Origin: a virus
IMG/VR virus record: IMGVR_UViG_2881214049_000001
DNA length: 64,000 nt
Direction: 5' to 3' (one strand)
In this document: positions 1-64,000 of the stretch, one piece after another
Layout: each line of letters starts with the position of its first letter
Position numbering within the stretch: position 1 is the first letter of the stretch
Made by a program: the position numbers and the translations under genes
Notes under the pieces: model-generated
The model's input: only the letters and a program-made list of their open reading frames with translations
The model's database searches: none
Told to the model about the DNA's origin: nothing

Positions 1-100
1 GGAAGCCTGTGATTGAGTCGTTTGGGGTCACAATATACAGTTTAGCATCTGGTACTTGTCCAGACTCGAGTGCTTCTAAATCTAGTGTATAGTCGCTCAT
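1..100 (-). CDS. 5' part of a probable tail/baseplate gene (MSDYTLDLEALESDKYQMLNCIFVTPNDSITGF...), runs off the window
   Basis: ATG at 100 with GAGGT Shine-Dalgarno, directly after the tape-measure-like stop; frame open to the edge. Confidence 0.55.
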   Translation of the reverse strand, partial: MSDYTLDLEALESGQVPDAKLYIVTPNDSITGF

Positions 101-107
101 ATAACCT

Positions 108-3100
108 CTAATCGAATAAGATACTGTTCATTATCGCAATCCCATAGTCATCGATGCCAAAACTACTTTGAGCTGGTGTTGAACGACTTGCTGGGCGATT
201 TAATTGCACCGACTTGCGTGATGCAGACACCGGTTTTACAGTACTACTTGCTGGCAATTTCTTCGCAGTGGCCTGTGTGTTGACCACGTGCGAGAGTGTA
301 TCTTTGCGCAGAACTTGGTCGTTAAGTGGCTCTGGTATCGATGTTTTGGTATCTATTTGCAGTGATGATGCAAGGTTGGCAACTTCTGTTTGTTCCCTTT
401 TCTCTTTACTTTGCTCGTGTTTGGCTGCTGTGTGAACGCGTGAGCTATGCGTCGGTATGTGTTGCTGTACCATCATCTGACCGGATGCTGGGGTGGTGGC
501 TGCCTGTGTGTGTGGTTGTGTCATCATCGTCAACGGTATTGCGGCGGCTTTGATTAAACGAGTTGACTGTGATTTTGAACTTTTCGTTGTACCCTGAGGG
601 TCGTTGGAAAAAAGCCCTGAAAATAGGTGACTGCCAAGGTTCACCACCTTAGAGCCAACATCGTACAAAGTGCGCGCGGTATTTCCTTCATCCAGTTGAC
701 CAAATGAGATCCCGGACAAAATAGAGCCAGCTGCTGATGCGACTTTCTGACCTGTGCTGGCTTTTTCATTTGCTTGCAGTGCAAAGTTTTCATCTGCACG
801 TTGCCATCCAGCTGCGCCATCTAGTAAAGCTAAACCCGCCGTGAGTGCTTGACCTGCTATTGGAACAAGTTTAGCTCCTCCAAGTACTGCTCGCCCCAAC
901 CCTTTCATTGATGGGAGTCGGCTTGAAATAGACTTACTGGTATGCGATAGAGCCTTACTCACCGTTGATTTACCTTGGGTTGTTTTCCTGCGTCGGCTTT
1001 GCGCTTTTACTTCAGATCCAAGACGAGGCTTAGCCTCTCTTCTATGCGCTTTTTTATGGCTAGTATCCGGTGCACCGCTGAGTGCGGCCATTCCACCTGT
1101 CGCTAATGATGCTATGCCTGAAACTGCAGCGCTTGCGCCTCTTGATAATGTAGATATAAAGGAGCGACCAGTGCCGAGACGCTTCACTACCGTAGGTCTC
1201 GCTTTATTGCTGCGGCCATTCCGTTTACGATTAGTGCGCTTCTCTCGTTTGCTGGTATGCTTGTCTAGTAAATTGCCTAATAAATTATCCGCTGAGCCAT
1301 CCTTTGGAAGTATGGTTTTGAACAAGCGTAATGTTTGATTCAGTTCTGACAGCGACTCCTTTTGTTCAGCGAATAACGAAGCGCCCAGATTAAGAAGTCG
1401 GCCCGTGATATTGCCTTGTTGACCTTGAATTCGAGTAGAGCGTGGATCCATTTGACTGGCTGCGTTTTTAGCAGTGTCGTGGGCTAATGATGCACCAAAC
1501 AGGCTGGCGACCTGAGTGATAACTTCATACTTGTTCAGCAAGCCTGTTGTCGTCGTTAATCGAGGTCGTGTGTTGCTGCGCGTTGGTGCTTTGCTGTTAC
1601 CTGACAATAACCGCAAACTCATCCTCCCATGTAGGGGAGACAGTTTTGTTGTTGGGCGTTTATCTGGATTGGCTACGTGGGTGACATGTAATGGCAAATA
1701 CTCAGTTGCTAGTTTGGCTAAAGACTGTGTAGGAGCGGCTGCCCAAGTAGTGCGATTAGCTTTCACCTGATGCGCGCGCTTTTGATGTGCTTGCTTACCT
1801 TGAGCTGACGTACGTGCTTGGTTTGCTCTTTGTTGGTTCGTATGGGCAATATTCTGGTGAGCAGCTGAAGTTCGCTTGTCACCTTGAATAACTAGCGTGC
1901 TGCCTTTATCAATGGTAATTTGGGCATTGTTCAGGTGCAGTGTTTTGGGTGCTGCAACACTTTTTGTAGAGACAGACGCATTAGGGTTAACGTCGCTCGC
2001 AGTGATCCCTCCCAGCAGCGCGGTGGTTTTAACGCGACCTTGTGGTGGTGCAATCGTTTTTTGACCGTGGGTAGATTTGGCCGTGTTGCCAGGTGGTTGC
2101 CTGGTCGCAAAAAGCTCTGTCACTGACCCCATCACACGCTTAGCCAAGCTTTTGTTTTGTGGCTTGGCAATACGTTTATCCAGTTTGGCAGTCTTAGGGT
2201 TACCGCCACTAAACAATGCTTTGAGATCGAGTATATTTGGTAGGTCATCAAGACCGAGTGTACCAAGTGCGACACGTAACCATTCATGCTTGTCAATGTT
2301 CAAAATCGACTGCTGCTCTGCGCGCCTATTTGAAGCCTCGCGATTAACCTGGGGTTTATGTCGCGGCTTTGTCGCTTGTCTAGTTGCTGTTACTCGTTGC
2401 GTTTGCAGCCGTGCAAAGGCCTCATTTACTGTACCTAGAATATTGAGCTTAGCTAGAGCAGGGGGAGCTATTTGCTCTTGTGGGCGTGGTGAGGTTGATT
2501 GTTTAATAAGTGTCTGTAATATCGCCTGCTGTGGCTTTGGTGCATCAACTAGCATTTCTTTATAGCTATTGGTCATACGCCCTTGCGTGATGGGCGTAGT
2601 GCTTTTTTGTTGCTGATTAAATGCACTAATCAAGGGCGCACAATCGGACAGCAACTGACGAAGAGAGTGAGTCTCTAAACGCTGTCCCTTGAGTAGCGTG
2701 TCTATATTTACAGAGGTAAGCGCGCTCGACTTTGTTCCGTTTATTTTGGCAATCGCCTGCAACTGCGTGCTGAGGCTACGTAATGCCGCATTGAGTAGCG
2801 CGTGTGTTTCCTCTGCGTGCTGTTGAGTGGGCACGGCGGCTTTTGCTGCACTCACGGGGAGCTGTGAGCGACTTTGTATCTCAGAATTTGGTTGTCGAGT
2901 GTTTTTGTTTTGGCTGTGGTGTTTGGGCACTGACGGATCAAAGGTGGATTGTGCGGTGCCTACGCCAATGAGCGCAGCTTTTGTTGAAATCACGGTGCTG
3001 CTAGTATTGCCCCGCATCATTGCGGTGTCAGTTGGTGCAAGCATAACAGCCGCTTGTGAAGCGCGTTTTGCAACGGTTGCTGTACTGCTATTTGGTGCGA

Positions 3101-4073
3101 CTTGATTAACGTCAGATGACTGTTTTCCTGCACCTTTTTGACTGGTGAAAAGCGCATCAAAATTAACCAGTTCTGGTAAGTCATCAAGCCCAACTGTGCC
3201 CAGTGCAACCTTAAATAACTCTTTTTTGTCGATGTTGAACAAGCTTGGCTTGTCTTTTGTGGTGTCTGAGTTATCTTCTTTGTTGTGCAGATCTGAGCTT
3301 CGTCTGGCGCTTTTTAATGCCCGAGATTGTTGAGATTGCTTTTGTTGCTTCTCACTCTGCGCTTTTATATGGCTAGCAAGTTCTGTGAGCGTGCTATCCA
3401 TATGAGTTAATACATTGAGCTGTGCGTGATCAGCAGCGGCATTTTGTGACAATAAATCTAAGGCCGAGTGGCACTGTGCTCGCTGGCTTTGATCTTTGCT
3501 TAATTGTAACTGTGCACTATATTGTCTCGCGATATCCTGAACTAAAATTGGATGATCGCTTTGCTGCTTGGCATTAAAAGCCTTGATCATTGGCCCAAGC
3601 ATTTTCATTGTGGCGCGCAATGCCTCGATTGACAGATCTTGCCCTTGAAGGAGCTTATCTATATTCAGCGCATGGGGAACATTTTGTAGAGACTGTCCTG
3701 TGTTATGTTGAGCCGTTTTTAGTTCATCCAGGTTCAGAGCTTGCAATTGGACAGTAAGGCCCCTTACCACGGCATTGATCAAACCGGTCGCTATATTTTT
3801 GGGGAGTGTAGTTAGAGTTGGGTATGATTGCCCATTGGAGATAGGAGTATTAGCCTGTCTCGTATTGGGGGAGGGGCTTTTGAAGCGAGCAAAAGCTAAC
3901 TGCAAGCGTTTTGCCAGCACCGCGAACTCTTGAGGCTGCGCTTGGCGCGGCTCAAAAATGCGAATACCGCTTGGCTGCGTGCTGTTAATAGTTGTGACGT
4001 TACCCAAATTAGGGAGGCTTAGCGCATTTGACTGACGTAATTTGTCAATGTGGCGCACAGCGATGTTAGCCAT
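108..4073 (-). CDS. Tape-measure-like tail protein (~1320 aa) with an internal duplication
   Basis: Downstream of tube and chaperone genes; Ala/Gln/Lys/Ser-rich; C-terminal Gly/Ala helical segment (GLGRAVLGGAKLVPIAGQALTAGLALLDG) typical of tape measures. Start moved to ATG 4073 (GGAG RBS). Confidence 0.62.
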   Translation of the reverse strand: MANIAVRHIDKLRQSNALSLPNLGNVTTINSTQPSGIRIFEPRQAQPQEFAVLAKRLQLAFARFKSPSPNTRQANTPISNGQSYPTLTTLPKNIATGLINAVVRGLTVQLQALNLDELKTAQHNTGQSLQNVPHALNIDKLLQGQDLSIEALRATMKMLGPMIKAFNAKQQSDHPILVQDIARQYSAQLQLSKDQSQRAQCHSALDLLSQNAAADHAQLNVLTHMDSTLTELASHIKAQSEKQQKQSQQSRALKSARRSSDLHNKEDNSDTTKDKPSLFNIDKKELFKVALGTVGLDDLPELVNFDALFTSQKGAGKQSSDVNQVAPNSSTATVAKRASQAAVMLAPTDTAMMRGNTSSTVISTKAALIGVGTAQSTFDPSVPKHHSQNKNTRQPNSEIQSRSQLPVSAAKAAVPTQQHAEETHALLNAALRSLSTQLQAIAKINGTKSSALTSVNIDTLLKGQRLETHSLRQLLSDCAPLISAFNQQQKSTTPITQGRMTNSYKEMLVDAPKPQQAILQTLIKQSTSPRPQEQIAPPALAKLNILGTVNEAFARLQTQRVTATRQATKPRHKPQVNREASNRRAEQQSILNIDKHEWLRVALGTLGLDDLPNILDLKALFSGGNPKTAKLDKRIAKPQNKSLAKRVMGSVTELFATRQPPGNTAKSTHGQKTIAPPQGRVKTTALLGGITASDVNPNASVSTKSVAAPKTLHLNNAQITIDKGSTLVIQGDKRTSAAHQNIAHTNQQRANQARTSAQGKQAHQKRAHQVKANRTTWAAAPTQSLAKLATEYLPLHVTHVANPDKRPTTKLSPLHGRMSLRLLSGNSKAPTRSNTRPRLTTTTGLLNKYEVITQVASLFGASLAHDTAKNAASQMDPRSTRIQGQQGNITGRLLNLGASLFAEQKESLSELNQTLRLFKTILPKDGSADNLLGNLLDKHTSKREKRTNRKRNGRSNKARPTVVKRLGTGRSFISTLSRGASAAVSGIASLATGGMAALSGAPDTSHKKAHRREAKPRLGSEVKAQSRRRKTTQGKSTVSKALSHTSKSISSRLPSMKGLGRAVLGGAKLVPIAGQALTAGLALLDGAAGWQRADENFALQANEKASTGQKVASAAGSILSGISFGQLDEGNTARTLYDVGSKVVNLGSHLFSGLFSNDPQGTTKSSKSQSTRLIKAAAIPLTMMTQPHTQAATTPASGQMMVQQHIPTHSSRVHTAAKHEQSKEKREQTEVANLASSLQIDTKTSIPEPLNDQVLRKDTLSHVVNTQATAKKLPASSTVKPVSASRKSVQLNRPASRSTPAQSSFGIDDYGIAIMNSILFD

Positions 4074-4101
4074 ACAAGTCTCCAAAATGTAATGACTCGG
4101 T

Positions 4102-4272
4102 CTACTGGCCCGAGTCTAAGTATTTACGTAATCGTTGTTGTAGCAGCATTGCCATACCAAAATCGAACTTGGCCAGTTCGGTGGGAGACAATATCTGCTT
4201 AATTGCCAAACCGAACTCGACTTCCAGTAGTTGGTTCAGATTTGCGAAAGGGATTGATAAGGGCCGCCTCAT
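4102..4272 (-). CDS. Unannotated 56-codon ORF overlapping the chaperone 3' end; gp51-like peptide or frameshift extension
   Basis: Translates MRRPLSIPFANLNQLLEVEFGLAIKQILSPTELAKFDFGMAMLLQQRLRKYLDSGQ*; fills the gap before the tape-measure gene; no clear RBS. Confidence 0.55.
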   Translation of the reverse strand: MRRPLSIPFANLNQLLEVEFGLAIKQILSPTELAKFDFGMAMLLQQRLRKYLDSGQ

Positions 4273-4963
4273 CGTCTAGAGAAGCTGAAAAAACAATGCC
4301 ACATTCAGTATTGGCACAAGTTACCGCCATAGGTTTTAAATCGTGATATAAAAACTTGTCGATGTCCTCTAGTGTGGCCGCGTCATCGCCAATGGCATTG
4401 TTAAATAAATTATATGCCAACTTGTAATCAAGAGATGACTGCATTGCAGCGATAGCGACTGGGTCTTCATCGGCATTGCGTCGAGTCAACTCTAAATACT
4501 GGCCGACCGTGAGGGGTTTAAATTTAACGTCTGTCATGCCACATAAATCAGCGATAACGGGTAATTTAGGTGCCGCTAGGTCTTCAAATTGCAAATTTTC
4601 CCAGCCAAATTGATGTTGCACACTATGTTGACACTGTGGACATTCAACATTCAAATTAAACTCTACGGCATTCATTGTGCTCAAACGACGTAACAAGGCA
4701 ATGTATAAAAAATCAAAAAATGTGATGTCTTCGCGATCCATTCCTTCTACGCTAATACCATTCAGGATTTTTTCTGTGCTTTTTGCACTAGACATTGTGC
4801 CTTGTGCCTGGGAAAACATCTTTACTTCGCCAAATGTATATGGCTTGTAGTGTATTTCTGTTCCAACAGGGTAAGCTAAACCACGAGAGGGCAATTGTGC
4901 CACTTTTACCATGGTATCAGGTAGGTTGCTTTCTTTGTCTAGTGCTTGTTGTAATTCATTCAT
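4199..4963 (-). CDS. T4 gp26-like baseplate hub / tail assembly chaperone
   Basis: LPSRGLAYP start, YKPYTFGEVK, LRRLST, CPQC and CANTEC zinc motifs, VKFKPLTVGQYLE; lies between tube genes and tape measure. Confidence 0.65.
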   Translation of the reverse strand: MNELQQALDKESNLPDTMVKVAQLPSRGLAYPVGTEIHYKPYTFGEVKMFSQAQGTMSSAKSTEKILNGISVEGMDREDITFFDFLYIALLRRLSTMNAVEFNLNVECPQCQHSVQHQFGWENLQFEDLAAPKLPVIADLCGMTDVKFKPLTVGQYLELTRRNADEDPVAIAAMQSSLDYKLAYNLFNNAIGDDAATLEDIDKFLYHDLKPMAVTCANTECGIVFSASLDDEAALINPFRKSEPTTGSRVRFGN

Positions 4964-5250
4964 CGTATCATTACCTCAGTCTCAGTTTGCCACCATCTAT
5001 TGGCGACACCTTTTAATCTTCTATTACGATAATCGCGCGTTTGTACTAATTTGTGTCACTACGTGAGCTATTTTTAGGCGGTATATTCGTATCAATAACT
5101 CCGCTATCTTGTTGTGCTGTCGCCAAGCTAGCTACATCCATATAGGCAAAGCAAAAATATTGCTACTTAGTTGCTCTAAATAGCAATTTTTGATGCAGTC
5201 AGTGTCAGATTTACGCCTTCAAATTGAATATGTAGTAAGGTAAATTGGTA

Positions 5251-5478
5251 TTAAATACTGGTTCTATACTCTACAGCTGGATAGATCCCTTGAATAAGAA
5301 AGCCTAACTTAGCAAGTGTTATCGCTTCTTTTTGGGCGATTTCTTTACTCATCATCCAGATAACTTCGCTTCGAGCACCGTTATTGCGACTCTTAAATAC
5401 CAAGCCGTGATATGCGTATTCATTGATCGTTTTAAAACGACCGTGTGGGGTGTCGATCATAAAGCGATATTTACTCAT
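5251..5478 (-). CDS. Small hypothetical protein inserted in the tail operon
   Basis: ORF with GGAG RBS before ATG 5478 (MSKYRFMIDT...). Confidence 0.55.
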   Translation of the reverse strand: MSKYRFMIDTPHGRFKTINEYAYHGLVFKSRNNGARSEVIWMMSKEIAQKEAITLAKLGFLIQGIYPAVEYRTSI

Positions 5479-5566
5479 GAGGATCTCCATAACAGGTTGT
5501 ACACCATCGGTGGGTGCGTCTAATTTAATCAACGTGTGATCAGAGTGTGTGTTTGGCTCTGAACCG

Positions 5567-6073
5567 TCACTTTTTTGTTTGGCTTAAAATACCCAGTACC
5601 TTGAAACTTATAGTATTTTCATGGCTGCCGCTTTCACTTGTGCCTGAAAAATTTAAGTCGCCATCAGGTATTACCATGTAAACTGTCTCTTTGGTTGGCT
5701 TTCTTTGTGCGTCTAACATTCTTACTTGTAGGTAACGAACACATTCATGGGCGGTGCGCACAAATTTACCCTCACCAAAAATATCTTTGTTTACCCAGTC
5801 GCTTATCCAGTGCTTTATCGAATGCTCGCTATCATCAATAAAGCTGATATCTACAGTGGTCTCACTGGTACTTTGTGGCACACTGTAAGATGAAAGATAA
5901 GCTTCAAAGGTAAAGCTTTGTGTTGTTGCTAAATTTTCGTTGACTGTTGTAGCTGGGAACCAATTCGTGAACTGCCCCGGCCCAGAGTTACTGCGGTCTA
6001 TGAGCCTGCAGTCCCATAAGTAGTCTTTAGCCCAATCAACATTACGTACTGATTCCATCGAAAAATCAGCCAT
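5567..6073 (-). CDS. Tail-tube-fold protein (gp48/gp54-like tube initiator)
   Basis: Pattern parallel to the neighbouring tube gene (YLWD, DISFIDD, I..W...V); GGAG RBS before ATG 6073. Confidence 0.6.
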   Translation of the reverse strand: MADFSMESVRNVDWAKDYLWDCRLIDRSNSGPGQFTNWFPATTVNENLATTQSFTFEAYLSSYSVPQSTSETTVDISFIDDSEHSIKHWISDWVNKDIFGEGKFVRTAHECVRYLQVRMLDAQRKPTKETVYMVIPDGDLNFSGTSESGSHENTISFKVLGILSQTKK

Positions 6074-6153
6074 AGACCAGTCTCCGTATTTACACAACGA
6101 TTACGTTGTGTATTGTACAATATATTAAAGCAAGTTTTATATTGTACAAAGTT

Positions 6154-6184
6154 AAAAAAAGGGGGCGCACTCGCCACCCTTTTT
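6154..6184 (-). terminator. Rho-independent terminator after tail tube gene
   Basis: Minus strand GGGTGGCG-AGTG-CGCCCCC followed by T7. Confidence 0.75.
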
Positions 6185-6214
6185 GTTGCCACACGAATAT
6201 TACTTTATGGTTGC

Positions 6215-6745
6215 TTACTGTACAGAAGCACCAGCGCCCATTTTGAAGTAGTCGTATGATAAAGTTAGGCTCGGGCGCATGATATCTGACGTATCACCAC
6301 CTAGTTCACCGCCCCAGTCCACGCTTTCTAAATAACAACCAAATAGCTTGTAGGTCCAGATTGGCTCGTCCTGATTATTTAGACGAGTTAGCAGCATATC
6401 ACATTGATATTCCGCACGTTTCTTTTGTTTACCTATGCCTGTTTCCCACAGCGCTTCACGCCAGTTGTGAAGCATATTGTGGATAGTGTTATCGACAGTT
6501 TCAGCAAACGTGAGATTGATTGTGTGATCATCATCCACAATACCTGCTTGCTTGATATGGTGACCTCGGATTTGAATATCAATGCTCTGCACGGCGCTTG
6601 TTGGCAGTGAGCTTGATAAACATCGTACGTTTAAGTCGTTACGGTCGAATGCAACTGCCGGAGGGGGCGTGAACCAAACATCCCACTTATACAGAACAGC
6701 AAAGTCGTCTAAGTTACGGATCTGTTCAATTTGTAAACCAGCCAT
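6215..6745 (-). CDS. Tail tube protein (gp19-like)
   Basis: Immediately after the sheath; motifs LNVRCLSSSLP, TINLTFAET, WTYKLFGC, LTLSYDYF. Confidence 0.85.
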   Translation of the reverse strand: MAGLQIEQIRNLDDFAVLYKWDVWFTPPPAVAFDRNDLNVRCLSSSLPTSAVQSIDIQIRGHHIKQAGIVDDDHTINLTFAETVDNTIHNMLHNWREALWETGIGKQKKRAEYQCDMLLTRLNNQDEPIWTYKLFGCYLESVDWGGELGGDTSDIMRPSLTLSYDYFKMGAGASVQ

Positions 6746-6805
6746 ATTGGCCTCCTTTATTGGTGCAGGGTATGTACCCTACAAAAGTATCAAATGAACT
6801 GGCGC

Positions 6806-8680
6806 TTATGCAGCCAGTAACTGTTCTGCTAGGCTAAAATCTAAACCGGTTGGTAGTACTGCTGTGGTGAATGGAATATATTCAATACTGCGGGTCGGTT
6901 TAACAAATAGCCATAAGTTCATGCGGCCAGCATCAATGTCTTCTGGTGTGTTGTTTGAGTCGTCACAAACGACTTTAAAGTCATATACGCCTCGACGTGC
7001 CTTGATGCCATTCATGTATGACGTAACCATGGCACTTGCGATAGCACGTGATGACTCGTCGTTTAATTCAAACAAGAAGTTTTCTAGTGCATCGCGTACG
7101 GCCGGTTCTATGGTGATTAACATCATACGAACGTTGATTCTATCGAGTGCACTTGGCATTGAGCTCAGGGTTTTTTGACCCCAGATCAAGATGCCTTTAC
7201 CTGCTGCAAAGCGCAGCGGATTAATACCAGCGGCGTATAGGCGATCCATTTCGCCTTTATCGTAGCGACGGCGTACATCGAGTACTTTGATCACACCACG
7301 GTTAAGGCCAGCTGCTGGGTACCAAGCTTCTTGGTTCATTGCAGTGCGTGATACCGCAAGTGCCGCATAAGCTTCAGGTGAAACAAAGACAGCACGATTG
7401 TTGAACTTGTCGAATATCTTAACGTGTGAGCTGTAAATTGCGCCAAATGAGCTGTTTGCATTTAATACAAGGTTACGATAATCAACCACTTCATTCAGGT
7501 AGTTGCTGCTTGCTTCAGCGCTGTAAGGCGTTGACAGAAAAGCGAAACAGTCCATACGTTTTTCACATAATGCAAGTAATGCTTTTTGATAACTTGGTAC
7601 CGCATAGCCGCCGTCCATAAACAGCTTGATTGGGTAAGTATCAGAGTTTTCAAACTCTTTTAGCGCTTGCATCATGTGGCCCGCCATGACTGCGCCACCT
7701 AAATCACCACCTGCAAAACCAATCGCGTTAAGCACGTGATCAGCCGGCTCTCCTACATAACTTGGGTTTGCGAAACCACGAATGTAGTTAGATTGCTCAA
7801 GTACGTTATCCAAAAAGATATTCTTGTTGAATCCATCTACCGCATCTTCACGTAACGCACAGGTAAATGATTCAACTGGGTTGGCGCTATCATCTAGATA
7901 GACTTCTAGTACGAATGTATTTGGCGTGGTGGCCACTGGTGAGAATAATGACATCACAATGTCACCTTGACCAGCATCGGTAAACGTTACGTACTCTTCG
8001 TCAGCTAATGCTTGTGCAGAGGTTGCCAATCGGATCTTGCCGCTCTCTTCACTTTTGACATAGTAACCGCGATCGCCAGAGATGCCGGTTGGTAGTCTGT
8101 CATCTTCCGCTTGCTTTATCACGGCTAAACGCACCACTGAGCCCGTAGACCAAGCCTGCGTAACTGCTAGGCTGCTATCAAGTACTTCAGCATCAGCTTC
8201 ATCAGTAACTGTATTAAACGCAACTTTTTCTGCTGTACGATAGTTGTGTACTTTTACTGACAGGCGGTTACCCCATGTGCCTTGATCTGCTGCTGTCAGG
8301 ATGAATGCTTGTGGTGAAGCAGCTTTGATATCTAAGAAATCTTCGAAGCCATCTGCAATTGGCTTAGACTCTGTTTCAGAACCCATTTCGCCAATCGCGG
8401 TTGCTGCGAACTTTGCACCATCACCAAGTACACGACGAATGTACAATTTGTCTGCGCCGCCAAGATAAGTCAGTGCAGAGTAGTGTGCGTTGTCAGCACC
8501 AATTTTAACCTTACCATCAACCGTGTAACGGTTTAAAAAAGTGTTTTCACTGGTACATAGTTGCGGTTCTAGAGAACCTCTTTCAGCTTGTGGTAATAAG
8601 ATTGCGGCGTACATGCCGGCTTCTGAACCTACACGCTGAGATAAATTTAATTCTTTAAGAATGACTTGTGCAGATGACAT
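6806..8680 (-). CDS. Contractile tail sheath protein (gp18-like)
   Basis: WYPAAGLNRG, GINPLRF, GILIWGQKTL, DRINVRMMLITIE, FELND, GVYDFKVVCDDSNNTPEDID, VKPTRSIEYI. Confidence 0.95.
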   Translation of the reverse strand: MSSAQVILKELNLSQRVGSEAGMYAAILLPQAERGSLEPQLCTSENTFLNRYTVDGKVKIGADNAHYSALTYLGGADKLYIRRVLGDGAKFAATAIGEMGSETESKPIADGFEDFLDIKAASPQAFILTAADQGTWGNRLSVKVHNYRTAEKVAFNTVTDEADAEVLDSSLAVTQAWSTGSVVRLAVIKQAEDDRLPTGISGDRGYYVKSEESGKIRLATSAQALADEEYVTFTDAGQGDIVMSLFSPVATTPNTFVLEVYLDDSANPVESFTCALREDAVDGFNKNIFLDNVLEQSNYIRGFANPSYVGEPADHVLNAIGFAGGDLGGAVMAGHMMQALKEFENSDTYPIKLFMDGGYAVPSYQKALLALCEKRMDCFAFLSTPYSAEASSNYLNEVVDYRNLVLNANSSFGAIYSSHVKIFDKFNNRAVFVSPEAYAALAVSRTAMNQEAWYPAAGLNRGVIKVLDVRRRYDKGEMDRLYAAGINPLRFAAGKGILIWGQKTLSSMPSALDRINVRMMLITIEPAVRDALENFLFELNDESSRAIASAMVTSYMNGIKARRGVYDFKVVCDDSNNTPEDIDAGRMNLWLFVKPTRSIEYIPFTTAVLPTGLDFSLAEQLLAA

Positions 8681-8726
8681 TATGCGTCTCCTTTACTAAT
8701 TCAATGAAGCTTGCGTATTCAAACGC

Positions 8727-8912
8727 TTAGCTTACTCGAACGCCTTTTGGCAATGCGCCTAAAGCTTTAGGGTTGATGTTATTGATACGTCCGCGTGGTG
8801 GTAGTGTCGTTGCATCACCGTCGTATGAAATAACGACAGGGTGGTTTAGCGTCGAAACTAACGTTGCAAGCTCCGTTGCTGCACTGTCGGTTTTAGATTT
8901 ACGTGAAGCCAT
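8727..8912 (-). CDS. Small (61 aa) probable virion protein upstream of sheath
   Basis: GGAG RBS, ATG, co-oriented with the sheath gene. Confidence 0.65.
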   Translation of the reverse strand: MASRKSKTDSAATELATLVSTLNHPVVISYDGDATTLPPRGRINNINPKALGALPKGVRVS

Positions 8913-9115
8913 GTTTGCTCCTAATGTGACATTAAAATTAGTCCCAAGTTACCGGTGTAATCTTGGTTTAGGTGTCTCAATGCCTGAATAACAGGCGCTC
9001 ATCTCACAGCTCATCGTCTCATAGGGTGTAACTTCAGGATAACGAGGAAGTTACGACTTTATTGTACAACAGTGATGGAAGGTTCGTCATCACTGGATTA
9101 AAATAATTCGCTAAT

Positions 9116-9802
9116 TTAATCGTTTGCAGGCTGTGCTTTAGACTCGCAAAGAAGATGGAGGTTTACCCCCTCAGAAGCGAAAATATTGGTGATTAACGCC
9201 AAAGTTTCATTCTTTGATACAATGAACGGCCCCCTCACTATAACTTCTGCACCAATGGATTTGGTTGCACTGTCACCAACGTCGACAGTAAAGTCTTGTA
9301 GGGCTTTCCAAGTAAGTTTGTATTCAATTTGTCCGATATCGGGAATATCAACACTAACTGCACTGATTTCACGCAAGCCCCCTGCCACGCTGTAGAGCAT
9401 TTCAAAGCGTTCTAATTCTTCCATGGAAGAGGTGATATACATAAACTTAAAAGTCATGTCACCGAATAGCACGGGGTATTTGTCCACAGCGGTTTGGCAC
9501 TGATGCGGATTGAGTGGATTTTCAGAGCGATATTTTTTTGCCAGTAATGTGTGACCACTTCGCCCAGCATATATGTCATTATTGCTGATGGTGGAGCGGT
9601 TAAATAGCAGCAATGGCAGCGCGGTTGGGTCTATCACTTGTTTTTTTTGATTCGCTGTGCGAAAGGCGCGCAAACCATCTTGATAGTCAAGTGATGGCGT
9701 GAATATCGCGTTGACATTAGGAAGGTAGTTACCTATTTCTTTGAGTAGATAATAGGTTACCAACGAAGGGGTTGCGACGACACGTGTTTGCGGATCAGTC
9801 AT
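9116..9802 (-). CDS. Probable tail completion / terminator protein (gp15-like)
   Basis: Sits between neck and sheath; ~230 aa; GGAGG RBS at ATG 9802. Product inferred mainly from synteny. Confidence 0.5.
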   Translation of the reverse strand: MTDPQTRVVATPSLVTYYLLKEIGNYLPNVNAIFTPSLDYQDGLRAFRTANQKKQVIDPTALPLLLFNRSTISNNDIYAGRSGHTLLAKKYRSENPLNPHQCQTAVDKYPVLFGDMTFKFMYITSSMEELERFEMLYSVAGGLREISAVSVDIPDIGQIEYKLTWKALQDFTVDVGDSATKSIGAEVIVRGPFIVSKNETLALITNIFASEGVNLHLLCESKAQPAND

Positions 9803-10265
9803 GAAGTTCCTCCGCCTCAATAGGCAATAACGCGAGCTTGTTCATCAAGCATTGTGTCACTCCCAGTGTGAGGGATTGTTTGACTTTGTAGGAAAATATT
9901 TTCCCATCACTACGCTCAAAAGTGAGCTTGTCTCCTGGTTTGATATCTGCTTGCGCGTACACCTCGACTTTTTTCGCGCTACCTAAAGCATGTGTGCCCT
10001 CAAGTACCCAGCCTCGAGAGGGAGGAATTATTTTTGCGCGAAATTCCTTAATTTCAAAGGGCGAATTGGGTCTTGTTGACATGGGCCCTGTATGGCCACC
10101 ATAAACACTGGCGATGGCAGACTGGGGGTTAAGCGTCTGAGGTTGCGATGACGCAACTGATACTTGGCGAGATACCTTGACCTCCACACCAAACATATTG
10201 ATCAAGGTGGGGAACATGGAGGCACTCCACCGACTGATGGCAGATTCAATATTAGGATATAGCAT
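9795..10265 (-). CDS. Probable head-tail joining / neck protein
   Basis: Synteny; beta-rich C-terminus (IKPGDKLTFERSDGKIFSYKV) like head-closure proteins. Confidence 0.45.
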   Translation of the reverse strand: MLYPNIESAISRWSASMFPTLINMFGVEVKVSRQVSVASSQPQTLNPQSAIASVYGGHTGPMSTRPNSPFEIKEFRAKIIPPSRGWVLEGTHALGSAKKVEVYAQADIKPGDKLTFERSDGKIFSYKVKQSLTLGVTQCLMNKLALLPIEAEELHD

Positions 10266-10318
10266 TTACAAGTCTCTTTGCAGTTATCAAACCATATTAT
10301 TGTACAATAACTGTTATT

Positions 10319-10813
10319 TTAGGTGAATGGATTACCAACATATAGATGAAATGTGTAACCGTGCCCAGTGTAACCTCTATTTGGTACTATCGGGCGAACA
10401 GAAAAGGAGTCCTTGCCCTCGTAGCCACGACCAGGTCGGTAAACAAGTTTATCATACATAGGAAACCAAGGTGCGACTTCGAGGACACCAAATTCCGGAA
10501 AGCGCAGTATTTCAAAACTGCAACGATACCTTTGAGAAAAGTCTTTCTCTAATTCTTTTTGGTCAATAAAATGCAGATCATAATATTCACGCTGATAGTC
10601 ATAGCTCCAATAATCGATGGTGCGGTGTAAGACATCGCTACTGGTAAAGCGGGGATCTTTGGTGTGGTCAAAAAAACTAAACCAGGTTTCTTGATTTCTT
10701 GCGATATGTGTTTGTTTTGGGCCATGTAAACGCACATAGGCCGGTCTTTTATTGGGCTCTACATTGGCATATGCTGTGATCATACTTTTCCCTTTTGTGT
10801 AATGTTGGCGCAT
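10319..10813 (-). CDS. Hypothetical protein with an Ig/cadherin-like motif
   Basis: LVYRPGRGYEGKDSFSV matches the YxPxxxxxGxDSF pattern of bacterial cadherin-like/Big domains. Confidence 0.45.
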   Translation of the reverse strand: MRQHYTKGKSMITAYANVEPNKRPAYVRLHGPKQTHIARNQETWFSFFDHTKDPRFTSSDVLHRTIDYWSYDYQREYYDLHFIDQKELEKDFSQRYRCSFEILRFPEFGVLEVAPWFPMYDKLVYRPGRGYEGKDSFSVRPIVPNRGYTGHGYTFHLYVGNPFT

Positions 10814-10865
10814 GGGCTGTGCTCAGTGACAGTAGCCATACGCCGATCTTGGTTGGGTGTGCCTG

Positions 10866-13800
10866 TTACAGGCTACCCCATACAATATAATTGTATTGTG
10901 TATCCGACGGTGAATAGGCGCGCCACATCCAAGAGCCGTCTTTAGGGTGGCGATAAAGGATAGGCTCTACGACCATGTTCCTGACAGCATCAAGCATTGC
11001 TGCACGGGGAGAATACGCACCTTGCGCAGTTCCGGCTTGCACTTTTGCAATGAGCTCTTCTCGGTAATCTGTGCGTAAATCCCGTAACCATTGCATCAGA
11101 TCAATAGCGACAATACCAGCTTTGTAACGGCGGTAATCATCACTGCGGTAATTCAGTGGTAAATTGAGCTCTACTCGATCATGGAATGGTTTTGTCTGTA
11201 AAGCAGAATGATCGATGCTATCGAGTATAGATGTCATATCCACCGCGAAGTTAGCACCGAGTTGCCTTTGTGTTGAGTGTGTTTGATGATAAAAATCAAT
11301 TACCTCTGGCAAGTTTTGAGTCATGAAACGATATTGTCGTTGGTGGTTGGCTACCTGCCCTTTGTTCATCCGATAGTGCATATATGCACGGGGATCAGAG
11401 GCAAGGTATTGTTCAAATGCAGCGCCTATAGCCATGACGAGGTTAGGGTATTCCACATATTGTGCGATGATTGGGCTTGCAGCGTCGAGCGGAGACTGTA
11501 ACTGGTTATAGGCAGACTCCAATTGCGCTGTGTTGACACCCAACTGGGTGAGGGTGTTCATCAGCTTAGCTGCACCGAGCATTTGTTGGTCGTATATGCG
11601 CTCAACGTCCACTTCATTGAGTTCGCTTTGTCTAAGTAGAGCTAACCTCTCAGCTAATCCTTGACGTGACTGCGCCATTAGTGTGTGGATGGTAGAAGCG
11701 GAAAGACCTGCCTGTGCAAGTGCATGTTGTGCGACGTTGTCAATGTGATTAGCCTGGATCAAGGCATTTAACAAGGTACTTTCACTTAGTAGGTCTTGAC
11801 GATAATGTTGTCGCACACTAGGTGGGAGCATCATGGCCTGAGCTAAGCGGTTTAACAAGTGGCCTCGCGTCTTAAGTGACTGCTTAAAACTTTTATCTGT
11901 GAGCCAGCTCCCTTCTAAGATCTCGATAATTTCTTTGTGCAGCTTGGTACTGATTGTGGGCGCTGTTTGTTTCATTTGCCAGTGATCGATAGCAACTGCT
12001 GTGAGTTCAGCCGTGTACTGCATTAAGCTCTGTATGTAGCTATCTGGCGACAATCGAGTGTAATCTAACTTGTCTGCATGCGCGTATAGAGAGTCCCGTA
12101 ATATGGTATTAATTTTGAGTGCATAATGGCTGACGGTACTTGCTTTTAGCCTGTCCATTTCCTGGATCTTGATTGGTATTGGCGCGCAAAACGTACGCTT
12201 ACCTAAATCAACTGTGCCGTATAGGTCAAAACCCTTTGCATGACGCATGGCTACAAATACGCTGTCAGGCATGCTTTGCTTTAATAATTTATAAGGTGAT
12301 TGTACTACCTTACCTAACGGCACATCACTTGGGGTAACGAGCTGATAAGTGAGCTCGGTTGAGCGCATCATGCTGTGCGCTTTCGCCAAGCTAATAGACT
12401 GCTTAGTAGTATGAACGTCGGTGACGCGTAATGTTAGCAAGCGCGTAACGTTGTAGCTCAAAGTGGTGACTTTTAGATTCACTAATGCGGGGATGTTTGC
12501 TGAGGTCTTTAGCGCCTCGAGCTTTTCCCATTGTATTGTCCTTGTGAGCGGGTTGGTCAGTGTTTCTTTAATGACGACATGCTTAACCGCCGGTTGGTCG
12601 CCACTATGCTTGATAGAGCGCGTTGTTCCCGTGCCGATTGTTTGCCATGCACGTGTCGTTGTATCGTGAGCAAATATGATGTCGCTACAACGTGAAGCCC
12701 GATATGCCGTGGTGAAACTGTGCGTGCTCAATGGCGTGGCTAGTTTGTAGAGAAGGCGAGTGGTGCTATTAGATAAGTGCGTATTGATCCATTTATCTAC
12801 CGTCAGTTTACCTATCCCCTGACTAGTTTGGCGCCAAGCAATGTTATCGCTGTTATAGGCTTGAGCATGAGTGCTAGCGCGCAGCCAACTTGGGGCACCA
12901 ATAAGCAGTCTCGTATTAGTTACCGCTTGGCTAAATAGGCGTTCTGTGTGTTCATGCCCTAATCGATTTTGTACATAACGCATGTTTAGTCGGCTGTAAC
13001 CGAACGAGAATTGCTCTGCACTGCGACGTATTGTTCGGCTGACTGTTTTTTTCGCCTGCGATAGCTGCTTGAAATCATTCACGAATAATTGCAGATCTGC
13101 AGAAAATGGTGCGTAATTACGCTCATAATTGAGACGTACACTGCCAGCACTTCGCTTGTCTCGCACGACATGCTGCGTGTGTTCTAATCCAAGGGCGTAT
13201 AATCCGGCATCTTTTTGAGTGCTTAGCACCGCGGTATCTTGTTTTGGCAGTTCTTGAATATACTGTTGTTGTGACAAGTGCAGGCCAGGGGAAAACGGCC
13301 CAAAATCTTGAAGGAAATCGGGTAATCCATGAGGAAATATATAACGCGGTTTAGGCATCCAGTACTGAGGCTTTTGAGAAAGTAGCACACGCTTGCCAGC
13401 TTCGCGATAAATAGCCACGCGTTGCAATAGGCGCGTGGTTTTATTAATTAGGGGCTTAAAATTAAGCATATTGAAGCGTTTTGACCACGGCTGATATACT
13501 AGATAAGCAGCAACTTCTAGTTGATTGTGTTGGCAATAACCCGATTCCACCTGCCATTTAATCGTTGCCGGCAGGTGCACTTTGGTTCCAGCTTGTTTAA
13601 GTAGGTGTGCTTTTTTGAAGACATAATGATTTCTTACCCAAGTGCCTGGTATAAACTTCAGCTGCATATGTTGATTCAACGAATCAACATACATGCGGCC
13701 TGACATTTCAATTGCGCCGGACGCGTGCTTCGACAAGGCTTTATTTTGTATCAGCAAAGTGTTTGGTAAATGCTTGCCTAGTATCGATTTTATCGGATGT

Positions 13801-16800
13801 ATTTTAAATGATTCTTGCAAAGAAAAATTGATCAGCTTGAGCGCATCTGCTTGCATCCCTGCGGTGATAGAAAAAACTGCTTTTGGTAAAGTGATCAGCG
13901 GTTGAATAACCTCATATATTGCATTGACTAATTTAATTTCTTGCGTCGATGCTATGCTGTTGGTTTGCTTAACAGCAAGCTGTTGCTGCCAGTTCTTAAT
14001 TACTTCTACTGCGTTGAGCAAATGAGTGGGTCGGTGTGTTTGGCCATTGGCACGGATCAAGTAATGGGCGTAGTTGAGTACGCTTGCTTCAACCATCTTG
14101 ACAATGAGCTTGGCGCTAGATTGATGTAAAAATTGTGTCTGTTGGCCCGTGTGTGACAACGCGGCGAGCGCTTTGTTATACACGACACTTAGGTATTGCT
14201 GTGCTTGATATAAACGTTCATACTTCACCGCATCAGAACACAAAACAGCCATATTTTTGTTAATTTTAGATTGTATGGCAGAAAGTGTTTCTGATTCCAA
14301 AGACGCGTATTTTGAATACCGGCCTAGGCCTTGTACAAATTTATTTAAAGTTGTGACTGTGACGATGAGCAGCTCAAGCGCATTATTACTATTGAGACTT
14401 TTAAAAGCCACATTGACCTCTTGAGCTAGGGTTTTATCTATGGCTGTGTATATTTTATCACTGAGTCTGTGTACTTCGCTTAACCAGCGAGACGGAGCCG
14501 CGTTGAGCATATTTATGGATAAGTTTTGCCACGGCGTCGCGTTAACTTGATTATTTAGCTTAAATTGAAAGCTCGGTGACTGAATATAGTATCCGTCGTT
14601 AATTGCTACGTCACGGTAGATAATGCGTGCAGTGAACTGCTGTTCTATCCATTGTTTAAAGACCCCGCGTACTATTTTTGCGCTGGTCTGTATACTGGAA
14701 ATACCCGTTTTCTTTACGAGTGGTATATGCTGTTGAGCAAAGGTTGGTTGCTGATTGTCAGCAGCCTCTAAGCGTGAACACCAAAATCGTATGCTCTCAT
14801 TCGCTGTGCTTCTAATGTTTAGAGGCCTTGCATTGTCAGCGGCGCGTACGCCCAATATTTTACCTGTGATCAGCCAAGGTAGCTGAGATCTACCTGTGAA
14901 GCCGCTAGATTGATAGGCATGCCCCTGTTGGTTATTTAAAAAGTTCACCGAAAACAGGGTAATATTGTGCTCTCTTTGCGGTGTACTTTGAATGAGCTCT
15001 CCAAGTGTGAGACCAAGTTTGGAGAAGCGGTAGTTCATCATATCGCTTATGGCATGCGAATAGGTAGGTGACTCAGCCGTTAGTACGGACACGGGAATAT
15101 GTTTGATTTGTTTTGCCATCCAATACGATGCTTGTTCATGCACCCGTGATTGCCAGCCCTTCGCTATACTAGACAAGCTTTGCAGTGCACGAAGTGTCGT
15201 GCGGTATTGAGCCACGTTATACTGTATTTCAGATAGGATATTTTCGCCACCACTAAACGCACTGTCAGGCGACATGGTAATATTATTAGTCCACAAAGGG
15301 CCGCTAGCAATAGACTTGGCAATTACGTTGATAGGTTTACCGGTTGTAGCCTTTTTTAAATAGCGCGGCGCATTGACCTGAATTTTAGAGACGACGGTCG
15401 TCGTGTAGCCAATATTGTGTCTATCTGAACTTATTCTGGTGTAGCGATAAAGTTGATAAACAGGTGCGCCAAGAGATTGTCTGAACTGATCTTGCATCTG
15501 CGTAAAGGTCAACTTTTGATAATCGGCCGTTTGCTTGAGCAAAATACGCAACGCTATGGTTTGAATGGCATGTTGCGTATTATAAACCGCTGAGCCGATA
15601 TCATCAGAGTAGGCATTACTGACACCGGTAGTAAAAATGGCTTTGGCGAGCGTTGCTAATGATGATTGTGGTTCAACGGCAAACTCTGCTTTTTGCGGCT
15701 GATTTTCATTTAAGAATGACGCAATAAAATATTTGATCACATCGGCGACTTGAGCACTTTGTTGCGAGGCTGTTTGTTTAAGCAGTTGAGCGACAAACTT
15801 GTTGAGTTTATCCGCAACAGCGTGGGTATCCGAGGTGTGAGAAGGTGACAGCACACCTTTGATAAATTGGATCCTACTGCCACTTTCTTTTCCTATCCAA
15901 TTTGACAACACATCGTAAATTGCGCGACCAAGTAAATACTGCTGACCGCTCAAATGATAATTGATGATTGCGGGTGTTGAGGTATCCTGTCCATTCGCTT
16001 TATCGTAGTTAATATTACCCACTAAAGTTTGGGGTTGTGCCGTGTTAGCTTGCGAAGTTCCCGCTTCTAACTGTTTAGTGTGTGCGGCTGTGGAGGGCAC
16101 GTCTGGCGCTTCACTTTTAGACATACTCACTAAGTGTGCATTCATAGCATCAGCAAGTGGACCAGAATGTGCACCGGTCGCTGAGTACTCCATTTTATAG
16201 CCAGATGGGTGCAGTGCTAACCAACTAATTGCATACTGAATTGCCTCATATAAACGCTGGATGCGAGTACTCGACTCCATGATAAAGCTGAGAGTTTGTG
16301 CAACGTTTACGCGTTGGTTTGGTTGGCTTAGTAATGCGATTAATTGGTCATTACTGGCTGATTTTAATCCACCAATAATACTGAAATTCATCATCTCAGG
16401 TTTTGAGGCATGATAGCTTTGTATTGGATAGCTCGTCATAAAATTAGTGCCTAAATTGCTCTGACAGAGCAATCTTAATTTTACTGAGCCACACAAGCGC
16501 AGGCTTTGTTGCTTTGTTCTATGTGCGGTTAAATCTGTACCTAAGGATGCACTTAACTGCTTTAGCTCAAGTGCATTGATATTGTCCGCGCTTAATGTTC
16601 GCTGCCCCTCTACGGGTTGGGCTTTCCAGCTATCAACAGCATGCTGAATAGCCCAAATACTTCGCCTAAAGCGCCTTGCCTCTGCAGGTTGTCTAAAAGG
16701 TAACTTCGCTGCCCAAGAATAAATTTGGCTAGCAACTAGGTAGTGCTTAAGTTGACGTGTGGATCCGGTGAGCACCTCATCCACTGTGAGTGCACTTTGT

Positions 16801-19379
16801 GATGTTGCGCGCCGAGACTCGGTTTGCCCAACTCCTTTGGTACTTTGCAATGTGAGGGAAGTTAGTGTGTCATAGGCGACGGTGGCATTAACCTTAGTGT
16901 TGGCTTGATACAGCTCATTATCATAACCTAGCACGCCACTGTGGTTGTACATACTGATACCGTCAACCTCTTGGGTGCCAAAAAGCGGTAACTTTACGCG
17001 TACAGGCTGCATGCCGTTGCTGACTCTTGGGCTGATCCCTTCATGCCATGAGAACGCTCTTGTTTGTGGCGAGCCACTCGCTTGTGAAGGGTAGCCCACT
17101 CCTTGCGTTTTATCACTTGCCAACGAAATAGGGTTGCTAAATACAGACCAAGTATAACGCTTGCCAATTTTTTTAGAGGCAAATCGTCGCAGTCCTAAGT
17201 AACGCTGAATACCGCCCAGTGCCAGTCGATAGTGCCAATCTTTAGTGTAGGTTGAACTGACGTTAAACGAAGAACGCATATGAGGACTAAATACGCGTTG
17301 CTGTGACGTGGCGTTGGTACTAACAAAGCCAGAAGCACTAAGAACGTTTTCGTGTAATTGCCTCGACCCTTCACTCATCATGTCTATTTTAGGGCCATGG
17401 TGGGCATTCGTAGAGTAGAGACGACCTCGGTTAACGTCGTTAACGCGACTGAGCCAAGTTTGTAAATGAAACTTGGCTGTTGCCCATTGCTTTTGTGTGG
17501 GGCTTATTTTATATCGCGCATACCCGTGCTGAGAGTTCGCTGATGTGCGCCGTAAAATATAATGTGCGTTTTGCCATCGCACCGTTAGTTGTTCCGCCAA
17601 AGTATAAGCGTGTGTATAAGTACCCATACTCCTACTCTGGCCATCGTTAGCATATGTTTTGTGTGCGCAGGTATGAGCACTCACACATTGAGAGTTTGAT
17701 GTTAAATCTATTGAGTCTTGGCTTGATGGCAGTGATGGTACAAATTTTTGAGATCTCGCTCTGTGTAGATCCCAAAAACCAACGCTAAGTAGCGCGTGTT
17801 GGGTACTATTAAGTTGAAACCCTTGTATGAGTGGTGTTGTATTGGTATCGGTTGTAGTAGCAAAAACACGAAATTGAACGCCTTTGAGTTGCGCACCAGA
17901 GGGCGTAGTTGGTAAATTTGCTGACCAATCACTGTACTGAATATGGGCGTATTCTTCGTTGGAGTAGCTTACTCGAAATTCAAAAGTGACTGATGTGTTG
18001 CTTGGAGTTGTACCGCTTAGAAGTACCTCAGCGCCTTCGACTAAGGTTAGTGCAGATAAAGGATAAATTTCTGACACATACTTACCAACATAATAGCCTT
18101 CGGTATAGACTGGATTTTTAAGCGTTAATAACCCTCGTGCTGGCAACCACTGCATTCCCGTGAACTCACCTTGGGATAAATCAACATAGCGTTCAGAGGA
18201 AGCGAATGGCTCGTATACTTTGATGCTAACACGGTGGTGAAGCCCTGAGTGTTTGCTGAATTTGTGGCTGATAGCCAGTTGCTGATCGGTGATCCATGCA
18301 GCGCTTGTTAGCCTGCGTGACCCCGCTTCGTCTATAACAAGTTCTCCGCCATCGGCGAGCACAAGCAGTGGGTCGCCATCGCCACGTAACGAAAAATATT
18401 CGCTGGTATAAAACTCATCCTCTTGGCAGTGTCGCTGAGCGCTTAAGTTAAAATAGTCAGCTTTCTCTTGCAAGTTAACGAGCAGCTCAGGTTGATTGTT
18501 GGGTAGTGCTCCGGCTTCCTTTTCAATATGTTGTACAATTGAGGTCACTTCTTCATTACCAGGCTCTTGAATATCAAGGAGTGAAACAATATAGTCACCG
18601 TGGTGACGTCGATGCCAAGCCGTTTTGGTAGTGATGATTGGATCGGTACATATATTGACTGAGCCATAGGCGGGTAAAGGTGTAATGTCAGCATCAATCA
18701 AATCCAATACCAGGGCATCACCAGAATGCACTTCAGTAAATACCAGCAAGGAAGTGTGCCCACCAACATGCTGCACGCTGGTAGGCAAAGGTACATTTTG
18801 TACTTCCAGTCCTTCGAAAGAAACAAAGTATAATGTGGTCGCACTGACCGCTGCGACCGACTGTGCTTGAGGTAACCACACTAAATGGCGAATACCGGGT
18901 AACCCGGGTACGCTGCGATAGGGAACTAGCTCGAGTAGCCCTTCTTCTCGCGATAAAACCTGTTGAATTTCTATATGGAACATATCTGGACCAACTAGCC
19001 AAATAAGACCATCTGCCCAAATGATGTCGGTTATATTGTCGTGTAAGTTTACTGTTTGCAGGTGGATAAGGTTCGGGCTGAAAATATGCAGTTTGCCGTC
19101 TGCACTGAGTACTAATACGCGCTCGCTCCCAGCGATAACACCGCTAACCACGCGAGTTGGTGAGGCTACTTCGGCAACATACACCATATCATGGTTGATT
19201 GGCGTGACGGCAACGACGTAATTCTCATTAAAGTTTGCCAGATACAATAACCCTTTATTATCGGGTATAACGCTGGGTACTCTTTGTTCCGACTTAACAC
19301 TGAACCATTCTCTTTTGTCCGCTAGCGCATTGATAAATGCACGGTATTTCGCATTTTTTATGGTATTTATTACACTCAC
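10866..19379 (-). CDS. Giant 2837-aa protein, probable virion/baseplate component
   Basis: 8.5-kb uninterrupted ORF in the tail region; N-terminal beta-propeller-like region, then a structural-type domain (GTTPSNTSVTFEFRVS...VQFRVFATTTDTNTTPLIQGFQL). Confidence 0.7.
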   Translation of the reverse strand: MSVINTIKNAKYRAFINALADKREWFSVKSEQRVPSVIPDNKGLLYLANFNENYVVAVTPINHDMVYVAEVASPTRVVSGVIAGSERVLVLSADGKLHIFSPNLIHLQTVNLHDNITDIIWADGLIWLVGPDMFHIEIQQVLSREEGLLELVPYRSVPGLPGIRHLVWLPQAQSVAAVSATTLYFVSFEGLEVQNVPLPTSVQHVGGHTSLLVFTEVHSGDALVLDLIDADITPLPAYGSVNICTDPIITTKTAWHRRHHGDYIVSLLDIQEPGNEEVTSIVQHIEKEAGALPNNQPELLVNLQEKADYFNLSAQRHCQEDEFYTSEYFSLRGDGDPLLVLADGGELVIDEAGSRRLTSAAWITDQQLAISHKFSKHSGLHHRVSIKVYEPFASSERYVDLSQGEFTGMQWLPARGLLTLKNPVYTEGYYVGKYVSEIYPLSALTLVEGAEVLLSGTTPSNTSVTFEFRVSYSNEEYAHIQYSDWSANLPTTPSGAQLKGVQFRVFATTTDTNTTPLIQGFQLNSTQHALLSVGFWDLHRARSQKFVPSLPSSQDSIDLTSNSQCVSAHTCAHKTYANDGQSRSMGTYTHAYTLAEQLTVRWQNAHYILRRTSANSQHGYARYKISPTQKQWATAKFHLQTWLSRVNDVNRGRLYSTNAHHGPKIDMMSEGSRQLHENVLSASGFVSTNATSQQRVFSPHMRSSFNVSSTYTKDWHYRLALGGIQRYLGLRRFASKKIGKRYTWSVFSNPISLASDKTQGVGYPSQASGSPQTRAFSWHEGISPRVSNGMQPVRVKLPLFGTQEVDGISMYNHSGVLGYDNELYQANTKVNATVAYDTLTSLTLQSTKGVGQTESRRATSQSALTVDEVLTGSTRQLKHYLVASQIYSWAAKLPFRQPAEARRFRRSIWAIQHAVDSWKAQPVEGQRTLSADNINALELKQLSASLGTDLTAHRTKQQSLRLCGSVKLRLLCQSNLGTNFMTSYPIQSYHASKPEMMNFSIIGGLKSASNDQLIALLSQPNQRVNVAQTLSFIMESSTRIQRLYEAIQYAISWLALHPSGYKMEYSATGAHSGPLADAMNAHLVSMSKSEAPDVPSTAAHTKQLEAGTSQANTAQPQTLVGNINYDKANGQDTSTPAIINYHLSGQQYLLGRAIYDVLSNWIGKESGSRIQFIKGVLSPSHTSDTHAVADKLNKFVAQLLKQTASQQSAQVADVIKYFIASFLNENQPQKAEFAVEPQSSLATLAKAIFTTGVSNAYSDDIGSAVYNTQHAIQTIALRILLKQTADYQKLTFTQMQDQFRQSLGAPVYQLYRYTRISSDRHNIGYTTTVVSKIQVNAPRYLKKATTGKPINVIAKSIASGPLWTNNITMSPDSAFSGGENILSEIQYNVAQYRTTLRALQSLSSIAKGWQSRVHEQASYWMAKQIKHIPVSVLTAESPTYSHAISDMMNYRFSKLGLTLGELIQSTPQREHNITLFSVNFLNNQQGHAYQSSGFTGRSQLPWLITGKILGVRAADNARPLNIRSTANESIRFWCSRLEAADNQQPTFAQQHIPLVKKTGISSIQTSAKIVRGVFKQWIEQQFTARIIYRDVAINDGYYIQSPSFQFKLNNQVNATPWQNLSINMLNAAPSRWLSEVHRLSDKIYTAIDKTLAQEVNVAFKSLNSNNALELLIVTVTTLNKFVQGLGRYSKYASLESETLSAIQSKINKNMAVLCSDAVKYERLYQAQQYLSVVYNKALAALSHTGQQTQFLHQSSAKLIVKMVEASVLNYAHYLIRANGQTHRPTHLLNAVEVIKNWQQQLAVKQTNSIASTQEIKLVNAIYEVIQPLITLPKAVFSITAGMQADALKLINFSLQESFKIHPIKSILGKHLPNTLLIQNKALSKHASGAIEMSGRMYVDSLNQHMQLKFIPGTWVRNHYVFKKAHLLKQAGTKVHLPATIKWQVESGYCQHNQLEVAAYLVYQPWSKRFNMLNFKPLINKTTRLLQRVAIYREAGKRVLLSQKPQYWMPKPRYIFPHGLPDFLQDFGPFSPGLHLSQQQYIQELPKQDTAVLSTQKDAGLYALGLEHTQHVVRDKRSAGSVRLNYERNYAPFSADLQLFVNDFKQLSQAKKTVSRTIRRSAEQFSFGYSRLNMRYVQNRLGHEHTERLFSQAVTNTRLLIGAPSWLRASTHAQAYNSDNIAWRQTSQGIGKLTVDKWINTHLSNSTTRLLYKLATPLSTHSFTTAYRASRCSDIIFAHDTTTRAWQTIGTGTTRSIKHSGDQPAVKHVVIKETLTNPLTRTIQWEKLEALKTSANIPALVNLKVTTLSYNVTRLLTLRVTDVHTTKQSISLAKAHSMMRSTELTYQLVTPSDVPLGKVVQSPYKLLKQSMPDSVFVAMRHAKGFDLYGTVDLGKRTFCAPIPIKIQEMDRLKASTVSHYALKINTILRDSLYAHADKLDYTRLSPDSYIQSLMQYTAELTAVAIDHWQMKQTAPTISTKLHKEIIEILEGSWLTDKSFKQSLKTRGHLLNRLAQAMMLPPSVRQHYRQDLLSESTLLNALIQANHIDNVAQHALAQAGLSASTIHTLMAQSRQGLAERLALLRQSELNEVDVERIYDQQMLGAAKLMNTLTQLGVNTAQLESAYNQLQSPLDAASPIIAQYVEYPNLVMAIGAAFEQYLASDPRAYMHYRMNKGQVANHQRQYRFMTQNLPEVIDFYHQTHSTQRQLGANFAVDMTSILDSIDHSALQTKPFHDRVELNLPLNYRSDDYRRYKAGIVAIDLMQWLRDLRTDYREELIAKVQAGTAQGAYSPRAAMLDAVRNMVVEPILYRHPKDGSWMWRAYSPSDTQYNYIVWGSL

Positions 19380-19589
19380 GAGGCACCCTCATACTAGTCT
19401 CATTTGGCATCGCCTTAATATAAGGATTGTACCGCGATTGTTGAAATGAAGCAGTAGTGAGATTGAAATATTGTACAATAAATTAATGGGGACGGTGAGT
19501 TAGCCGTTTGAAAAGGAAGAAGGGCTGTTTCTCAGGCGATCCAAACCTAAGTTATTATATAAATATACGCAAACTCTGCGAGAAACAGC

Positions 19590-19613
19590 AAAAAGAAGGG
19601 CATTGCACCCTTC
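19590..19613 (-). terminator. Rho-independent terminator after the paralog cluster
   Basis: Minus strand GAAGGG-TGCAATG-CCCTTC-TTTTT. Confidence 0.7.
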
Positions 19614-19627
19614 AAACAAGTGCTCGA

Positions 19628-20887
19628 TTATTTTTTAATTTCAGACTCGGGAATACCAGACTTAATTAGGTGGAGCATAATAAGGTTGGTATTAAATGGC
19701 CCTGTTGGCTGAATAGCAATATACCTTCGATACAGCTTCTCTTGCGTTTCAGGGTCTTTTTCACCATACACGTGCACATTTACAGGTAACCCAGATGAAA
19801 TGACGTCAGCTGAGGTGTAAGCAACCATATCTAGCTCGTGCTTAAACCTAAAGCGTGGCGTGTTCAGCTTTGAAGGGAACAGGATTGCATAGCGAGAGCC
19901 TGCTTTTTCAATGCTTGCAACGCCAATATCGCGCATTTCAATCCGCGCCTGTTGTTGACGTAGATTAATAATGGCGTTCATATCACGGTCGTTACGCCAC
20001 GCATCGTATTGTTTACCAGGTGCATTAACGTCTTTTTCTCGCACCACAAAGCGTTTTAGTGCGATGGCACCTTGCTTGGTCGCATCTGGAGAGGGCGTAA
20101 TAGAGCTTTGCGGGCCAGACGATGTTGATCCCAAAGTTTGTGTATATGGAATGCCATTTTCTTGTGCATATTTCTCATAAGCAGCTTGGTGGGCTGCTGA
20201 ACGAGTATTACTCTCGTTAGAAATACCATACATACAGAAAATTGGATTTCGGCTACCATCCGCATCTGGTTCTCTCAATGGTTGACCATCTGATTGGTCT
20301 ACAGGGCGCTGTACCACAAACCAACTTTGCGTTGGCGGATCACGGTGCTCGTCACCCTCTAGCCAAATAGCTAAAAATAATCCATGTTCGGTAGATGATG
20401 CGCGCCACGAAACTGGATGTGCTTTTAGACGACCTTTGACGACTTTAGTGTCGAAAAATAGACCATCACCAGTGTTAGCACGGTGTTCAACACCTGCTTC
20501 TGTATAGGTATAGTCATAGTCTGGACCTAGGTTACCTGAAGTCACACCTCGTGCGTCTTGGATCACTTGGCCATTTGAAAAATCACACTGTAGTTGCGGT
20601 GTGACATGCGCCTCAATTGTTTGATAAGAAAACTCTGAGCCACTGACGGTTTTTGTAGCCATTTTTAGTGCGATAAGTTCACTATCAAACATGTTTTGTG
20701 AATCACCGCGAGGAACAGCAACAAAACTGTAGCCACCTTGCGCATCAAACTTTTCTTTTGCGTTTGGAAATTGATATTTAATTTCCCAACCAACGGTATT
20801 GAGCCACTCTGCGATTTCAAACAAAACGAAACGCAGGTCGCTGTAACCATACTTAACATTACTTTGTACAAGGGTATTTAAAGCCAT
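19628..20887 (-). CDS. Paralog family member (pair 3, second gene), probable virion/tail appendage protein
   Basis: Shared core SWFVVQRPVD...PIFCMYGI...FVVREKDV...ELDMVAYTSADVIS. Confidence 0.75.
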   Translation of the reverse strand: MALNTLVQSNVKYGYSDLRFVLFEIAEWLNTVGWEIKYQFPNAKEKFDAQGGYSFVAVPRGDSQNMFDSELIALKMATKTVSGSEFSYQTIEAHVTPQLQCDFSNGQVIQDARGVTSGNLGPDYDYTYTEAGVEHRANTGDGLFFDTKVVKGRLKAHPVSWRASSTEHGLFLAIWLEGDEHRDPPTQSWFVVQRPVDQSDGQPLREPDADGSRNPIFCMYGISNESNTRSAAHQAAYEKYAQENGIPYTQTLGSTSSGPQSSITPSPDATKQGAIALKRFVVREKDVNAPGKQYDAWRNDRDMNAIINLRQQQARIEMRDIGVASIEKAGSRYAILFPSKLNTPRFRFKHELDMVAYTSADVISSGLPVNVHVYGEKDPETQEKLYRRYIAIQPTGPFNTNLIMLHLIKSGIPESEIKK

Positions 20888-20904
20888 CCTCGTCCTCTCC
20901 TAAA

Positions 20905-22878
20905 TTAGTTTTGTTGTTTGCTGTTAAGGTTGCCTAAGCGACCGCCATACCAACGCATTAAAACACGCATACCAGTATTAAACTTACCTGTTGCAGGCAA
21001 GCCCTTGTACAGACGCGATGTTTCTTCCCATACACCGTTTCCTTGAATACATGACTCTCTATCTACGTGTGCTTCGTTTGGTATAGAGCATACTCCTTCA
21101 TCGTACATGCTAAATTCTGATAGGGCGCCGTTAGAAATAACATCAGCTGAGGTATAACCAATAAGGTCGGCTTCTTCTAAATACAGGTAGCGCTGTGTTG
21201 TTAGACCTGAAGGTACCGTGATCACGTATTCATAATCTTCCGATACAGCAACTTGCTCGTAGGTATTGATGATGGCATTTGAATCCGGGCTATCATCGCC
21301 TGCTGTTTGTTCTTCAGAAGGGCGATGCACGTCAGACTCTCGTACAATAAAGTAATTACTGGTGCTAACACGCTCATGATAAACACCATAAATGCAGAAC
21401 AATGGGCAAAAGCTCTTTGATTGGTCAACTAACGGTGTGCCGGTGTCTTTATCTACCAAGCGTTGTGTTGCAAACCAGCTAAAACGGTGACCATCATTTG
21501 TTTCATATTGGTCTACTGCTTGGTCCCACGTTGCCAGCACAATACCATGATCGCTCACTGTGAGTGCATAAGACATCGGAACGTTACGAGCGCCTTCTTT
21601 AGGGTCCATGGCCTCACCTTCTACATCGAAGGACTGATTGGTAACTGGCACTAAGTCATATTTTAGGTTATCGTAAAACTCAAGCCCCTTGTTTTTAGCA
21701 ACGTCAGGTGAACCTAGTACAACGCTCGGATCCTGCGGTGCATATTCTGTCAACTGTGGTGTCTTATTGAGTGCAGCAGAGGTATCTACGTCCCACTTCG
21801 CCCTGTAATTTGGCTTTGTTGAAGTACCGATGTTGATACTAATGATTTTATGGTAGGTAAACTCAGAGTAAAGGCTGAGTGGGAATTCAATTTCCAACTC
21901 TTGCTGAAGGCCAAACTCATCTCGTTTGGAATTTTCAATCGCTAAATTGAGTAAACTGGGAGGAACCTCACCTTCCACTTTAATGGTTGTGATAGAATCG
22001 CCATCAAAGTCTGTCAATGTTTTGCCTACAGGTGCGCGGAAATGTATTGTAAATTCTCGGCGCTCATAGACAGGATCTTCAAAACCCGCAGCACGATCAC
22101 CTGACGACTTAATATGAGGGTTCGTTCCCCCAGTACCGAATGTTGGATACGATGCGCCTAAATCCACTTCTTCTGGGTTCATTAACTCGAACCACTCGAC
22201 GTTTAAGTTATAAAGAATGTGGTTATTTTCATCAAAGGCACCACGAGGGAGCATGTTACGGCTGCCAGGAACCTTGAAAACACTGTCGGCTGCATGTGAT
22301 TTATTGATACAGTTCCACTCTAAGTTACCATATGGATCAATATCTTGAGTTTCTTTTATTTTGGTATGATAAATCGCACGGTTAATAAAGCCATAACGGT
22401 TTGACTGTGGTACAGCGCCATTACCATCATGTACGCGATTACCAATAAAGCCTAAGGTACCTCGGGTTTGGATATTAGAAATATTGCTCTCATCATACGA
22501 TGTATTTGGCGGAATATAAGGAATGGCTGGAGCTTTATCTTTGTCCATATCAATTTGCAGTGGTGTCGTCACATTGATATGACCCATGCCGTGGCCAATT
22601 TCTGAACGTGTGTCAAAGCGCACTACCCAAGGTTGAGGATTTGACTCATCTTCTGCACAGGCATCGACATGTTTGCTTGCTTGCACAATGATCACATCAT
22701 TGATTGGATTATCTGGGTTTTGATAGTCAAGCTCTGAAGTATCCTTTGGATACACAATATCGAATGCTTTTACTTGGTTGCTATTTTCCCGTGTTAGGTC
22801 TTGTACAATAGATAAGAACATTTCCCGGGGTGTGGCGAACCCTCCGCGTGTTACGGAATAAGGTGAAAATTCTGACAT
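20905..22878 (-). CDS. Paralog family member (pair 3, first gene; 657 aa with a large insertion)
   Basis: FSWFATQRLVD...PLFCIYGV...FIVRESDV...EADLIGYTSADVIS; N-terminus FSPYSVTRGG. Confidence 0.75.
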   Translation of the reverse strand: MSEFSPYSVTRGGFATPREMFLSIVQDLTRENSNQVKAFDIVYPKDTSELDYQNPDNPINDVIIVQASKHVDACAEDESNPQPWVVRFDTRSEIGHGMGHINVTTPLQIDMDKDKAPAIPYIPPNTSYDESNISNIQTRGTLGFIGNRVHDGNGAVPQSNRYGFINRAIYHTKIKETQDIDPYGNLEWNCINKSHAADSVFKVPGSRNMLPRGAFDENNHILYNLNVEWFELMNPEEVDLGASYPTFGTGGTNPHIKSSGDRAAGFEDPVYERREFTIHFRAPVGKTLTDFDGDSITTIKVEGEVPPSLLNLAIENSKRDEFGLQQELEIEFPLSLYSEFTYHKIISINIGTSTKPNYRAKWDVDTSAALNKTPQLTEYAPQDPSVVLGSPDVAKNKGLEFYDNLKYDLVPVTNQSFDVEGEAMDPKEGARNVPMSYALTVSDHGIVLATWDQAVDQYETNDGHRFSWFATQRLVDKDTGTPLVDQSKSFCPLFCIYGVYHERVSTSNYFIVRESDVHRPSEEQTAGDDSPDSNAIINTYEQVAVSEDYEYVITVPSGLTTQRYLYLEEADLIGYTSADVISNGALSEFSMYDEGVCSIPNEAHVDRESCIQGNGVWEETSRLYKGLPATGKFNTGMRVLMRWYGGRLGNLNSKQQN

Positions 22879-23012
22879 GACTCATTTTCCTCGCTGTCTC
22901 TAGTCTCAGCACCATTACAGTTAGCTCTGTAACTGTTGTACAGTGTGCTTGTATTGTACAACAGTTTTGAACAAAATGGCGAATGCTCAATAACGATTAT
23001 TAAGCTGTTTAA

Positions 23013-24344
23013 TTACTGATTTTCCCCGGTGTCTGGGGCGTCACAATCTATTTCAGTTAACATTAATACAGTCATATTGGTATTATGGCTGCTGTTTGGT
23101 GTTAATGCGGTATATTTGCGATAACGTTTGGCGCTTGTATCACCTTCGTTATACACATTAACTTTAATAGTAAGCTGTGGTGCTATTACGTCGGCTGATG
23201 TGTATGCCACCATATCCATGTCATGCTGATAGCGAAAACGCTTTGTATTCAGTCTATTAGGATAAAGGATAACGTATTTGGCACCAGCTAAGGTAAATGC
23301 GCCTGCGTTTGTTGCTTCTGAACTCGCTCGATATTCAACTCGAGTTTGCTGCTGCACTTCGTTTACCCAAGCATTTGAGTCTCGGGTGTTCAGCGTCGCA
23401 TCTTCGGCGTATGTTGGCTTTAATACGTCTTTTTCTCGTACCGTAAATTTTTGAATAATGCCCGGTAGCGAGCTTAAAGATACAGGTTGCGTTCTACCTA
23501 AAGGTACCTGTCCATCCATGTCCATGGTGTAGATTTCACCATCTTGTGTGGTACCAAAATTATCATAAATGTATTTATTATAGATTCCGTATAAGCAAAA
23601 AATGGGGTTACGAGAGCCCAGCGGATCTGCATCTTGCAAGTTGTTGCCAGACTTTTGATCCACAGGCCTTTGTAGCACCATCCAACTTTGTGTTGGCGAG
23701 TCTCCAGCTGATTGGTCGTCTGATTCTACCCAGTACGCAAAAGAAAACCCTCTATCTGTGATGGATAGTCGGTATGACATTGGGTAAGCTCGAAGCATCC
23801 CCTCAAATTCGCGCACGTCAATAAAGTAGAGCGTTGATACGTTAAAGCCGTGGCTTGGCTGCGGCGGCTTTGTCGTCGCGTTAGCTGCCGATGATTTGTT
23901 TAGTGGGATCACATCACGGTAATTGTGCGGAACAGTGTGTGGTGATTCACCAACATGACCGCAAGTGTAGCCGCGCAAATTCGGAATGGCTTCCTCAAAG
24001 TCCTCACCCAGTTGTAGTGGCGTCGCCATTTGAATTTCACAAGTGTATTGTGTATCTGCGTATACCCTGATGCGATAAGGTTCTTCATCGTTGAGTGAAT
24101 TTGTCGCAGTCGTTGACTCAAGTACAGCCATAATAGGCTGAGGATTATTTGGGTCGAACTCGATAGGGGTGCGGGTGATCCGTTTATAGCCGTTTTCGAC
24201 CATCACTTGTAACCAGTTGCTGACAAGCTCACGGACATCAGTGAAGCCATCACGGGTAACGGTCGTGACGAAATGCTCTCCACCATTGGCCAAGCTCGCT
24301 GGTAAATTCGAAGTGTAAATATCACCATTTATTGTAAGTGGCAT
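23013..24344 (-). CDS. Paralog family member (pair 2, second gene)
   Basis: SWMVLQRPVD...PIFCLYGI...FTVREKDV...DMDMVAYTSADVI. Confidence 0.75.
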   Translation of the reverse strand: MPLTINGDIYTSNLPASLANGGEHFVTTVTRDGFTDVRELVSNWLQVMVENGYKRITRTPIEFDPNNPQPIMAVLESTTATNSLNDEEPYRIRVYADTQYTCEIQMATPLQLGEDFEEAIPNLRGYTCGHVGESPHTVPHNYRDVIPLNKSSAANATTKPPQPSHGFNVSTLYFIDVREFEGMLRAYPMSYRLSITDRGFSFAYWVESDDQSAGDSPTQSWMVLQRPVDQKSGNNLQDADPLGSRNPIFCLYGIYNKYIYDNFGTTQDGEIYTMDMDGQVPLGRTQPVSLSSLPGIIQKFTVREKDVLKPTYAEDATLNTRDSNAWVNEVQQQTRVEYRASSEATNAGAFTLAGAKYVILYPNRLNTKRFRYQHDMDMVAYTSADVIAPQLTIKVNVYNEGDTSAKRYRKYTALTPNSSHNTNMTVLMLTEIDCDAPDTGENQ

Positions 24345-24358
24345 CGATAACTCTCCTG

Positions 24359-25732
24359 TTAGTAAGTGCCAGCGCTAGAGCCAGGCACAACGTCGGTCTG
24401 ACCCACGTTGTCTTGTGTTGTGATAGCCGTGTTGTACCAGCGCATGAGAATGCGTACGCCGGTGTTATATTTGCCCGTGGAGCGCAACCCTTTGTATCGC
24501 TTTTTACTGCCATCATCGTACATGGACAACTCAGCAATACCGTCTTGAGAAATAATATCGGCTGAGCAGTAACTGATCATGTCCATCTCTTCAAGATACA
24601 AATAACGTTGGGTGTTGATCCCACTTGGTACGGATACGACATATTCGTAGTTTTCTGTGACAGAGATTTGTTCGTTAGGATTGATAAGTGCAACACTGTC
24701 TTGGGTGTTTTTGGTTGCATCTAAGTCCTCAGATGGACGGTGCACATCTGATTCTCGAACCACAAAATAACGTTTAATATTTTGAGTTTGGTTTTGAATA
24801 CCATACAAACACGCTAGTGGGCAGTGTGAATCGGCTTGATTTACAAGTGGTGTGCCGCTTTCTTTGTCTACGAGGCGTTGGCAAACAAACCAGCTGTGGC
24901 GGTGGCCTTTTGCATCATATTGATCTGTCGCTTCTTCCCAAATAGCCAATGCAATACCATGCTCACTAACGGACAGGGCATATGACATTGGAATATTAGG
25001 CGTGCCTGCAATGTTTACCTGAGCTGTGTCAGGGTACTTAGTTTCAAATTCTGTTTTAATATTGTAAAGCGGGCGACGACAGAAAAAGCCTTTGTCTTCA
25101 ATCTCTAGGCGCAGCTTATCATTTGGGTCACACCAAGCAACTTGCTTGTCTACAACGGGAACACGTTCGCCCAAGAAGCCCAAAGTGCCAACGACAATGG
25201 GTTCGTCACCTGTACCGCGGTTCGGTGGCGTATAGTCGTACATTTGCCAGTCTCCACTTGCAGGTTTGTACAACTGTAGTGGGGTAGAAATATTGATATG
25301 CAAGTTACCAACTTCAGGCGCATCGTTGTCGCGGTCTTCACGGCGATTGTTATGTGCTGGGGTGCATTGTTTGCCAACACCAGTATCGAAACGAATAATC
25401 CAAGGCTGAGGGATGATCTCAGTACCTTGTGCCTTAAAAGTTGGATCCGCGCCAGCTAAAGGATCGACAAACCCCGTCGCTTGTACAACAAATACGTCGC
25501 TATCAATTGACTCCGGATCACCCAAATCTGGGTTATCTGCGGGATATAAAAGTTCAAACGCATTCTGCGCTTCATCGGCAGCAGTTGGATGCTCATAATA
25601 ATTCACTAAATCTCGGACTACGGCTGTGATCAGGCTTTTTAACGTCGTGTATCCACCACGCTCGACTGAATAAGGCGCAAACTCCGCTTTTTTGACAAAA
25701 CCCATAAATTTCTCCGGATAGTCTGGGGCCAA
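24359..25732 (-). CDS. Paralog family member (pair 2, first gene)
   Basis: HSWFVCQRLVD...PLACLYGI...FVVRESDV...EMDMISYCSADII; FAPYSVERGG near the N-terminus. Confidence 0.75.
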   Translation of the reverse strand: MAPDYPEKFMGFVKKAEFAPYSVERGGYTTLKSLITAVVRDLVNYYEHPTAADEAQNAFELLYPADNPDLGDPESIDSDVFVVQATGFVDPLAGADPTFKAQGTEIIPQPWIIRFDTGVGKQCTPAHNNRREDRDNDAPEVGNLHINISTPLQLYKPASGDWQMYDYTPPNRGTGDEPIVVGTLGFLGERVPVVDKQVAWCDPNDKLRLEIEDKGFFCRRPLYNIKTEFETKYPDTAQVNIAGTPNIPMSYALSVSEHGIALAIWEEATDQYDAKGHRHSWFVCQRLVDKESGTPLVNQADSHCPLACLYGIQNQTQNIKRYFVVRESDVHRPSEDLDATKNTQDSVALINPNEQISVTENYEYVVSVPSGINTQRYLYLEEMDMISYCSADIISQDGIAELSMYDDGSKKRYKGLRSTGKYNTGVRILMRWYNTAITTQDNVGQTDVVPGSSAGTY

Positions 25733-25869
25733 TGCAAACTGGTCTCATTAATGCCTACTTTGCCTCTGCAAAGTGCGGTTCTAACTATTGTACAATTTAA
25801 AACGCTTCGATCGTACAATAATTAAGGTGTTTCACTACTGTGTTTCACAAAATCTCAATATGTAGCGCA

Positions 25870-26787
25870 TTATGTAATGCGAAACATAACGCTGACGCCG
25901 TTATTATCGGCTAATGTACTTACCATGGTGTGATAGTTCCTGCGCTCACCAAATACCTCAAGAGGTAGAGTGGCATTGGCGCTGACTAAATCCGTATTGG
26001 CAAAGCCAATCATATCGAATACACCATCATAGCTAAATCGTTCAGTAGAGAAATTATTAGGAAATTGAATAAAGTAATCCCTACTTTCTGAAATTTCTTT
26101 TAATTTCACTGTATGCATTGCGCTGTAACGATTGTATTGATCTGAAATCGCTGTTTGTGCAGGCGCGGGGACTGGAATGTCGCGCTCACGTACGAGCATC
26201 TGTTCAACGCTTGACTCATAGCGGTTGAATATACCGCTTAATGCAATCACCGGGTTATGCTCAGTTGGAATAGCAATGCCATTTTGCCATTCAACAGGCT
26301 TTTGTACGACTAGCCAAGATAGTTGACGGTTTAAACTGTTAACGACCGCATGCTCCCAAATTGCAAAAGCAAAGCCATGAGAATCGGCTGTGAAAAGCAC
26401 AGAAAAAGGCCGTGAATACTTAGCATCACCTTTAAGTCCTTCCCTTTGATGCCAATAGCCAACAGCATAACTTGTGTCTTTTGTATTAAGGCTACCTAGG
26501 TTTCTATTATATAGAGAGCCGTCAGGGTCTAACTGCATGGGCGTCACAATATTCATGCGCAGCGCTATGTCGTTAATCAGCTCAAAGCGCACGACCCAAG
26601 GCTGGTCTTTTGCATTGGCATCAAGTGTGACACGCGGCATCAAGTTAAGTACGCGGCCATTTTCCATTTTTTTATAAGTGAAATACATACTTGTTGATTC
26701 TATCAAGAAATCAAGTACTTGTGCCAAGTCCACTAAGCCATGTTTAAACTGATGGTACATATATTTTACCAGCCCTTTATATCGCAA
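25870..26787 (-). CDS. Paralog family member (pair 1, second gene; minimal core)
   Basis: SWLVVQKPVE...PVIALSGI...MLVRERDI...FDMIGFANTDLVS. Confidence 0.7.
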   Translation of the reverse strand: MRYKGLVKYMYHQFKHGLVDLAQVLDFLIESTSMYFTYKKMENGRVLNLMPRVTLDANAKDQPWVVRFELINDIALRMNIVTPMQLDPDGSLYNRNLGSLNTKDTSYAVGYWHQREGLKGDAKYSRPFSVLFTADSHGFAFAIWEHAVVNSLNRQLSWLVVQKPVEWQNGIAIPTEHNPVIALSGIFNRYESSVEQMLVRERDIPVPAPAQTAISDQYNRYSAMHTVKLKEISESRDYFIQFPNNFSTERFSYDGVFDMIGFANTDLVSANATLPLEVFGERRNYHTMVSTLADNNGVSVMFRIT

Positions 26788-26811
26788 TACGTTTCATGGT
26801 TTGTCATGCTG

Positions 26812-27894
26812 CTATCCTGTGGCCAATAACCAGTTGTAACTTTCATCATGCACCGAGCGAACATGCTCTTTTATCTCTGGTCCATTGATATAAATCAGAA
26901 TAATGGTGCCGGTCGAATCTTGGGCGTGATTCAATACTGTTTTAAAGCGGCGACTTTGCTTCTCGTAAAAGACCTGAGAAAATTCAACGTTTTGTAAACT
27001 TCCAAATAAGCGAGCCTCACTGTAGGCAATCAGATCGAGGACATGTTTGTAGCGATAACGGCGCGTATTCAAATTGTGGGGAAAAAATACTTTTGCGGTA
27101 TTATCATCAGTAAAATAGTTAACTTCAGCGTCTTGATGAGGCAAAATCGCATTGTCCATGTGCTTAAATCGCCAAGCCGGTTGGCTTTTAGTCGGTACGT
27201 ACACGTCGGCCTCCCGTACTACAAACTTGTTTCTTACATGACCAAAACCATTTTTTATTTCATATGCTGCGAATACTGGCGACATTTCACTTACCAGCGG
27301 CTCGCCCGATTCTGGATCAACAGGGCGTTGTACACAAAGCCAACTAAACCAGCTTGCATTATTACTGTTTATTTGCGTTGCATCATCAAAAGTTTCTTCG
27401 TATGAAAAAAATACAAAGCCGCGCTCGGTTAACGTAAGTATATACCCCATTGGATACGCTGGAGCTGCTTTTCTCAGGTACGTTCTATCAACAAATGGGA
27501 TCCCTGAGTTACCAATATCAGACCCGATGACACCAACATGATCCCAACCCACTAACCGTTCAAACTGACCCTGCACCTCTGTGAGCATTGCGGTGTCGGG
27601 AAGCTGCAACTTTGGCGCCACATATAATCTGGCTTCATTCCAACTAACTTTAAACATAACGCGCCAACTATACTGGTTGCCAGCCAGCATGGCGTTACCC
27701 TCAGGCAGTACTTCAAGTAAGCACGAGAACGGGGCGTCATCTTCAAGTAATTTGGGGTGAATGATTTGATCATTATCCAGCTGCTGTATCGAGACTGACT
27801 GAAATTTTCCAGACTCGACCATGTCAATCACCACATCTTTTAACATATTGACGTGTGATTTGTAGCCACTGCGGTTAAACGACATACCTGACAT
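26812..27894 (-). CDS. Paralog family member (pair 1, first gene)
   Basis: FSWLCVQRPVD...PVFAAYEI...FVVREADV...LDLIAYSEA. Confidence 0.72.
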   Translation of the reverse strand: MSGMSFNRSGYKSHVNMLKDVVIDMVESGKFQSVSIQQLDNDQIIHPKLLEDDAPFSCLLEVLPEGNAMLAGNQYSWRVMFKVSWNEARLYVAPKLQLPDTAMLTEVQGQFERLVGWDHVGVIGSDIGNSGIPFVDRTYLRKAAPAYPMGYILTLTERGFVFFSYEETFDDATQINSNNASWFSWLCVQRPVDPESGEPLVSEMSPVFAAYEIKNGFGHVRNKFVVREADVYVPTKSQPAWRFKHMDNAILPHQDAEVNYFTDDNTAKVFFPHNLNTRRYRYKHVLDLIAYSEARLFGSLQNVEFSQVFYEKQSRRFKTVLNHAQDSTGTIILIYINGPEIKEHVRSVHDESYNWLLATG

Positions 27895-28159
27895 AGTTTA
27901 CTCGTTATATAGGCTGCTTTGACAAGCTAACACATAGAGGTCCGCAAAATGGACGGGTAAAGCGCAAAGTTGTGTATTACATGTTTCACGTGTGGACATC
28001 ATACAGGCCCCATAGTTCTCATTATTCACCGCTTGGTGTCGGTGTAGTCTCAGTTGTACAATAGAGTATACCAAGAGTCTTTGTCACTGAACAGCTTATC
28101 ATCGCTGTTAAACACCTATTGCTGTTTTTATTGCAAAAGGTAATTGCTTCACCAAGCTG

Positions 28160-28444
28160 TCAGTTTTTATGTGTAAAGCTAACGACAGTCGCCTCTATTG
28201 CTTCTTTTAAATACGCTGTAATAGAGGTGTTTTTCTTTACTGACAATATATTTGCAACCTGTTCATATAAGGCATATTGGTCTGTATCAAATAAGTTCAT
28301 GATTCTATTGTATAATGTGTCAATTAATTCGAACTCATGCTGCTTTAGTAAAGGCGCACAATCACTCAGCGCTTGCAACACGGATGTCCGAGCCACGTAA
28401 TACGTACGGGTACCTTGTTTACCTCTGTTTGTGAGCTGATCCAT
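28160..28444 (-). CDS. Hypothetical protein (~94 aa)
   Basis: ATG 28444 directly after the upstream stop at 28447. Confidence 0.55.
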   Translation of the reverse strand: MDQLTNRGKQGTRTYYVARTSVLQALSDCAPLLKQHEFELIDTLYNRIMNLFDTDQYALYEQVANILSVKKNTSITAYLKEAIEATVVSFTHKN

Positions 28445-28446
28445 CG

Positions 28447-29031
28447 TTAACTCGCCATTCTGGTATTCGTATTTTGTTGTATGTTCAGTGCGTAACGCCA
28501 CAGCCACTGGTATGTTGAATAATGCAAAATGCCCAGATCTAAGCATTGTTTTAGCTCATACTGTAAGTTAATCAATGACGGCTCACCTAAAAAAGCGTGC
28601 AATACTGTTGAGGAGTCGATGATTGCGCCTGCTTTGTCTTTCGCTGGGGTCACAAAGCGACAGTCAATTCCATTTTGCTGATATTCACTAAATTTACCGC
28701 ATGCACTCAGGCTTGATGTTAGCAATACCTTTTTCCCACTGGTGTTTGACTGAATGAGTTCAATGCAATCGCTATTGCTACTTTGTGCATCTGGCTGAAC
28801 GAACTTTAAAGCTGGTACATAAACTTGAGAGGCGCACCATCGCTCGATCATTTCTTGGCTTTGAGCTTGTGTCCATAAATGCTTTGGGGAAGCGGTGCTA
28901 TTATGGTGGCGTAAAATAATCAGCGTATTATCTGCTTGATGCCTAGCTAAATTTAATAAGTTAATGTGGCCCATAGTAAGGGGAACAGGTTCTAAGGGCA
29001 CAATAGACCAATCATAATCATTATATGTCAT
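28447..29031 (-). CDS. Nucleotidyltransferase of the NMNAT/NadM (HxGH, cytidylyltransferase-like) family, divergent
   Basis: PVPLTMGHINLLNLARHQADNTLIIL...SPKHLWTQAQSQEMI parallels GRFQPFHxGH...AD.VIV.IGS...PRNPFT..ER..MI. Confidence 0.6.
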   Translation of the reverse strand: MTYNDYDWSIVPLEPVPLTMGHINLLNLARHQADNTLIILRHHNSTASPKHLWTQAQSQEMIERWCASQVYVPALKFVQPDAQSSNSDCIELIQSNTSGKKVLLTSSLSACGKFSEYQQNGIDCRFVTPAKDKAGAIIDSSTVLHAFLGEPSLINLQYELKQCLDLGILHYSTYQWLWRYALNIQQNTNTRMAS

Positions 29032-29166
29032 AGTTCAGTGTCTCATACTTCCAGTCTCAAGTTGGCGATACAAAATTGCCTTAGTCAAAAACACGTTGAT
29101 AGGTACAATTTTCAAGCATATTATCAAATTACCACAGAGAAACAAGGTCTTGGTATTTACGCTTAC

Positions 29167-29808
29167 TCACCCAATCGCATGATGCCAGCGAGATTGCTCT
29201 TGTAGTCTACGCTTCGTGTTTTTTAGCATCAACCGTCCCTCATATACGAGTAACTTTCCGTCCATTGAGACGGGAAAGTCTTGCAATGTAAAGGCGCGCC
29301 TAGAGCGGCCAATGGCAAGTAAAGAGTAGCTTACTAGTAGGTCTAAAAATAAAACATCGTCATAGGAAATCGAAGGTAAATTGCATGTCGTTACTCGATT
29401 GTTTTCATCAAACATGATATCAGTAATGTCATGAAAATAGAGTGCTGTTACGTCGTATTTTCCTGCTGAACCGGCTATAAAAAGGGTTGGCTCTTGGTAT
29501 TCCCAAACCGGAGGCTTATTGATGATTGAGCGGCCATAAACTAACTCTGCTATGGCGCTCTCATGGTCTAATGGAGTAACATTAGAAACCCAGTTTGGCC
29601 TGCCCAAAGGTGACGTAGTAAAGTCATATGTCTTGTCACAGTCAACGATAAGGCGTTTTGATTGCGGGCAATATTTGTTGTAAATACCCAAGGCACGCTT
29701 CACGATGAGGTGAAATTGATGCTTGTCAATTTGGGTCATTTCTAAGTCGCCCATAATGAATCCACCGGTTTCGATCATGACGTAGTCAATTAACTCTTCA
29801 AGATACAT
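29167..29808 (-). CDS. Neck protein (T4 gp13-like)
   Basis: LEELIDYVMIETGG...QFHLIVKRALGIYNKY parallels the gp13 N-terminus; LAIGRSR and DGKLLVYEG near the C-terminus; GGAG RBS at 29808. Confidence 0.7.
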   Translation of the reverse strand: MYLEELIDYVMIETGGFIMGDLEMTQIDKHQFHLIVKRALGIYNKYCPQSKRLIVDCDKTYDFTTSPLGRPNWVSNVTPLDHESAIAELVYGRSIINKPPVWEYQEPTLFIAGSAGKYDVTALYFHDITDIMFDENNRVTTCNLPSISYDDVLFLDLLVSYSLLAIGRSRRAFTLQDFPVSMDGKLLVYEGRLMLKNTKRRLQEQSRWHHAIG

Positions 29809-30043
29809 ACCAAGTACTCCAATTGATTGTAAAGACACTATAATTGAAGCTCACTAATGAGTGAGTTTCTGACGCTGATGTTACACCCGCGCTTACTAAA
29901 GTGTGTTAGTGGCCGTTATCAAAAAGCCAAGGGGCTTAATATTTAACAGCGATGAAGTTGTAATTGTACAATACAAGTTGTAACAGGAAAATAAGAGAAT
30001 TGGGTCAGCCAAACTCTGATATTGTACAATATTTATGTATTGA

Positions 30044-30571
30044 TTAATTATTTCCGATTGCTAACTTGAAAAGTCGCTCTATGATATGTTCATCTGGGTA
30101 GGCATCTCCACATCTATCTGAGAATGCAAGTGCGATTTCCTGAATCAATATCAGCTGCTCGGTTTTTATCTCATTGTGAGAAAGCCCTAATTTGGACATC
30201 ATTTGGTGCGTTACGACACTAAACTTCAAAATATCCACCGGTTTTCGTTCAACTTTTCTTCGCTCACCATATTCCCAATACAGTAGATCTACTTGTAAGA
30301 TCTGAGCAAAATGCACTCTATCTTCAGCTTTTCGAGGCAAAACATCCTCTTTTAGCCACTTTGCAGCGGCTGAGAAGGAGATATCAGCAGCATCTCTAAC
30401 CACAGAAGTTCTGCCGTGGCCGGGCTCTTTCCATCGTTTCTTATTCTTATCCAACATTTCATTGAGGCGGGCTGACGGTCCATTTGGGCTTTTTAACCCC
30501 AGATTTTGGTGATCTTTATAGTATAGTTCTGTCAACTTTAGTGGCTCCGAACGAAAAACATTGCTTAACAC
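30044..30571 (-). CDS. XRE/cI-like helix-turn-helix regulator
   Basis: RLNEML...DISFSAAAKWLKEDVLP...FAQILQVDLLYWEYG matches the cI N-terminal HTH pattern; no obvious S24 autopeptidase domain. Confidence 0.65.
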   Translation of the reverse strand: MLSNVFRSEPLKLTELYYKDHQNLGLKSPNGPSARLNEMLDKNKKRWKEPGHGRTSVVRDAADISFSAAAKWLKEDVLPRKAEDRVHFAQILQVDLLYWEYGERRKVERKPVDILKFSVVTHQMMSKLGLSHNEIKTEQLILIQEIALAFSDRCGDAYPDEHIIERLFKLAIGNN

Positions 30572-31033
30572 TTAAAGTGCAAAAAGCTGCTGCAATCATA
30601 CAGCCGTTACAGTTGAAACGCCATAGAGTGCGTCGCTCTAATTCAGCTTTAAGTATGATTTTAATAATATTAAATCATTCATTAGTAAGGTTTTTTTTAT
30701 TTCCGTTTTGCTGGTTTGAAAAATAACACCTTGAATTAATAGCACTTTAAATACATTTATCAAGATTTATAATTATATAAAACTGGATAATAGGCGTGGT
30801 AATTTATCTAAAATGTGAATTGCGTCAAATGCTTTTATTCGCCTACATTTGCTATATATCAACACAACTCTAACAAAAAGTGTGCTAAAACATGTTTTCA
30901 GATCGATAAGTGAAGAATTGTATATGACGCAACAGATTGAGCTTGAATCAATCACACTTTGAGTGTAATGTTTTATAGCGCGGGGAAATGTTAGTCGTTG
31001 TAATACTAGGCAATCTAAGGCGCCTATAAAGAA

Positions 31034-31510
31034 ATGTACGTTTTATTAGGGAGTGAGTGTTGTATGACAATAAGGTACAGCAAGTCCAGCATAACTAATG
31101 GTCGAGGCAAGCGAACAAGCCTAAACAGTCTTCTAAAAGACACCCACGTTAGAGCATTTGAAACATTGGCTTTGAACACTGCTAATGGGTTACGCGATGC
31201 TCTGCCGTTAAAGGAGAGTGCCAAAGTAGCCTATTTACTTGTCACGAGTGCAGATACGCTAGGGATGAACATTGATGAGTTCAATTACAATGTGAGTGTG
31301 GCAATTGTTGGTGTAGCGAATGATGCAGGTATATTAACCTATAACAAATGGCTACCAGAAAATGAGATCCAGGCAAGCCTACTAGCGACAGTGTCTAACG
31401 TTGCATATCAAGCTTTTGAGTTTCCGTCTGATGAATTTTATATTGGTAACCCTGCTGTTGAGCAGGTATTTGACATTACACCAGTATTGGACAATTTGAT
31501 TCTTAACTAA
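31034..31510 (+). CDS. Hypothetical protein, divergent from the HTH gene
   Basis: 158-aa ORF; GGGAG upstream of the likely ATG at 31064. Confidence 0.6.
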   Translation: MYVLLGSECCMTIRYSKSSITNGRGKRTSLNSLLKDTHVRAFETLALNTANGLRDALPLKESAKVAYLLVTSADTLGMNIDEFNYNVSVAIVGVANDAGILTYNKWLPENEIQASLLATVSNVAYQAFEFPSDEFYIGNPAVEQVFDITPVLDNLILN

Positions 31511-31721
31511 AACGGCTCTGCGTGTGTACTTAATGTACTCACAAGCAATGTGCGATTTTCAATATACTTGTAGTCACGCGTCTTGCGTTTAGTGATGCAC
31601 TACATTTAGAATGTTGACTCGAGACTAACGACATTTAGCCCAATATCATTATATGACGAACTGTGCACTTAAAATGATAGGTCAAGGGCTATAAGAATTT
31701 TGTAATGAATGGTGGACTAAG

Positions 31722-31934
31722 ATGGACGCAAAACACTTTAATGCGACTTTTGTTCGAGAAGACATTAATATAGCAGCACTGCTTAATACTACTTACCAAG
31801 GTGGACCTGCACTCATTGCTGCATATGAAGCCCTAAGTGATGAGGACAAAGCAAAAGTGTTGTGTAACGCAGCGATTAATGTCGGGGTTGGAATAGCCGG
31901 TATGGTACCGCCTGTTGAATATGAAAAGGAGTAA
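31722..31934 (+). CDS. Small hypothetical protein
   Basis: 70-aa ORF with ATG and upstream GGTGG. Confidence 0.55.
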   Translation: MDAKHFNATFVREDINIAALLNTTYQGGPALIAAYEALSDEDKAKVLCNAAINVGVGIAGMVPPVEYEKE

Positions 31935-32430
31935 TAGAAATCTAAATATACCTTAAGTGCGCTTTTATCAGAGCGACGTTCATATTGTTGATTGTAAGGT
32001 ACGGGAAGTAAAACGCTTTGCTTAAAAGAGTGAATATGCTTGTTGGTTACCCTTATTCAATGAATGCTCAGACGCTACGACTACATTTTAATTCATATCG
32101 GCGTCTGTTAGGGTGTAATTTGTCGCAATGCCAGAGTAATATTCTAAGCTTAATAGGCAGTTTATTTAGCTGGCGTTGTTAATTATTTTATCTATTAGTG
32201 CTTTGATTTTAAATGACTTTATAACCTTGGGTGGCGCTTACCGTTATAACAAGTGAAGCACCGGCCATTTAGGAAAGTTAATTGCCAAGTTTAATGTTAT
32301 CGTAGCGTAAGGTAATAGCAAAACAGCAGTTCTTTTTCTGATGTCGTCAAGTGTCAAGCGCCTGAGGTAATGACTTCTAGCAATGAGCATGAATGAGTTG
32401 TACAGTACGGTATGCTTTATATTGTACAAT

Positions 32431-32742
32431 TTACCCTTGCTTTGATGTGTTAATTTGTTCTTGCAAAAAGCCATCAATCATTCTATTAAAATTGTATTCA
32501 CCCAGTGCTTTTCTTAATCTAATTCTATCTTCCGTTAAACGCCCGCTCTCAATGAGTAAATTAATGGTGTAACGTGCTTTGAGTATGTCTTGAACATCAT
32601 CACCAACATATACAACACAATATATATCATGTTGGACGTAATTGGTGGGGTAGGGGAGCTTATCACAATGAAGTACATTACCAATTCGGTGTGTATTTGG
32701 TTTTTGCGCTGATGTTAAGAAAAGTGGATCTGAATTAAACAT
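32431..32742 (-). CDS. Hypothetical protein flanked by TTGTACAA sites
   Basis: 103-aa ORF; motif at 32802 upstream and 32422 downstream. Confidence 0.55.
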   Translation of the reverse strand: MFNSDPLFLTSAQKPNTHRIGNVLHCDKLPYPTNYVQHDIYCVVYVGDDVQDILKARYTINLLIESGRLTEDRIRLRKALGEYNFNRMIDGFLQEQINTSKQG

Positions 32743-33094
32743 GTAATGGGTCTCATGGAGAAGTTAAAAGCAACACAGTAAATTCGCTGTGAATTTGCAT
32801 ATTGTACAATGCGCACAGTATCCAATGGGTTGCTTACACTAAAGTTGCAACTAAAAAAAGGCGCTAATATTATACCAATTCGCCTTAATACTTGCTCAAT
32901 TTGAAGGAATAAATCTGACGCTAATTGGTTAAACGTTGCTTATCTAGAACAAACTAAGTAGCACCGCCTTTTCCTTGTCTGCATCCATGCAGCTACCTTG
33001 GCGATAGTATGACGTGCTAGCGGTATTATCTGTTCGCCTCAAAATAACAAGCTTAATTAAGCAAATTGGTATAAAGAGTCCGGCTGAGCGAGAT

Positions 33095-34411
33095 TTATCG
33101 ATTACTAAACTTCAAGAAAAAACGCTCAAACGCAGCTTGTCCAACATAAACAATACGTGTTAAGCCTGTATCAACACCTTGGTCATCTTTGTCTTCAGTA
33201 ATATAAAATACGCCCTCAGAGAAGCGCACGACACTGTCTATATGGTGTTCCCTCACATAGCATGGCGCTGTGATCATCTTAAATACGCGTTGTGCGTCGC
33301 TATCATTTAGATCAAGCGTGATATAAATACCTGGTGCCTGAACACCTTGATCATTGGCTGCATATAATAAATCCATGAGCTGCTTACGCATCGCATCAGC
33401 CGCAGGTTCAAGTGATTGCACAGTCGCAATAGCTGCTTGTTTCAATAACGCTTTATACGCTGAACCGATATCTTTAATATCACCTTCGCTGAGTTGCGCC
33501 AAAAGTGCATCTCTTTGTGCTGGTGTTAACTCAGCAATACGCTTAGCAGCATCCTCTAAGATTTCTTGATCTATACCGCCGCCGTCTAATATAACCGTAT
33601 CGACAAAATGATCTAACCATGGGATTTGTATGTTTTGTGCTAATTTCAATGGCGCAGACACACCAACTGGAGAATCCGTTTTTGAAACAAAGCGTATTTG
33701 TATATCATACTCAACATAGCGTTGATAAATTGAACCAGGCAAATCTTCAATTGCGAACCTTTCACCGTTAGGGCCAAAAAACTCATCTCGTTCAACGATG
33801 TATTCACGTGGCCCTGTATTTGTTAATACGGAGTTTATTACTTCGAAGCGCACTGACAAGTTGTCTTTTCCAGCCATATTGACACTTTCAATGTCATAAA
33901 TTAACCGGTATGGGTCACTAGGATTTGAAAAGGCAATGTCACTCAGTGTTGGGGCTGAATAGGCTGTCCCATGAGTAGTAAAAGCACCTTGAAGCCAACC
34001 TGTTTGCAATACTCCGTCAACAACAAGTTCTATACCATAGTAATAGTCAGTACCAGAGAGCAAACCATCGACAAATAAATCTTTGTATTGAAAACGGTCC
34101 TCAGCTTGATAAGTGACTTTATACGCTAGCTGAGTACCATTAAATTTGTATGGATTTAAGTTACCTTGCGCATATGTTTGATCGAATGAAACTGAGTTAC
34201 CATCTAATTCATCTTTGGCTGCAACATAAATAGACAAGTAGGTATTCGGTAAACTGGCTTGGTCTTTTAACGCATCTCGCAACGAGATGTGATCTTGCGC
34301 GCCAACCAGTGCAATGGCGTGGCGCATTAGCCCATCGGCTGCCGCTTGTGTTTGTGCCGTCGTGACTACATTGTTAGTAGCGTTTAAAAACGACAATAGA
34401 TCAAAAGTCAT
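33095..34411 (-). CDS. 438-aa protein with Ig/FN3-like repeats, paralog of the next gene
   Basis: GLLSGTDYYYGIELVVDG is FN3-like; shares PWL..FVDT with 34469..35788. Confidence 0.6.
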   Translation of the reverse strand: MTFDLLSFLNATNNVVTTAQTQAAADGLMRHAIALVGAQDHISLRDALKDQASLPNTYLSIYVAAKDELDGNSVSFDQTYAQGNLNPYKFNGTQLAYKVTYQAEDRFQYKDLFVDGLLSGTDYYYGIELVVDGVLQTGWLQGAFTTHGTAYSAPTLSDIAFSNPSDPYRLIYDIESVNMAGKDNLSVRFEVINSVLTNTGPREYIVERDEFFGPNGERFAIEDLPGSIYQRYVEYDIQIRFVSKTDSPVGVSAPLKLAQNIQIPWLDHFVDTVILDGGGIDQEILEDAAKRIAELTPAQRDALLAQLSEGDIKDIGSAYKALLKQAAIATVQSLEPAADAMRKQLMDLLYAANDQGVQAPGIYITLDLNDSDAQRVFKMITAPCYVREHHIDSVVRFSEGVFYITEDKDDQGVDTGLTRIVYVGQAAFERFFLKFSNR

Positions 34412-34468
34412 AGGAGATCACCTCTATAATAACTGGGCGTATAAACGCCCAGCAGATTGTAAAGCAGG

Positions 34469-35788
34469 TTATGAGAAAATAAGCTCAGCACGGTCACGAT
34501 ACACATCGCCACGCACTGACACTTGGAATTTTTTGTCTGAAATAACGCCACCTTCAACAATTGGGCCTAAGTAAAAAGCTTTACCAAGCCAAGTAAAGTA
34601 ACGGGTTTCGATACCGTTGGTGAAACCCTGTTTGGTCACAAACATAAAGACATCATAGGTATCAAATTCGGTATCTCCGGTAGAACCGCTCAAGTCCAAA
34701 ACTTCGCTGTAATCAGGGTCAATATCACTGTATAGAGCAATACGACGTAACTTCGTCCTTACTTCGTTAAAGGTATCTTTTGCACTTTCAAATTCTTCGA
34801 CCGCCACATCACGAGTCAGGTCGTACATCTGCGATGCAACGAGTGAATATGCGCCACTATTTAACGCGGTACGCAGTGCTTTGCGGGCATCTTTATTGGC
34901 TGTTAGCTTAGTTGCTATCTTACTCACAAGCGCATCTTCAATTTGCTTGCCTTTGATGACCGTCGTGTCGACAAAACCAGCAAGCCAAGGAAGTTCAAAA
35001 GATTGAGCGTCTACTTTTACCGAAGCTGAAGCTGAGTTGGGCGCATTATCCACTTTCTCTATCGTTCTTAAGTGGACAGAGTAATTTACATAACTGCGCA
35101 TGTTGTTTTCACCAACAGTAAACATAAAGGTTGGTTCACTGTCTGCTTGAAATTCAAATTCTCCAGAAAATACCACGCTTTGCTCATAAGGCACTTCTGG
35201 CATTGCACTCTTAGTGTCGTCAACTACTTCAAGTAAAAAGTGCGTGTTGTCCTCAGCTGAAACGTTACTGACTTTTACTTCGACACTTTTAGCCGTTTCT
35301 GTGATTGATAAAACGACATTTTCTGGCTCCGCTACATTCGAGCCCCCTAGTTGCATTTCAGAGCTTGGCGCTAATAGAAACTCTCCTTGCAGCTCGCCAT
35401 TCAGTACAAGTTCAAATGCGCATTTAAAACGCGCATTTGCTGGCAAGCCGCCAATTGTAATAGGCTCGTACTTTTCACTCCCTTCTTGCGCTTGATGCAA
35501 ATCTTTCAGAGCGACTTGCGCTGTATAATCTGCGGTATCGAGATCATCTTTTGTAAGCTCGCCGCTAGCATACGAGTGTTTCAAGTACACTTTTAGGTAT
35601 GAGTTACGAATGTCCTCTTTGAGAGATATGTTATTTTCACTTGCGTATGCTTTAATTGCATCGAATAAGTAGTCGCCTGCAATATCTTGGTTCTCTAGTG
35701 TCAGTGAAAGACTATAGATACCATGGTTGTTAGGTTGCGACGTAAACGTCACTGTGTTTTGCAATACAGTAGTAATATCAAATGCCAT
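34469..35788 (-). CDS. 439-aa protein with Ig/FN3-like repeats, paralog of the previous gene
   Basis: GLPANARFKCAFELVLNG; LPWLAGFVDTT; near-identical length and similar N-terminus (MAFDI vs MTFDL). Confidence 0.6.
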   Translation of the reverse strand: MAFDITTVLQNTVTFTSQPNNHGIYSLSLTLENQDIAGDYLFDAIKAYASENNISLKEDIRNSYLKVYLKHSYASGELTKDDLDTADYTAQVALKDLHQAQEGSEKYEPITIGGLPANARFKCAFELVLNGELQGEFLLAPSSEMQLGGSNVAEPENVVLSITETAKSVEVKVSNVSAEDNTHFLLEVVDDTKSAMPEVPYEQSVVFSGEFEFQADSEPTFMFTVGENNMRSYVNYSVHLRTIEKVDNAPNSASASVKVDAQSFELPWLAGFVDTTVIKGKQIEDALVSKIATKLTANKDARKALRTALNSGAYSLVASQMYDLTRDVAVEEFESAKDTFNEVRTKLRRIALYSDIDPDYSEVLDLSGSTGDTEFDTYDVFMFVTKQGFTNGIETRYFTWLGKAFYLGPIVEGGVISDKKFQVSVRGDVYRDRAELIFS

Positions 35789-35951
35789 GTTAGCATCTCC
35801 TATAGGTGCAGGATTGTAAGGCTCAATCTCACAGACTCATTTATGTACCAACAACGCGTTTGTTAGTTCAATATTCTCACAGTTGCAATTAAGGTAAAAC
35901 CAACCTAACTGCATGCTTTAAGAGCGCACAATCCATCCTAAAAACGTCGGC

Positions 35952-36569
35952 TCACTGATGTGATGAAGTTGCCAGCATAATTAATGCAGCGACTCTTTGA
36001 CTGTTTTCAAGCGTTGAGTTTGGCGCTTTTTTATATGCTAAGTGAGCAAATGCACTTTTGGTTTCTGCTTGTAAAAACCAGCAGGCATTACCCAACTCAG
36101 TTTCGACGATCAAAGCTAGTCTGTGATGATATTCACATAAATAACACGCCTCTTGGTGTGCATAGGTGAATGCTATCAGCAAATCATTTTTTTCTCGGCT
36201 TTGCTCTTCGAACGATTGTTTCAGTTTTACATGCCTATTGAGTAATTCAATACGCTGACTTTCACTTGCGGTTAACGCTTGCTCGTAGCTTGCCAGAGGC
36301 AGTGTACCCAGAATGTCATGTAAAACACTGTAGTCTCTTGATCTTGGAGACCAGTTTAGTCCGAGCTTATCCAGCGCCGTAGACAAAGCGTCCTTTGCTA
36401 GTCGAACTTCCTCTGCTAACAGCTCATTGGTAAAGCGCAGACGTTGCTGCTCTTTAACTATATCATCTCGGTTTGTACCGAGCTCGTTTTGGTGAGATAT
36501 GTGTTTTTGTGTCATCTTGCGCTTCCTTTTCGTTGAGCTAAATAAACATCTCAACGTTCTCAAACGCAA
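35952..36569 (-). CDS. Hypothetical coiled-coil protein
   Basis: 205-aa ORF; true start probably at the downstream MTQKH. Confidence 0.55.
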   Translation of the reverse strand: MRLRTLRCLFSSTKRKRKMTQKHISHQNELGTNRDDIVKEQQRLRFTNELLAEEVRLAKDALSTALDKLGLNWSPRSRDYSVLHDILGTLPLASYEQALTASESQRIELLNRHVKLKQSFEEQSREKNDLLIAFTYAHQEACYLCEYHHRLALIVETELGNACWFLQAETKSAFAHLAYKKAPNSTLENSQRVAALIMLATSSHQ

Positions 36570-36612
36570 AGTAGAACCTTACCTTCTACCTATCTCACAC
36601 ATGTAACCACGG

Positions 36613-37026
36613 CTAACTGGTTACCGAAGTGATGGCAAGCTGTCTTAAACGATATTGTTCAATCACTTTAGCTCTCGCTTCGCTCCAAGGTGCACAACAA
36701 CCTTTACCAAATTGCATCGCAGACCCATCATTTTTATTATTGTACAATGAGTAGAGGTTACAGCGATAGAGATTTACGCCCTCTTGTAGCGTTTCATCTA
36801 AAATTAGGTGGGTACATTGATTGGTTTCGGTGTTCATTTCACCTCTACCACACAGGTTCGTTCGGCAACACGCCCCACTTCTGACACATTTGAAATGATA
36901 AACAGGTTCACCCTCGTGATCTGAAACTACCAACAACTGCTCTTGTTCCATCCTTTTTAGCTCTGTATCACTTGGTCGCCAGAACTCAGGGTCAATGGTC
37001 ACAATCCCTTGATCACGACTATTCAC
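36613..37026 (-). CDS. YkgJ-like cysteine-cluster (Zn/Fe-chelating) protein
   Basis: FKCVRSGACC...C..L....YRCNLY cysteine pattern. Confidence 0.55.
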   Translation of the reverse strand: MNSRDQGIVTIDPEFWRPSDTELKRMEQEQLLVVSDHEGEPVYHFKCVRSGACCRTNLCGRGEMNTETNQCTHLILDETLQEGVNLYRCNLYSLYNNKNDGSAMQFGKGCCAPWSEARAKVIEQYRLRQLAITSVTS

Positions 37027-37273
37027 AGGTGGCTACTTTGTGATCGTCATGGGCAATCGTTGCAACACTTTCTCGATTAATCAGCATGGGCTCTTTATTA
37101 TGCGAGGAAAGTAGCACACTACCTTTATCAAACCGACGGACTTTGCCATTAAGACAGATACCATTGACTAAATACACACGCACTTTCGCCCCTTTTAAAA
37201 GGAACTGTATTAAGTGCTCTCCCCACAGGTCAAAAGGCTCACCATTGGGAAACACCAACTCTTTATTAGACAT
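37019..37273 (-). CDS. hfq: Hfq-like Sm-fold RNA chaperone, divergent
   Basis: VRVYLVNGICLNGKVRRFDKGSVLL...MLINRESVATI aligns with E. coli [25 protein letters not shown]...QMVYKHAISTV. Confidence 0.85.
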   Translation of the reverse strand: MSNKELVFPNGEPFDLWGEHLIQFLLKGAKVRVYLVNGICLNGKVRRFDKGSVLLSSHNKEPMLINRESVATIAHDDHKVATCE

Positions 37274-37361
37274 CGACTTAACTCCAGTTTACTGATTACT
37301 ACTAGTGCCACTTCGCTTTATATTTGCGACACAAAAATGAACTTGTTCACGCTGACAAACG

Positions 37362-37715
37362 TCAATTACGTATGTTTCTCGTTCTTACAAATTTATCAAA
37401 GCCTCTAAATCCAAACGAGGCTCCTACAGCTAGGCCGAACATATAGCGGTAAAATTCGGGGGTCTGCTCTAATTGAATAAAGCCTTGATGAGCGTATGGC
37501 GCAAGTTGTGGAATAAAACACATAATAAAAGGAACACTTAACAAAACAGTAAACCATTCATCTTTCCAACTGGTGGCCGCACCATTAGCCATCGCTTCTT
37601 CCCAACTTATTACGCGCTGCGCTTTAGCGTGTGCAGCTTGTTTAACAATATCCTGTTTGCCTTTAAATATTTCGAAAATCCAACCGCCTGCGGCTGTAAG
37701 AGCTTGAAACCACAT
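37362..37715 (-). CDS. Holin (3-TM, GTA-holin-like)
   Basis: SWKDEWFTVLLSVPFIMCFIP...LEQTPEFYRYMFGLAVGASFGFR signature. Confidence 0.72.
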   Translation of the reverse strand: MWFQALTAAGGWIFEIFKGKQDIVKQAAHAKAQRVISWEEAMANGAATSWKDEWFTVLLSVPFIMCFIPQLAPYAHQGFIQLEQTPEFYRYMFGLAVGASFGFRGFDKFVRTRNIRN

Positions 37716-37788
37716 GTTTTTATCCTTATTTAACTAAGTTAACACATCATACTTTTTATCTTTCTAATCCGCCCTCAGCAACATTATA

Positions 37789-38271
37789 CTACTGGAACAT
37801 GATGCGGCCACTTGACGCATGCAGACAATCAATAATTTGTTGTACAATAGTATAGGCAAGGCGACCATCATACTTGCCTAAATAGTTTTCTCTAAGTCTT
37901 TTCATACATAGCGCAATAATACAAGTGTCGTCCGCAATGGGATGAATATGAATAATCTCCACAATAAATTGTTCTATAATTCGCTCGAGTGCCAGCGCAC
38001 TGATCCTTTCAGGCATCGCATATAGCAAATGCACCAGCTCGTTATTCAAAGAGCTGAGCTTTTCTTTGTCTCTTACACCAGGTCGAGATTTGTTTTTTAT
38101 TTTAGCTATGGATTTTTTTATTTCATATTCAGCCAGTTGTGCAGCCCTTAACTGCGAATTTGGCTCCGATTCATCTATACCTAACGACTCACAAAATTTA
38201 CGTACTCGCTGTGCAGCATCCTCACACTCAACATCTAAATACACCAATACCGCATCAGTTGTACATGTCAT
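37789..38271 (-). CDS. Hypothetical protein
   Basis: 160-aa ORF downstream of the 28-bp palindrome. Confidence 0.55.
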   Translation of the reverse strand: MTCTTDAVLVYLDVECEDAAQRVRKFCESLGIDESEPNSQLRAAQLAEYEIKKSIAKIKNKSRPGVRDKEKLSSLNNELVHLLYAMPERISALALERIIEQFIVEIIHIHPIADDTCIIALCMKRLRENYLGKYDGRLAYTIVQQIIDCLHASSGRIMFQ

Positions 38272-38336
38272 CTTTTTTCAACCTAGTCTCATCTTGATAG
38301 CAATATGCCTTATAATTATCACAATTACAACGCGAT

Positions 38337-38364
38337 ACAATTTATATTGTACAATATAAATTGT
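38337..38364. promoter_or_regulatory. Perfect 28-bp palindrome centred on TTGTACAA between divergent genes
   Basis: ACAATTTATATTGT|ACAATATAAATTGT is its own reverse complement. Confidence 0.85.
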
Positions 38365-38447
38365 GCATGATGCGTGACTAAAAAAGAAGAAAGTAGCTAA
38401 CCGCCTACTTCGCAGTTAGAATAAGAGTCGTTTAATCTAAATGAGAC

Positions 38448-38942
38448 TTGAGAACCTATATTATGGAGCATGTACAAATACTTGGGGCGATCAGCCGCAC
38501 TAAAATGAAGCATACATATGAACTTATCGCGTTCGCTGATGGAGTTAAGCCTGCTGGGATAAGGGATATCATTAATGTGCCTCTTACACAAACCATTTGC
38601 CTTAATCGCAAGCTGCATATCAACGAGTATCCGCAAATTACGAGCTTTTTTGAAAGTTACCCTAGCTCACCCCCACTGGGACAACAAGCCATAGCGGTAT
38701 TTATTGAACATGATAGTTTGAATATAAAAGGTATGCTCAATTTAACCCCTTTGGGGTGGGCAACCCTGAGTAAAGAAAACGGCATGCCCATTCATTTACC
38801 GAGTATAAACCTCAGCACCCGCAAAAAACTGTTTGCACAAAACTATACTCATTTGCGTAACCTTTTAAATGAGTACAAATGTTATATGAATGATCCTCAG
38901 GGCTTTACTTATCATGTAACAGATGAAGTAAAAGCACAATAG
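38448..38942 (+). CDS. Hypothetical protein
   Basis: 164-aa ORF ending at a bidirectional terminator. Confidence 0.55.
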   Translation: MRTYIMEHVQILGAISRTKMKHTYELIAFADGVKPAGIRDIINVPLTQTICLNRKLHINEYPQITSFFESYPSSPPLGQQAIAVFIEHDSLNIKGMLNLTPLGWATLSKENGMPIHLPSINLSTRKKLFAQNYTHLRNLLNEYKCYMNDPQGFTYHVTDEVKAQ

Positions 38943-38958
38943 CTGTAATAAAGGGGGC

Positions 38959-38982
38959 AAAAGGTGACAACAAGTCACCTTT
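38959..38982. terminator. Bidirectional terminator between convergent genes
   Basis: AAAAGGTGAC-AACAA-GTCACCTTT. Confidence 0.7.
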
Positions 38983-38993
38983 ACTGGAACAAA

Positions 38994-39701
38994 TTAATAT
39001 AGATAGGCAGGCAATAAGTTAATAGTAATGGCGTCCGCTTGGCTGTAGTCATTATCTACAGTGCAATCAAAGTAAATATGATCAACTTGCGCTTCTTTAT
39101 TCGATACCACGTCTCTAAATGCTTGCGACGTAACTTTCGCACCATATTGCTTTAGTACCACACCTGAGGACTCATTATCGGGTAGCCATGGTTTAACCCT
39201 TGTAATATTATACGCATAGCCATTGTCATAGCCACGATAGCTTGGGTCTATCTCATTGCTAATATCCAGTGTTTCTCTGTATACCTCTTGACCTTTTCTA
39301 CGGGCAACAACATCACATGAAACAAGTGAGCTGATATCACCAACTCGGCCAGCAAACCAACCAGCACCGATGTAAATCTCTCCTGGAGAATCTGGGTAGG
39401 AGCTTTTTGAAATAGATACTGGCAATTTACAAATTACTTGTGTCGGGGTATTTGCAACATCTGGCGAAGCAATAGCAGGTTGCCCAATGCCATATTCACG
39501 TGCTGGTGTGTAATTATTATATGTCACAGTTGACCACAACCCACCATATTCACCAACTTCTGTCCCAGCGTAGACCGAACCTGTGATAGTACAGAACCCG
39601 CGAGGGGATGGTGTACTTGGGTGTTCAGGATAAAGAGAAGCATAGGCGGTAAAAGTGGTAAAAGCACACAGTATATATATGGCTAATCGATCATTTAACA
39701 T
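38994..39701 (-). CDS. Predicted secreted protein (Sec signal peptide)
   Basis: MLNDRLAIYILCAFTTFTAYA-S; GGGGAG RBS at ATG 39701. Confidence 0.65.
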   Translation of the reverse strand: MLNDRLAIYILCAFTTFTAYASLYPEHPSTPSPRGFCTITGSVYAGTEVGEYGGLWSTVTYNNYTPAREYGIGQPAIASPDVANTPTQVICKLPVSISKSSYPDSPGEIYIGAGWFAGRVGDISSLVSCDVVARRKGQEVYRETLDISNEIDPSYRGYDNGYAYNITRVKPWLPDNESSGVVLKQYGAKVTSQAFRDVVSNKEAQVDHIYFDCTVDNDYSQADAITINLLPAYLY

Positions 39702-39714
39702 AATATTACTCCCC

Positions 39715-40752
39715 TTAAAATTTATCTGCGTAAGTAGTTGCATAACTGCCTAGAAGCATAATATTGTCTTGAGCTGGGTTTTTAAATTGACAAATACTTC
39801 TCGCATAGCCATATGGTTGGTGTGGAAATTGACCACTATGTGTATATCTGATTGTCATGGTAGAAATTTTTTTACCATCAATCTCTTCATGCTCCCAGTG
39901 TGGGGTACTGCGTATCAAATGTACATTTGTATATTCGCTACGAATAAAACATCTATCAGACGCGATCTCACCTAAAAACCGGTCAGCAGAATAAGTGTTT
40001 GTGAACACTTCAAGTTTATTTGCCCTAAGACGTCCAATACATTGCACCTGGCCTAGATCGGATTTCAATTTGGTTGCACCAAACTCGTCGGTATAATCAA
40101 TACGATCTGCAGCGCATATACCTACTCTGGTAAGTTGTGGGTTTTTAAATGAAGTGGGATCTCGAAAAGATTGCTCAGAAATTACCATAAAGTCATCTAG
40201 GTAAACCACATCACCCACGCTGGTACGTGAAATAGTCACTTTTTTAACGGGCTTTGATGAATGAACGCCCCAAAAAACTAAGTTATTATTTACATCGACA
40301 GCATCTGGCAAAGCATAGTGTGCTACACCGCCATCCTGATAATCAAACTGAATTTGTAAATTCGCACTCCCAACATCTAAGTCAACAGCTTGAAATGCAA
40401 ACGATTTAATAGGGGCATCGAAAGTAAGCTCGATATCCTCCATGTAGATGGTCATTGAACCGGAAGGTGCATGCGATGTGGCTATAAATGATGCCTCACC
40501 CGTTAACGTTGCAGATACGCCATTGCTAAATGTTAATTTTTTTCCAGCAGCTGCTTGTCCGTTTATAAAACTCTCTAGACCATTAGAAACAGTGCTACTT
40601 GATGAATGGGCCTTAAACTCCTCTATTGCACTGGCTACCCTATCTTTTACTTTGGTAGTCCCCCAATCAAGGTCTCTTGCAAAAAAGGACGTGTCGGCCA
40701 GCACAGGAAATGCGCTCAGCAGAAACGTGATAATCGTTATTATCGCTTTCAT
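39715..40752 (-). CDS. Predicted secreted beta-rich protein (Sec signal peptide)
   Basis: MKAIITIITFLLSAFPVLA-D; LTFDAPIKSFAF...FWGV...IKKVTI...VYLDDF resembles lectin-like beta-sandwich domains. Confidence 0.7.
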   Translation of the reverse strand: MKAIITIITFLLSAFPVLADTSFFARDLDWGTTKVKDRVASAIEEFKAHSSSSTVSNGLESFINGQAAAGKKLTFSNGVSATLTGEASFIATSHAPSGSMTIYMEDIELTFDAPIKSFAFQAVDLDVGSANLQIQFDYQDGGVAHYALPDAVDVNNNLVFWGVHSSKPVKKVTISRTSVGDVVYLDDFMVISEQSFRDPTSFKNPQLTRVGICAADRIDYTDEFGATKLKSDLGQVQCIGRLRANKLEVFTNTYSADRFLGEIASDRCFIRSEYTNVHLIRSTPHWEHEEIDGKKISTMTIRYTHSGQFPHQPYGYARSICQFKNPAQDNIMLLGSYATTYADKF

Positions 40753-41076
40753 TAAAAATTTCCTTAAGTCTAATTTAGTGTCTCATAGCTAAACCCAGTT
40801 ACCTGCCAGTAAAGGGCAGTCGCAATATATCACATCAAAAATATTGTACAATAATAAAAGGTAGGGATATAAACCGAATGCACATCTAAATCAAACGCGT
40901 TAAATATTTTAGCTTAACCCGAACTCTGAGTAAAAAGTGAGTTAATCAACAACAATACCTAAGCTCAAAAGACGTAACATCACTCTAGCCAGAGGTTATT
41001 TCTTAATACATGGCAAATTTAACGCAGCAGTAAGGGGTAACAACTGCTAAAGGATCAATGATTACTCAAGTTCAGG

Positions 41077-41409
41077 CTAGCTAAATAGCTTTACACGGGT
41101 AAGATCTAGATCGGTATTAATAACTAAGCCGGCTTGATCAGCCGTTACCTTCGCGAAAGCGACTACTTCTGCCACTTTATTTTTAGGGCCTTGAATATTA
41201 AGTGTAACTGTAAACTTTTCAGGTGATATATTTCTCTCTAACTGCGTCATTTCGCGTAGTGCTTCATCATTAAACAGTCTATCTCTTATCATATCCGCCA
41301 CATTATATGCACTTTTCCAGCGCTGACGGATAAGCGCTTTTGATAAGCGTTTAATGGATGTATTCAAGTCTGTAACCGAAATTGTTACGACAGAGTGCTG
41401 TATGTTCAT
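41077..41409 (-). CDS. Hypothetical protein
   Basis: 110-aa ORF with AAGGAG RBS that overlaps the 36-bp palindrome. Confidence 0.65.
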   Translation of the reverse strand: MNIQHSVVTISVTDLNTSIKRLSKALIRQRWKSAYNVADMIRDRLFNDEALREMTQLERNISPEKFTVTLNIQGPKNKVAEVVAFAKVTADQAGLVINTDLDLTRVKLFS

Positions 41410-41418
41410 TGAGGTGCT

Positions 41419-41454
41419 CCTTTCATTTACTATTGTACAATAGCAAATGAAAGG
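41419..41454. promoter_or_regulatory. 36-bp palindrome (one mismatched pair) centred on TTGTACAA
   Basis: CCTTTCATTTACTATTGT|ACAATAGCAAATGAAAGG. Confidence 0.8.
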
Positions 41455-41492
41455 TAAGCAGAAAAGGACTAAGCAGCAAAAACCAACAATGG

Positions 41493-42068
41493 CTATTGTT
41501 GATTTAACGGGGAGCCAATCAACGTAGACAAATCACTTTCTTTCATCAAGCGCTCCCAAATTACCATATGACCCAAAATTGTTCTTAGTTTGTCTCTGAC
41601 AGGTGCTAAAGAGAGTGTGCTGGGTACATCATCCGACTCAATCGGCGTATTGTCGGCCAAGTCAATAACGCGTAGTAGCTCTTGAAAAGCACTTAGCGCT
41701 GGAATAGATTGTTGGATCATCCTAATCGATAATGAGCGTCCACCTACGGTAGATATTTTGGTTTCCAGTGTCATGCGCGCCAAGTTTTGATAAATCGCCA
41801 GACGCTCTTTTTCTTGCTCCGCCTTGTCGTCGATCTCTTGCAAAAACTCAAGGTGCGTATCCAAATGGATACGTTTGAATTCAATAATTGCTTCAGATAC
41901 CCAGCGGCTGCGTGATACTCCTTTTTGCTGCGCTGCCGCATCCATCAATTCAATCATTTTGTTAGGAAACCTAGCATTAATGCGATCGGAGCCGTCACTC
42001 ACTGAGTCAAGTTTTGGCTTAGGCGTCACCAGCATAGCAAGTTTACTTGAGCTACGATCATTAACCAT
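41493..42068 (-). CDS. Ribbon-helix-helix (CopG-like) DNA-binding protein, third gene of the par operon
   Basis: DRINARFPNKMIELMDAAAQQKGVSRSRWVSEAI; overlaps the parB stop. Confidence 0.72.
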   Translation of the reverse strand: MVNDRSSSKLAMLVTPKPKLDSVSDGSDRINARFPNKMIELMDAAAQQKGVSRSRWVSEAIIEFKRIHLDTHLEFLQEIDDKAEQEKERLAIYQNLARMTLETKISTVGGRSLSIRMIQQSIPALSAFQELLRVIDLADNTPIESDDVPSTLSLAPVRDKLRTILGHMVIWERLMKESDLSTLIGSPLNQQ

Positions 42069-43674
42069 GCTTACGCTCCTCTTTCTGGCCTTGGAATAAT
42101 TCAGACCAGTTAACCCCTTCAGTGCGCGCTTTACGGATCAAACCAGATAAATCCTCGCCCGACATATCTAGGTTGTCTAAATGCTGCATAGACTGACTGA
42201 CGATATTTAATAAGCCTTGACGGTATGTATCTATATCTTCTTTTGAACCTTTAGATGCAGCCATTGATTCCAGTAGCTCGCCTGTTTGTTCCAGTGTAGG
42301 GTCTATCCGCGCGCAAACCGCAATCAGCATTTTTAGCTGTCTGTCTCGTAACGCGTTATCCGACTCAGGTGTTGGAAAGCCTAACTTCTTCAGCTTCTTA
42401 ACTGTTTCTTTTTTATCGCCCTCTGACTGTTGTGCCACTTGTTGACGTGTAACATCTTCGCTCTTTTTAATGACATGCTTACCCGTAACTTGATTAACGA
42501 GTGCCATCACTTCATCCACAAGCGCTTGAGGCACCTCATCGATAGAAAAATCAATCTTTTCATCCGCAACCGAGAAGGCATAAACATGAACAGGGTCACA
42601 ACTAATACCATGCTGCTGTGCATATGCTACAGCGTCATTCGCCACTTTTATTAAAGATTCACGACCCGGCTTATGCACGGAGCAGATCTCTAACAGCAGC
42701 TCGCTTTGCGGGTGTCGCACCAACTTTAAAAAACGTGCAACTTGTGGTTTTGACTCAGAAGTCAGCTTCATCGCGACTTTTGCTGTGTTTGTAGACATTG
42801 CATCGGCAACATCTTTACCCACTTTTTGACATAGCACCCTGTAATGTGTGTGATAATGCCTGAATGTATCTGCCAAAGATAAAGATACCGACGAACTATT
42901 CGCTTCGTATGAAGTTGCGAGAGTGGCCAGCTCAACGTCTAGATCTGAGGCATCTTGAGATAGGCCATCAGCAGCACGTTCATTTACAGCCAGACGTAGT
43001 CTTAGCGTCTCGCGTCCGTATAAATGGGCAGCACGCAGACGCCGCTCACCATCAATGATCACCACATGTGACGCAGCGCCAAATTCGTCGTAAGCTAAAA
43101 AGCCATCAATAGACTTACGCTGGCCTTTTGTTTTTAAGCTCACCGCAGTTTTAAATAAGTCCTGCACACCCGTCATTGCGTCGCTTAACTCTTTGCCGTG
43201 CAACTTACCTTTAGCTACTAACATTGCCAGCGGTGAAGCCCAAAACGATTCTACATACTCAGCCGCATCTAGCTCTTGCCAGTTATCAGGGCATGAAGGC
43301 AGCAATTCCATATAAGTATCAAAAGATAACTTTAATGTACCGTTTAAGCGATGATTGTCTGCTCTGGGTTTAATCAAACTCAACGGTATTTCTACATCGA
43401 AAGATTCACCACCGTTCTCTTCAAACATTTTTTTCACTTGAGACAACTGCTCAATGACCGGCACTTTATAGATTGTTTTTTCTACGGTTGCGCCTGATTG
43501 CCCTTGCTCGTTCGAGTTCACAGATTTATAAGATCGTTGCTGTTGCTGCAAATACATCGCGTTAACCGCACCCATTTCCTGTGAAAGTGCTTGCGCCGTT
43601 CTTTCGGCAGCTTTGTCTCGTGCTCCTTTGGTTTGAAGCAAGTGACCGAGTTTTGATTGTTTTTTACTTGTCAT
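42061..43674 (-). CDS. parB: ParB-like partition protein (long, 537 aa)
   Basis: IPLSLIKPRADNHR and VIIDGERRLRAA (GxxR box); directly downstream of parA. Confidence 0.8.
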   Translation of the reverse strand: MTSKKQSKLGHLLQTKGARDKAAERTAQALSQEMGAVNAMYLQQQQRSYKSVNSNEQGQSGATVEKTIYKVPVIEQLSQVKKMFEENGGESFDVEIPLSLIKPRADNHRLNGTLKLSFDTYMELLPSCPDNWQELDAAEYVESFWASPLAMLVAKGKLHGKELSDAMTGVQDLFKTAVSLKTKGQRKSIDGFLAYDEFGAASHVVIIDGERRLRAAHLYGRETLRLRLAVNERAADGLSQDASDLDVELATLATSYEANSSSVSLSLADTFRHYHTHYRVLCQKVGKDVADAMSTNTAKVAMKLTSESKPQVARFLKLVRHPQSELLLEICSVHKPGRESLIKVANDAVAYAQQHGISCDPVHVYAFSVADEKIDFSIDEVPQALVDEVMALVNQVTGKHVIKKSEDVTRQQVAQQSEGDKKETVKKLKKLGFPTPESDNALRDRQLKMLIAVCARIDPTLEQTGELLESMAASKGSKEDIDTYRQGLLNIVSQSMQHLDNLDMSGEDLSGLIRKARTEGVNWSELFQGQKEERKHG

Positions 43675-43692
43675 AGCGAATTACCTAAAAGC

Positions 43693-44787
43693 TTAATTAT
43701 CATCCTCAGGAGGAAGAGGCTCACCAAAAATGCGTTGATGTAACTTATCAATTATTGAAAACAGCTTTTTTCTCGAAGGATCTGATTTTTTATTCCAAAT
43801 AAGCGATGACATTGGCGGCTTTACAGCTCGTTTCTCTTCAGCGCTGAGCTTTTCAAAGCTTTCCGGGTCTATATAAGGGGGCACAGAAATATCACGACGT
43901 TCCTGAATTAACCGACTACGAGGAAATACCTCATTTTTTGGAAAGCAACCAAACGCAGGGTAATTGAAAATTGGCTCTAATAAAATTTCTTCTCGTTTAC
44001 TCAACTTCCCTGAATTTAATGGATTAACAATTGTCGTCACTAGGCGCATGCGACCATCACTATTATTTGCCGCAAGGCAAGACATAGTGACGGTGTTGCA
44101 TGAGCCAAGCGTATCTCTGGATGGGTTTACTGGCACAATCACATGATCCGATAGTTGATACAGCGCCTCGTTTAATTCCGCATCCAGTGGTGGGGTATCA
44201 AAAATGATCAGGTCGTAACAATTGAGGATGTCGCAATCAATCAACCAAGACTCCCACCGCTCATAAAGTGTTCTTGCCGGGTATTTTTCTGCATGAGTGT
44301 GGATATGACTGAGTGCCTCACTATCACCAGGTACAATATCTAGCATCCCCCCCAATTTATTCACAGTGCCTAAATGAGGAGAGTCATGCTGGATATATGT
44401 GCCGTACTGACACACATATTGCCTGTCTTCTTTCATGATCTCTGATGAGCTACTGCGAGCAGCAAAAGGCATTGGATTACCATCTTCATCATAATACTCA
44501 GGGTGAATTATGGGCTGATGAATGGCTCTGAGCGCAGAACCTGCAAATGCGTGCGCCGCATCAACTGTGGTCGACTCAATAACGCCATAAGCACCACTTA
44601 GATTGCACTGTTTATCAGTATCTATAAGAAGGACGCGTTTACCAGCCCAAAGCGCAATACCTTCCCCTAAGTAACTCACCAAGGTGGTCTTACCCACACC
44701 ACCTTTGCGATTTGCAACAGAAACAATCTTAGCCCGACTATCGACCGGAATTTGGGCTAGCCTGAAGCTTCTTGCAGATAAACTCAT
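43693..44787 (-). CDS. parA: ParA/Soj partition ATPase
   Basis: VANRKGGVGKTT deviant Walker A, VLLIDTDKQCNLS, YDLIIFDTPP; GGAGG RBS at ATG 44787. Confidence 0.92.
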   Translation of the reverse strand: MSLSARSFRLAQIPVDSRAKIVSVANRKGGVGKTTLVSYLGEGIALWAGKRVLLIDTDKQCNLSGAYGVIESTTVDAAHAFAGSALRAIHQPIIHPEYYDEDGNPMPFAARSSSSEIMKEDRQYVCQYGTYIQHDSPHLGTVNKLGGMLDIVPGDSEALSHIHTHAEKYPARTLYERWESWLIDCDILNCYDLIIFDTPPLDAELNEALYQLSDHVIVPVNPSRDTLGSCNTVTMSCLAANNSDGRMRLVTTIVNPLNSGKLSKREEILLEPIFNYPAFGCFPKNEVFPRSRLIQERRDISVPPYIDPESFEKLSAEEKRAVKPPMSSLIWNKKSDPSRKKLFSIIDKLHQRIFGEPLPPEDDN

Positions 44788-44918
44788 AAAAACCTCCATG
44801 CGAATTTTACAGCCATTATTTTTTTCATTTTCGGTTCCTTAGCGGATTATTGAGTTGCGCGCACTTTACTTTTTGAGTCGAGAACGCCTGTACGACAATG
44901 ACTTATAGCTTACGCCAT

Positions 44919-44961
44919 ATAAAAAGTGAGTGCAACAATTGATTATGCAATCACTTTTTAT
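44919..44961. promoter_or_regulatory. 16-bp inverted repeat upstream of parA (candidate operator or centromere)
   Basis: ATAAAAAGTGAGTGCA-N11-TGCAATCACTTTTTAT, one mismatch. Confidence 0.6.
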
Positions 44962-45355
44962 AAACACAAAAAACAGCAACCAATAAGTTTGTATTCACTC
45001 ACAAACAAATGTAAGTACCAGCTAACAACAAAAGTGATATCAATATAAAGAGGAAGTACTTACTTACAGATAAGTATCAGTACATAATTCGAACAATCAA
45101 GCAGGCAACGATGCCGTGACAGTATTGCCTTAACATTATTTTCACTGTCACTTAAAGTAATTTCTTTGCTGCACTCAATGTGCCGTTCAAGGTACAATAG
45201 ACAATATAAGAGACTGAAGTTGATAACAACTTAATAGTGAGTAGTGATTGAGACCCTGTTGTGGCGCCTTTTTAAAGTGCCATTCGTATAGTATTGCCCG
45301 TTATACCAAAACAGCTCAATTGAAGGTACTAACGGTGTTTGGTTAAGGAGTTAAC

Positions 45356-45904
45356 ATGTCAGATCACTTACGGCAGCATCAACACGTTTTTGAGTCAGCC
45401 TTTCGTTTACTTTTAGAGTTTGAAGGTGGCTTTGTCGACGACCCTGACGACAGTGGCGGTAAAACAAAATACGGGATTTCTCAAAATGCCTATCCTAATT
45501 TGGATATAGCGGCACTGACCAAAGCACAAGCGAAAGAGATATACCAAAGAGATTACTTTGAAGCCTGTAAAGCCCACTTAATGCCTGAAAAAATGGCGGT
45601 TTTAGTTTTTGATACCGCCGTAAACATGGGGGTGAGAAGTGCTATAAAACTATTACAACAAGCGATCAAGACCGATGTAGATGGCATTATTGGGCCTAAC
45701 ACACTTAGAGCGTTAAAACAGGCAAACAGAGTCCAAGGAGACAATTTATTCATTGAGTACCAAAGCTTAAGAGCCAAGCAATATGCCGAGATCATCGCAC
45801 GTAGACCGAGCAATGGTAAATATGCAAAAGGCTGGTTTCGCCGTCAATTTAAACTACAACAATACCTGTCACAACAGGTAGGCTTTGCTGAGGAGGCTTT
45901 ATGA
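45356..45904 (+). CDS. GH108 lysozyme (endolysin) with peptidoglycan-binding domain
   Basis: FEGGFVDDPDDSGGKTKYGIS motif; VFDTAVNMG; DGIIGPNTL; KYAKGWFRR. Confidence 0.92.
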   Translation: MSDHLRQHQHVFESAFRLLLEFEGGFVDDPDDSGGKTKYGISQNAYPNLDIAALTKAQAKEIYQRDYFEACKAHLMPEKMAVLVFDTAVNMGVRSAIKLLQQAIKTDVDGIIGPNTLRALKQANRVQGDNLFIEYQSLRAKQYAEIIARRPSNGKYAKGWFRRQFKLQQYLSQQVGFAEEAL

Positions 45905-46260
45905 ATCAACAATATATCACCGCCAAACTCACACACTACGATACCCAAGATCCTACGGAGATATTTGAAGATTTAATAGCAACGCATTCTCCATTCGCAT
46001 TCTATTTATTTAACTGGATAAACTTTCATAGTGATGCTTTTGAAAGCTGTGTAGAACTTTTACATGATATTCAATGTATTGATGGCCGAGTACTCCATCA
46101 GTGTATGCCGCATCGTAATGGCACTCACTTCGTTTGTATTGAAACAGATGAAATTATATATCCATCCCACATCAGCCTCATCCGGCTGAGTAAAAAGCAA
46201 ATACTTATGCCATGTGAATGGACTCATCCTACACAGGCACTTTACCCAACCAAGCGCTGA
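45901..46260 (+). CDS. Hypothetical protein
   Basis: Overlaps the lysozyme stop; GAGG RBS. Confidence 0.55.
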   Translation: MNQQYITAKLTHYDTQDPTEIFEDLIATHSPFAFYLFNWINFHSDAFESCVELLHDIQCIDGRVLHQCMPHRNGTHFVCIETDEIIYPSHISLIRLSKKQILMPCEWTHPTQALYPTKR

Positions 46261-46305
46261 GCGAAGCTCGGCAAAATTCAGTGAAAATGAGAGTGGAGCG
46301 ACAGA

Positions 46306-46719
46306 ATGATCACAGTAAACATTCCCCAGGAAAATGGACAGTATCAATCAGTATCGAACCAAATTGGTGACCACACGCTACATGTTGTCACCCCAACATT
46401 TGGGAAAAGCGAACTGCTTGTGTACGTCGACTTTAATAAAAAAAATTTGCAGGCAACAGGGCGCATCAAAATCGCTATGCAAGACCCAAACATAGCACAA
46501 GACACACCGTTCGATATGTGTCAGCTCGTCAATAACAGCATTGTGCCGATGGAGATAAATATTGTACAATCAGGTCAATATAGGTTTCCTATTCCGGTTG
46601 GTAGCAATGAAGTCAAGGTTAAACTATCAATCGAGCTTGCTGATGCTCATGAAGAAACTGATTCGTTCGCACTGTGGGTAGCAGCCAATAGTGATAATGC
46701 AGTATCTGTTTTAAAGTAA
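46306..46719 (+). CDS. Hypothetical beta-rich protein, possibly virion-associated
   Basis: 137-aa ORF, GGAG RBS. Confidence 0.55.
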   Translation: MITVNIPQENGQYQSVSNQIGDHTLHVVTPTFGKSELLVYVDFNKKNLQATGRIKIAMQDPNIAQDTPFDMCQLVNNSIVPMEINIVQSGQYRFPIPVGSNEVKVKLSIELADAHEETDSFALWVAANSDNAVSVLK

Positions 46720-46728
46720 GGGCTTAAA

Positions 46729-47034
46729 ATGTACAGCACTTCAGTTTCACAACAGTTTTACCAACCAGATCAAAGCAGTAGCGGAGGGTCAAGCACGGAA
46801 ATTCAGCAGTCATACACAATTTCCGAGCCTGATGGACAACCCATTCACATTGCACTAAACGGACAAATCGACAGTACTAAACATGTTTTGGTAACATTGA
46901 ATGGCTTGCTCTTGGATAAAGAAAGTCAATACAGTATCGCTACACAAGATAGCAAAAGCATCCTGTTGATTGACCCAGCTGTCACAATTTATGACGGTGA
47001 TAAAATTCAATTGTCAGCCAAATTACTCAACTGA
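46729..47034 (+). CDS. Small structural-type protein
   Basis: VLVTLNGLLL...Y...GDKIQL pattern, shared with the C-terminus of the next gene (VFVNGL...GDKVRISY). Confidence 0.55.
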   Translation: MYSTSVSQQFYQPDQSSSGGSSTEIQQSYTISEPDGQPIHIALNGQIDSTKHVLVTLNGLLLDKESQYSIATQDSKSILLIDPAVTIYDGDKIQLSAKLLN

Positions 47035-47117
47035 TAACAGTGAGTATAACGCTGTCTCTGGAATCGCGTATGAGCTTGAGATGAGAAATACATTAACCCA
47101 TTAAGGAGACTCATCCA

Positions 47118-47660
47118 ATGAGTAAGTTACGCGCAAACTCACAAATTATGCCTGCAACAATTAGTCGTGAGCTAGTCGACCCAGGCTTTGAAGCAAACTT
47201 AGTAAAATTTGCTGATGATATTGCTTCACTTAGTACCGTAAAAGCGAGTATTTCCTACGTAGACTCTAAAGTGTCTGATCTCATTAATAGTGCACCTGAA
47301 GCGCTTGATACACTTAAAGAATTAGCTGATGCTCTGGGAAATGACGCCGACTTTGCAGCAACTGTAACGACAGCTTTAACCACACAAGATAACCGTATTA
47401 AGGCCATAGAAGATGATACATCGCGTATCATGGCTCAGGATATTGTTTCTGCGGAAGATCTATCCGCTCAAGTAGATGGTGCAGTAGTGTCTTTTGATAT
47501 TGCAAAATCACCTCGGGTTGGATCTGCACAAGTATTTGTGAATGGTCTTGCTGTATTTGAAGACTCGGTTACGATTGACGAAGCCACCAAAAAGGCGACT
47601 TTTGTAACAGCGCCTCAAATCGGCGACAAAGTGCGCATTAGTTACATCGCTGAAAGATAA
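47118..47660 (+). CDS. Short tail-fibre-like protein
   Basis: LINSAPEALDTLKELADALGNDADFAATVT is the classic P2 gpH-type tail-fibre motif; AAGGAG RBS. Confidence 0.75.
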   Translation: MSKLRANSQIMPATISRELVDPGFEANLVKFADDIASLSTVKASISYVDSKVSDLINSAPEALDTLKELADALGNDADFAATVTTALTTQDNRIKAIEDDTSRIMAQDIVSAEDLSAQVDGAVVSFDIAKSPRVGSAQVFVNGLAVFEDSVTIDEATKKATFVTAPQIGDKVRISYIAER

Positions 47661-47676
47661 AATAACGAAACTCATT

Positions 47677-47703
47677 AAGAGGCCACTAATCAGGCCTCTT
47701 TTT
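47677..47703 (+). terminator. Terminator of the lysozyme-fibre operon
   Basis: AAGAGGCC-ACTAATCA-GGCCTCTTTTT. Confidence 0.8.
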
Positions 47704-47740
47704 CAGAGACAGCAAAGCTAGATTAAGCAGACCAACTTCA

Positions 47741-48033
47741 GATCTGTACACTGAAATTTTTATTGTACATTAAAATCAGGCTACTTTTGAGTACCGAGCA
47801 GCAAGCTTACTTTAGCAAAGATCAGATTCAGATCGGTTATAAGCACCTGGTTTTTGTATGAAAGTGTTCAAAATAGCTAAAACAGCTCAATTTGGATCGC
47901 TTTGTAAGTTCCATATCTATAAATTAAGCAACTAATTTATGATCTAAAATCAGATGAAAGAATATTTAAAACCAACCAAATCAATATTTTATTTATAAAA
48001 GTTGATAGTCAGACTTATTTTTTAAAAAGGATC
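47741..48033. other. AT-rich non-coding region with six GATC sites, candidate replication origin
   Basis: GATC at 47741, 47820, 47831, 47895, 47941, 48030; TCAGAT repeats; AT-rich tract 47950-48025. Confidence 0.4.
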
Positions 48034-48139
48034 CCACTTACTTATGTACTGTTCCAAACTTTTGAAAATTTGAGCCAGTTTATACCGTAATGACGCTTCA
48101 CTATAACAGATGCTCATTTAACAGCGTAGTTGTACAATA

Positions 48140-48583
48140 CTATATACGTTGAGACAGATGTGTAGATATCTTTTTTAATTCTCTACGGAAAAAATAAGCC
48201 TCATCCAGATCTTGCCTCGCTTCTAATTCTAATAGTAAACGCTCCATCATGAGTAATGACTGCTGAATAGATAAACGGCTTATGTCAAGGCAATCTTGTG
48301 CAGAGTCTCTTTGTTGACGCGACAGATCAAGCGAAACTCTTAACTCTTCTATGGTATCTTCAGCGATAATTAATTCATTTCTAAAGTCGGCAAGCTGAAT
48401 ACGCTGCTCTTCCCGGGAGTGCTGCGCCCCCAACTCATAGAAGAATGACAACAGAGAAGTAAGGTATTCAGGAGCCACTGTATTTCCTTTAAAACACGGC
48501 TGCCCATTGTGTTCTTGCAACTCGTTAGGGCTTCTTTTACTCGGAGCAATATCATTATACATACAATACAAGTCCTGTTTCAT
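48140..48583 (-). CDS. Hypothetical coiled-coil protein
   Basis: 147-aa ORF. Confidence 0.55.
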   Translation of the reverse strand: MKQDLYCMYNDIAPSKRSPNELQEHNGQPCFKGNTVAPEYLTSLLSFFYELGAQHSREEQRIQLADFRNELIIAEDTIEELRVSLDLSRQQRDSAQDCLDISRLSIQQSLLMMERLLLELEARQDLDEAYFFRRELKKISTHLSQRI

Positions 48584-49021
48584 TTACTCGGCTTACGTTA
48601 TCGTAAACCAATTATTTCGTGCGTTTTAAATCCGTTATCTTACGCCTTTTCAAACCCATCAGGGCTAAGAAAAAAACAAGACAATTTTTTATTTTATTAA
48701 TTGAATCATGACATTACCTAAATCACTGTCCTAGAATAATAGTACGAGCCCAGAGCAAGGTGAAGCAGCTGTATTACTGCATAAGTCAAAACAACCTAGC
48801 AATACTTGTCAAAACACACACATGTCAAATACTTAATTTTCGGCGCATTTCTATAAAACACCGCATGGTGTTATTAGGATAGAGTTTATTTGCTTGGGCC
48901 GCAACTGTTTTTAGCAAAGCCAATAAATCCGCTGACGCTCACCCTTTGAGCAGCATGCTTACTTATAACGGGGAGGAATATTGAGTAGTGCCAGGGACCC
49001 CAGCACTAAAGCAGCCACCAA

Positions 49022-49444
49022 TTAGACGGCTTTATTCTCTTCTTTCACAATACCAAGTGCTTTTCCTAGCAGCTCTTTGTATAGCTGGCCGCCTTGCAAA
49101 ATCCCTGCAAGAAGAATGCGTTGAGACTCCAATTCTGCAGCCTTCTTTTGCTGCTCTTTTGTCAGCTTACGCTTATCTTCAGGAAGTTCATTTTCCGCTT
49201 CACGCAATGCCGAGCTTCTTTCGTCAACATGTTTATTTAAGTGTTGTTGTACAACACCTATCGCTTGTTCAACTTGTCCTTTTGTTGCCATTTGAAACGC
49301 TCGTTGTGTCAGGCTAGCGAAGTCATCTGCTACAATAGCATATCCGTTATTACATTGCGTACATACCGCCGCAAGCTTGCCTGCTATCTCACCAACAATG
49401 CTAGGATTGCTACAATACGGACAGCGGGGTAAATTCATACTCAT
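49022..49444 (-). CDS. Zinc-ribbon (Lar-like) plus coiled-coil protein
   Basis: N-terminal RCPYC...VCTQC. Confidence 0.55.
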   Translation of the reverse strand: MSMNLPRCPYCSNPSIVGEIAGKLAAVCTQCNNGYAIVADDFASLTQRAFQMATKGQVEQAIGVVQQHLNKHVDERSSALREAENELPEDKRKLTKEQQKKAAELESQRILLAGILQGGQLYKELLGKALGIVKEENKAV

Positions 49445-49761
49445 TCTTTGATTTCTCCATTAATACAATAAAATCAAACTATTACACATACTTGATATGC
49501 AACCAGCCACTTCATAATGTGAGCCAGAAAGAAATAGCAATATGTAGAGTTTATATTTGTCTCATTCGCATGATGACTTAAATGTCTTCACATTTCAATT
49601 GTACAATAATATAGTAGCGCTATTATCACCTTTGAAAAACTTGAGTTCGCATTCTTTGAGCTTGTAGTGCATTGAGGTTTCAGTACTAGCGTTCTCAGAT
49701 AAATTGGCTAAAAATAATGAATTTGAGCAAAAAAAAACACCTTCCGTGTTTGGAAGTAAAA

Positions 49762-50028
49762 ATGAACGAACAGTTCGAACCTCTGATGAAACATGGTTCA
49801 ATCTATGCTAAAGTGATGGCCGATTCGATCCAAGCTACCTTGCTACAAGTAGCAAAGCAAGAGCTTGCTACAGCCGAGGCAGAGCAAGTAATAGGTGAGC
49901 TCACAGCACCATCGCTGTGTCGAGATCTTGTTGAAAAAGAGCACAGACTTGCTATATCTGAAGAGCTTACAGCGTTACGAGAGATTGCCATGCTGTTATT
50001 GATCTATATTGAAGAGCAAGCGATATAA
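49762..50028 (+). CDS. Hypothetical protein upstream of secB
   Basis: Likely ATG 49762 (MNEQFEPL). Confidence 0.55.
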   Translation: MNEQFEPLMKHGSIYAKVMADSIQATLLQVAKQELATAEAEQVIGELTAPSLCRDLVEKEHRLAISEELTALREIAMLLLIYIEEQAI

Positions 50029-50080
50029 AATTTCCCATAATACGCATTTATTTTGCGTGTAAATTAATGAGACATGTGAC

Positions 50081-50587
50081 ATGACTAATAAAGACAATAC
50101 AACTGCCGTTGAGCAGTCATTCGAACTACAAAAAATTTACCATAAAAAATCAACTTTCGATGCACCCAATGCACCGGCTGTATTTTTAGATGAGTGGAAA
50201 CCCTCTATTAGCGTTGATTTAAATACTGAAGCAAATAGGATAAGCGATACCACTTATGAGGTTGTACTCACTGTGAAGTGCAAAGCTAAAGCCACGAATA
50301 GTGATACACAATTATTTAATACCACTGTAGAGCAGGCAGGGATCTTTGAAATTGAGGGCTATGAGGAAACAGAGATCATGGCATTAGTAGGGTCATACTG
50401 CCCAGCTCAGCTCTATCCGTTTGCACGAAATCACATTTCCTCTCAAGTGTTACATGGTGGCTTTCCCCAGCTACTTCTGGCGCCTGTCGACTTTGATGCA
50501 CTACTTGATGATGCAATAAAAAGCGCAGATCAAGAGAGTCAAGGGAGTGAAACAAACGACACTGACGATGAGGTCGAGGTCATCTAG
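50081..50587 (+). CDS. secB: SecB-family chaperone
   Basis: FELQKIY..., FDAPNAPAVF..EWKP, YEVVL, EQAGIFEI, YCPAQLYPFAR, GGFPQLLLAPVDFDAL align end to end with E. coli SecB. Confidence 0.93.
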   Translation: MTNKDNTTAVEQSFELQKIYHKKSTFDAPNAPAVFLDEWKPSISVDLNTEANRISDTTYEVVLTVKCKAKATNSDTQLFNTTVEQAGIFEIEGYEETEIMALVGSYCPAQLYPFARNHISSQVLHGGFPQLLLAPVDFDALLDDAIKSADQESQGSETNDTDDEVEVI

Positions 50588-50592
50588 CTAGT

Positions 50593-50618
50593 AAAAAGCC
50601 GACGCTCAGTCGGCTTTT
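50593..50618. terminator. Bidirectional terminator between secB and HU
   Basis: AAAAAGCCGAC-GCTCA-GTCGGCTTTT. Confidence 0.85.
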
Positions 50619-50742
50619 CTAATTCAAATTAGCTTAGTTAAGCTTTCTACTTTCAAGCGAGAAAACCTTGCCGATAACAGCGCCCTGCTACCGCCAAGAT
50701 AAATTCCGCCATATAGTCAGGCAAAAAGCCTGTCAACATAGA

Positions 50743-51030
50743 CTATTTTACATTCGGTAGAAGCTCTTTGAGTCGTTGACTCACTTTGAACTGTACAGTG
50801 TTGCACGCATCAATAGGAACAGGCTCTTTTGTTGAGGGGTTTCTCCCTAAACGCGCATTGCGTTGAACTACCTTTAGTGTTCCAAATCCTTGCACTCGCA
50901 CATCTTGCCCTGCTTGCAGAGCGTCACAAAACGCATCAATCACCGCATTCACACAACCACGAGCGTCCGTTTTACTAATTTTCATTGCGTCAGCCACATG
51001 ATCAGCCAACTCTGTCTTTGAAATTGCCAT
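50743..51030 (-). CDS. HU/IHF-family DNA-binding protein
   Basis: SKTELADHVA...VRVQGFGTL...RNARLGRNPSTKEPVPI...VQFK; ATG 51030. Confidence 0.92.
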   Translation of the reverse strand: MAISKTELADHVADAMKISKTDARGCVNAVIDAFCDALQAGQDVRVQGFGTLKVVQRNARLGRNPSTKEPVPIDACNTVQFKVSQRLKELLPNVK

Positions 51031-51280
51031 CTTAAATACCCCTAAATATCTACATGTCTCAGTTAACAACCAAATCATGAAGAGGTAGTAGATATTATAT
51101 TGTCACATTTGCATTATAATTTGATAGATATTGTACAATTTAATTCTATCGATTCGATAACAGATTAACGTCACTAAATTGGTAGAGGGCAGTTATATGA
51201 TTTTCTCTATTGTACCACGGTGCGCTTAAACACTCGCAGCGCAAAAACGAAAACCTACTTTATAACCGACTAAGTAACAT

Positions 51281-51610
51281 CTAGCTTTCTAAATTAGAAG
51301 TTCGACGTTGACGTCGCTGACTGCAAGCACTATCACAAGATGAAAAAGCGTGCTCTTCACCTACAAACTCTCTTGAAGCCAAGCAGTTAGCAACCGCACT
51401 GGGTAGTTCTTTGTTTGATATTAGCCCCAGAGCTCGGGCTTTTGCCATTTCAACTGCAATTACAATTTCTTCTGCGCTCATATCAGCATTATATAATCTC
51501 AACTGTCCTTGCTCATCATAACCAATGACAAGTCCTTTTATCAATGAAGCGGGATCTCCCTGCGCCAAGCTAGCGCATATTTTTTGGATCTGCGTATCCA
51601 TAAGTACCAT
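51281..51610 (-). CDS. Hypothetical protein
   Basis: 109-aa ORF (LVIGYDEQGQLRLYNADMSAEEIVIAVEMAK). Confidence 0.6.
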   Translation of the reverse strand: MVLMDTQIQKICASLAQGDPASLIKGLVIGYDEQGQLRLYNADMSAEEIVIAVEMAKARALGLISNKELPSAVANCLASREFVGEEHAFSSCDSACSQRRQRRTSNLES

Positions 51611-51655
51611 CCTAGATTCTAAATTTTTGAGCTATATGCCTGTAGTTATTTAAAT

Positions 51656-51687
51656 AAAAAGCCACTCCTTAAGCAGGAGTAGCTTTT
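51656..51687. terminator. Terminator-like hairpin
   Basis: AAAAAGCCACTCCT-TAAGC-AGGAGTAGCTTTT. Confidence 0.6.
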
Positions 51688-52271
51688 CGGTTGGGTCTAC
51701 TTAAAGCACTTATATCACCTTTAAAATATACGCTTTAAAATCATCATATTGCAGAGTCACATGCTGTAAGAGCATTTACTATTCTCTCTCACATTGCAAA
51801 TGTGCTATGTAACAATTAGCGTAAATCTTATGGTGTCTTTATATGTCTCATTTAATGTACATCGGAAACGAATATACTCCGCATGTTACAAGAAATCTAA
51901 TTAGTGTGCAGGAGTATCCAAGCTTTAATCCCCCTTGTCAATAATCAATTGTAACAAGAATAGAAACATTGCAACATAGTACAGGCACCTTAAAGCAACA
52001 AGCAAGTTGTACAATTATCAACCACCTACGATTAGTCAACTGAATTTATCAAAGAGTGATCTAATACAGTTGGCTGAAATACCACTTTTAATGACTAAAT
52101 GAACAACGGCGACAACACTGCTTATAATGAAAATTGTTGTACAACAAATTCTTTATTTTCAATACTTACGAACATATTCAGCATAATTTCATGTTGGGCA
52201 ATTGCTGCAACCAAGCAAACGAGAAAGCGCACCAAAACAGGACTTCGGAGGCCAAAATTTACTATTTTGAT

Positions 52272-52300
52272 TTGACAGTCAGCGTCGTAACGTATAGATT
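52272..52300 (+). promoter_or_regulatory. Sigma70-like promoter
   Basis: TTGACA-17 bp-TAGATT upstream of 52556. Confidence 0.45.
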
Positions 52301-52555
52301 TGTCTAGGATATAGCGTAATGGGTTGCATTGCAGTGATTTACATCGAATGCAAATGCAATAAATAGTGTATCAGGAAGACTCGCTAGTGAATTAGGTACA
52401 AATCACAGCTAGTTGCTAATTAAATGAGCATTGGTATTAATATTTTAGAGCTATATCAAAAAGTTATGATAAAACTTTTAAATTAAAGTTTAGTTTTTGT
52501 CAGTCTTAATCTTTCTAGGCTGTTATCAAATCGGGGCTAACAGTGAGGCTAATTT

Positions 52556-53107
52556 ATGAAATTTAAGAGAGTTGTGCACGAGAAAAGTAATATCGATGGC
52601 TCTTCGGCTAGCGCCAAAGCTATCGCCCAAGCTCCTACCATCAAACTTGCAAATGTAAGCGGAAATAATGCCAAGTTAAGACAGGCTAAAGTTGGCTCGG
52701 CTATTGACCAAGTTGGGGCTTTAACTGCTGCTCGTGACCTGTTAGACGCTCGCATTGAAGAGGCACAGTCTTCACTTATGGATTTACTCAAAACCTCTAC
52801 ACAGCCTTCCATTGAGGGTAAAAAGTTTGTCGCAAGCAAAACACCAGTCTCCTGTAAGCAATTACTTCCTAAAGCAAAAGTAATGACTTCAATGATAGCG
52901 CTGTTACAAAAAGCAAATGAACAAAACAAAAACGATGGCGGACTTTTTGAAATGATTTTAAGTCTAGATCCTGACATCATTAATGCACACTTTCTGCCAT
53001 TACTCGAAGCTATTTTTGAAAAATCGGCACTAACTGAAGAAGCTGAAAAGCTCTATTTTGTCTCTGAAAAGGATGAAGTCGTAATCAGTCTTCGTGAAGC
53101 TGTTTAA
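52556..53107 (+). CDS. Hypothetical protein
   Basis: 183-aa ORF, GAGG RBS. Confidence 0.7.
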   Translation: MKFKRVVHEKSNIDGSSASAKAIAQAPTIKLANVSGNNAKLRQAKVGSAIDQVGALTAARDLLDARIEEAQSSLMDLLKTSTQPSIEGKKFVASKTPVSCKQLLPKAKVMTSMIALLQKANEQNKNDGGLFEMILSLDPDIINAHFLPLLEAIFEKSALTEEAEKLYFVSEKDEVVISLREAV

Positions 53108-53678
53108 TGTAACCTTTTTTAAGGGCAAGAAACGATATCAACCTCTTGCCCACCTTCTTACTCTTCTCAAGTCACCAAAATCCAGTTCCCATATTGTACA
53201 ATATGCTTGTATTATTCATATACTAGATTGCTTATTAAAATATAGGTATATTCGCGAAGTGGTTTTATTTATTTAGTCTGAACTCGGGGTAACAAGTGGG
53301 TTACTCAACGAAAATACCTAAGCTCAATAGGCATAATATCACGCAAGCCATAAGTTATGTCTTAATACGAAGCAAATTTGTGCATCAATAGATAGCCTAA
53401 TGCAAACAAATTTAGCGCAGTAGTAAAGGGTAACCGCTGTGAGAAGACAACTTATTGAGCCTAGCTTAGGTTATCTAGCCAGATATAGTTTTGGCGATAA
53501 CACGGCTTGCGCGTCCTGCTCTCGCTAAGGCCTCTGCCTCCTGTAGGAAAGGTTAACTTATGCAGCAATAGCAGGTTCTTGGAAGTAACGCCTTCAGATT
53601 GGGCAAGTATTAAAAGATAATGAGTATTAAATTCAGCCACAAATATGCAAAAATTAATGACTGAATTGGAGGCTTGTA

Positions 53679-54002
53679 ATGAGTAACATACAATATGCAA
53701 CGAATGAAAATGTCCATACGCTAATCAATCAAGGTTACACATTGGTTGCCTACTATGCGCCTTGGTGTGGCCCTTGTAAACAGTTGGGACTCGCACTAGA
53801 GGCGCTGCCCGACACATTGACGCAACATCTTACTATTGTGAAAGTGAATATTGACGAATGTGGCGATGCGTTAAAGAATGCGAGCGTTGATGTGATACCA
53901 ACTCTGCACTTTATGCTCAATGGCAATGTTATCGAGAAAAACATTGGTGCAGTGATCAAACCAAAACTGATGCAGCGGATCGCAAAAGAGATCCATCGCT
54001 GA
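53679..54002 (+). CDS. Thioredoxin
   Basis: YAPWCGPCK active site; VKVNID; IPTL; GGAGG RBS. Confidence 0.92.
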   Translation: MSNIQYATNENVHTLINQGYTLVAYYAPWCGPCKQLGLALEALPDTLTQHLTIVKVNIDECGDALKNASVDVIPTLHFMLNGNVIEKNIGAVIKPKLMQRIAKEIHR

Positions 54003-54086
54003 GCAAGTCCAGTTGATGTGTCACTTTCAAACTGCATTATCTGTGCAGGCTTCTACGTTACTAACCGTAGCCTCCTTGCAAGCACA

Positions 54087-56933
54087 TTACTCTACGCCAT
54101 ATTGGCTTCGTATGATCTTTCTCGCCGAAGCCAGTGCGGTCTCTAACTTTTTATGACCCAAAATCCGTGTAACCTCAGATCGTCGCTCTACATCAATAAA
54201 ATCGTCTAAGCTTACAATTCCCGCTTTCACAAGCTTGCGGATATTCATCACCCCCACTTCCTCAACACAAAGCAGCTTCGCGGAATCAGCCGTTGTGCCA
54301 TATCTAAATCGGGTTTCTAACATATGCCAATATCCATCAGGACGCGAGATAGCACAGGCTTTAGCGATTTGTCTTAAGGCTTGAAAGACACGTGAAAGGT
54401 CATATTTAAAACTGTTTATCTTTTGGTATTGCACCGTTTTGCCACTGAGGTATGTCGCCATATCCGCTGGCAATGCCATTTCCGACGCAAATGGTACCAC
54501 CCGTTGCAAACGCTTCATATACTCATCGACTAGCTTCGCCTGACTACGTTGAATGTAGTCTGTGTTATAAGAAGGAGCCCCAGCGATAGCCCAGGCCAAC
54601 GCATCATCGTTATCCCAAATCTGAGCATGGTCTACAAATCGTAACGCCGTATGCCAATGAAAAACATCCTCTGGCTTGTAGTACCAACGCGATGAAACTT
54701 TGCCAATCTCAGTTATTTCGTACTGTTCGTCATGTCCTTTGAGCATCTGTGTACGCAGTAAATCTCCCAAGACGCTCTCAACCACTTTTTGCTCAACCAA
54801 GCCTTGCAGTTTCGCTAAAGAACGGTCAAACCAGTTAACCAAATCTAGTTGATTATGAATCGTACCCGCATCTACTTCAGCGAGAATATGAAAGCCGAGG
54901 GTAGCTTCATTGACCAGTTGACTATGGACAGGCTTAGCTTGCTGTATACGATGTTCCCAAACTTTTGGCTGCGCACAAATAAGATAACAGTGCCCATGAT
55001 AGCGTGCTAGATACTGGGGATCATTGTGTGCAATCCACGCCTTGGCTTCTTCGACGCTTTGAGCCAGGATAACCTTTTGGTGGTCTTTGACCTGTCGCAT
55101 GTTCACTTTACGCTTTCTTCTCTGAAGGCGCGCTTCATTGTTCACGGCTTTGATATCTTGTTGATTACCTGCGTGGCGGATATCTATTACCGACCCCGCA
55201 GTGGACATATCTAACTCAGCAACACTATCTAATATTCTTAACGACAATCTATCCAAACTAGACTGGGCGTAACTATTTCCATCAGGAGCAACAACAAAGT
55301 AATCTGCTGGAAGGCTGCGCCCTGCACGGCCAGCCATTTGTAAAATATCTTCTATTTCCACTGGAGACAAACCTCGAGTTGTGCCCACAATTACAACATT
55401 TTGTGCTGGCACATTACACCCCCATGCAAGGGTTGAGGTGGATACTAAAACTCGTAGTTTTCCGTGCGGATCTTTAAATTCTTTTTCAATTTGTTGTCTG
55501 ACATTTACTTTCAAATCGGCACTATGAAACTCAGCGTCAATACCCTGCGCCCTGACCTTTCTTAATAGCTCTGCGCCGGTTGCCTTATCATGGACAAAAA
55601 GAAGATATTTCTCATCTGACTTTTCGGCATCTGTCACTTTCTTGAGCGCTTCATTGATGCGACTGTCTCTACTTTGTTTGTAATTACCATTGTCTACATA
55701 GCGCGGAAAATGCCAAGTAAGGGGAGTTGGCCGCCAAGGAGAATTAATAATCTCACTTTGCAAACCATTTAATACACTTAGCCACTGTGCAAACTGCTCC
55801 ACATTGGGCATCGTAGCAGACATAAATAGAACTTTCGCTTGATTAAACTGAGTAAAACGCATCAAACCAGCTTCTACAGCATGGCCACGTTCCGTGCCAA
55901 TAATGTGAGACTCATCAACCACCAATAAGCCAACCCTGTCGATCCAAGCACTACGCTCACTGCCATACTTTCTAGTCCGAGAGTCCAGCATTTCAGAGGT
56001 GATACACAAGATATCCGCTTGATTTATTTCATCGTTTTTATCTGGTGATAAGGCGTAGTCTCCCGTCAATATCGCTATCTTGTATTGAGCACCGAATGTG
56101 TGTGACCAGTCATCGTATTTTTCTTGGGTTAATGAGCGAAGCGGAGACACATACACAACCACTTCTCCTTTGGCTAATGTATGCGCCATACATAACTCGG
56201 CACACACCGTTTTACCACTACTGGTTGCAGTGCCCAGTACCAAGTTCACGTTTTTCGTATGTATCTGATTTTTAAGCAGCGTCGATTGCACTCGGTTAAA
56301 GTGACTAAACGGGTAATTAAGTAAAGTAAATTCAGACGTTTTGATAAGGTCATGATCTTCAACGAGGGACAACCCTACCGTTGACTGCGACAACTCTTCG
56401 CCCGTAGTTAGACCCAATTTGCGCGTCATAGACGCACGAATTGCGCCTGCGGGATAACCTAAATCATCATTGCCATGAGACAATAAAAAGAGCTGCTGAT
56501 CAGCATTAAGGTGCTCTAGTGGATAAATTCTACCATTGGTTTTTGACTTCCCTGAACACACTGCATAATTACTACATAACTTCATGGCTCGACCCTGAGA
56601 AAACTGCACCATTTTGTGGGCGTAGCATTTTGGGCAATAGTCTAATTCGCCAATATCTTTGTCTTGCTCGTCTGCAGCACTATCTAGACAACGAACGGCA
56701 TGTTCAGAACGCCATGCAACCTGATACTCTCGATATGTGAGATTAGACACCGAGTCAAATATAACTAACTGAACCGCTTGCTCGACGAAATCAAAATGCG
56801 CATTAATACCTGTACATAACCAACGTTCACATCGGCCATCTACCGTTTTAATGACGACAAACCCGTCTGAATCTAATGCCAGTCCTACGTAACCCCAACG
56901 ATTTCGGGCCCAGTCAAGCATATCATTTAACAT
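54087..56933 (-). CDS. Ski2/Hel308-like SF2 (DExH) helicase with N-terminal zinc finger
   Basis: TSSGKT, YVSPLRSL, LVVDESH, MSAT, VSTSTLAWGCN, QMAGRAGR; CPKC...CSNYAVC; C-terminal HhH-like VEEVGVMNIRKL. Confidence 0.88.
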   Translation of the reverse strand: MLNDMLDWARNRWGYVGLALDSDGFVVIKTVDGRCERWLCTGINAHFDFVEQAVQLVIFDSVSNLTYREYQVAWRSEHAVRCLDSAADEQDKDIGELDYCPKCYAHKMVQFSQGRAMKLCSNYAVCSGKSKTNGRIYPLEHLNADQQLFLLSHGNDDLGYPAGAIRASMTRKLGLTTGEELSQSTVGLSLVEDHDLIKTSEFTLLNYPFSHFNRVQSTLLKNQIHTKNVNLVLGTATSSGKTVCAELCMAHTLAKGEVVVYVSPLRSLTQEKYDDWSHTFGAQYKIAILTGDYALSPDKNDEINQADILCITSEMLDSRTRKYGSERSAWIDRVGLLVVDESHIIGTERGHAVEAGLMRFTQFNQAKVLFMSATMPNVEQFAQWLSVLNGLQSEIINSPWRPTPLTWHFPRYVDNGNYKQSRDSRINEALKKVTDAEKSDEKYLLFVHDKATGAELLRKVRAQGIDAEFHSADLKVNVRQQIEKEFKDPHGKLRVLVSTSTLAWGCNVPAQNVVIVGTTRGLSPVEIEDILQMAGRAGRSLPADYFVVAPDGNSYAQSSLDRLSLRILDSVAELDMSTAGSVIDIRHAGNQQDIKAVNNEARLQRRKRKVNMRQVKDHQKVILAQSVEEAKAWIAHNDPQYLARYHGHCYLICAQPKVWEHRIQQAKPVHSQLVNEATLGFHILAEVDAGTIHNQLDLVNWFDRSLAKLQGLVEQKVVESVLGDLLRTQMLKGHDEQYEITEIGKVSSRWYYKPEDVFHWHTALRFVDHAQIWDNDDALAWAIAGAPSYNTDYIQRSQAKLVDEYMKRLQRVVPFASEMALPADMATYLSGKTVQYQKINSFKYDLSRVFQALRQIAKACAISRPDGYWHMLETRFRYGTTADSAKLLCVEEVGVMNIRKLVKAGIVSLDDFIDVERRSEVTRILGHKKLETALASARKIIRSQYGVE

Positions 56934-57057
56934 AGTACCTCAGATCACTTACTCATTATGCAATGAGAAATAACGCTCCCACAGTAATGGCTATCGCACC
57001 GTTAAAGGCTGGATTATGCAATAATCACCTGTATTTATAAGATATTTAGAAAGTCTA

Positions 57058-57432
57058 TTAAACTAAGTGGTTTTGGATCACGCTATCCGTATGTGCAATA
57101 AGCAAATGCTCGTTTTCTATAAAAACCATATAGTTAACTTCAGCTCCTGGTATAATTGATGCCAGCACATTCTCTAATATACCCTCAAACTTTTCAGTAG
57201 CAATGCCCTTGAATGTCGCCAATTTACTAAGCCTTTGTGCTAGAGAGTGTTGTTCAAGAAATGACGCTGCATCAAACAACCAGTTATCCTTGGAAAAGTA
57301 GCGAGCAGCTTTTGTTTCAACTTCCACAAACCTTGCTGTTTCTCCCCCATTTACAGGCAAAACGAGTACAGCCGACGTATTGGGCATAACGATATAATTT
57401 GCATTTTCTAAATTCATACTCGCTCCATTCAA
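57058..57432 (-). CDS. Hypothetical protein
   Basis: 124-aa ORF upstream of the helicase; GGAG RBS before MNLEN. Confidence 0.6.
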   Translation of the reverse strand: MNGASMNLENANYIVMPNTSAVLVLPVNGGETARFVEVETKAARYFSKDNWLFDAASFLEQHSLAQRLSKLATFKGIATEKFEGILENVLASIIPGAEVNYMVFIENEHLLIAHTDSVIQNHLV

Positions 57433-57700
57433 AAAGCCTGCCGCGCACCATTACACGAATTGTATAATCGTATGCTAAGCGTGTTAGAATGTCACGCATT
57501 AGGGAATACAAAGCTATCACATTGGCTGTTATTCAAACATTTTTGACAAAATATCATCACTTATCGATACCTCCTTTTTTAAAAGTTGCCTAAAATGACT
57601 TTTATTGTACAATGAACTGAAAGTTACTGTTGTGCAGTCATTTTGGCTTGCTTCAACCTTCACTTTAAAAAAACCATCATGCTTACATAAAGGTGACAAC

Positions 57701-58798
57701 ATGACGCAATCAGCAGCTGAGTTTAACGGGATATTAGCGATAGCTCACGACCTCTTACCCGCAATGCACAGCGGACTTTCACAACTTAAGCCCAACGATA
57801 CAGCCTTACTTGTTGCCGCTAAGCTTCATTATGCGTTTTGGTTTGCCACCTCAGAAGAGCAAATCATCGAGCTAACAAAACAAGCACAGGGGTCTGATAA
57901 AAAACGCAAAGACCTTGATAAACTCACAACTTGGGCAGAATCCGCCTCCAGCGTTTTCGATACCGAGGTGCAATGGGAAAAAATGCCCCGCCAATATCAC
58001 AAAAAGTTTGAGAAATTCCCAAGCAAAGCACAAGCGACAATTGACAACCCGCTGCCTTCATTGTCAGAGACATTGATTGCTCTAGATGATTTACCAATAC
58101 CGGAGCTATTAAAAACATTAGCGCAGCAGGCATCCCCCTTTCTAATGCCAGATACCGACGCTTTTCTTTCCTCTATGTTTGGCCAGCAAAGCCGCGAAAA
58201 ACCTATCGATATTGTTGACGAATCAATACCAACAGAAACCGATCCACTCAGTAACAACAGTGATCTAACACCCGATGCGATTTCGGATATTCAAAATGCC
58301 TACATAGTTAAAAGCTATGTTGACGTGCCAATGACAGATGCCGCCGAGCAACATGCGCTAATACAAACTACAGTGGAAGAAAAAACAGCGGTCAGCGAAG
58401 CGTCTAATGACACGGAGTTCACAGCGTACACACCTACCACAACTAAGAAAAAGATCCGTAAAATAGCACGCGCTGAAAAAGGTCACGGTGCAATGATCCG
58501 GATAGTACGCCATATGCTGGTTTTAAACGAGCAAGCATCAAAAGCTCAAATCATGGCTGTGTTAGATTTGCTGGGTATAAAATATGCGGCTTCAGCATTA
58601 CCAGCTAAAATATCAGATGCTCGTAAAATGCTCTTGTATATGGGTGATATGGGTCTTGTAGACGAGGAACTGGCAAATTCATATGACTCAATGGTTAAAA
58701 TATCTCAATACGATGAAAACCTCAGTATAGAAGATGCCAAGCGTATTGATGCACTATTAAGTGAATTGGAATTTAAACCCGTTAAGCGCAGAACTTAG
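57701..58798 (+). CDS. Hypothetical protein with acidic linker and possible C-terminal winged-HTH
   Basis: ATG 57701 with AAGGTG; C-terminal basic helical domain (KKKIRKIAR...AKISDARKML). Confidence 0.65.
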   Translation: MTQSAAEFNGILAIAHDLLPAMHSGLSQLKPNDTALLVAAKLHYAFWFATSEEQIIELTKQAQGSDKKRKDLDKLTTWAESASSVFDTEVQWEKMPRQYHKKFEKFPSKAQATIDNPLPSLSETLIALDDLPIPELLKTLAQQASPFLMPDTDAFLSSMFGQQSREKPIDIVDESIPTETDPLSNNSDLTPDAISDIQNAYIVKSYVDVPMTDAAEQHALIQTTVEEKTAVSEASNDTEFTAYTPTTTKKKIRKIARAEKGHGAMIRIVRHMLVLNEQASKAQIMAVLDLLGIKYAASALPAKISDARKMLLYMGDMGLVDEELANSYDSMVKISQYDENLSIEDAKRIDALLSELEFKPVKRRT

Positions 58799-59088
58799 AT
58801 TAAATTTATCATTAATATATACAGAGTAATTTTTACATATTTAGCAATAAAACCATTGATAATAAACATAAAATACTGTTAACATCAGGGTACAGACCAT
58901 GATGGTTTATCTAAAGTAATGCGGTTATTTTGGATAATAGGTATGTAGATTTTTTGCCGCAAATTGCATTATATTTGAGCAACCCGCCTTATCAACTATG
59001 TGCGGGTTTGTTTTTAGTTAGCGCCATTATTTTCTTATCTCATTCACCAACTTTTAAATTCGCTTAAATAAAGCAAATGCGTAAAAAC

Positions 59089-59115
59089 AAAAAAGGCCGC
59101 AACACATGCGACCTT
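59089..59115 (-). terminator. Terminator after the major capsid gene
   Basis: Minus strand AAGGTCGCA-TGTGT-TGCGGCCTTTTTT. Confidence 0.75.
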
Positions 59116-59137
59116 ATGAAGTATGTGTATCGCGAGC

Positions 59138-60499
59138 TTATACTAAGCGGATCTTGGTAATAAAACTTGGTACAAGCACATCAATTGCAGACCATACTGC
59201 AGCCGCTCTTTGGTTAACCAGCGGGTTAACACCATGCGGAAGTGCCGATGTAACAACAAGTGGCATATAAGGCGCGCTAACCAATGCACTTTCAAAATTT
59301 GACTTACCTTTATAAACACAGACTGCCGTATCAGCATCCATCACCTGTTGATTAGGCACACGTACAATTAAGATACCATCTAAAATACCGAAAATGTGTG
59401 GACCTACAGCAGCGCCGTCAGAAAGCTTAGTAAAGCCAGGTAAAGTTGCTGCCAATGCACAGACATTACGTCCCGCAACCATTGCCGAAATAGTGCCTCT
59501 GCCTGCATTATTTAAAATAGTCGCTTCAGCTTGCGCAATAGCATCTTTAAACCCTTGTTTGTGATCATTATAACTAATACCACTGGGTGCATTTTTCTTA
59601 AATGTCACCTCCCCCTGCGCTTTAGCTAATAACATGCGCGTAGCCGTATTCATTTGCTCTGAGTTAATGGCAGCGACGAGGTCTTGTGCAATTTCATCTT
59701 CGGCTACCATGCCAAAACGGCGGCGTAAAGCATAGGACTGCTGTAAACCAATCGTGTCTTTTAACGCCCATAAACGTGCTTGAACCGTTTTAGATGCAAA
59801 CTTCATCCCTACTTTTGGAATGTCATCTGCCGCGTCATAATCACCACTATATGCAGCGGTAATGGTATGCTCCGCCTCTGGCGCATGCTTTGTCGATAAA
59901 GTAACCGTACCATTGACGTAATCAATGGTGCCTTGAATATCGAAACCAATTAACTGACCTAACCCATTGTCTTGCGCAACTAAATTCAACTCTGCGATTT
60001 CAACACGTACAGAACCTACTTGCACAGGCGCATTTTTTAGCGAGAAGCTGTAGTCGCTCTCACCTGCTTGGGTTTGACCAAGTGCTTCACCCATCACATT
60101 TGACGTTGCAGACACACCTGATAATAAATCACCTGAGTTAAGCTGTGAGTCGCCGGATACAATATTCTTGAAGTAAATGGTGCCTTGTTCTTCATCAATT
60201 GGTTGAATTGACGCAATAGCAGATAAAGGTGAAGTACCGTAGGCGACAGTAAGCACATCCAGTGCAACATCTGGGATCTTACCCAACTGAGATAATGTGC
60301 CATCTTCTTCACAAAGCCGCTTATACACTTGGAAGTTTTCAAGTTGCTTACCCAACGCATAGACATCCGTTGTATTAATTGCACGCACTTTACTCAATAA
60401 AGAGTTTCTTTCTAATGCTTCGACAAAAGGCTTGTATTTCGTGAAGTAGTGATCTGCTTTGCGCTCAATTGCTTGGCCCGTTACGGTTTCTTGTAACAT
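59138..60499 (-). CDS. Major capsid protein (T4 gp23-like)
   Basis: LSAIASIQPIDEEQGTIYFK, KTVQARLWALK, EIAQDLVAAINSE, APYMPL; GAGG RBS before ATG 60499. Confidence 0.9.
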   Translation of the reverse strand: MLQETVTGQAIERKADHYFTKYKPFVEALERNSLLSKVRAINTTDVYALGKQLENFQVYKRLCEEDGTLSQLGKIPDVALDVLTVAYGTSPLSAIASIQPIDEEQGTIYFKNIVSGDSQLNSGDLLSGVSATSNVMGEALGQTQAGESDYSFSLKNAPVQVGSVRVEIAELNLVAQDNGLGQLIGFDIQGTIDYVNGTVTLSTKHAPEAEHTITAAYSGDYDAADDIPKVGMKFASKTVQARLWALKDTIGLQQSYALRRRFGMVAEDEIAQDLVAAINSEQMNTATRMLLAKAQGEVTFKKNAPSGISYNDHKQGFKDAIAQAEATILNNAGRGTISAMVAGRNVCALAATLPGFTKLSDGAAVGPHIFGILDGILIVRVPNQQVMDADTAVCVYKGKSNFESALVSAPYMPLVVTSALPHGVNPLVNQRAAAVWSAIDVLVPSFITKIRLV

Positions 60500-60580
60500 G
60501 GTAATGTCCTCAAAATTCATAAAAAACTATCAACAGCACTCGTTGGATATAACGAGCATTCATATTAGGAGTAAGCTGTA

Positions 60581-61711
60581 TTACTGTGTCGACTCAAACA
60601 ACGAGCTTAATCGACTTGTGCCTGTATTATCTTGGCTATCTGACAGCACTACGCTGTCTTCATAATTGACGGAAAAGTTTGCATATAACTGCTCAGACAA
60701 AGAGCCTACTCGTGTTCGTGCAGTCGAGTATTGCCCACCTATTTTGCTTAACGCTGCTTGAACTTCACATACGCTACCTAGCTTTTTATAGTCTTCTAAC
60801 TGCGCCATCATACTCGAGTTGAGCTGGCGAACTTCCGCCAGTGTTTGTTCCAGTAACTCAATATGCTCAGCCTGTGTTTTTGCCTGCTCATTTAGCGAAT
60901 CATTTTTGCTACGCAGTGTCGCATGTTCGGCATAAGCTTTTGCCAGACTCTCTTCAACGTGGCTTTTCTGTTTCGCTAGAGCCGCAATAGTAGATGCACT
61001 CTCACTCATTACAGTATCCTTAACGGGGTTAGTCTTTAACGGGGTCTCATTCTTTTCATCCACACTCGTTTGAATGCTGGTATTGGCCAGCTCAAGAATG
61101 GACTGATGTAATTTTGTGGCCTCATCATCGAGCGATTCGACCAACGAGGGAATAGCTTGAGCAACACCTGGCTCTTGCACGAAATCAAAGGTTTCAAGTA
61201 CAAAGCTGGTTTCATCTATCACCGGGGCATTGTCTCGTTTGTATGGCGTATAGCCTCCATAACCCCGACTAGATACAGGAAATTGCACACCGCCTCGAAG
61301 ATAGGCGTTCAGTACTCGACCAGCTGGGGTATTTAACACTAAGATTTCACCCATTCCTATGCTGTTTTTCTCATCAATCCATAATTTAGAGATCCGATGC
61401 GATGCCCTTCCTTCCAATAGAGCCTGATCATCAAGTGCCTGCGTATGGCCGATTGTGCCCAACATAGTTCCTGATGATATTTTAGCTTGGCTGCGCTCGA
61501 TAGCAGTACGCCATAATTCACGCGTATAAAAACGGCCATTGCGAGATGTACCATCGACTAGAAAAAATGGCCCTACAACACGCGCCAATATGCCTACTCC
61601 ATCTACCTGTGATGTTTCTTGCAAACCTTGTGTATGTTCAGACGCTTCACTGATCTGGTAGATCACATTAGACGTATCGAACGCGTCGATAAATAGTGTA
61701 CGCTCTGTCAT
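60581..61711 (-). CDS. Prohead protease (T4 gp21-like) with C-terminal coiled-coil scaffold
   Basis: SRNGRFYT, GTIGH, RASHRISKLW, ILVLNTPAGRVL, PVSSRGYG, FDFVQEPG; coiled-coil tail. Confidence 0.9.
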   Translation of the reverse strand: MTERTLFIDAFDTSNVIYQISEASEHTQGLQETSQVDGVGILARVVGPFFLVDGTSRNGRFYTRELWRTAIERSQAKISSGTMLGTIGHTQALDDQALLEGRASHRISKLWIDEKNSIGMGEILVLNTPAGRVLNAYLRGGVQFPVSSRGYGGYTPYKRDNAPVIDETSFVLETFDFVQEPGVAQAIPSLVESLDDEATKLHQSILELANTSIQTSVDEKNETPLKTNPVKDTVMSESASTIAALAKQKSHVEESLAKAYAEHATLRSKNDSLNEQAKTQAEHIELLEQTLAEVRQLNSSMMAQLEDYKKLGSVCEVQAALSKIGGQYSTARTRVGSLSEQLYANFSVNYEDSVVLSDSQDNTGTSRLSSLFESTQ

Positions 61712-61719
61712 GCGCTGCC

Positions 61720-62433
61720 TCATTTAAACTCTAATTTTTCACGCAGTCGTTGTACAATGTCTTGCTTAGAATCATTGTTGTACAAATGGTGCTGTGAATC
61801 TTGCAACCACTGCACAGCATCCACTGTACAGTTGGCTTTGTTGAACGCTTTTCCTAGCTCAACCGGATGGACTAAAGCTAGCAAAATACATAGTTCGTCT
61901 TCTTGCAAGGGTAAGTTAGCTTCACCCTTTGTTGATAAGCTGTCTATTTGCAACCATTTCTGCTCAATATTGAGCAGCATTGGGATGGCGATATCCGTCA
62001 CCTGCTGCCACTCTATGTGGTGACTTAACGTCTGGTACTCCTCATTCCCAGTGTATAGCAAGCTGCGTAGGGACGACACTGCATTTAACAAACGCTCCCG
62101 AACAATTAGCAGGCTTTTTTCATCCTGCCCGCAGATCCGAACAGCTAAATGTCGTCCCAAAATTTTGTGCATTCGTTTTCCAGCCGTACGACCATGAAAT
62201 CGGCTAGCAACACGCATCAGCATCGCATTATTTACAACTGAGCCATGCGCTATGCACTCACTTCTAGCAAAGTCACTGGCGCCATAAACTAAGCGATTTC
62301 TTCGCTCAATAAAAGCATCCAAAACATCTTCGGGGATCTGTTCTGGCGCCCTCCCATCCTCATCAATCAAGTCAAGCTGACCCACTTCGCACAATAACAG
62401 TACCCGCTCAGCAGGCTTTGCAAACCTCATCAC
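61720..62433 (-). CDS. Hypothetical head-module protein between portal and protease
   Basis: 237-aa ORF overlapping the portal stop. Confidence 0.65.
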   Translation of the reverse strand: MMRFAKPAERVLLLCEVGQLDLIDEDGRAPEQIPEDVLDAFIERRNRLVYGASDFARSECIAHGSVVNNAMLMRVASRFHGRTAGKRMHKILGRHLAVRICGQDEKSLLIVRERLLNAVSSLRSLLYTGNEEYQTLSHHIEWQQVTDIAIPMLLNIEQKWLQIDSLSTKGEANLPLQEDELCILLALVHPVELGKAFNKANCTVDAVQWLQDSQHHLYNNDSKQDIVQRLREKLEFK

Positions 62434-64000
62434 TTCTCATTACTCATTTTCACTCTAGCGTCGCGTTTCACTGATGTTTCACTTTGTATTGGCTCAGCAT
62501 TATTTGCTGTTTTGCTTTGTGATAATTGCTGAACAGCGGTGTCTACTAACTGCCTTAGCGAAGCTTCATCCATATGCAATGCTTCTAATGGCTTGCGTTT
62601 AGGCTGGAGATTTTTTTTTGCTTCTACGGGTTGCTTCTTGGCCCCTGAAGCCGCTTTTTTTACGGGTTTATCGAGCACAACACTATGGGGCTCATCGGTT
62701 TCTCTAGTAACCAAAAACGGGTCTAGCACACCAACCATATTTAATTGACGCCTGATCCACTCGAATACGGCTTTGAAATCAACTTTATCTTGAAAATGTG
62801 CCGAATCATCCAGATCCTGCATAAACGCCAGTAAATTTGATACAGAGAACAATACCTGTTCTGTTGACTCGAGCTGATCAAGCGCCTCTAAGCCCACTCC
62901 CTGACGGCTGAAATGAACTTGGATCTCTTGTACAGAACACTGAATGCCTTTTTTCGCTAAGTGCGTCATTGCAAGTTGTTTTAAACCATTTGCCAAGGCA
63001 CCTTGAATTGATTTTACCTTTCGTAAGTAACGCGTATGACGTTTTTCAAACTCTCCTTGAGATTGTAAGGTTTCACCACCAAAGAGTAATTCAATCGGCA
63101 CTCCTATCGACGCGCATACTGCTGCTCTAATATCACGGATACACGCGAGTAAATCATCAATATTTACGGTGTCCGGTACATCCATTCCCTGCAGCGTCCC
63201 CCTATCACCAAACACAGGTAACACTTTTGCTTTCCCTGCGGTGGCCATAATATCTCCCACCGTTGTCAGTGACTGCGCCTCACCGTTAAACGTGGTTTTC
63301 TGATTCAATAAACTTTCATAACGTCTGGCGATGTTAAAGGCTTCTTTAGGCTCCGTGGCGCTTGGGATCGACACCCCAACCAAAGACCGAGTACTTAATT
63401 GATGCAACTTACTTGCCGGCACCAGCGCTTCAAGTAGTTGAAGCTCCTTTAGTTTTGACTGTACACCAAAAAGCAGCGGTTTACCCACTCGCACATAGTT
63501 AGGTAGCATTTTGGTGGCAAGGTGCTGCTTATCTCGCACCGATACTCCCAATTCATCGCCCAGGTCGACACGAAGTTTATTTCGCCCAAGAGCAAAATGC
63601 AGGTGAGAATTTGCGGGTGTGATACGGATACGCTCTTGTTCTCGAACTAAGAATTTGGCTGGCATTCCATGACGATATAATGCCACTACATCATTTTGTG
63701 TAACATCATCGATCACTTCGCTCACGCCATTGGCATCAGCAATAAGACGTAGTGTGTAGTCGCCATACTTTAGCAGATCTGGAGTCACATCTTCACAAAG
63801 TTGATCAAGATTAATCTCTTTTTGTAACGCGCTCAAAGCAGCTTCAACATCCTTGTTGCTACTATGGAGATTTACGATACAACCATGCTCGGGGTCGGCC
63901 ACCAATACTTCATCACATATCAGTGAGTGCATTGCATCAACGAGGTAATAAGTGGATAGCTCTTCAACTGTACGGCTGTAGTCACGCTTGGTGCTCGCAG
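62430..64000 (-). CDS. Portal protein (T4 gp20-like), 5' end beyond the window
   Basis: Frame stays open upstream of 63932 (...RDYSRTVEELSTYYLVDAMHSLICDEVL), matching the gp20 N-terminal helix; LLKYGD; IRAAVCASIGVPIELL. Confidence 0.82.
   Translation of the reverse strand, partial: ASTKRDYSRTVEELSTYYLVDAMHSLICDEVLVADPEHGCIVNLHSSNKDVEAALSALQKEINLDQLCEDVTPDLLKYGDYTLRLIADANGVSEVIDDVTQNDVVALYRHGMPAKFLVREQERIRITPANSHLHFALGRNKLRVDLGDELGVSVRDKQHLATKMLPNYVRVGKPLLFGVQSKLKELQLLEALVPASKLHQLSTRSLVGVSIPSATEPKEAFNIARRYESLLNQKTTFNGEAQSLTTVGDIMATAGKAKVLPVFGDRGTLQGMDVPDTVNIDDLLACIRDIRAAVCASIGVPIELLFGGETLQSQGEFEKRHTRYLRKVKSIQGALANGLKQLAMTHLAKKGIQCSVQEIQVHFSRQGVGLEALDQLESTEQVLFSVSNLLAFMQDLDDSAHFQDKVDFKAVFEWIRRQLNMVGVLDPFLVTRETDEPHSVVLDKPVKKAASGAKKQPVEAKKNLQPKRKPLEALHMDEASLRQLVDTAVQQLSQSKTANNAEPIQSETSVKRDARVKMSNEK

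Follow-up and report, generated by a model that had tools for sequence, protein, structure and literature searches.

A terminase-less circular plasmid of Pseudoalteromonas peptidolytica with a T4-superfamily virion module: probably a packaging-defective form within an undescribed lineage of jumbo phage-plasmids

Can a myovirus with a T4-type virion live as a plasmid, and if so, is it still a phage? The question is raised by the 64,000-nt stretch of DNA analysed here (the window; IMG/VR record IMGVR_UViG_2881214049_000001), in which an earlier note saw a candidate temperate T4-like phage maintained as a low-copy plasmid prophage. Jumbo and T4-superfamily phages are regarded as strictly lytic. 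The curated phage-plasmid groups have virions of lineages other than the T4 superfamily, and the words temperate, lysogen and phage-plasmid are absent from a 2026 jumbo-phage review.

The window covers about half of a circular 128-kb plasmid from Pseudoalteromonas peptidolytica and is collinear with plasmid NZ_CP072685.1 of strain SCSIO 43201 (circular, 128,275 bp; 99.3% identity over 64,008 aligned columns), whose published genome comprises two chromosomes and one plasmid. In strain DSM 14001, the whole of contig 15 (128,281 bp) is the same element, and further copies were retrieved as a 127,643-bp IMG/VR record and a 129,719-bp contig. What is said below on parts of the element beyond the window rests on these near-identical copies. 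Overall, near-identical copies are known from isolates dated 2015–2024 and from marine metagenomes of 11 studies. Start or break points differ in all three copies compared (circular record, contig 15 and IMG/VR record), and each is bridged by the other two. Since the element makes up entire contigs with differing break points, it is extrachromosomal, as a phage-plasmid sensu Pfeifer et al. (2021) has to be. The earlier note had named chromosomal integration with a decayed par locus as one finding that would speak against it, and neither was seen: the element is a circular plasmid in a complete genome and forms self-contained contigs without chromosomal flanks elsewhere, and its par operon is real, with no nonsynonymous change in ParA among the copies. 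Dispersed repeats of the host are present within the element, and a megablast search of cultured phages with 25 kb of the window gave no matches. The host species is a known inducer of coral larval metamorphosis; no connection of this trait to the plasmid is claimed.

A larger relative was detected in P. umbrosa. Its contig NODE_9 (202,601 bp) has a terminal overlap of 121 bp, indicating circularity, and a coverage of 48.0 versus 21.0 for the 1.7-Mb contig, or ~2.3x the chromosome. The two elements are homologous from end to end and have a common par/Rep/recombinase backbone. In P. umbrosa, TerL is encoded immediately upstream of the portal, and a family A DNA polymerase (PolA), DnaB, a gp32-like protein, ribonucleotide reductase (RNR) and ligase are also present; cumulative GC skew reaches its minimum next to the Rep homologue and its maximum opposite. 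The full set of key phage functions expected of a phage-plasmid, terminase included, is therefore found on the P. umbrosa element, which bears all hallmarks of a jumbo myovirus that lives as a low-copy plasmid prophage. Of the low-copy plasmid that had been proposed for P. peptidolytica, the circular plasmid with a ParA/ParB operon was confirmed, and low copy number is likely there by analogy with P. umbrosa, the relative in which it was measured. Further relatives occur on a 400-kb metagenome contig and, in P. citrea, on a 103.7-kb contig; P. citrea is absent among the best 120 MCP homologues listed, which is a hint only. TerL-bearing relatives are found in the same genus and in seawater, and every relative has TerL directly upstream of the portal.

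The features of the window are listed in Table 1. Head genes of the gp21 and gp23 types had been described, and both the S77 protease and the Gp23 major capsid protein (MCP) score above the Pfam cut-offs. The MCP is 72% identical to its P. umbrosa homologue, 56% to that of Rhizobium phage RHph_TM30 and 23% to T4 gp23. The supposed gp20-type gene is a portal by its identity to that of RHph_TM30, but the T4 type itself was not recovered above the Portal_T4 cut-off; in a complete copy, it aligns over its full length with the P. umbrosa portal. Among the tail genes, the sheath (gp18), the tube (gp19 type) and the gp26-type hub stood, but a gp13-type neck gene did not: the three genes upstream of the sheath matched no Pfam or PHROG family and have homology to unnamed RHph_TM30 genes. 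The large tail protein has a partial homologue in the P. umbrosa element. Pfam and PHROG searches with the 2837-aa protein retrieved no match. The six phrog_12249 paralogs have P. umbrosa homologues (57–76% identity) in the same order and a pN/pS of 0.02, and one of them contains a hypervariable segment. The gp286 homologue is intact in the window and frameshifted in the SCSIO 43201 record. Four accessory genes are of host type (Hfq-like, SecB, HU and thioredoxin), the last three with homologues on the P. umbrosa element; the UvsW-like helicase is 57% identical to its homologue there, which is split in two ORFs.

Table 1. Features of the 64,000-nt window, in order of position, with the evidence for each
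Feature	Position	Strand	Evidence
Large tail protein, 1325 aa, tape-measure position	108-4085	-	Between hub and distal tail genes; phrog_26249 E 8e-13
Baseplate hub, gp26-type	4199-4963	-	T4_baseplate PF12322 33.4 bits (cut-off 24.5); phrog_150 'baseplate hub'; 31% to RHph_TM30 gp293
Second, tube-like gene	5567-6097	-	30% to gene next to RHph_TM30 tube
Tail tube	6215-6745	-	phrog_45 (phrog_45/4542 'tail tube' E 4e-18 for tube and tube-like gene together); 46% to RHph_TM30 tube
Contractile tail sheath	6806-8680	-	Phage_sheath_1 and _1C; phrog_23 E 3e-75; 39% to RHph_TM30 sheath, 28% to T4 gp18
Three neck/tail-completion genes (234, 156, 164 aa)	9116-10813	-	Position and weak homology to RHph_TM30 gp287/gp288, directly upstream of sheath
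Giant 2837-aa protein, lineage-conserved	10866-19379	-	30% homologue (3393 aa) in P. umbrosa element; pN/pS 0.14
Six paralogous genes, phrog_12249 (PHROGs label 'tail sheath')	19628-27894	-	E 5e-32 to 3e-58
223-aa homologue of RHph_TM30 gp286, head-tail region	29167-29838	-	tblastn matches at both ends
Hfq-like gene	37019-37273	-	Pfam Hfq E 2e-9
Third par-operon gene, RHH-type DNA-binding protein, 191 aa	41493-42068	-	RHH-like strand-helix at residues ~28-65; CopG_antitoxin E 0.0047; PGAP name YlcI/YnfO
ParB/Srx-family partition protein, 537 aa	42061-43674	-	Invariant G209-E210-(R/K)-R212-x-R214 (box II) in four homologues
ParA partition ATPase	43693-44799	-	Pfam AAA_31 E 5e-20, CbiA, MipZ
17-nt inverted repeat upstream of parA, candidate operator or parS	44918-44962	.	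Arms 94% complementary; AAAAGTGA motif recurs nearby; putative function
Endolysin, GH108 and peptidoglycan-binding domain	45356-45904	+	Glyco_hydro_108 E 2e-25, PG_binding_3
SecB	50081-50587		Pfam E 7e-43
HU	50743-51078		Bac_DNA_binding E 2e-25
Thioredoxin	53679-54002		Pfam Thioredoxin E 1e-20
UvsW-like DEAD/DEAH helicase, 948 aa	54087-56933	-	Pfam DEAD and Helicase_C; phrog_6819 E 2e-52
Major capsid protein, gp23 family	59138-60520	-	Pfam Gp23 E 3e-14
Prohead protease, S77/gp21 type	60581-61723	-	Peptidase_S77 30.5 bits (cut-off 27); phrog_207 E 2e-31; 40% to RHph_TM30 protease
Conserved 237-aa head gene, portal-protease interval	61720-62433	-	29% to RHph_TM30 gp280, equivalent position
Portal, 5' end beyond window	62430-64000	-	38% to annotated RHph_TM30 portal; Portal_T4 17.2 bits, below cut-off

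RHph_TM30 (Cuauhnahuacvirus, 207 kb), the sole member of the Kleczkowskaviridae compared, has in the same order a portal, the 237-aa gene, an S77 protease, a gp23-family MCP, neck, sheath, tube, hub, baseplate and fibre genes, at 22–56% identity. The virion module is thus syntenic with that of the family, but gene content is not shared genome-wide: only 20 of the 118 plasmid ORFs (17%) and 26 of the 206 P. umbrosa ORFs (13%) have counterparts in RHph_TM30 (E < 1e-5). These common ORFs are structural or TerL and, weak matches to RNR, ligase and SbcD aside, the replication core is not among them. Unlike the element, RHph_TM30 lacks a ParA homologue, encodes 20 tRNAs and its own replisome, and has a contiguous structural module; in the element, TerL is absent and other genes, ~50 kb in all, interrupt this module.

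The likeness to T4 and other Straboviridae lies at the profile level, in the gp23 MCP, gp21 (S77) protease and gp26-type hub families. BLAST aligned the sheath (28%), gp25 (30%) and gp23 (23%), the last being the only member of the T4 core head set that it saw, and weakly; T4 gp17, gp19, gp20, gp21 and gp26 as tblastn queries had no match on the element. Gene order differs from that of T4, the T4-type replisome (gp43 family B polymerase, gp41/61, gp44/62/45 and gp32) and gp17 are absent, and T4 has no plasmid functions. Because the T4 link is made by profile HMMs and BLAST barely detects T4, 'T4-like' is an overstatement. A place in the T4 superfamily is supported by the gp23-family, S77 and hub profiles, but the true kin are Kleczkowskaviridae-like jumbo phages.

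The parA-parB-RHH operon was recognized in full: ParA by Pfam, the ParB-like protein by motif and fold, and the 191-aa gene, which overlaps the parB-like stop by 8 nt, by its RHH-like N-terminus. The nearest relatives of ParA are those of large plasmids, and no ParA homologue was found in cultured phages. No Pfam family matched the ParB-like protein. However, a Foldseek search of the PDB with its AF2 model returned ParB, KorB, Noc, Spo0J or sulfiredoxin chains as all of the top 44 matches, and the P. citrea homologue carries the name ParB/Sulfiredoxin domain protein. With its Walker-type ParA and, next in the operon, a ParB bearing the CTP-binding GERRxRA box, the locus has the proteins of a type I ParABS system; the 17-nt inverted repeat upstream of parA is a parS candidate, and no repeat array was found near the operon. 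Elsewhere, the element encodes a Rep candidate, with homologues on plasmids only, and a large tyrosine recombinase (630 aa) upstream of the portal, at the position of TerL in the relatives. The Rep and origin assignments come from an embedding/structure look-alike search and the plasmid-only homologues, with no curated family, and phmmer against the PDB gave no matches for either the Rep candidate or the recombinase. The replication and partition genes expected of a phage-plasmid are thus present as ParA, ParB/Srx and the Rep candidate. A linear plasmid with a protelomerase, an idea prompted by the recombinase and a palindrome, was dropped because three assemblies bridge each other's ends.

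In comparison with P. umbrosa, the 128-kb plasmid lacks terminase, DNA polymerase A, DnaB, gp32, RNR and ligase. Searches of the element and of the entire DSM 14001 genome by tblastn with RHph_TM30 and P. umbrosa queries retrieved no TerL or TerS homologue, and P. umbrosa queries detected no TerL or replisome remnants in the plasmid (E > 0.1). A six-frame search with Pfam Terminase_6N also had no match on the element. This negative is weak alone, since the lineage's own TerL also escapes Pfam, and the decisive negatives are the tblastn searches that used TerL of RHph_TM30 and of P. umbrosa. None of the tested ORFs matched a terminase in Pfam or PHROG, and just one plasmid-specific ORF, encoding a 370-aa protein without any match, is of sufficient size for TerL. 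The recombinase–portal junction is crossed collinearly by contigs from two more isolates and a metagenome, all of them assembled contigs. Structural genes and an endolysin are present on the 128-kb element, which does not contain the full phage function set, packaging included, of a phage-plasmid. As both the large terminase and the phage replisome are absent, a packaging-defective derivative is likelier than a functional temperate phage, and the temperate phage of the earlier note is not supported for the 128-kb element.

Two further parts of that proposal, an XRE/cI-like regulator and an origin in the window, were not recovered. Pfam searches with the window ORFs of at least 80 aa and ten smaller ones retrieved no XRE/cI-like repressor, a near-identical copy scanned in six frames for HTH_3 had a single weak match, outside the window, Peptidase_S24 was not found on the element, and a crude HTH regular-expression scan had no match in the window. 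For a 164-aa gene beside a 28-bp palindrome, the AlphaFold model was unusable (pLDDT 38). TRF detected no iterons in the window, where the short repeats of AT-rich gaps resemble chance pairs, and the turn of the cumulative GC skew at ~32 kb is a maximum, not a minimum. Positions 45356-47660 were considered and rejected as a lysis cassette: the endolysin alone is supported, no holin was found among the next four genes, all of which lack a transmembrane segment, and the last of them is fibre-like.

The genes that remain are under purifying selection. Head, tail and par genes have pN/pS values of 0.02–0.26, except for the 1325-aa tail gene with the module's highest value (0.42), and dN/dS is 0.08–0.29 in every block. 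No internal stops were found in the ORFs of at least 80 aa that align gap-free. Constraint is strongest in the tail, baseplate and fibre genes (pN/pS 0.02–0.08), compared with 0.26 for the portal, the 237-aa gene and the protease (Fisher p 3e-4) and 0.07 for the MCP. A dead phage would not be expected to show strong purifying selection over ~75 kb of structural genes; its presence here suggests that particles are still made and still matter.

Considering this gene content, we judge it probable that the element belongs to an undescribed lineage of jumbo phage-plasmids as a reduced form with a packaging defect, that is, a phage-plasmid on the way to becoming a plasmid. In this reading, a lineage of marine jumbo myoviruses with a T4-superfamily virion module, nearest to the Kleczkowskaviridae, would have acquired a plasmid backbone made of a plasmid-type Rep candidate, ParA, ParB/Srx with its RHH partner and the large tyrosine recombinase. 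The P. umbrosa form would be the complete hybrid (202 kb, with terminase and its own replisome), plasmid-prophage-like at about two copies per chromosome. The P. peptidolytica form would have lost ~70 kb, including TerS, TerL, DNA polymerase A, the DnaB-like helicase, the gp32-like single-stranded DNA-binding protein, RNR, ligase and SbcCD-like genes, and its vertical inheritance as a plasmid would follow from the loss of packaging and replication genes. Replication may proceed by Rep from an origin outside the window, segregation by ParABS and multimer resolution by the recombinase. Heads, tails and endolysin are probably still expressible, whereas self-packaging of DNA would be impossible.

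Alternatively, the element could be a functional temperate phage-plasmid in which the plasmid Rep and the host replisome replace phage replication, as in P1, and the terminase is too divergent, novel or encoded elsewhere. We regard this as unlikely. It would fit the intact virion genes, all under purifying selection in four copies, the presence of an endolysin and the promoter-like TTGTACAA motif of the lineage, which still precedes the portal and many structural genes, and the spread of near-identical copies over the years and studies given above is compatible with horizontal transfer. The strong selection on structural genes also leaves room for an unrecognised or trans-acting packaging ATPase. 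However, no TerL or TerS homologue or remnant was found on the element or in the host genome, the one candidate of TerL size matches nothing while all relatives keep TerL upstream of the portal, and no repressor was found.

It is likewise improbable that the element is a domesticated or helper-dependent source of particles, either tailocin-like or gene transfer agent-like ones serving the host or ones packaged upon superinfection by a terminase-bearing relative. Strong purifying selection on structural genes without a terminase would be explained, as would the greater constraint on tail, baseplate and fibre genes than on head-assembly genes and the hypervariable segment in one of the six paralogs, and terminase-bearing relatives do occur in the same genus and in seawater. 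However, head-assembly genes also evolve faster between species (32–54% identity versus 68–77%), so that their higher pN/pS need not mean relaxation, and a tail-only function leaves the tight constraint on the MCP unexplained. The portals of the two forms are 49% identical, which argues against easy cross-packaging. That the element is no resident plasmid, being instead a prophage in the chromosome or a phage, lytic or in the carrier state, that was sequenced along with its host, is very improbable: a tyrosine recombinase is encoded and IMG/VR has a copy as a viral record, but the element is a closed circle in a complete genome and forms equal-length contigs without chromosomal flanks in independent assemblies, it encodes ParA, ParB and a plasmid-type Rep, contains host-specific dispersed repeats and lacks terminase and replisome, and the coverage of its relative is just 2.3x that of the chromosome.

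The reduced phage-plasmid that we favour is comparable with P1-type phage-plasmids (Pfeifer et al. 2021; Pfeifer and Rocha 2024), whose myovirus genomes are likewise maintained as circular plasmids at low copy number and encode Rep, ParA and ParB in an operon, and a tyrosine recombinase (in P1, Cre). The element is unrelated to P1 in sequence, however; its virion genes belong to the gp23/T4 superfamily, genome size in the lineage extends into the jumbo range (202 kb), and neither a phd/doc-type addiction system nor C1-type immunity was found on the element. P1-like phage-plasmids shed phage genes and persist as plain plasmids (PMC10879196). Unlike such derivatives, the element keeps the entire structural set, with the packaging and replication genes alone missing. 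The ~80-kb p0908-type Vibrio plasmids (PLSDB) are also marine and non-mobilizable and encode a distant gp23-like MCP (22–23% over two thirds of the protein), but they are very distant and much smaller. They show that this element is not alone among marine plasmids in encoding a gp23-like capsid. No described phage-plasmid group was found to contain it, in agreement with the little-described group that had been supposed.

More tentatively, there may be an undescribed Pseudoalteromonas jumbo lineage (128–202 kb, perhaps up to 400 kb) that lives as ParABS plasmids, with a terminase-less derivative species-wide in P. peptidolytica whose particles could serve a purpose other than autonomous spread, namely a domesticated function or helper-dependent transfer; this is possible, although we hold it to be less likely than not to apply in full. 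The combination is unusual in that packaging and replication genes alone are lost while ~75 kb of head and tail genes are still selected, and it raises, in the culturable type strain DSM 14001, the question of what purpose is served by particles whose encoding element cannot package itself. The 128-kb element would document, in nature and in datable form, how a phage-plasmid becomes a plasmid. Circular and present at about two copies per chromosome, its 202-kb relative combines a plasmid backbone with a complete phage gene set and would bring a plasmid-prophage lifestyle to jumbo phages.

The whole window is collinear, at 99.3% identity, with positions 16,733-80,725 of NZ_CP072685.1, the circular 128,275-bp 'plasmid unnamed' of Pseudoalteromonas peptidolytica SCSIO 43201, whose published genome comprises two chromosomes and one plasmid (PMC10672970). 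In the type strain DSM 14001, the element makes up the entire contig 15 (128,281 bp); a further copy is a 127,643-bp IMG/VR record, and another assembly has it as a 129,719-bp contig. Each of three copies (the circular record, contig 15 and the IMG/VR record) has its start or break at a position of its own, which the other two span; this fits a circular molecule without chromosomal flanks. The extrachromosomal state supposed in the earlier note is borne out by these records. Element 31-mers were retrieved from 20 public runs of 11 studies, covering isolates and marine metagenomes. The capsid gene is confined to 2 of the 140 species representatives of Pseudoalteromonas, and the element is therefore a sporadic mobile element rather than a chromid.

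The plasmid encodes a 630-aa tyrosine recombinase and a 535-aa Rep candidate with homologues on plasmids only. Together with ParA, these form the plasmid backbone, in which the roles of Rep, recombinase and origin are predicted. ParA is most similar to ParA of large plasmids and has no homologues among cultured phages. The Pfam scan was silent on the 537-aa protein of the same operon. Its alignment with three homologues revealed an invariant GE(R/K)RxR box, and the 44 best PDB matches of its AlphaFold model (pLDDT 63, with a better core) were exclusively ParB, KorB, Noc, Spo0J and sulfiredoxin chains; this assigns it to the ParB/Srx family as a partner protein. The 191-aa protein carries an RHH-like strand-helix motif at its N-terminus. 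Operon, box motif, fold and RHH-like motif thus uphold the ParA, ParB and RHH assignments made earlier from the sequence.

ORF listing and family scans depict a gene-dense window, largely encoded on the minus strand, with tail genes clustered at one end and head genes at the opposite end. The gp23-family capsid, S77/gp21-type protease and portal genes, as well as the gp26-type hub, tube and sheath genes, confirm the head and tail modules previously proposed. The portal is full length in the complete copy of the plasmid.

Features of the window and of the plasmid that contains it
Feature	Position (nt)	Remarks
1325-aa tail protein	108-4085	Tape-measure position
gp26-type hub	4199-4963	Pfam T4_baseplate above cut-off
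Two tube-type genes	5567-6745	
Sheath	6806-8680	
Three small genes	9116-10813	Neck position
Six paralogs	19628-27894	
ParA	43693-44799	Operon with 537-aa and 191-aa proteins
UvsW-like helicase	54087-56933	948 aa
Major capsid protein (MCP)	59138-60520	gp23 family; Pfam Gp23, E 3e-14
Prohead protease	60581-61723	S77/gp21 type
237-aa gene	61720-62433	
Portal	62430 to window end	
2837-aa giant gene	Between tail and head ends	
Hfq-, SecB-, HU- and thioredoxin-like genes	Between tail and head ends	
GH108 endolysin	Between tail and head ends	
535-aa Rep candidate	Plasmid 126,332-127,939, outside window	Resembles ESM Atlas replication-initiator clusters

One of the six paralogs (657 aa, 20905-22878) contains a hypervariable cassette, a segment of ~670 bp (~21642-22314) that is unalignable between copies and is flanked by sequence 98-99% identical; the difference lies between the window and SCSIO 43201 on one side and DSM 14001 and the IMG/VR record on the other. 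Genes 29167-29838 and 28447-29031 are intact ORFs in the window and two further copies, while the SCSIO 43201 plasmid record shows 1-2 indels and split or shortened CDS annotations, which may reflect either genuine frameshifts or errors of long-read sequencing. Two gene pairs, 33095-35788 (438 and 439 aa) and 38994-40752 (345 and 249 aa), yielded no Pfam or PHROG matches.

The P. umbrosa B95 contig of 202,601 bp is homologous to the 128-kb plasmid over its full length, and its 121-bp terminal overlap indicates that it is circular. Assembly coverage was 48.0 compared with 21.0 for the 1.7-Mb chromosomal contig, a copy-number measure for this relative only. Its cumulative GC skew reaches a minimum next to the Rep homologue and a maximum diametrically opposite. 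Both elements have Rep, ParA, ParB-like and recombinase genes. The P. umbrosa element also encodes TerL, directly upstream of the portal and 43% identical to the Rhizobium phage TerL, together with a putative small terminase, DNA polymerase A, a DnaB-like helicase, a gp32-like SSB, RNR, an NAD-dependent ligase and SNF2 and SbcC-like proteins. Its UvsW-like helicase is encoded by two adjoining ORFs (656 and 335 aa) instead of one. Both gene pairs are kept, the 345 + 249-aa pair being duplicated.

Among cultured phages, the nearest relatives by capsid protein (56% identity) are the ~207-kb Rhizobium phages of the Kleczkowskaviridae. In the one genome compared, RHph_TM30, 20 ORFs are homologous to the element, in the same order and all structural, amounting to 17% of the element's ORFs. 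This lytic phage has a 321-aa gene annotated 'partition protein' (stretch L065, 15859-16824), yet no ParA homologue, and a CDS annotated 'cro-like repressor' (stretch L067, 7887-8138). When T4 proteins were compared with the element by tblastn, only sheath, gp25 and gp23 (E 3e-4) were detected; 'T4 superfamily' is therefore correct at the profile level, whereas the label 'T4-like' is not.

A 138-kb marine IMG/VR fragment has head, terminase, replication and par genes in common with the lineage, and a 400-kb marine metagenome contig (ERZ27315289 k141_37242, 400,011 bp) at least the head module. In the latter, the capsid gene is 74% identical and is preceded by protease, 232-aa and portal genes, with a 636-aa ORF further upstream. 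CheckV completeness was 30-33% for the 128-138-kb records, with which the size of the 400-kb relative would be consistent. A related contig in a third species, P. citrea (GCA_005887445.1, PNCK01000009.1, 103,692 bp), encodes endolysin, ParA, ParB-like (50%), 189-aa, 627-aa and Hfq-like proteins and the 438/439-aa pair. Since the 120 best MCP homologues listed include no P. citrea capsid protein, reduction may have gone further still in this element.

The XRE/cI-like repressor and in-window origin of the earlier note found no support. Pfam family scans detected no HTH_3 in any window ORF, and a six-frame HTH_3 scan of a near-identical copy gave a sole weak match ~1.6 kb outside the window; S24 domains were likewise absent. 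A repeat search retrieved no iterons, and near 32 kb the cumulative GC skew turns at a maximum rather than a minimum. The window contains 34 copies of the palindrome TTGTACAA where 2 are expected (none of 100 shuffles attained 34), mainly directly 5' of genes (e.g. 6113, 19471, 38347, 61750 and 61778). The P. umbrosa element, the 138-kb fragment and the 400-kb contig carry it at a similar density (0.5-0.7 per kb), and the 28-kb RHph_TM30 structural module has no copy; the motif is probably a promoter or operator specific to this lineage. A 28-bp palindrome based on it (38337-38364) separates the divergent genes 37789-38271(-) and 38448-38942(+), both kept in the P. umbrosa element, a layout that makes this locus a candidate genetic switch. 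For the adjacent 164-aa protein, family scans were empty and the predicted fold was unusable (pLDDT 38).

Two stretches resemble host sequence: ~107 bp at 40914-41020, in the gap following the 345-aa gene, match many P. peptidolytica chromosomal loci at ~80%, and 165 bp at NZ_CP072685.1 1675-1840, outside the window, match more than 40 at 91-95%. Both are dispersed (MITE/REP-like) host repeats that entered the element, and their presence argues for long residence.

Searches by tblastn for terminase and replisome genes, read from near-identical copies of the window's element, gave no match with E below 0.1 on the 128-kb plasmid and none at all across the complete DSM 14001 genome. The site occupied by TerL in relatives, upstream of the portal, holds the recombinase gene on the opposite strand, and uninterrupted contigs of two additional isolates and one metagenome run straight through this junction. 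TerL adjoins the portal in every other relative, including the Rhizobium outgroup (the 400-kb contig shows the 636-aa ORF at this side), so parsimony favours a loss within the lineage of P. peptidolytica.

Across four near-identical copies (dS 0.01-0.05), dN/dS was 0.08-0.29 in every block, and ORFs of at least 80 aa aligning without gaps contained no internal stops. With each polymorphic codon counted once, pN/pS was 0.00 for ParA, 0.02 for the six paralogs, 0.07 for MCP, 0.08 both for neck to hub and for baseplate and fibres, 0.26 for portal, 237-aa gene and protease, and 0.42 for the tape-measure-position protein. The low values indicate that constraint on the structural genes persists in an element without terminase; the higher values of head-assembly genes may reflect only their generally faster evolution.

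At the lineage level, the core idea of T4-superfamily virion genes on a plasmid replicon was right. This lineage is probably new: it is not covered by the curated phage-plasmid groups and literature searched, and the jumbo-phage literature checked does not discuss plasmid prophages. Purifying selection on virion genes keeps two alternatives alive, namely that an unrecognised or trans-acting terminase packages the element, or that it specifies a domesticated or helper-dependent particle. The evidence effectively rules out chromosomal integration as well as carrier-state contamination. The best reading of the window's element is a reduced derivative that would persist as a plasmid, unable to package DNA alone; the selection on virion genes is the part that this reduction leaves unexplained, and P1-like phage-plasmids that became plasmids offer a parallel (PMC10879196).

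What the first reader, a model, noticed from the sequence alone, without database searches (positions are those of the whole stretch)
6113..61785. Window-wide TTGTACAA palindrome code: at least 33 copies, mostly just upstream of genes
Seen in sequence: 33 exact copies versus roughly 1-2 expected in 64 kb at about 58% AT (rough estimate). About 22 are intergenic. Many lie within ~20-170 bp upstream of starts: tube-fold gene (6113, 6142), small gene/sheath (9062), neck (10300), giant gene (19471), each paralog pair (22954, 25788, 28054), gp13-like neck (29964, 30022), HU (51131), and the protease-capsid unit (61750, 61778, inside the upstream gene). Flanks often extend the symmetry (TTATTGTACAATAA 10297, ATATTGTACAATAT 30019, CATATTGTACAATATG 53190). 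Established: phages usually deplete short palindromes; P1 silences its plasmid prophage through many dispersed C1 operators; N15 uses dispersed centromeres; T4 late promoters are a single TATAAATA element. Inference: the motif is (a) the operator of a global repressor, (b) a bidirectional single-element promoter (it contains TACAAT on both strands) for a phage sigma or activator, or (c) a dispersed parS/genome-organisation site. Any of these would be a distinctive regulatory system for a T4-type element.
Basis: partly seen in the sequence, partly recalled or inferred. Interest (0 to 1): 0.9.

Follow-up and report, generated by a model that had tools for sequence, protein, structure and literature searches.

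The report
Clade-wide palindromic phage control signal
An exact 8-base palindrome, TTGTACAA, marks the start of most gene blocks on this 128-kb Pseudoalteromonas phage-plasmid and on its distant uncultured relatives, including a 282-kb jumbo-phage contig, so it is most likely the docking site of an unidentified paired phage regulator that controls the clade's gene expression.

Summary
The window holds 34 exact copies against about 2 expected, and 22 are intergenic. The window is part of a 128-kb circular Pseudoalteromonas phage-plasmid that carries 62 copies. That is 24.5 times the density in the rest of the nearest host-like genome held (G001), where the word is no commoner than its reversed control.

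The core is all-or-none: one-mismatch variants are not enriched. Its flanks are symmetric, giving TATTGTACAATA. Sites avoid convergent intergenic regions and the 20 bp before start codons. Synonymous codon choice also favours them inside genes.

The main new result is that the motif is not private to this element. Every divergent relative I could fetch carries the same enriched 8-mer, across GC 41-64% and proteins at 30-75% identity. One is a 282-kb jumbo contig with 149 copies against 4 for the control.

No sigma-70 -35 or -10 sits in a fixed register. No sigma, RNA polymerase or YefM domain was detected.

My verdict is a dyad-symmetric protein-binding site that marks the lytic transcription units of a whole uncultured phage clade. 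Whether it activates or represses is unresolved, and the binder is unknown. The central 10-14 bp equal the E. coli YefM operator.

The parts
6113..6120 (.). Site. Second of a tandem pair, 39 nt before the 168-aa gene that follows the tail tube.
6142..6149 (.). Site. First of the tandem pair, 29 bp from its partner, lying 14 bp after the terminator-like hairpin at 6179-6163 that ends the tube gene.
9062..9069 (.). Intergenic site before the unit made of a small gene, the sheath and the tube.
10300..10307 (.). Intergenic site in a 53-bp spacer, 34 nt before the gene 9795..10265.
14331..14338 (.). Site inside the 2837-aa gene.
18531..18538 (.). Site inside the 2837-aa gene, encoded as I-V-Q.
19471..19478 (.). 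Intergenic site 91 nt before the 2837-aa gene, downstream of the terminator-like hairpin at 19613-19595.
20864..20871 (.). Site 16 nt inside the 5' end of the gene 19628..20887.
22801..22808 (.). Site inside the 5' part of the gene 20905..22878.
22954..22961 (.). Intergenic site 75 nt before the gene 20905..22878.
25266..25273 (.). Site inside the gene 24359..25732.
25481..25488 (.). Site inside the gene 24359..25732.
25788..25795 (.). Intergenic site 82 nt before the gene 24359..25705.
28054..28061 (.). Intergenic site 159 nt before the gene 26812..27894.
29964..29971 (.). Intergenic site, one of a pair 58 bp apart, before the gene 29167..29838.
30022..30029 (.). Intergenic site, the other of the pair, 15 nt after the stop of the cI-like HTH gene.
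32422..32429 (.). Site 2 nt after the stop of 32431..32742, in a spacer annotated as convergent.
32802..32809 (.). Intergenic site 59 nt before the gene 32431..32742.
36740..36747 (.). Site inside the gene 36613..37026.
37840..37847 (.). Site inside the gene 37789..38271.
38337..38364 (.). Perfect 28-bp palindrome with the motif (38347-38354) at its centre. It lies between divergent genes, 108 nt before the P160 gene.
38463..38942 (+). P160 gene (159 aa). It is conserved in every motif-bearing relative fetched and always has a site upstream. The predicted fold is confident and has no informative structural match. It is a candidate factor only.
40844..40851 (.). Intergenic site 91 nt before the gene 39715..40752. 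This spacer cannot be aligned with relative L234, yet L234 keeps one site there.
41420..41453 (.). Palindrome of about 34 bp centred on the motif at 41433-41440. It is perfect in CP072685 and has one mismatch here. It lies 23 nt before the P110 gene.
41077..41409 (-). P110 gene (110 aa, pI 9.7). It belongs to a small family found only in motif-bearing phages and has a ferredoxin-like predicted fold. It is a candidate factor or a clade marker.
46562..46569 (.). Site inside the gene 46306..46719.
48130..48137 (.). Site 3 nt after the stop of 48140..48583, in a convergent spacer.
49247..49254 (.). Site inside the gene 49022..49444.
49599..49606 (.). Site in the divergent spacer before the operon made of an 88-aa gene and the SecB-like gene.
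51131..51138 (.). Intergenic site 100 nt before the HU-family gene.
50743..51078 (-). HU-family gene, encoding a dimeric DNA-binding protein. It is shared with G406, where three sites lie just upstream of the homologue. It is a candidate binder.
52007..52014 (.). Site in the 954-bp divergent spacer.
52137..52144 (.). Site in the 954-bp divergent spacer.
53194..53201 (.). Intergenic site with both TA flanks.
57605..57612 (.). Site in the divergent spacer 57422-57704.
61750..61757 (.). Site, one of a tandem pair 28 bp apart, inside the 3' end of 61720..62433 and 38 nt before the prohead protease and major head protein unit. The arrangement is conserved in relative L240.
61778..61785 (.). Site, the other of the tandem pair, 66 nt before the prohead protease gene.

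Best explanation
TTGTACAA is the invariant core of a dyad-symmetric DNA site: 12 bp here (TATTGTACAATA) and 18 bp in the jumbo relative (AATCR-TTGTACAA-YGATT). It is bound by a two-fold symmetric, probably dimeric, phage-encoded protein. That protein belongs to the conserved core of an uncultured clade of large T4-type phages, not to this element's plasmid and lysogeny module. The sites mark the 5' ends of most lytic transcription units. I think they most likely act positively. On this reading they are the clade's own promoter-specifying signal, through which a phage factor directs the host RNA polymerase to phage genes that lack ordinary -35/-10 promoters. Extra copies before the head and tail operons, and copies written into genes through synonymous codons, would raise factor occupancy on phage DNA.

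Shown: the enrichment, the symmetry, the placement, the conservation across the clade, and selection on the sites.

Inferred: that a protein dimer binds, that the effect is on transcription, and the sign of that effect.
For: Enrichment and specificity:
- 34 copies in the window and 62 on the replicon, against 2-3 expected. This is the top 8-mer.
- The density is 24.5 times that of the rest of G001.
- The 24 one-mismatch variants together number 79, against 72 expected.

Symmetry:
- The flanks are -2 T 16/28, -1 A 21/28, +1 T 24/28 and +2 A 22/28.
- In G406, 63 sites oriented by gene direction give a symmetric 18-bp palindrome, whichever way the gene runs.
- Only the zero-spacing form TTGT-ACAA is enriched.

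Link to transcription units:
- Convergent spacers hold 0.4 sites/kb here and 1.1/kb in G406. Divergent and co-directional spacers hold 2.3-3.3/kb.
- In G406, 73% of divergent, 43% of co-directional and 16% of convergent spacers of 50 bp or more carry a site.
- No site lies within 21 nt of a start codon (P = 0.007 under uniform placement).
- Sites follow terminator-like hairpins after the tube gene and before the giant gene.
- Tandem pairs precede the portal operon, the protease and head-protein operon, and the operon next to the tube gene. The protease pair is kept in L240.

No competing promoter signal:
- Sigma-70 scores in spacers that carry the motif equal those of the reverse strand and of shuffled sequence.
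- After masking the motif, the only other enriched intergenic word is (A/T)TGAGAC, which sits next to start codons.

Spacers without the motif are those of ParA, the cI-like gene, the Rep-like gene and FicTA.

Conservation across the clade:
- Observed against expected copies: L234 12 vs 0.56, L236 6 vs 0.36, L240 11 vs 0.45, L242 10 vs 0.05 (GC 64%), L243 2 vs 0.01, and G406 149 vs 5.1, with 4 for the reversed control.
- 66 of 107 proteins are shared with G406, but not ParA, 'ParB', the RHH or the cI-like HTH.
- Negative control: 1.88 Mb around distant sheath relatives holds 0.034 sites/kb.

Selection on the sites:
- No substitution falls in any core among three copies that differ by 0.7-0.9%.
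- A spacer that cannot be aligned still keeps one site in each of two relatives.
Against: - A perfect palindrome carries no direction. No known sigma factor or phage RNA polymerase reads a symmetric element.
- Neither a -10 nor a -35 lies in a fixed register on the gene side. TAnnnT starting 13-18 nt downstream occurs in 35/155 gene-facing sides against 13/110 other sides (P = 0.035, uncorrected).
- Sites deep inside genes are favoured by synonymous codon choice. 15 of 31 [ILVF]-V-Q tripeptides use the motif codons against 2.5 expected, and in-gene sites number 22 against 4.5 here and 50 against 8.6 in G406. Internal promoters deep in genes would have little use.
- The same sequence is a known repressor operator in E. 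coli (PMC1802561).
- No sigma, T7-type or multi-subunit RNA polymerase domain was detected on either element.
- There are no transcription start data. The only RNA evidence is a set of metatranscriptome contigs, and the best-covered one begins after a sigma-70-like promoter, not after a site.
Confidence: 0.45

Rival explanations
1. The site is the operator of a clade-conserved dimeric negative regulator. This would be a temporal shut-off or silencing protein, or a transcription roadblock. It would act like YefM on its palindrome, like the L5 'stoperators', or like RK2 KorA/KorB operators. Binding at or next to weak core promoters, and inside long genes, would keep lytic units off until the protein is removed.
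For: - The dyad symmetry is perfect and is kept in each lineage, even though the flank bases differ.
- The central 10 bp here (ATTGTACAAT) and the 14-bp G406 consensus (TCR-TTGTACAA-YGA) equal the E. coli YefM L operator TCATTGTACAATGA. That operator overlaps the -10 of its promoter. P1 Phd sites share the GTAC centre (PMC1802561).
- The register relative to weak TAnnnT hexamers on the gene side is variable, at +4..8 and +13..18.
- Synonymous selection favours sites inside genes.
- The 28-bp palindrome before the P160 gene places TATAAA hexamers directly against the core on both sides.
- Sites are missing from the ParA, cI-like, Rep-like and FicTA spacers, whose genes must stay on in the plasmid state.
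- Precedents exist for 12-30 highly conserved dispersed operators: P1 C1 and RK2 (my own knowledge) and L5 stoperators (PMC9283540, abstract seen).
Against: - Conservation of one 8-mer across GC 41-64% and proteins at 30% identity would be unusual for an immunity repressor. It includes a 282-kb relative with no ParA match and no tblastn homologue of the cI-like HTH in the part held.
- The spacers show no sigma-70 promoters for such a protein to repress.
- Terminator-like hairpins directly before sites imply that new transcripts start there.
- No Phd/YefM domain was detected on the plasmid or in G406.
- Paired sites lie 22-29 or 58 bp apart, not 12-13 bp as for YefM and Phd.
Confidence: 0.35
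2. The sites serve a DNA transaction other than transcription. Examples are centromere or ParB-type loading sites, nucleoid or packaging organisation by the HU-family protein, protection from a nuclease, or replication or recombination entry points. On this reading, the position before genes only reflects where a palindrome can be tolerated.
For: - Synonymous choice favours sites inside genes, as if every extra copy helped.
- The element has a ParA operon and a conserved HU-family gene. The G406 homologue of that gene has three sites just upstream.
- The 537-aa 'ParB' shows weak similarity to GapR (E = 0.06).
Against: - Sites are 3-6 times rarer in convergent spacers than in spacers that must hold promoters.
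- Most spacers carry one site, not as many as would fit.
- There is an exclusion zone before start codons.
- G406 has the motif but no ParA match in the 282 kb held.
- No ParB domain was detected in 'ParB'.
- Spacing along the genome is no more regular than chance (positions; my estimate).
Confidence: 0.1
3. The word is the target of a DNA methyltransferase or of a restriction-type or nicking enzyme, encoded by the phage or the host. Its abundance would reflect epigenetic control or an enzyme-driven bias.
For: - An exact, all-or-none 8-bp palindrome is typical of type II enzymes.
- A 473-aa protein on the plasmid has a weak methyltransferase-like Pfam match (16.9 bits, below the cut-off).
Against: - Phages normally lose such palindromes rather than gain them.
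- One-mismatch neighbours are not depleted, so nothing suggests repair-driven conversion.
- The conserved symmetric flanks extend to 12-18 bp, beyond a typical enzyme site.
- Enzyme targeting does not explain the placement at the starts of transcription units.
Confidence: 0.04
4. The excess is a by-product of base composition, of a repeated mobile sequence, or of repeated protein-coding segments.
For: In unrelated IMG/VR contigs the same word does arise that way. It occurs in tandem 9-11-bp iteron arrays (G404, G405) and in a coding repeat (L173).
Against: - No shuffle or resampling null comes near the observed counts.
- Nothing beyond +/-2 bp is shared among the sites of this element.
- Sites persist in relatives with GC 64%.
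- The count of [ILVF]-V-Q tripeptides (31) is close to a rough estimate from amino-acid composition (about 33, my estimate). Only the codon choice is skewed.
Confidence: 0.01

Closest known systems
Phage T4 late promoters (TATAAATA, read by gp55 with gp33 and the gp45 clamp)
   Same: A single, nearly invariant 8-bp element without a -35. It is present in dozens of copies before structural and other genes, some inside upstream genes. It is conserved across a whole phage superfamily to which this element's head and tail genes belong.
   Different: The sequence is different, and it is a perfect palindrome with symmetric flanks. TATAAATA itself is not enriched here: 12 copies on both strands, 4 of them intergenic. 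No gp55- or gp33-like protein was recognised by Pfam or PHROGs in the proteins scanned. The two clade-marker proteins of similar size (159 aa and 110 aa) have unrelated predicted folds.
E. coli YefM-YoeB operator (L palindrome TCATTGTACAATGA) and the P1 Phd operator (PMC1802561)
   Same: The central 10 bp are identical here, and 14 bp in the G406 consensus. The reading is dyad-symmetric, by a dimer. In E. coli the palindrome overlaps the promoter's -10 (TACAAT).
   Different: There it is one autoregulated locus, with two sites 12 bp apart. Here there are 62-149 dispersed single sites. No Phd/YefM domain was detected on the plasmid or in G406. The one YefM-like gene in the nearest genome held (G001) has no TGTACA upstream.
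Genome-wide repressor regulons: mycobacteriophage L5/Bxb1 stoperators, P1 C1 operators, RK2 KorA/KorB operators
   Same: Tens of near-identical short sites are dispersed over a phage or plasmid genome, mostly in short spacers between genes. KorA and KorB operators are 12-13-bp perfect palindromes.
   Different: L5 and P1 sites are asymmetric, and L5 sites depend on orientation. Those regulons belong to immunity or maintenance modules. Here the motif is conserved in a relative that lacks the maintenance module, and it is also selected inside genes.
Phage Mu C/Mor and P2 Ogr late activators; T4 MotA boxes
   Same: A phage protein binds upstream of -35-less promoters. For Mu it is a dimer on a dyad.
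   Different: Those sites sit at a fixed distance from a clear -10 hexamer and number 4 to about 30. No fixed-register -10 accompanies TTGTACAA.
Giant-virus core promoter octamers (for example Mimivirus AAAATTGA; my own knowledge)
   Same: An exact octamer lies a few tens of bases before the start codon of a large share of genes.
   Different: That octamer is read by a virus-encoded polymerase system and is not palindromic. No polymerase was detected here.

Membership tests
Sigma-70 type promoter | A -35-like hexamer 16-18 bp upstream of a -10 hexamer. | tested here: not met
   No conserved base lies beyond +/-2 bp of the core. Sigma-70 scores in spacers with the motif (7.4) match the reverse strand (6.8) and shuffles (6.5).
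Sigma-70 type promoter | The motif itself supplies the -10 (TACAAT with T at -7). | tested here: not met
   T follows the core in 24/28 sites here. In G406 it does so in only 32/63, and in L242 and L236 the following base is mostly C.
Activator box at a fixed distance from a -10 (MotA, Mu C or Ogr type) | A TAnnnT hexamer in one register downstream of the box. | tested here: not met
   The best -10 score downstream equals the mirrored upstream side. There is only a weak excess at +13..18: 35/155 against 13/110 (P = 0.035, uncorrected).
T4-type late transcription | TATAAATA enriched before late genes. | tested here: not met
   The plasmid has 12 copies on both strands (4 intergenic) and G406 has 10 (6 intergenic).
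T4-type late transcription | gp55-like sigma factor and gp33-like co-activator encoded by the element. | tested here: inconclusive
   No Sigma70_r2 or r4_2 match in six-frame searches. PHROGs and Pfam scans of about 60 proteins named none. Such proteins diverge fast.
Phd/YefM antitoxin operator | Palindrome with a TGTACA core bound by the antitoxin dimer. | tested here: met
   The sequence matches the L repeat given in PMC1802561. This is a match of sequence only; binding was not tested.
Phd/YefM antitoxin operator | Paired sites 12-13 bp apart before a yefM/phd gene, and a PF02604 domain present. | tested here: not met
   Pairs lie 26-29 or 58 bp apart. PF02604 is not found on the plasmid or in G406. 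The domain search alone would be inconclusive.
ParB/parS centromere (N15 or P1 type) | Sites co-occur with a ParA/ParB system, and ParB carries a ParB domain. | tested here: not met
   'ParB' has no Pfam family. G406 has 149 sites but no AAA_31 ParA match and no homologue of ParA, 'ParB' or the RHH in the 282 kb held.
Immunity-repressor regulon (P1 C1, L5 gp71) | Operators belong with the element's lysogeny repressor. | tested here: not met
   The cI-like HTH (30044..30571) has no homologue in G406, which keeps the motif. The repressor gene's own divergent spacer has no site.
Immunity-repressor regulon (P1 C1, L5 gp71) | Many near-identical dispersed sites in spacers between genes. | tested here: met
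N4-type hairpin promoter read by a giant virion RNA polymerase | The palindrome extrudes as a hairpin, and a giant virion polymerase is encoded. | not tested
   The 2837-aa protein has no Pfam family. Its N-terminal 1292 aa are conserved in G406. PF00940 was not found, but the control genomes did not ring either, so that search says nothing. No hairpin folding or polymerase-fold test was run.

The most novel reading that the evidence does not exclude
The palindrome is the sole core-promoter element of a whole clade of large and jumbo T4-type phages. A symmetric dimer of a phage protein with a new fold reads it. Candidates are P160, P110 or a sequence-specific HU-family protein. This factor recruits or re-programmes the host RNA polymerase without any -35/-10. 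It would be a symmetric 'box-binding' initiation factor in a bacterial virus, functionally closer to TATA-box or initiator logic than to sigma factors. A variant is that the palindrome is read as an extruded hairpin by an undetected polymerase such as the 2837-aa protein.
Probability: 0.2. Interest if true: 0.95.

Novelty: new variant of a known kind. Interest (0 to 1): 0.82.

Why it matters
One exact 8-base word appears to organise the expression of nearly every lytic gene block in a phage lineage. That lineage has no match for its marker protein P160 among 50,697 GenBank phage records. It does occur as a stable plasmid in culturable Pseudoalteromonas strains, which makes the system directly testable.

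The signal survives shifts of host GC from 41% to 64% and protein divergence down to about 30% identity. Its reader must therefore be an old, essential part of the clade's core, yet no known DNA-binding or polymerase family is detectable.

In practice, the motif is a one-line marker for recognising members of this clade in metagenomes. It could also be a portable, orthogonal control element for marine Gammaproteobacteria.

Tried and rejected
Expression data:
- No RNA holder was listed for the 10-kb structural stretch.
- Two metatranscriptome runs hold small parts of a close relative. Their contigs cannot show starts. The best-covered stretch (52330-53864) begins after a sigma-70-like TTGACA-17-TAGATT, not after a site. 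This is not usable for or against any model.

Searches for relatives:
- Sheath protein searches in genomes, IMG/VR and metagenomes gave only relatives at 45% identity or less, without the motif.
- Word-index protein searches with the RHH and with P160 found only the element itself.
- The search that worked was the full HMMER search with the 110-aa protein.

Pattern scan of IMG/VR for paired sites: it found only unrelated phages, with tandem 9-11-bp TTGTACAAT arrays or a coding repeat.

Literature: TTGTACAA is swamped by Gateway attB primer sequences. No phage paper with this motif was found.

Ideas rejected:
- The motif as a -35 or MotA-like box with a positioned -10.
- GAGAC as a second promoter element. 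It sits 6-12 nt before start codons, so it looks like a ribosome-binding signal.
- A Phd partner for the plasmid's Fic gene. The upstream 51-aa ORF carries the S-x-x-x-E-G motif of FicA-type antitoxins instead.
- The YefM-like antitoxin of G001 as the binder. It has no TGTACA at its own promoter.
- The 88-aa partner of SecB as an antitoxin-like binder. The Atlas model is a helical bundle with no informative neighbours.

Structure work:
- Searches with confident models of P160 (pLDDT 86.5) and P110 (pLDDT 90.6) gave no informative relative. The best VIA Z for P160 was 5.0. P110 is a generic ferredoxin-like fold.

Flank asymmetry on the gene side (+1 T 24/28 against -1 A 21/28) looked too small to be meaningful. 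I did not test it formally and dropped it as evidence of direction.

Full report
**1. The observation**

TTGTACAA occurs 34 times in the window. Dinucleotide-preserving shuffles give a mean of 2.0 and never more than 8.

The window is the reverse complement of positions 16,733-80,725 of the circular 128,275-bp plasmid NZ_CP072685.1 of Pseudoalteromonas sp. SCSIO 43201, at 99.3% identity. It is also 99.1-99.2% identical to contig C15 (128,281 bp) of the nearest genome held, G001. The sheath search matched Pseudoalteromonas peptidolytica DSM 14001 contig00015, also 128,281 bp, at 100%.

- The whole replicon carries 62 copies, and this is by far the most over-represented 8-mer.
- 40 of the 62 copies lie in the 16% of the replicon that is intergenic, against 0.7 expected.
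- 22 lie inside genes, against 3.2 expected under codon shuffling.
- In G001 the element's contig holds 62 of the genome's 160 copies. The other 4.97 Mb hold 98, fewer than the reversed control word at 110.

The enrichment is therefore specific to the element (24.5-fold by density).

**2. Anatomy of the site**

- The core is all-or-none. The 24 one-mismatch variants together occur 79 times against 72 expected and show no intergenic bias.
- Only two flanking positions on each side are conserved, and they continue the palindrome: T16 and A21 of 28 on the 5' side, T24 and A22 of 28 on the 3' side.
- Nothing else is conserved within 30 bp. There is no -35. There is no -10 in any fixed register downstream compared with the mirrored upstream side. 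AT content is equal on both sides.
- Other spacings of the half-sites are not enriched.

The element is thus a stand-alone dyad-symmetric site, which is the signature of a two-fold symmetric protein.

**3. Placement**

- Convergent spacers, which need no promoter, hold 2 sites in 4.8 kb. Divergent spacers hold 10 in 4.3 kb and co-directional spacers 28 in 11.6 kb.
- In 26 co-directional spacers, the distance from the site to the start codon is never under 21 nt. The median is 90, and P = 0.007 under uniform placement.
- Two sites follow good terminator-like hairpins: after the tail tube gene and before the 2837-aa gene.
- Tandem pairs 26-29 bp apart precede the portal gene, the prohead protease and major head protein unit, and the operon next to the tube gene.
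- Large spacers without a site are those of ParA and the muramidase block, the cI-like HTH gene, the Rep-like gene and the Fic module.
- Sigma-70-like promoter scores in spacers with the motif are no better than on the reverse strand or in shuffles.

**4. Selection**

- Among the window, C15 and CP072685, which differ by 0.7-0.9%, no core has a substitution. About 2 would be expected per comparison.
- Inside genes, 15 of 22 sites are in the frame xTT-GTA-CAA. Of 31 [ILVF]-V-Q tripeptides, 15 use exactly these codons, against 2.5 expected from codon usage.
- Resampling synonymous codons gives 4.5 +/- 2.0 sites against 22 observed.

Sites are therefore also selected at the DNA level inside genes, and not preferentially near gene ends.

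**5. The turn: the motif belongs to a clade**

Nearly all proteins of the element lack Pfam or PHROG names. Searches with the sheath protein found only distant relatives, and these lack the motif.

A full HMMER search with the 110-aa protein encoded 23 nt downstream of a 34-bp palindrome (P110, 41077..41409) found a small family at 22-88% identity. I fetched the contigs that encode them. Every one carries the same enriched 8-mer:

| Contig | GC | Observed | Expected | Note |
|---|---|---|---|---|
| L234 | 41% | 12 | 0.56 | 96-98% nucleotide relative |
| L236 | 44% | 6 | 0.36 | |
| L240 | 45% | 11 | 0.45 | head protein 72%, portal 55% identical |
| L242 | 64% | 10 | 0.05 | all intergenic |
| L243 | 59% | 2 | 0.01 | 1.7 kb |

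A second protein, P160 (38463..38942), lies next to the 28-bp perfect palindrome and is shared by all of these contigs. A search of IMG/VR with its alignment returned one contig of 281,557 bp, estimated 67% complete. It has 149 copies, against 4 for the reversed control and 5.1 expected, and 101 of them are intergenic.

That contig (G406) shares 66 of the plasmid's 107 proteins, with a collinear structural module at 30-85% identity. It has no homologue of ParA, 'ParB', the RHH protein, the cI-like HTH or the Rep-like protein, and no ParA-type Pfam match.

Further comparisons:
- The 63 G406 sites oriented by gene direction give a symmetric 18-bp palindrome, AATCR-TTGTACAA-YGATT.
- In G406, convergent spacers again hold about a third of the density found elsewhere.
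- The tandem pair inside the gene before the prohead protease is present in L240 too.
- The spacer after the P110 gene cannot be aligned between the plasmid and L234, yet each keeps one TA-flanked site.
- As a negative control, 1.88 Mb of loci around distant sheath relatives hold 0.034 sites/kb and no P110 or P160.
- P160 has no match in 50,697 GenBank phage records. Among 72,556 plasmids it matches only CP072685.

**6. What this does to the interpretations**

- The conserved reader should be among the proteins shared with G406.
- The 'TACAAT on both strands' promoter idea does not generalise. Relatives often have C after the core.
- No sigma-70 domain, T7-type polymerase or multi-subunit polymerase is detectable on the plasmid or in G406. 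The host polymerase is probably used.
- The literature search gave one strong lead. The E. coli YefM antitoxin binds the palindrome TCATTGTACAATGA, whose TACAAT is the -10 of its own promoter, and P1 Phd sites share the GTAC centre (PMC1802561). This matches the site here over 10 bp and the G406 consensus over 14 bp.
- No Phd/YefM domain is detectable on either element. The YefM-like gene of G001 has no such site. The plasmid's Fic gene has a FicA-type partner, not a Phd-type one.
- Confident structure models of P160 and P110 matched nothing informative.
- The shared HU-family protein is a further candidate. HU-family proteins are dimeric, and in G406 three sites sit directly before its gene.

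**7. Mechanism**

What is well supported (I put it at about 0.85) is this: a dyad-symmetric protein-binding site, part of the conserved core programme of an uncultured clade of large T4-type phages, marks the starts of most lytic transcription units.

The sign is open.

For a positive, promoter-specifying role (0.45):
- It is the only conserved element in spacers that follow terminators.
- Those spacers lack host-type promoters.
- Copies are doubled before the most heavily used operons.
- Conservation is deep, like that of the T4 late promoter.

For a negative role (0.35):
- The symmetry is perfect and carries no direction.
- The sequence is identical to a known repressor operator that overlaps a -10.
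- The register relative to weak -10-like hexamers varies.
- Sites are selected deep inside genes.

Other DNA transactions (0.1) and an enzyme target (0.04) fit the placement poorly.

**8. Novelty**

Genome-wide single-motif regulons are known in phages and plasmids, for example T4 late promoters, L5 stoperators, P1 C1 and RK2 KorA/KorB. This case differs in four ways:
- the core is an exact palindrome;
- it is conserved across very divergent genomes and GC contents;
- it is selected at synonymous sites;
- its reader is not recognisable as any known DNA-binding or polymerase family.

I found no description of it. The system can be tested in culturable strains that carry the element as a plasmid.

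Noticed in passing
Spacers across the window, for example 38428-38436; also G406: A second enriched intergenic word, (A/T)TGAGAC, sits 6-12 nt before start codons. ATGAGAC occurs 21 times against 2.6 expected in plasmid spacers, and ATTGAGAC 26 times against 1.3 in G406. It looks like a clade-specific ribosome-binding or translation signal that is not the canonical AGGAGG.
   Followed up: partly
L003:31386-32118 (plasmid 121386-122118, outside the window): A Fic protein with the HPFREGNGRAQR motif is preceded by an unannotated, overlapping 51-aa ORF. That ORF carries the S-x-x-x-E-G inhibitory motif of FicA-type antitoxins. This is a likely FicT/FicA addiction module on the phage-plasmid.
   Followed up: partly
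window 42061-43674 (-): The 537-aa protein after ParA has no ParB domain. Residues 48-122 show weak similarity to the Caulobacter nucleoid protein GapR (UPF0335; E = 0.06-0.3, against two proteins only).
   Followed up: no
window 52272-52330: A near-consensus sigma-70 promoter, TTGACA-17-TAGATT, lies just before the point where seawater metatranscriptome contigs of a close relative begin (52316 and 52330). The 183-aa gene 52556..53107 and the thioredoxin gene downstream are the best-covered part of the 20 kb laid.
   Followed up: partly
window 19628-27894: Two of the six paralogous genes were scanned (19628..20887 and 26812..27894). Both match the PHROG 'tail sheath' family 12249 (E = 4e-44 and 6e-38), although a separate 624-aa sheath gene exists at 6806..8680.
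   Followed up: no
window 29167-29838 (-): This is one 223-aa open frame in the window. RefSeq annotates two genes (85 and 82 aa) at the same place in CP072685. G406 matches both halves separately (57% and 51% identity).
   Followed up: no
G406 spacers (L246-L260): The jumbo relative has a further enriched intergenic word, ACGACTGCA. CGACTGCA occurs 25 times against 0.8 expected. Its role is unknown and it is not seen on the plasmid.
   Followed up: no
L175 (G404) 3631-3747; L202 (G405) 12598-12767: Unrelated IMG/VR phages carry tight tandem arrays of TTGTACAAT units with a 9-11 bp period, resembling iterons. The same word may therefore be read by DNA-binding proteins elsewhere.
   Followed up: partly
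window 10866-19379 (-): Only the N-terminal 1292 aa or so of the 2837-aa protein are conserved in G406 (29% identity). The protein has no Pfam family.
   Followed up: no

Follow-up and report, generated by a model that had tools for sequence, protein, structure and literature searches.

An orphan Hfq-family protein lacking the proximal-pocket residues leads a conserved three-gene module on a Pseudoalteromonas phage-plasmid

Small-RNA regulation in Gram-negative bacteria centres on Hfq, and extra copies of this protein that are carried by mobile elements are rare and almost unstudied. His57 of the canonical protein recognises the RNA 3' end. Uracil is stacked in the proximal pocket by Phe42 and specified by Gln8, and a lateral pocket is made up of Asn13, Arg16, Arg17, Ser38 and Phe39 (PMC5379935); one account assigns the catalysis of annealing to the rim arginines (PMC3753642). 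On the distal face the R-site uses residues 25, 28, 29, 30, 60/61 and 61/62, and in Gram-positive Hfq a longer β3-β4 loop abolishes the A-site (PMC3505971). Several described systems depart from this picture. Cyanobacterial Hfq is reported to be inactive in riboregulation (PMC4152361). The chromosomal Hfq1 of Bacillus anthracis has a dominant-negative effect on E. coli Hfq, and the toxicity of Hfq3 from plasmid pXO1 needs distal-face residues but neither proximal residues nor the cell's own Hfq proteins (PMC5348863). Finally, phage T4 places the host Hfq hexamer under its neck protein gp14 through the distal-face and rim residues K31, Q33, T49, S65 and R19 (PMC12929587). Here we describe an Hfq-like protein that is encoded by a phage-plasmid, adding to a first-pass annotation of its residues the identity of the element, the orthologues of the protein and a conserved partner module.

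The window analysed in this study is a stretch of 64,000 nt from the IMG/VR record IMGVR_UViG_2881214049_000001, and all coordinates are window positions. The Hfq-like gene lies at 37019..37273 on the minus strand (ORF list, Pfam, AF2 and Foldseek) and codes for a protein of 84 aa that we call P0001. Its reading frame is intact, with an ATG at 37273 and a stop codon at 37019-37021, and a Shine-Dalgarno sequence, GGAG, can be read at 37282..37285 on the same strand, 8 nt before the ATG. The start is secure since the open frame reaches only five codons further 5'. P0001 matches the Pfam Hfq profile PF17209 over residues 27-75 with 37.2 bits (E 2.2e-9; gathering cut-off 27), falls marginally under the cut-off of 27 for PF21979 (Hfq_1, "Hfq-related") with 26.5 bits, is far under that of NF047718 (26.4 vs 52 bits) and misses the cut-offs of the NCBIfam Hfq equivalogs TIGR02383 (36.4 vs 61.7 bits) and NF001602 (29.7 vs 95). 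An AF2 model built on a ten-sequence alignment has a mean pLDDT of 81, with the core above 90, and predicts a helix at residues 16-27 followed by five strands, which is the Sm fold. When this model was compared with the PDB by Foldseek the top matches were all Hfq proteins (target TM 0.80-0.89, rmsd 1-2 Å), led by Thermotoga 4Y91 and Aquifex 5SZD and followed by Pseudomonas, E. coli, Bacillus and others. The Sm1 motif is complete (Y34, N37, G38, I39, G43, F48, D49), and an acidic C-terminal tail is missing. The profile score, the predicted fold and the Hfq-only top structural matches thus indicate that P0001 is a genuine, intact and highly diverged member of the Hfq/Sm family and no chance resemblance. 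RefSeq already names the gene product "RNA chaperone Hfq" (WP_125251914.1), a label that is probably an over-annotation of function.

Residues of P0001 were placed by HMMER alignment to Aquifex 5szd, Thermotoga 4y91 and B. subtilis 3ahu, by BLASTP to a host-type Hfq, by MAFFT and by a profile alignment of 54 Hfq-like domains. The HMMER structure alignments cover residues 12-75, helix included, and one register is common to all of the alignments: a P0001 residue is the E. coli position +9 as far as β3, and +11 beyond a two-residue insertion between β3 and β4. This register bears out the residue comparison of the first-pass annotation, as the positions that it listed as kept, namely Y25 (Y34 in P0001), N28 (N37), G29 (G38), I30 (I39), F39 (F48) and D40 (D49), are unchanged in every alignment, and the ten replacements that it listed (Q8W, D9G, R16L, R17L, R19G, K31C, F42G, Y55N, K56R and H57E) are all correct. 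To these we add N13I in the lateral pocket, K47S on the rim and Q33N and S60A on the distal face. By site, and in E. coli numbering, the Sm1 core (Y25, L26, N28, G29, I30, L32, G34, F39, D40 and T61) is unchanged. In the proximal pocket Q8, D9, F42, Y55, K56 and H57 are replaced by W, G, G, N, R and E; on the rim and in the lateral pocket N13, R16, R17, R19 and K47 are replaced by I, L, L, G and S; and at the distal A-site and its neighbours K31, Q33 and S60 are replaced by C, N and A. In P0001 numbering the proximal and Sm2 positions are therefore occupied by Trp17, Gly51 and Asn66-Arg67-Glu68, the N-R-E triplet taking the place of the Sm2 Y-K-H, and the lateral pocket and rim positions (Asn13, Arg16, Arg17, Arg19, Ser38 and Phe39) by Ile22, Leu25, Leu26, Gly28, Arg47 and Phe48, with Phe39 alone being kept. 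Judged from this residue content P0001 cannot use the canonical proximal pocket for uridine or RNA 3' ends, since Gln8 and Phe42 are gone and His57 has become acidic. The accompanying claim that this protein should not chaperone sRNA-mRNA pairing also stands in its canonical sense: with the proximal pocket and the Asn13/Arg16/Arg17 pocket missing, and with the equivalog cut-off failed, a role of P0001 as a canonical sRNA-mRNA matchmaker appears unlikely.

A further claim, that P0001 keeps the distal face, holds only in part. The core of the purine R-site (positions 25, 26, 28, 29, 30, 32, 60 and 61) is retained except for S60A; the A-site residues (K31, Q33 and Q52) are changed, and the β3-β4 loop is 2 residues longer than in host Hfq. 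The distal face would therefore amount to no more than an R-site as in Gram-positive (R-L) Hfq. Note that the kept residues double as the structural core of Sm1, so that their presence alone does not imply a functional distal face.

In sequence P0001 is an orphan: searched exhaustively with phmmer, 1.84 billion representatives yielded only 29 matches at E <= 1e-3, the best with an E value of 1.6e-8. Among these are many tandem proteins with two Hfq-like domains and a few short proteins with a single domain, the latter again without Y-K-H. Within the profile alignment of 54 domains 41 lack Y-K-H, and among these position 25 is aromatic in 40 and L26, G29, I/V30, L32 and T/S61 are near constant, with positions 8, 16, 17, 19, 42, 47 and 55-57 varying freely. 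This pattern fits retention of a distal R-site; the constancy of Sm1 is partly an effect of ascertainment, that motif being the means by which distant homologues are found. Other searches yielded few relatives. The sole other plasmid match to P0001 is an hfq on a B. cereus plasmid (37% identity), and a canonical Hfq query against 50,697 phage records gave only 7 matches, mostly to bacterial-looking contigs. A megablast of the locus and a tblastn of P0001 against the phage collection gave no match, a word-indexed protein search with P0001 returned only P0001 itself, and scans of IMG/VR with patterns from P0001, from P0002 (a tandem relative on a 322-kb contig) and from P0030 (on a 130-kb contig) found no relatives; no such scan could be seeded from the alignment of divergent relatives, given its variability. 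A profile search for relatives of P0001 found only singletons on short contigs. The 1.27-kb metagenome contig that encodes another relative, P0025, carries small overlapping phage-like ORFs and no recognisable homologue of the partner gene described below.

Orthologues of P0001 were recognised at the same position in two related elements. Direct searches matched only one of 140 Pseudoalteromonas species genomes, where the match is a near-identical element, and genome searches at the level of family, genus and order likewise found the P0001 gene in the near-identical element only. A Pseudoalteromonas genome that we refer to as G333 contains a related element, with a sheath protein 69% identical to that of the window, and its syntenic Hfq-like ORF codes for 83 aa that score 23.9 bits against PF17209 and are 38% identical to P0001 over 45 residues. 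The third orthologue, of 81 aa, is also syntenic and is located on a 281-kb IMG/VR contig. All three proteins lack Gln8, Phe42, Tyr55 and His57, and at the Sm2 position they read N-R-E, D-R-D and D-R-N, that is x-R-(D/E/N) with an invariant arginine (N-R-D in P0025). This shared absence indicates that the proximal pocket was lost before the three elements diverged and that the gene was nonetheless retained. The Gly29 position is Asn in both of the other orthologues, which makes it doubtful that the purine pocket is conserved across the lineage.

Regarding charge, the Sm core of P0001 contains 9 K/R with a net charge of +5 and a pI of 10.0, as compared to 6 K/R and +2 in the core of host Hfq. 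Thus positive charge has not been lost from P0001 despite the missing named arginines. Specifically, Lys27, Lys30 and Arg32 interleave with the positions of the lost arginines, and Arg46 and Arg47 adjoin the residue equivalent to Phe39. The two orthologues do not share Arg46, Arg47 and Lys50, and they have near-neutral cores. Given these near-neutral cores, and the Asn at the Gly29 position, we place little weight on the particular distal face of P0001.

The carrier of the gene could be identified from a 99.3%-identical record, NZ_CP072685.1, which is a complete circular plasmid of 128,275 bp from the coral isolate Pseudoalteromonas sp. SCSIO 43201. Besides a tail sheath gene, the window itself contains several sheath-like paralogues and a gene for a helicase. 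The plasmid has a head maturation protease and a major head protein (both profile matches), genes for baseplate V, gp25/W, PAAR proteins and an N-acetylmuramidase, and genes for homologues of ParA, SecB, HU and thioredoxin; the terminase profiles PF03237 and PF17289 had no match on the element. The head protease and major head protein matches, together with the other genes of this circular plasmid, identify the element by gene content as a circular myovirus-type phage-plasmid of Pseudoalteromonas of about 128 kb. It also encodes a ProQ/FinO-family protein (46.7 bits), which is a second RNA-chaperone homologue. On this element the P0001 gene neighbours a gene that may encode a holin, in the region that separates the partition genes from the tail module. 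The P0001 protein is identical in three independent records, with one synonymous difference only. In the nearest host-type genome compared, a canonical hfq is found between miaA and hflX. Its product shares 35% identity with P0001 over 43 residues (BLASTP), and P0001 is closer to Hfq of Aquifex, Thermotoga and Bacillus. The window shows no enrichment of (ARN)4 motifs (80 vs 65 +/- 10 expected).

The Hfq-like gene is the first gene of a three-gene module that is conserved in the three diverged elements, where the order is always the Hfq-like gene, then a cysteine-rich gene, then a third gene. In the window the cysteine-rich partner gene occupies 36613..37026 on the minus strand (ORF list and orthologue comparison), codes for 137 aa and has a GTG start that overlaps the P0001 stop by 8 nt. 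This junction is an 8-nt gap in G333 and a 17-nt overlap in the 281-kb contig. The partner is 40-43% identical between elements, and eight of its cysteines are invariant in the three orthologues. It has no Pfam, NCBIfam or PHROG match and a word search finds its own cluster only; it has no assignable fold or family, its AF2 model being of too low a confidence (pLDDT 49.6) for a fold search. A resemblance to the YkgJ / CxxCxxCC family (Atlas, 0.80) is a lead only. The third gene lies at 35952..36515 on the minus strand, coding for 187 aa from the RefSeq start (in the ORF list it extends to a TTG at 36569), and its product ranges from 179 to 205 aa across the elements with 37% identity between the window and G333. 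Upstream of P0001, at 37362..37715 on the minus strand, is a gene for a membrane protein (phrog_2524) whose phage relatives are annotated as DUF3154 or as a TM-helix protein, and which is possibly a holin. It stands outside the conserved module, since other genes occupy that position in the orthologous loci.

To account for these features we propose, with about an even chance of being right, that P0001 acts as an RNA-binding protein specific to the element and linked to its partner. In this proposal P0001 would assemble into an Sm-type ring of its own and not into host Hfq, and the ring would bind nucleic acid, most likely RNA. Contacts would be made by what remains of the distal purine R-site (Tyr34, Asn37, Gly38, Ile39, Leu41 and Thr72) and by a relocated basic set (Lys27, Lys30, Arg32, Arg46, Arg47, Lys50 and Arg67), and together with the co-translated cysteine-rich partner the protein may function as a regulator or sequestrator of RNA, and not as a matchmaker for terminator-tailed sRNAs. 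Retention of the gene with a dedicated partner in three diverged elements suggests that P0001 has a job of its own, and the ProQ/FinO homologue on the same element points to regulation at the level of RNA. The best precedent is pXO1 Hfq3, with its toxicity that depends on the distal face (PMC5348863). Against this proposal stand K31C, Q33N and S60A, the Asn at the Gly29 position of both orthologues, the non-conserved basic residues, the lack of (ARN)4 enrichment and a partner that cannot be assigned to a fold or family.

Other explanations were weighed against this proposal. One is that P0001 is left over from a captured hfq, has no function and is now decaying. In its favour, the residues that would serve the three RNA faces are degraded and the sequence is an orphan, with its next-best match at E 1.6e-8 among 1.84 billion representatives, but the frame is intact with a good Shine-Dalgarno sequence, the Sm fold is confidently predicted, the protein is identical in three independent records that differ by one synonymous change, and the orthologues at the same position are intact although the sheath proteins have diverged to 69% identity. 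As the pocket was lost before the elements diverged and the gene was kept thereafter, we consider decay highly improbable. The first-pass annotation had suggested that P0001 may poison host Hfq, by entering mixed rings in which defects at the proximal and rim sites would silence host sRNA regulation. In favour of this idea, a canonical hfq is present in the host-type genome, in the order miaA-hfq-hflX. Sm rings are held together mostly by β4-β5' backbone pairing, which tolerates sequence divergence, as in the Sm hetero-heptamers. The dominant-negative B. anthracis Hfq1 supplies a precedent (PMC5348863). However, P0001 is less like host Hfq, with which it shares only 35% identity over 43 residues, than like the Aquifex, Thermotoga and Bacillus proteins, and Gln8, Tyr55 and His57, which have been tied to the stability or organisation of the hexamer, are all replaced. 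Alanine at Gln8, Asp40 or Tyr55 lowers the thermostability of Hfq with persistence of the hexamer in a study whose title names conserved intersubunit residues, and a title cited in the same study calls His57 important for hexamer organisation (PMC9228748). The preservation of P0001 with a dedicated partner over three diverged elements also suggests a function of its own, and the toxicity of pXO1 Hfq3 is independent of endogenous Hfq proteins (PMC5348863). Poisoning of host Hfq by P0001 is therefore not favoured by these comparisons and seems very unlikely.

A different possibility is that the protein still works as an sRNA chaperone through substitute residues, with Trp17 providing stacking, Arg67 replacing Lys56 and Lys27, Lys30, Arg32, Arg46 and Arg47 forming a new rim, and that it serves antisense or small RNAs of the element itself. 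The positive charge of Lys56 is kept by Arg67, which all three orthologues and P0025 have, the Gln8 position is aromatic in four of the seven single-domain relatives that lack Y-K-H (P0001 included), the core is very basic, and Aquifex Hfq also has lysines at the positions of Lys27 and Lys30. These points are offset by the replacement of the stacking Phe42 by Gly, of His57 by Glu and of the lateral-pocket Asn13 by Ile, and by the absence of Trp17 and the extra basic residues from the two orthologues, which leaves substitute chaperoning quite unlikely. It is also conceivable, if rather unlikely, that the ring has been reused as a scaffold that contacts protein or DNA, serving for instance as an accessory of virion assembly or of a genome gate, or as a platform for the cysteine-rich partner. 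In T4 a transient second gate is formed by the Hfq hexamer of the host (PMC12929587), and cyanobacterial Hfq, which is also without the conserved RNA-site residues, apparently acts outside riboregulation (PMC4152361). Degradation of all three canonical RNA sites across the orthologue set, the placement of the gene between partition genes and the tail module adjoining a possible holin, and the translational coupling that suggests a complex with the partner would all suit a scaffold. On the other hand, residues that make the T4 contacts are changed in P0001 (K31C, Q33N and R19G), a link to a neck protein was not found, the highly basic core of P0001 is as expected of a nucleic-acid binder, and the ProQ/FinO protein on the element points to RNA-level control.

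Both mechanisms that had been put forward for P0001 thus have precedents in B. anthracis, poisoning in Hfq1 and sequestration in pXO1 Hfq3 (PMC5348863). The Hfq3 precedent makes the second of them, the sequestering of A-rich mRNA, plausible by analogy, within the limits set by a distal face that is only partly canonical and by the Asn at the Gly29 position of both orthologues. Going beyond our proposal of a partner-linked RNA binder, we regard as an outside possibility that the ring, the cysteine-rich (perhaps metal-binding) partner and the third protein form an undescribed module that acts on RNA in a new way, for instance by sensing redox state or metal and switching the element post-transcriptionally between plasmid maintenance and lytic growth, or as a dedicated antagonist of host Hfq-dependent regulation. 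P0001 can be viewed as a natural separation-of-function variant of Hfq, in which the proximal and lateral sites appear to have been lost long ago with the gene being kept beside the same partner, and as such it is a way into the question of how the RNA biology of hosts is controlled or exploited by phage-plasmids.

Compared with canonical bacterial Hfq, for which the closest structures are 5SZD, 4Y91 and 3AHU/3HSB, P0001 has the same predicted Sm fold of an N-terminal helix and five strands, the same Sm1 motif (Y-L-V-N-G-I-x-L-x-G), F39-D40 and Thr61, at an identity of ~33-36%. The length of its β3-β4 loop is nearer the type seen in Gram-positive and deep-branching Hfq. It differs from the canonical protein in having N-R-E in place of Y-K-H, in the replacement of Gln8, Phe42, Asn13, Arg16, Arg17, Arg19 and Lys47, in the Cys at K31 and in the missing acidic tail, and whereas canonical hfq is located between miaA and hflX, the P0001 gene belongs to a phage-plasmid and has a cysteine-rich partner gene as its neighbour. 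Lack of conservation of the proximal RNA-site residues is shared with the cyanobacterial Hfq-related proteins (PF21979 and NF047718; Synechocystis 3HFO), and a search on language-model features (Atlas) puts P0001 closest to clusters of the Hfq_1 type, which is a lead only. In contrast to the cyanobacterial type, Sm1 of P0001 is canonical and its scores are under the cut-offs of PF21979 and NF047718; the 3HFO chain was not found among the sequence matches to P0001 in the PDB. The T4 system demonstrates that an Hfq hexamer can serve a phage without RNA, through a face that normally binds RNA. However, T4 borrows host Hfq and encodes none, whereas P0001 is encoded by the element and does not conserve K31, Q33 and R19. 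Finally, P0001 and B. anthracis pXO1 Hfq3 are both extra Hfq copies on extrachromosomal elements. Hfq3 has mutable proximal residues (Q4 and K53) and partly complements an E. coli Δhfq strain (PMC5348863), while P0001 is without the pocket; and relative to the B. anthracis proteins P0001 is borne by a Gram-negative host and is accompanied by a conserved partner gene.

The gene directly downstream of the Hfq-like gene in the window's element and in two orthologous elements, namely those at locus L016 (Pseudoalteromonas genome G333) and locus L020 (a 281-kb IMG/VR contig), codes for a cysteine-rich protein (window 36613-37026, minus strand; L016:1707-2084; L020:3983-4366). The three orthologues share eight invariant cysteines in the pattern F-K-C-x-R-S-G-x-C-C ... 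C ... C ... C ... G-C-C-x-P-W. Searches of Pfam, NCBIfam and PHROG gave no match to this protein, its AF2 model has a pLDDT of 49.6, and the similarity seen to YkgJ / CxxCxxCC serves as no more than a lead.

On the upstream side, the probable operon containing the Hfq-like gene opens with a gene (37789-38271, minus strand) that weakly matches phrog_1460, a PHROG annotated 'tRNA amidotransferase' (E 8e-6); its match to the YqeY-like domain falls below threshold (E 0.014). The window's membrane protein is absent upstream of the Hfq-like gene in both orthologous elements, where two genes are present (L016:468-1450; L020:2759-3743). One of these codes for a 150-aa protein that, by eye only, looked like a secreted thermonuclease, and the product of the second is 175-193 aa long and carries a C-P-C-C motif.

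Across the whole window there are 34 copies of the palindromic octamer TTGTACAA where about 2 are expected, and none of 100 shuffles reaches 34. Examples are the copies at 6113, 19471, 38347 and 41433. Many copies appear to be intergenic as judged by position, without a tally, and the one at 38347 sits where the minus-strand block of genes that includes the Hfq-like gene probably begins. None of the 34 window copies is immediately upstream of the Hfq-like gene itself.

Beyond the window, the phage-plasmid also codes for a 273-aa ProQ/FinO-family protein (NZ_CP072685.1 12424-13245; L010:12424-13242) that matches PF04352 at 46.7 bits (cut-off 27). Thus, two RNA-chaperone families are represented by homologues on the same element. 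Within the window, six consecutive minus-strand genes (19628-27894) all match tail-sheath phrog_12249; the main sheath gene (6806-8680) is a separate one and is not among these six. The near-identical 127.6-kb IMG/VR viral record G002 is scored by CheckV as 30% complete, although the plasmid it matches is circular and closed at 128 kb; this completeness value was probably misled by distant jumbo-phage relatives.

The best distant relatives of P0001 (P0002-P0015 and others) carry two Hfq-like domains in tandem and are 145-196 aa long; many of them are missing Y-K-H from one or both domains. One is encoded on a 322-kb contig, and a full-text search turned up next to nothing published about tandem Hfq proteins. 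Finally, a canonical Hfq query matched only 7 of 50,697 phage records, and most of these 7 look like mislabelled bacterial contigs judging by their names and sizes. Carriage of canonical hfq by phages therefore seems very rare.
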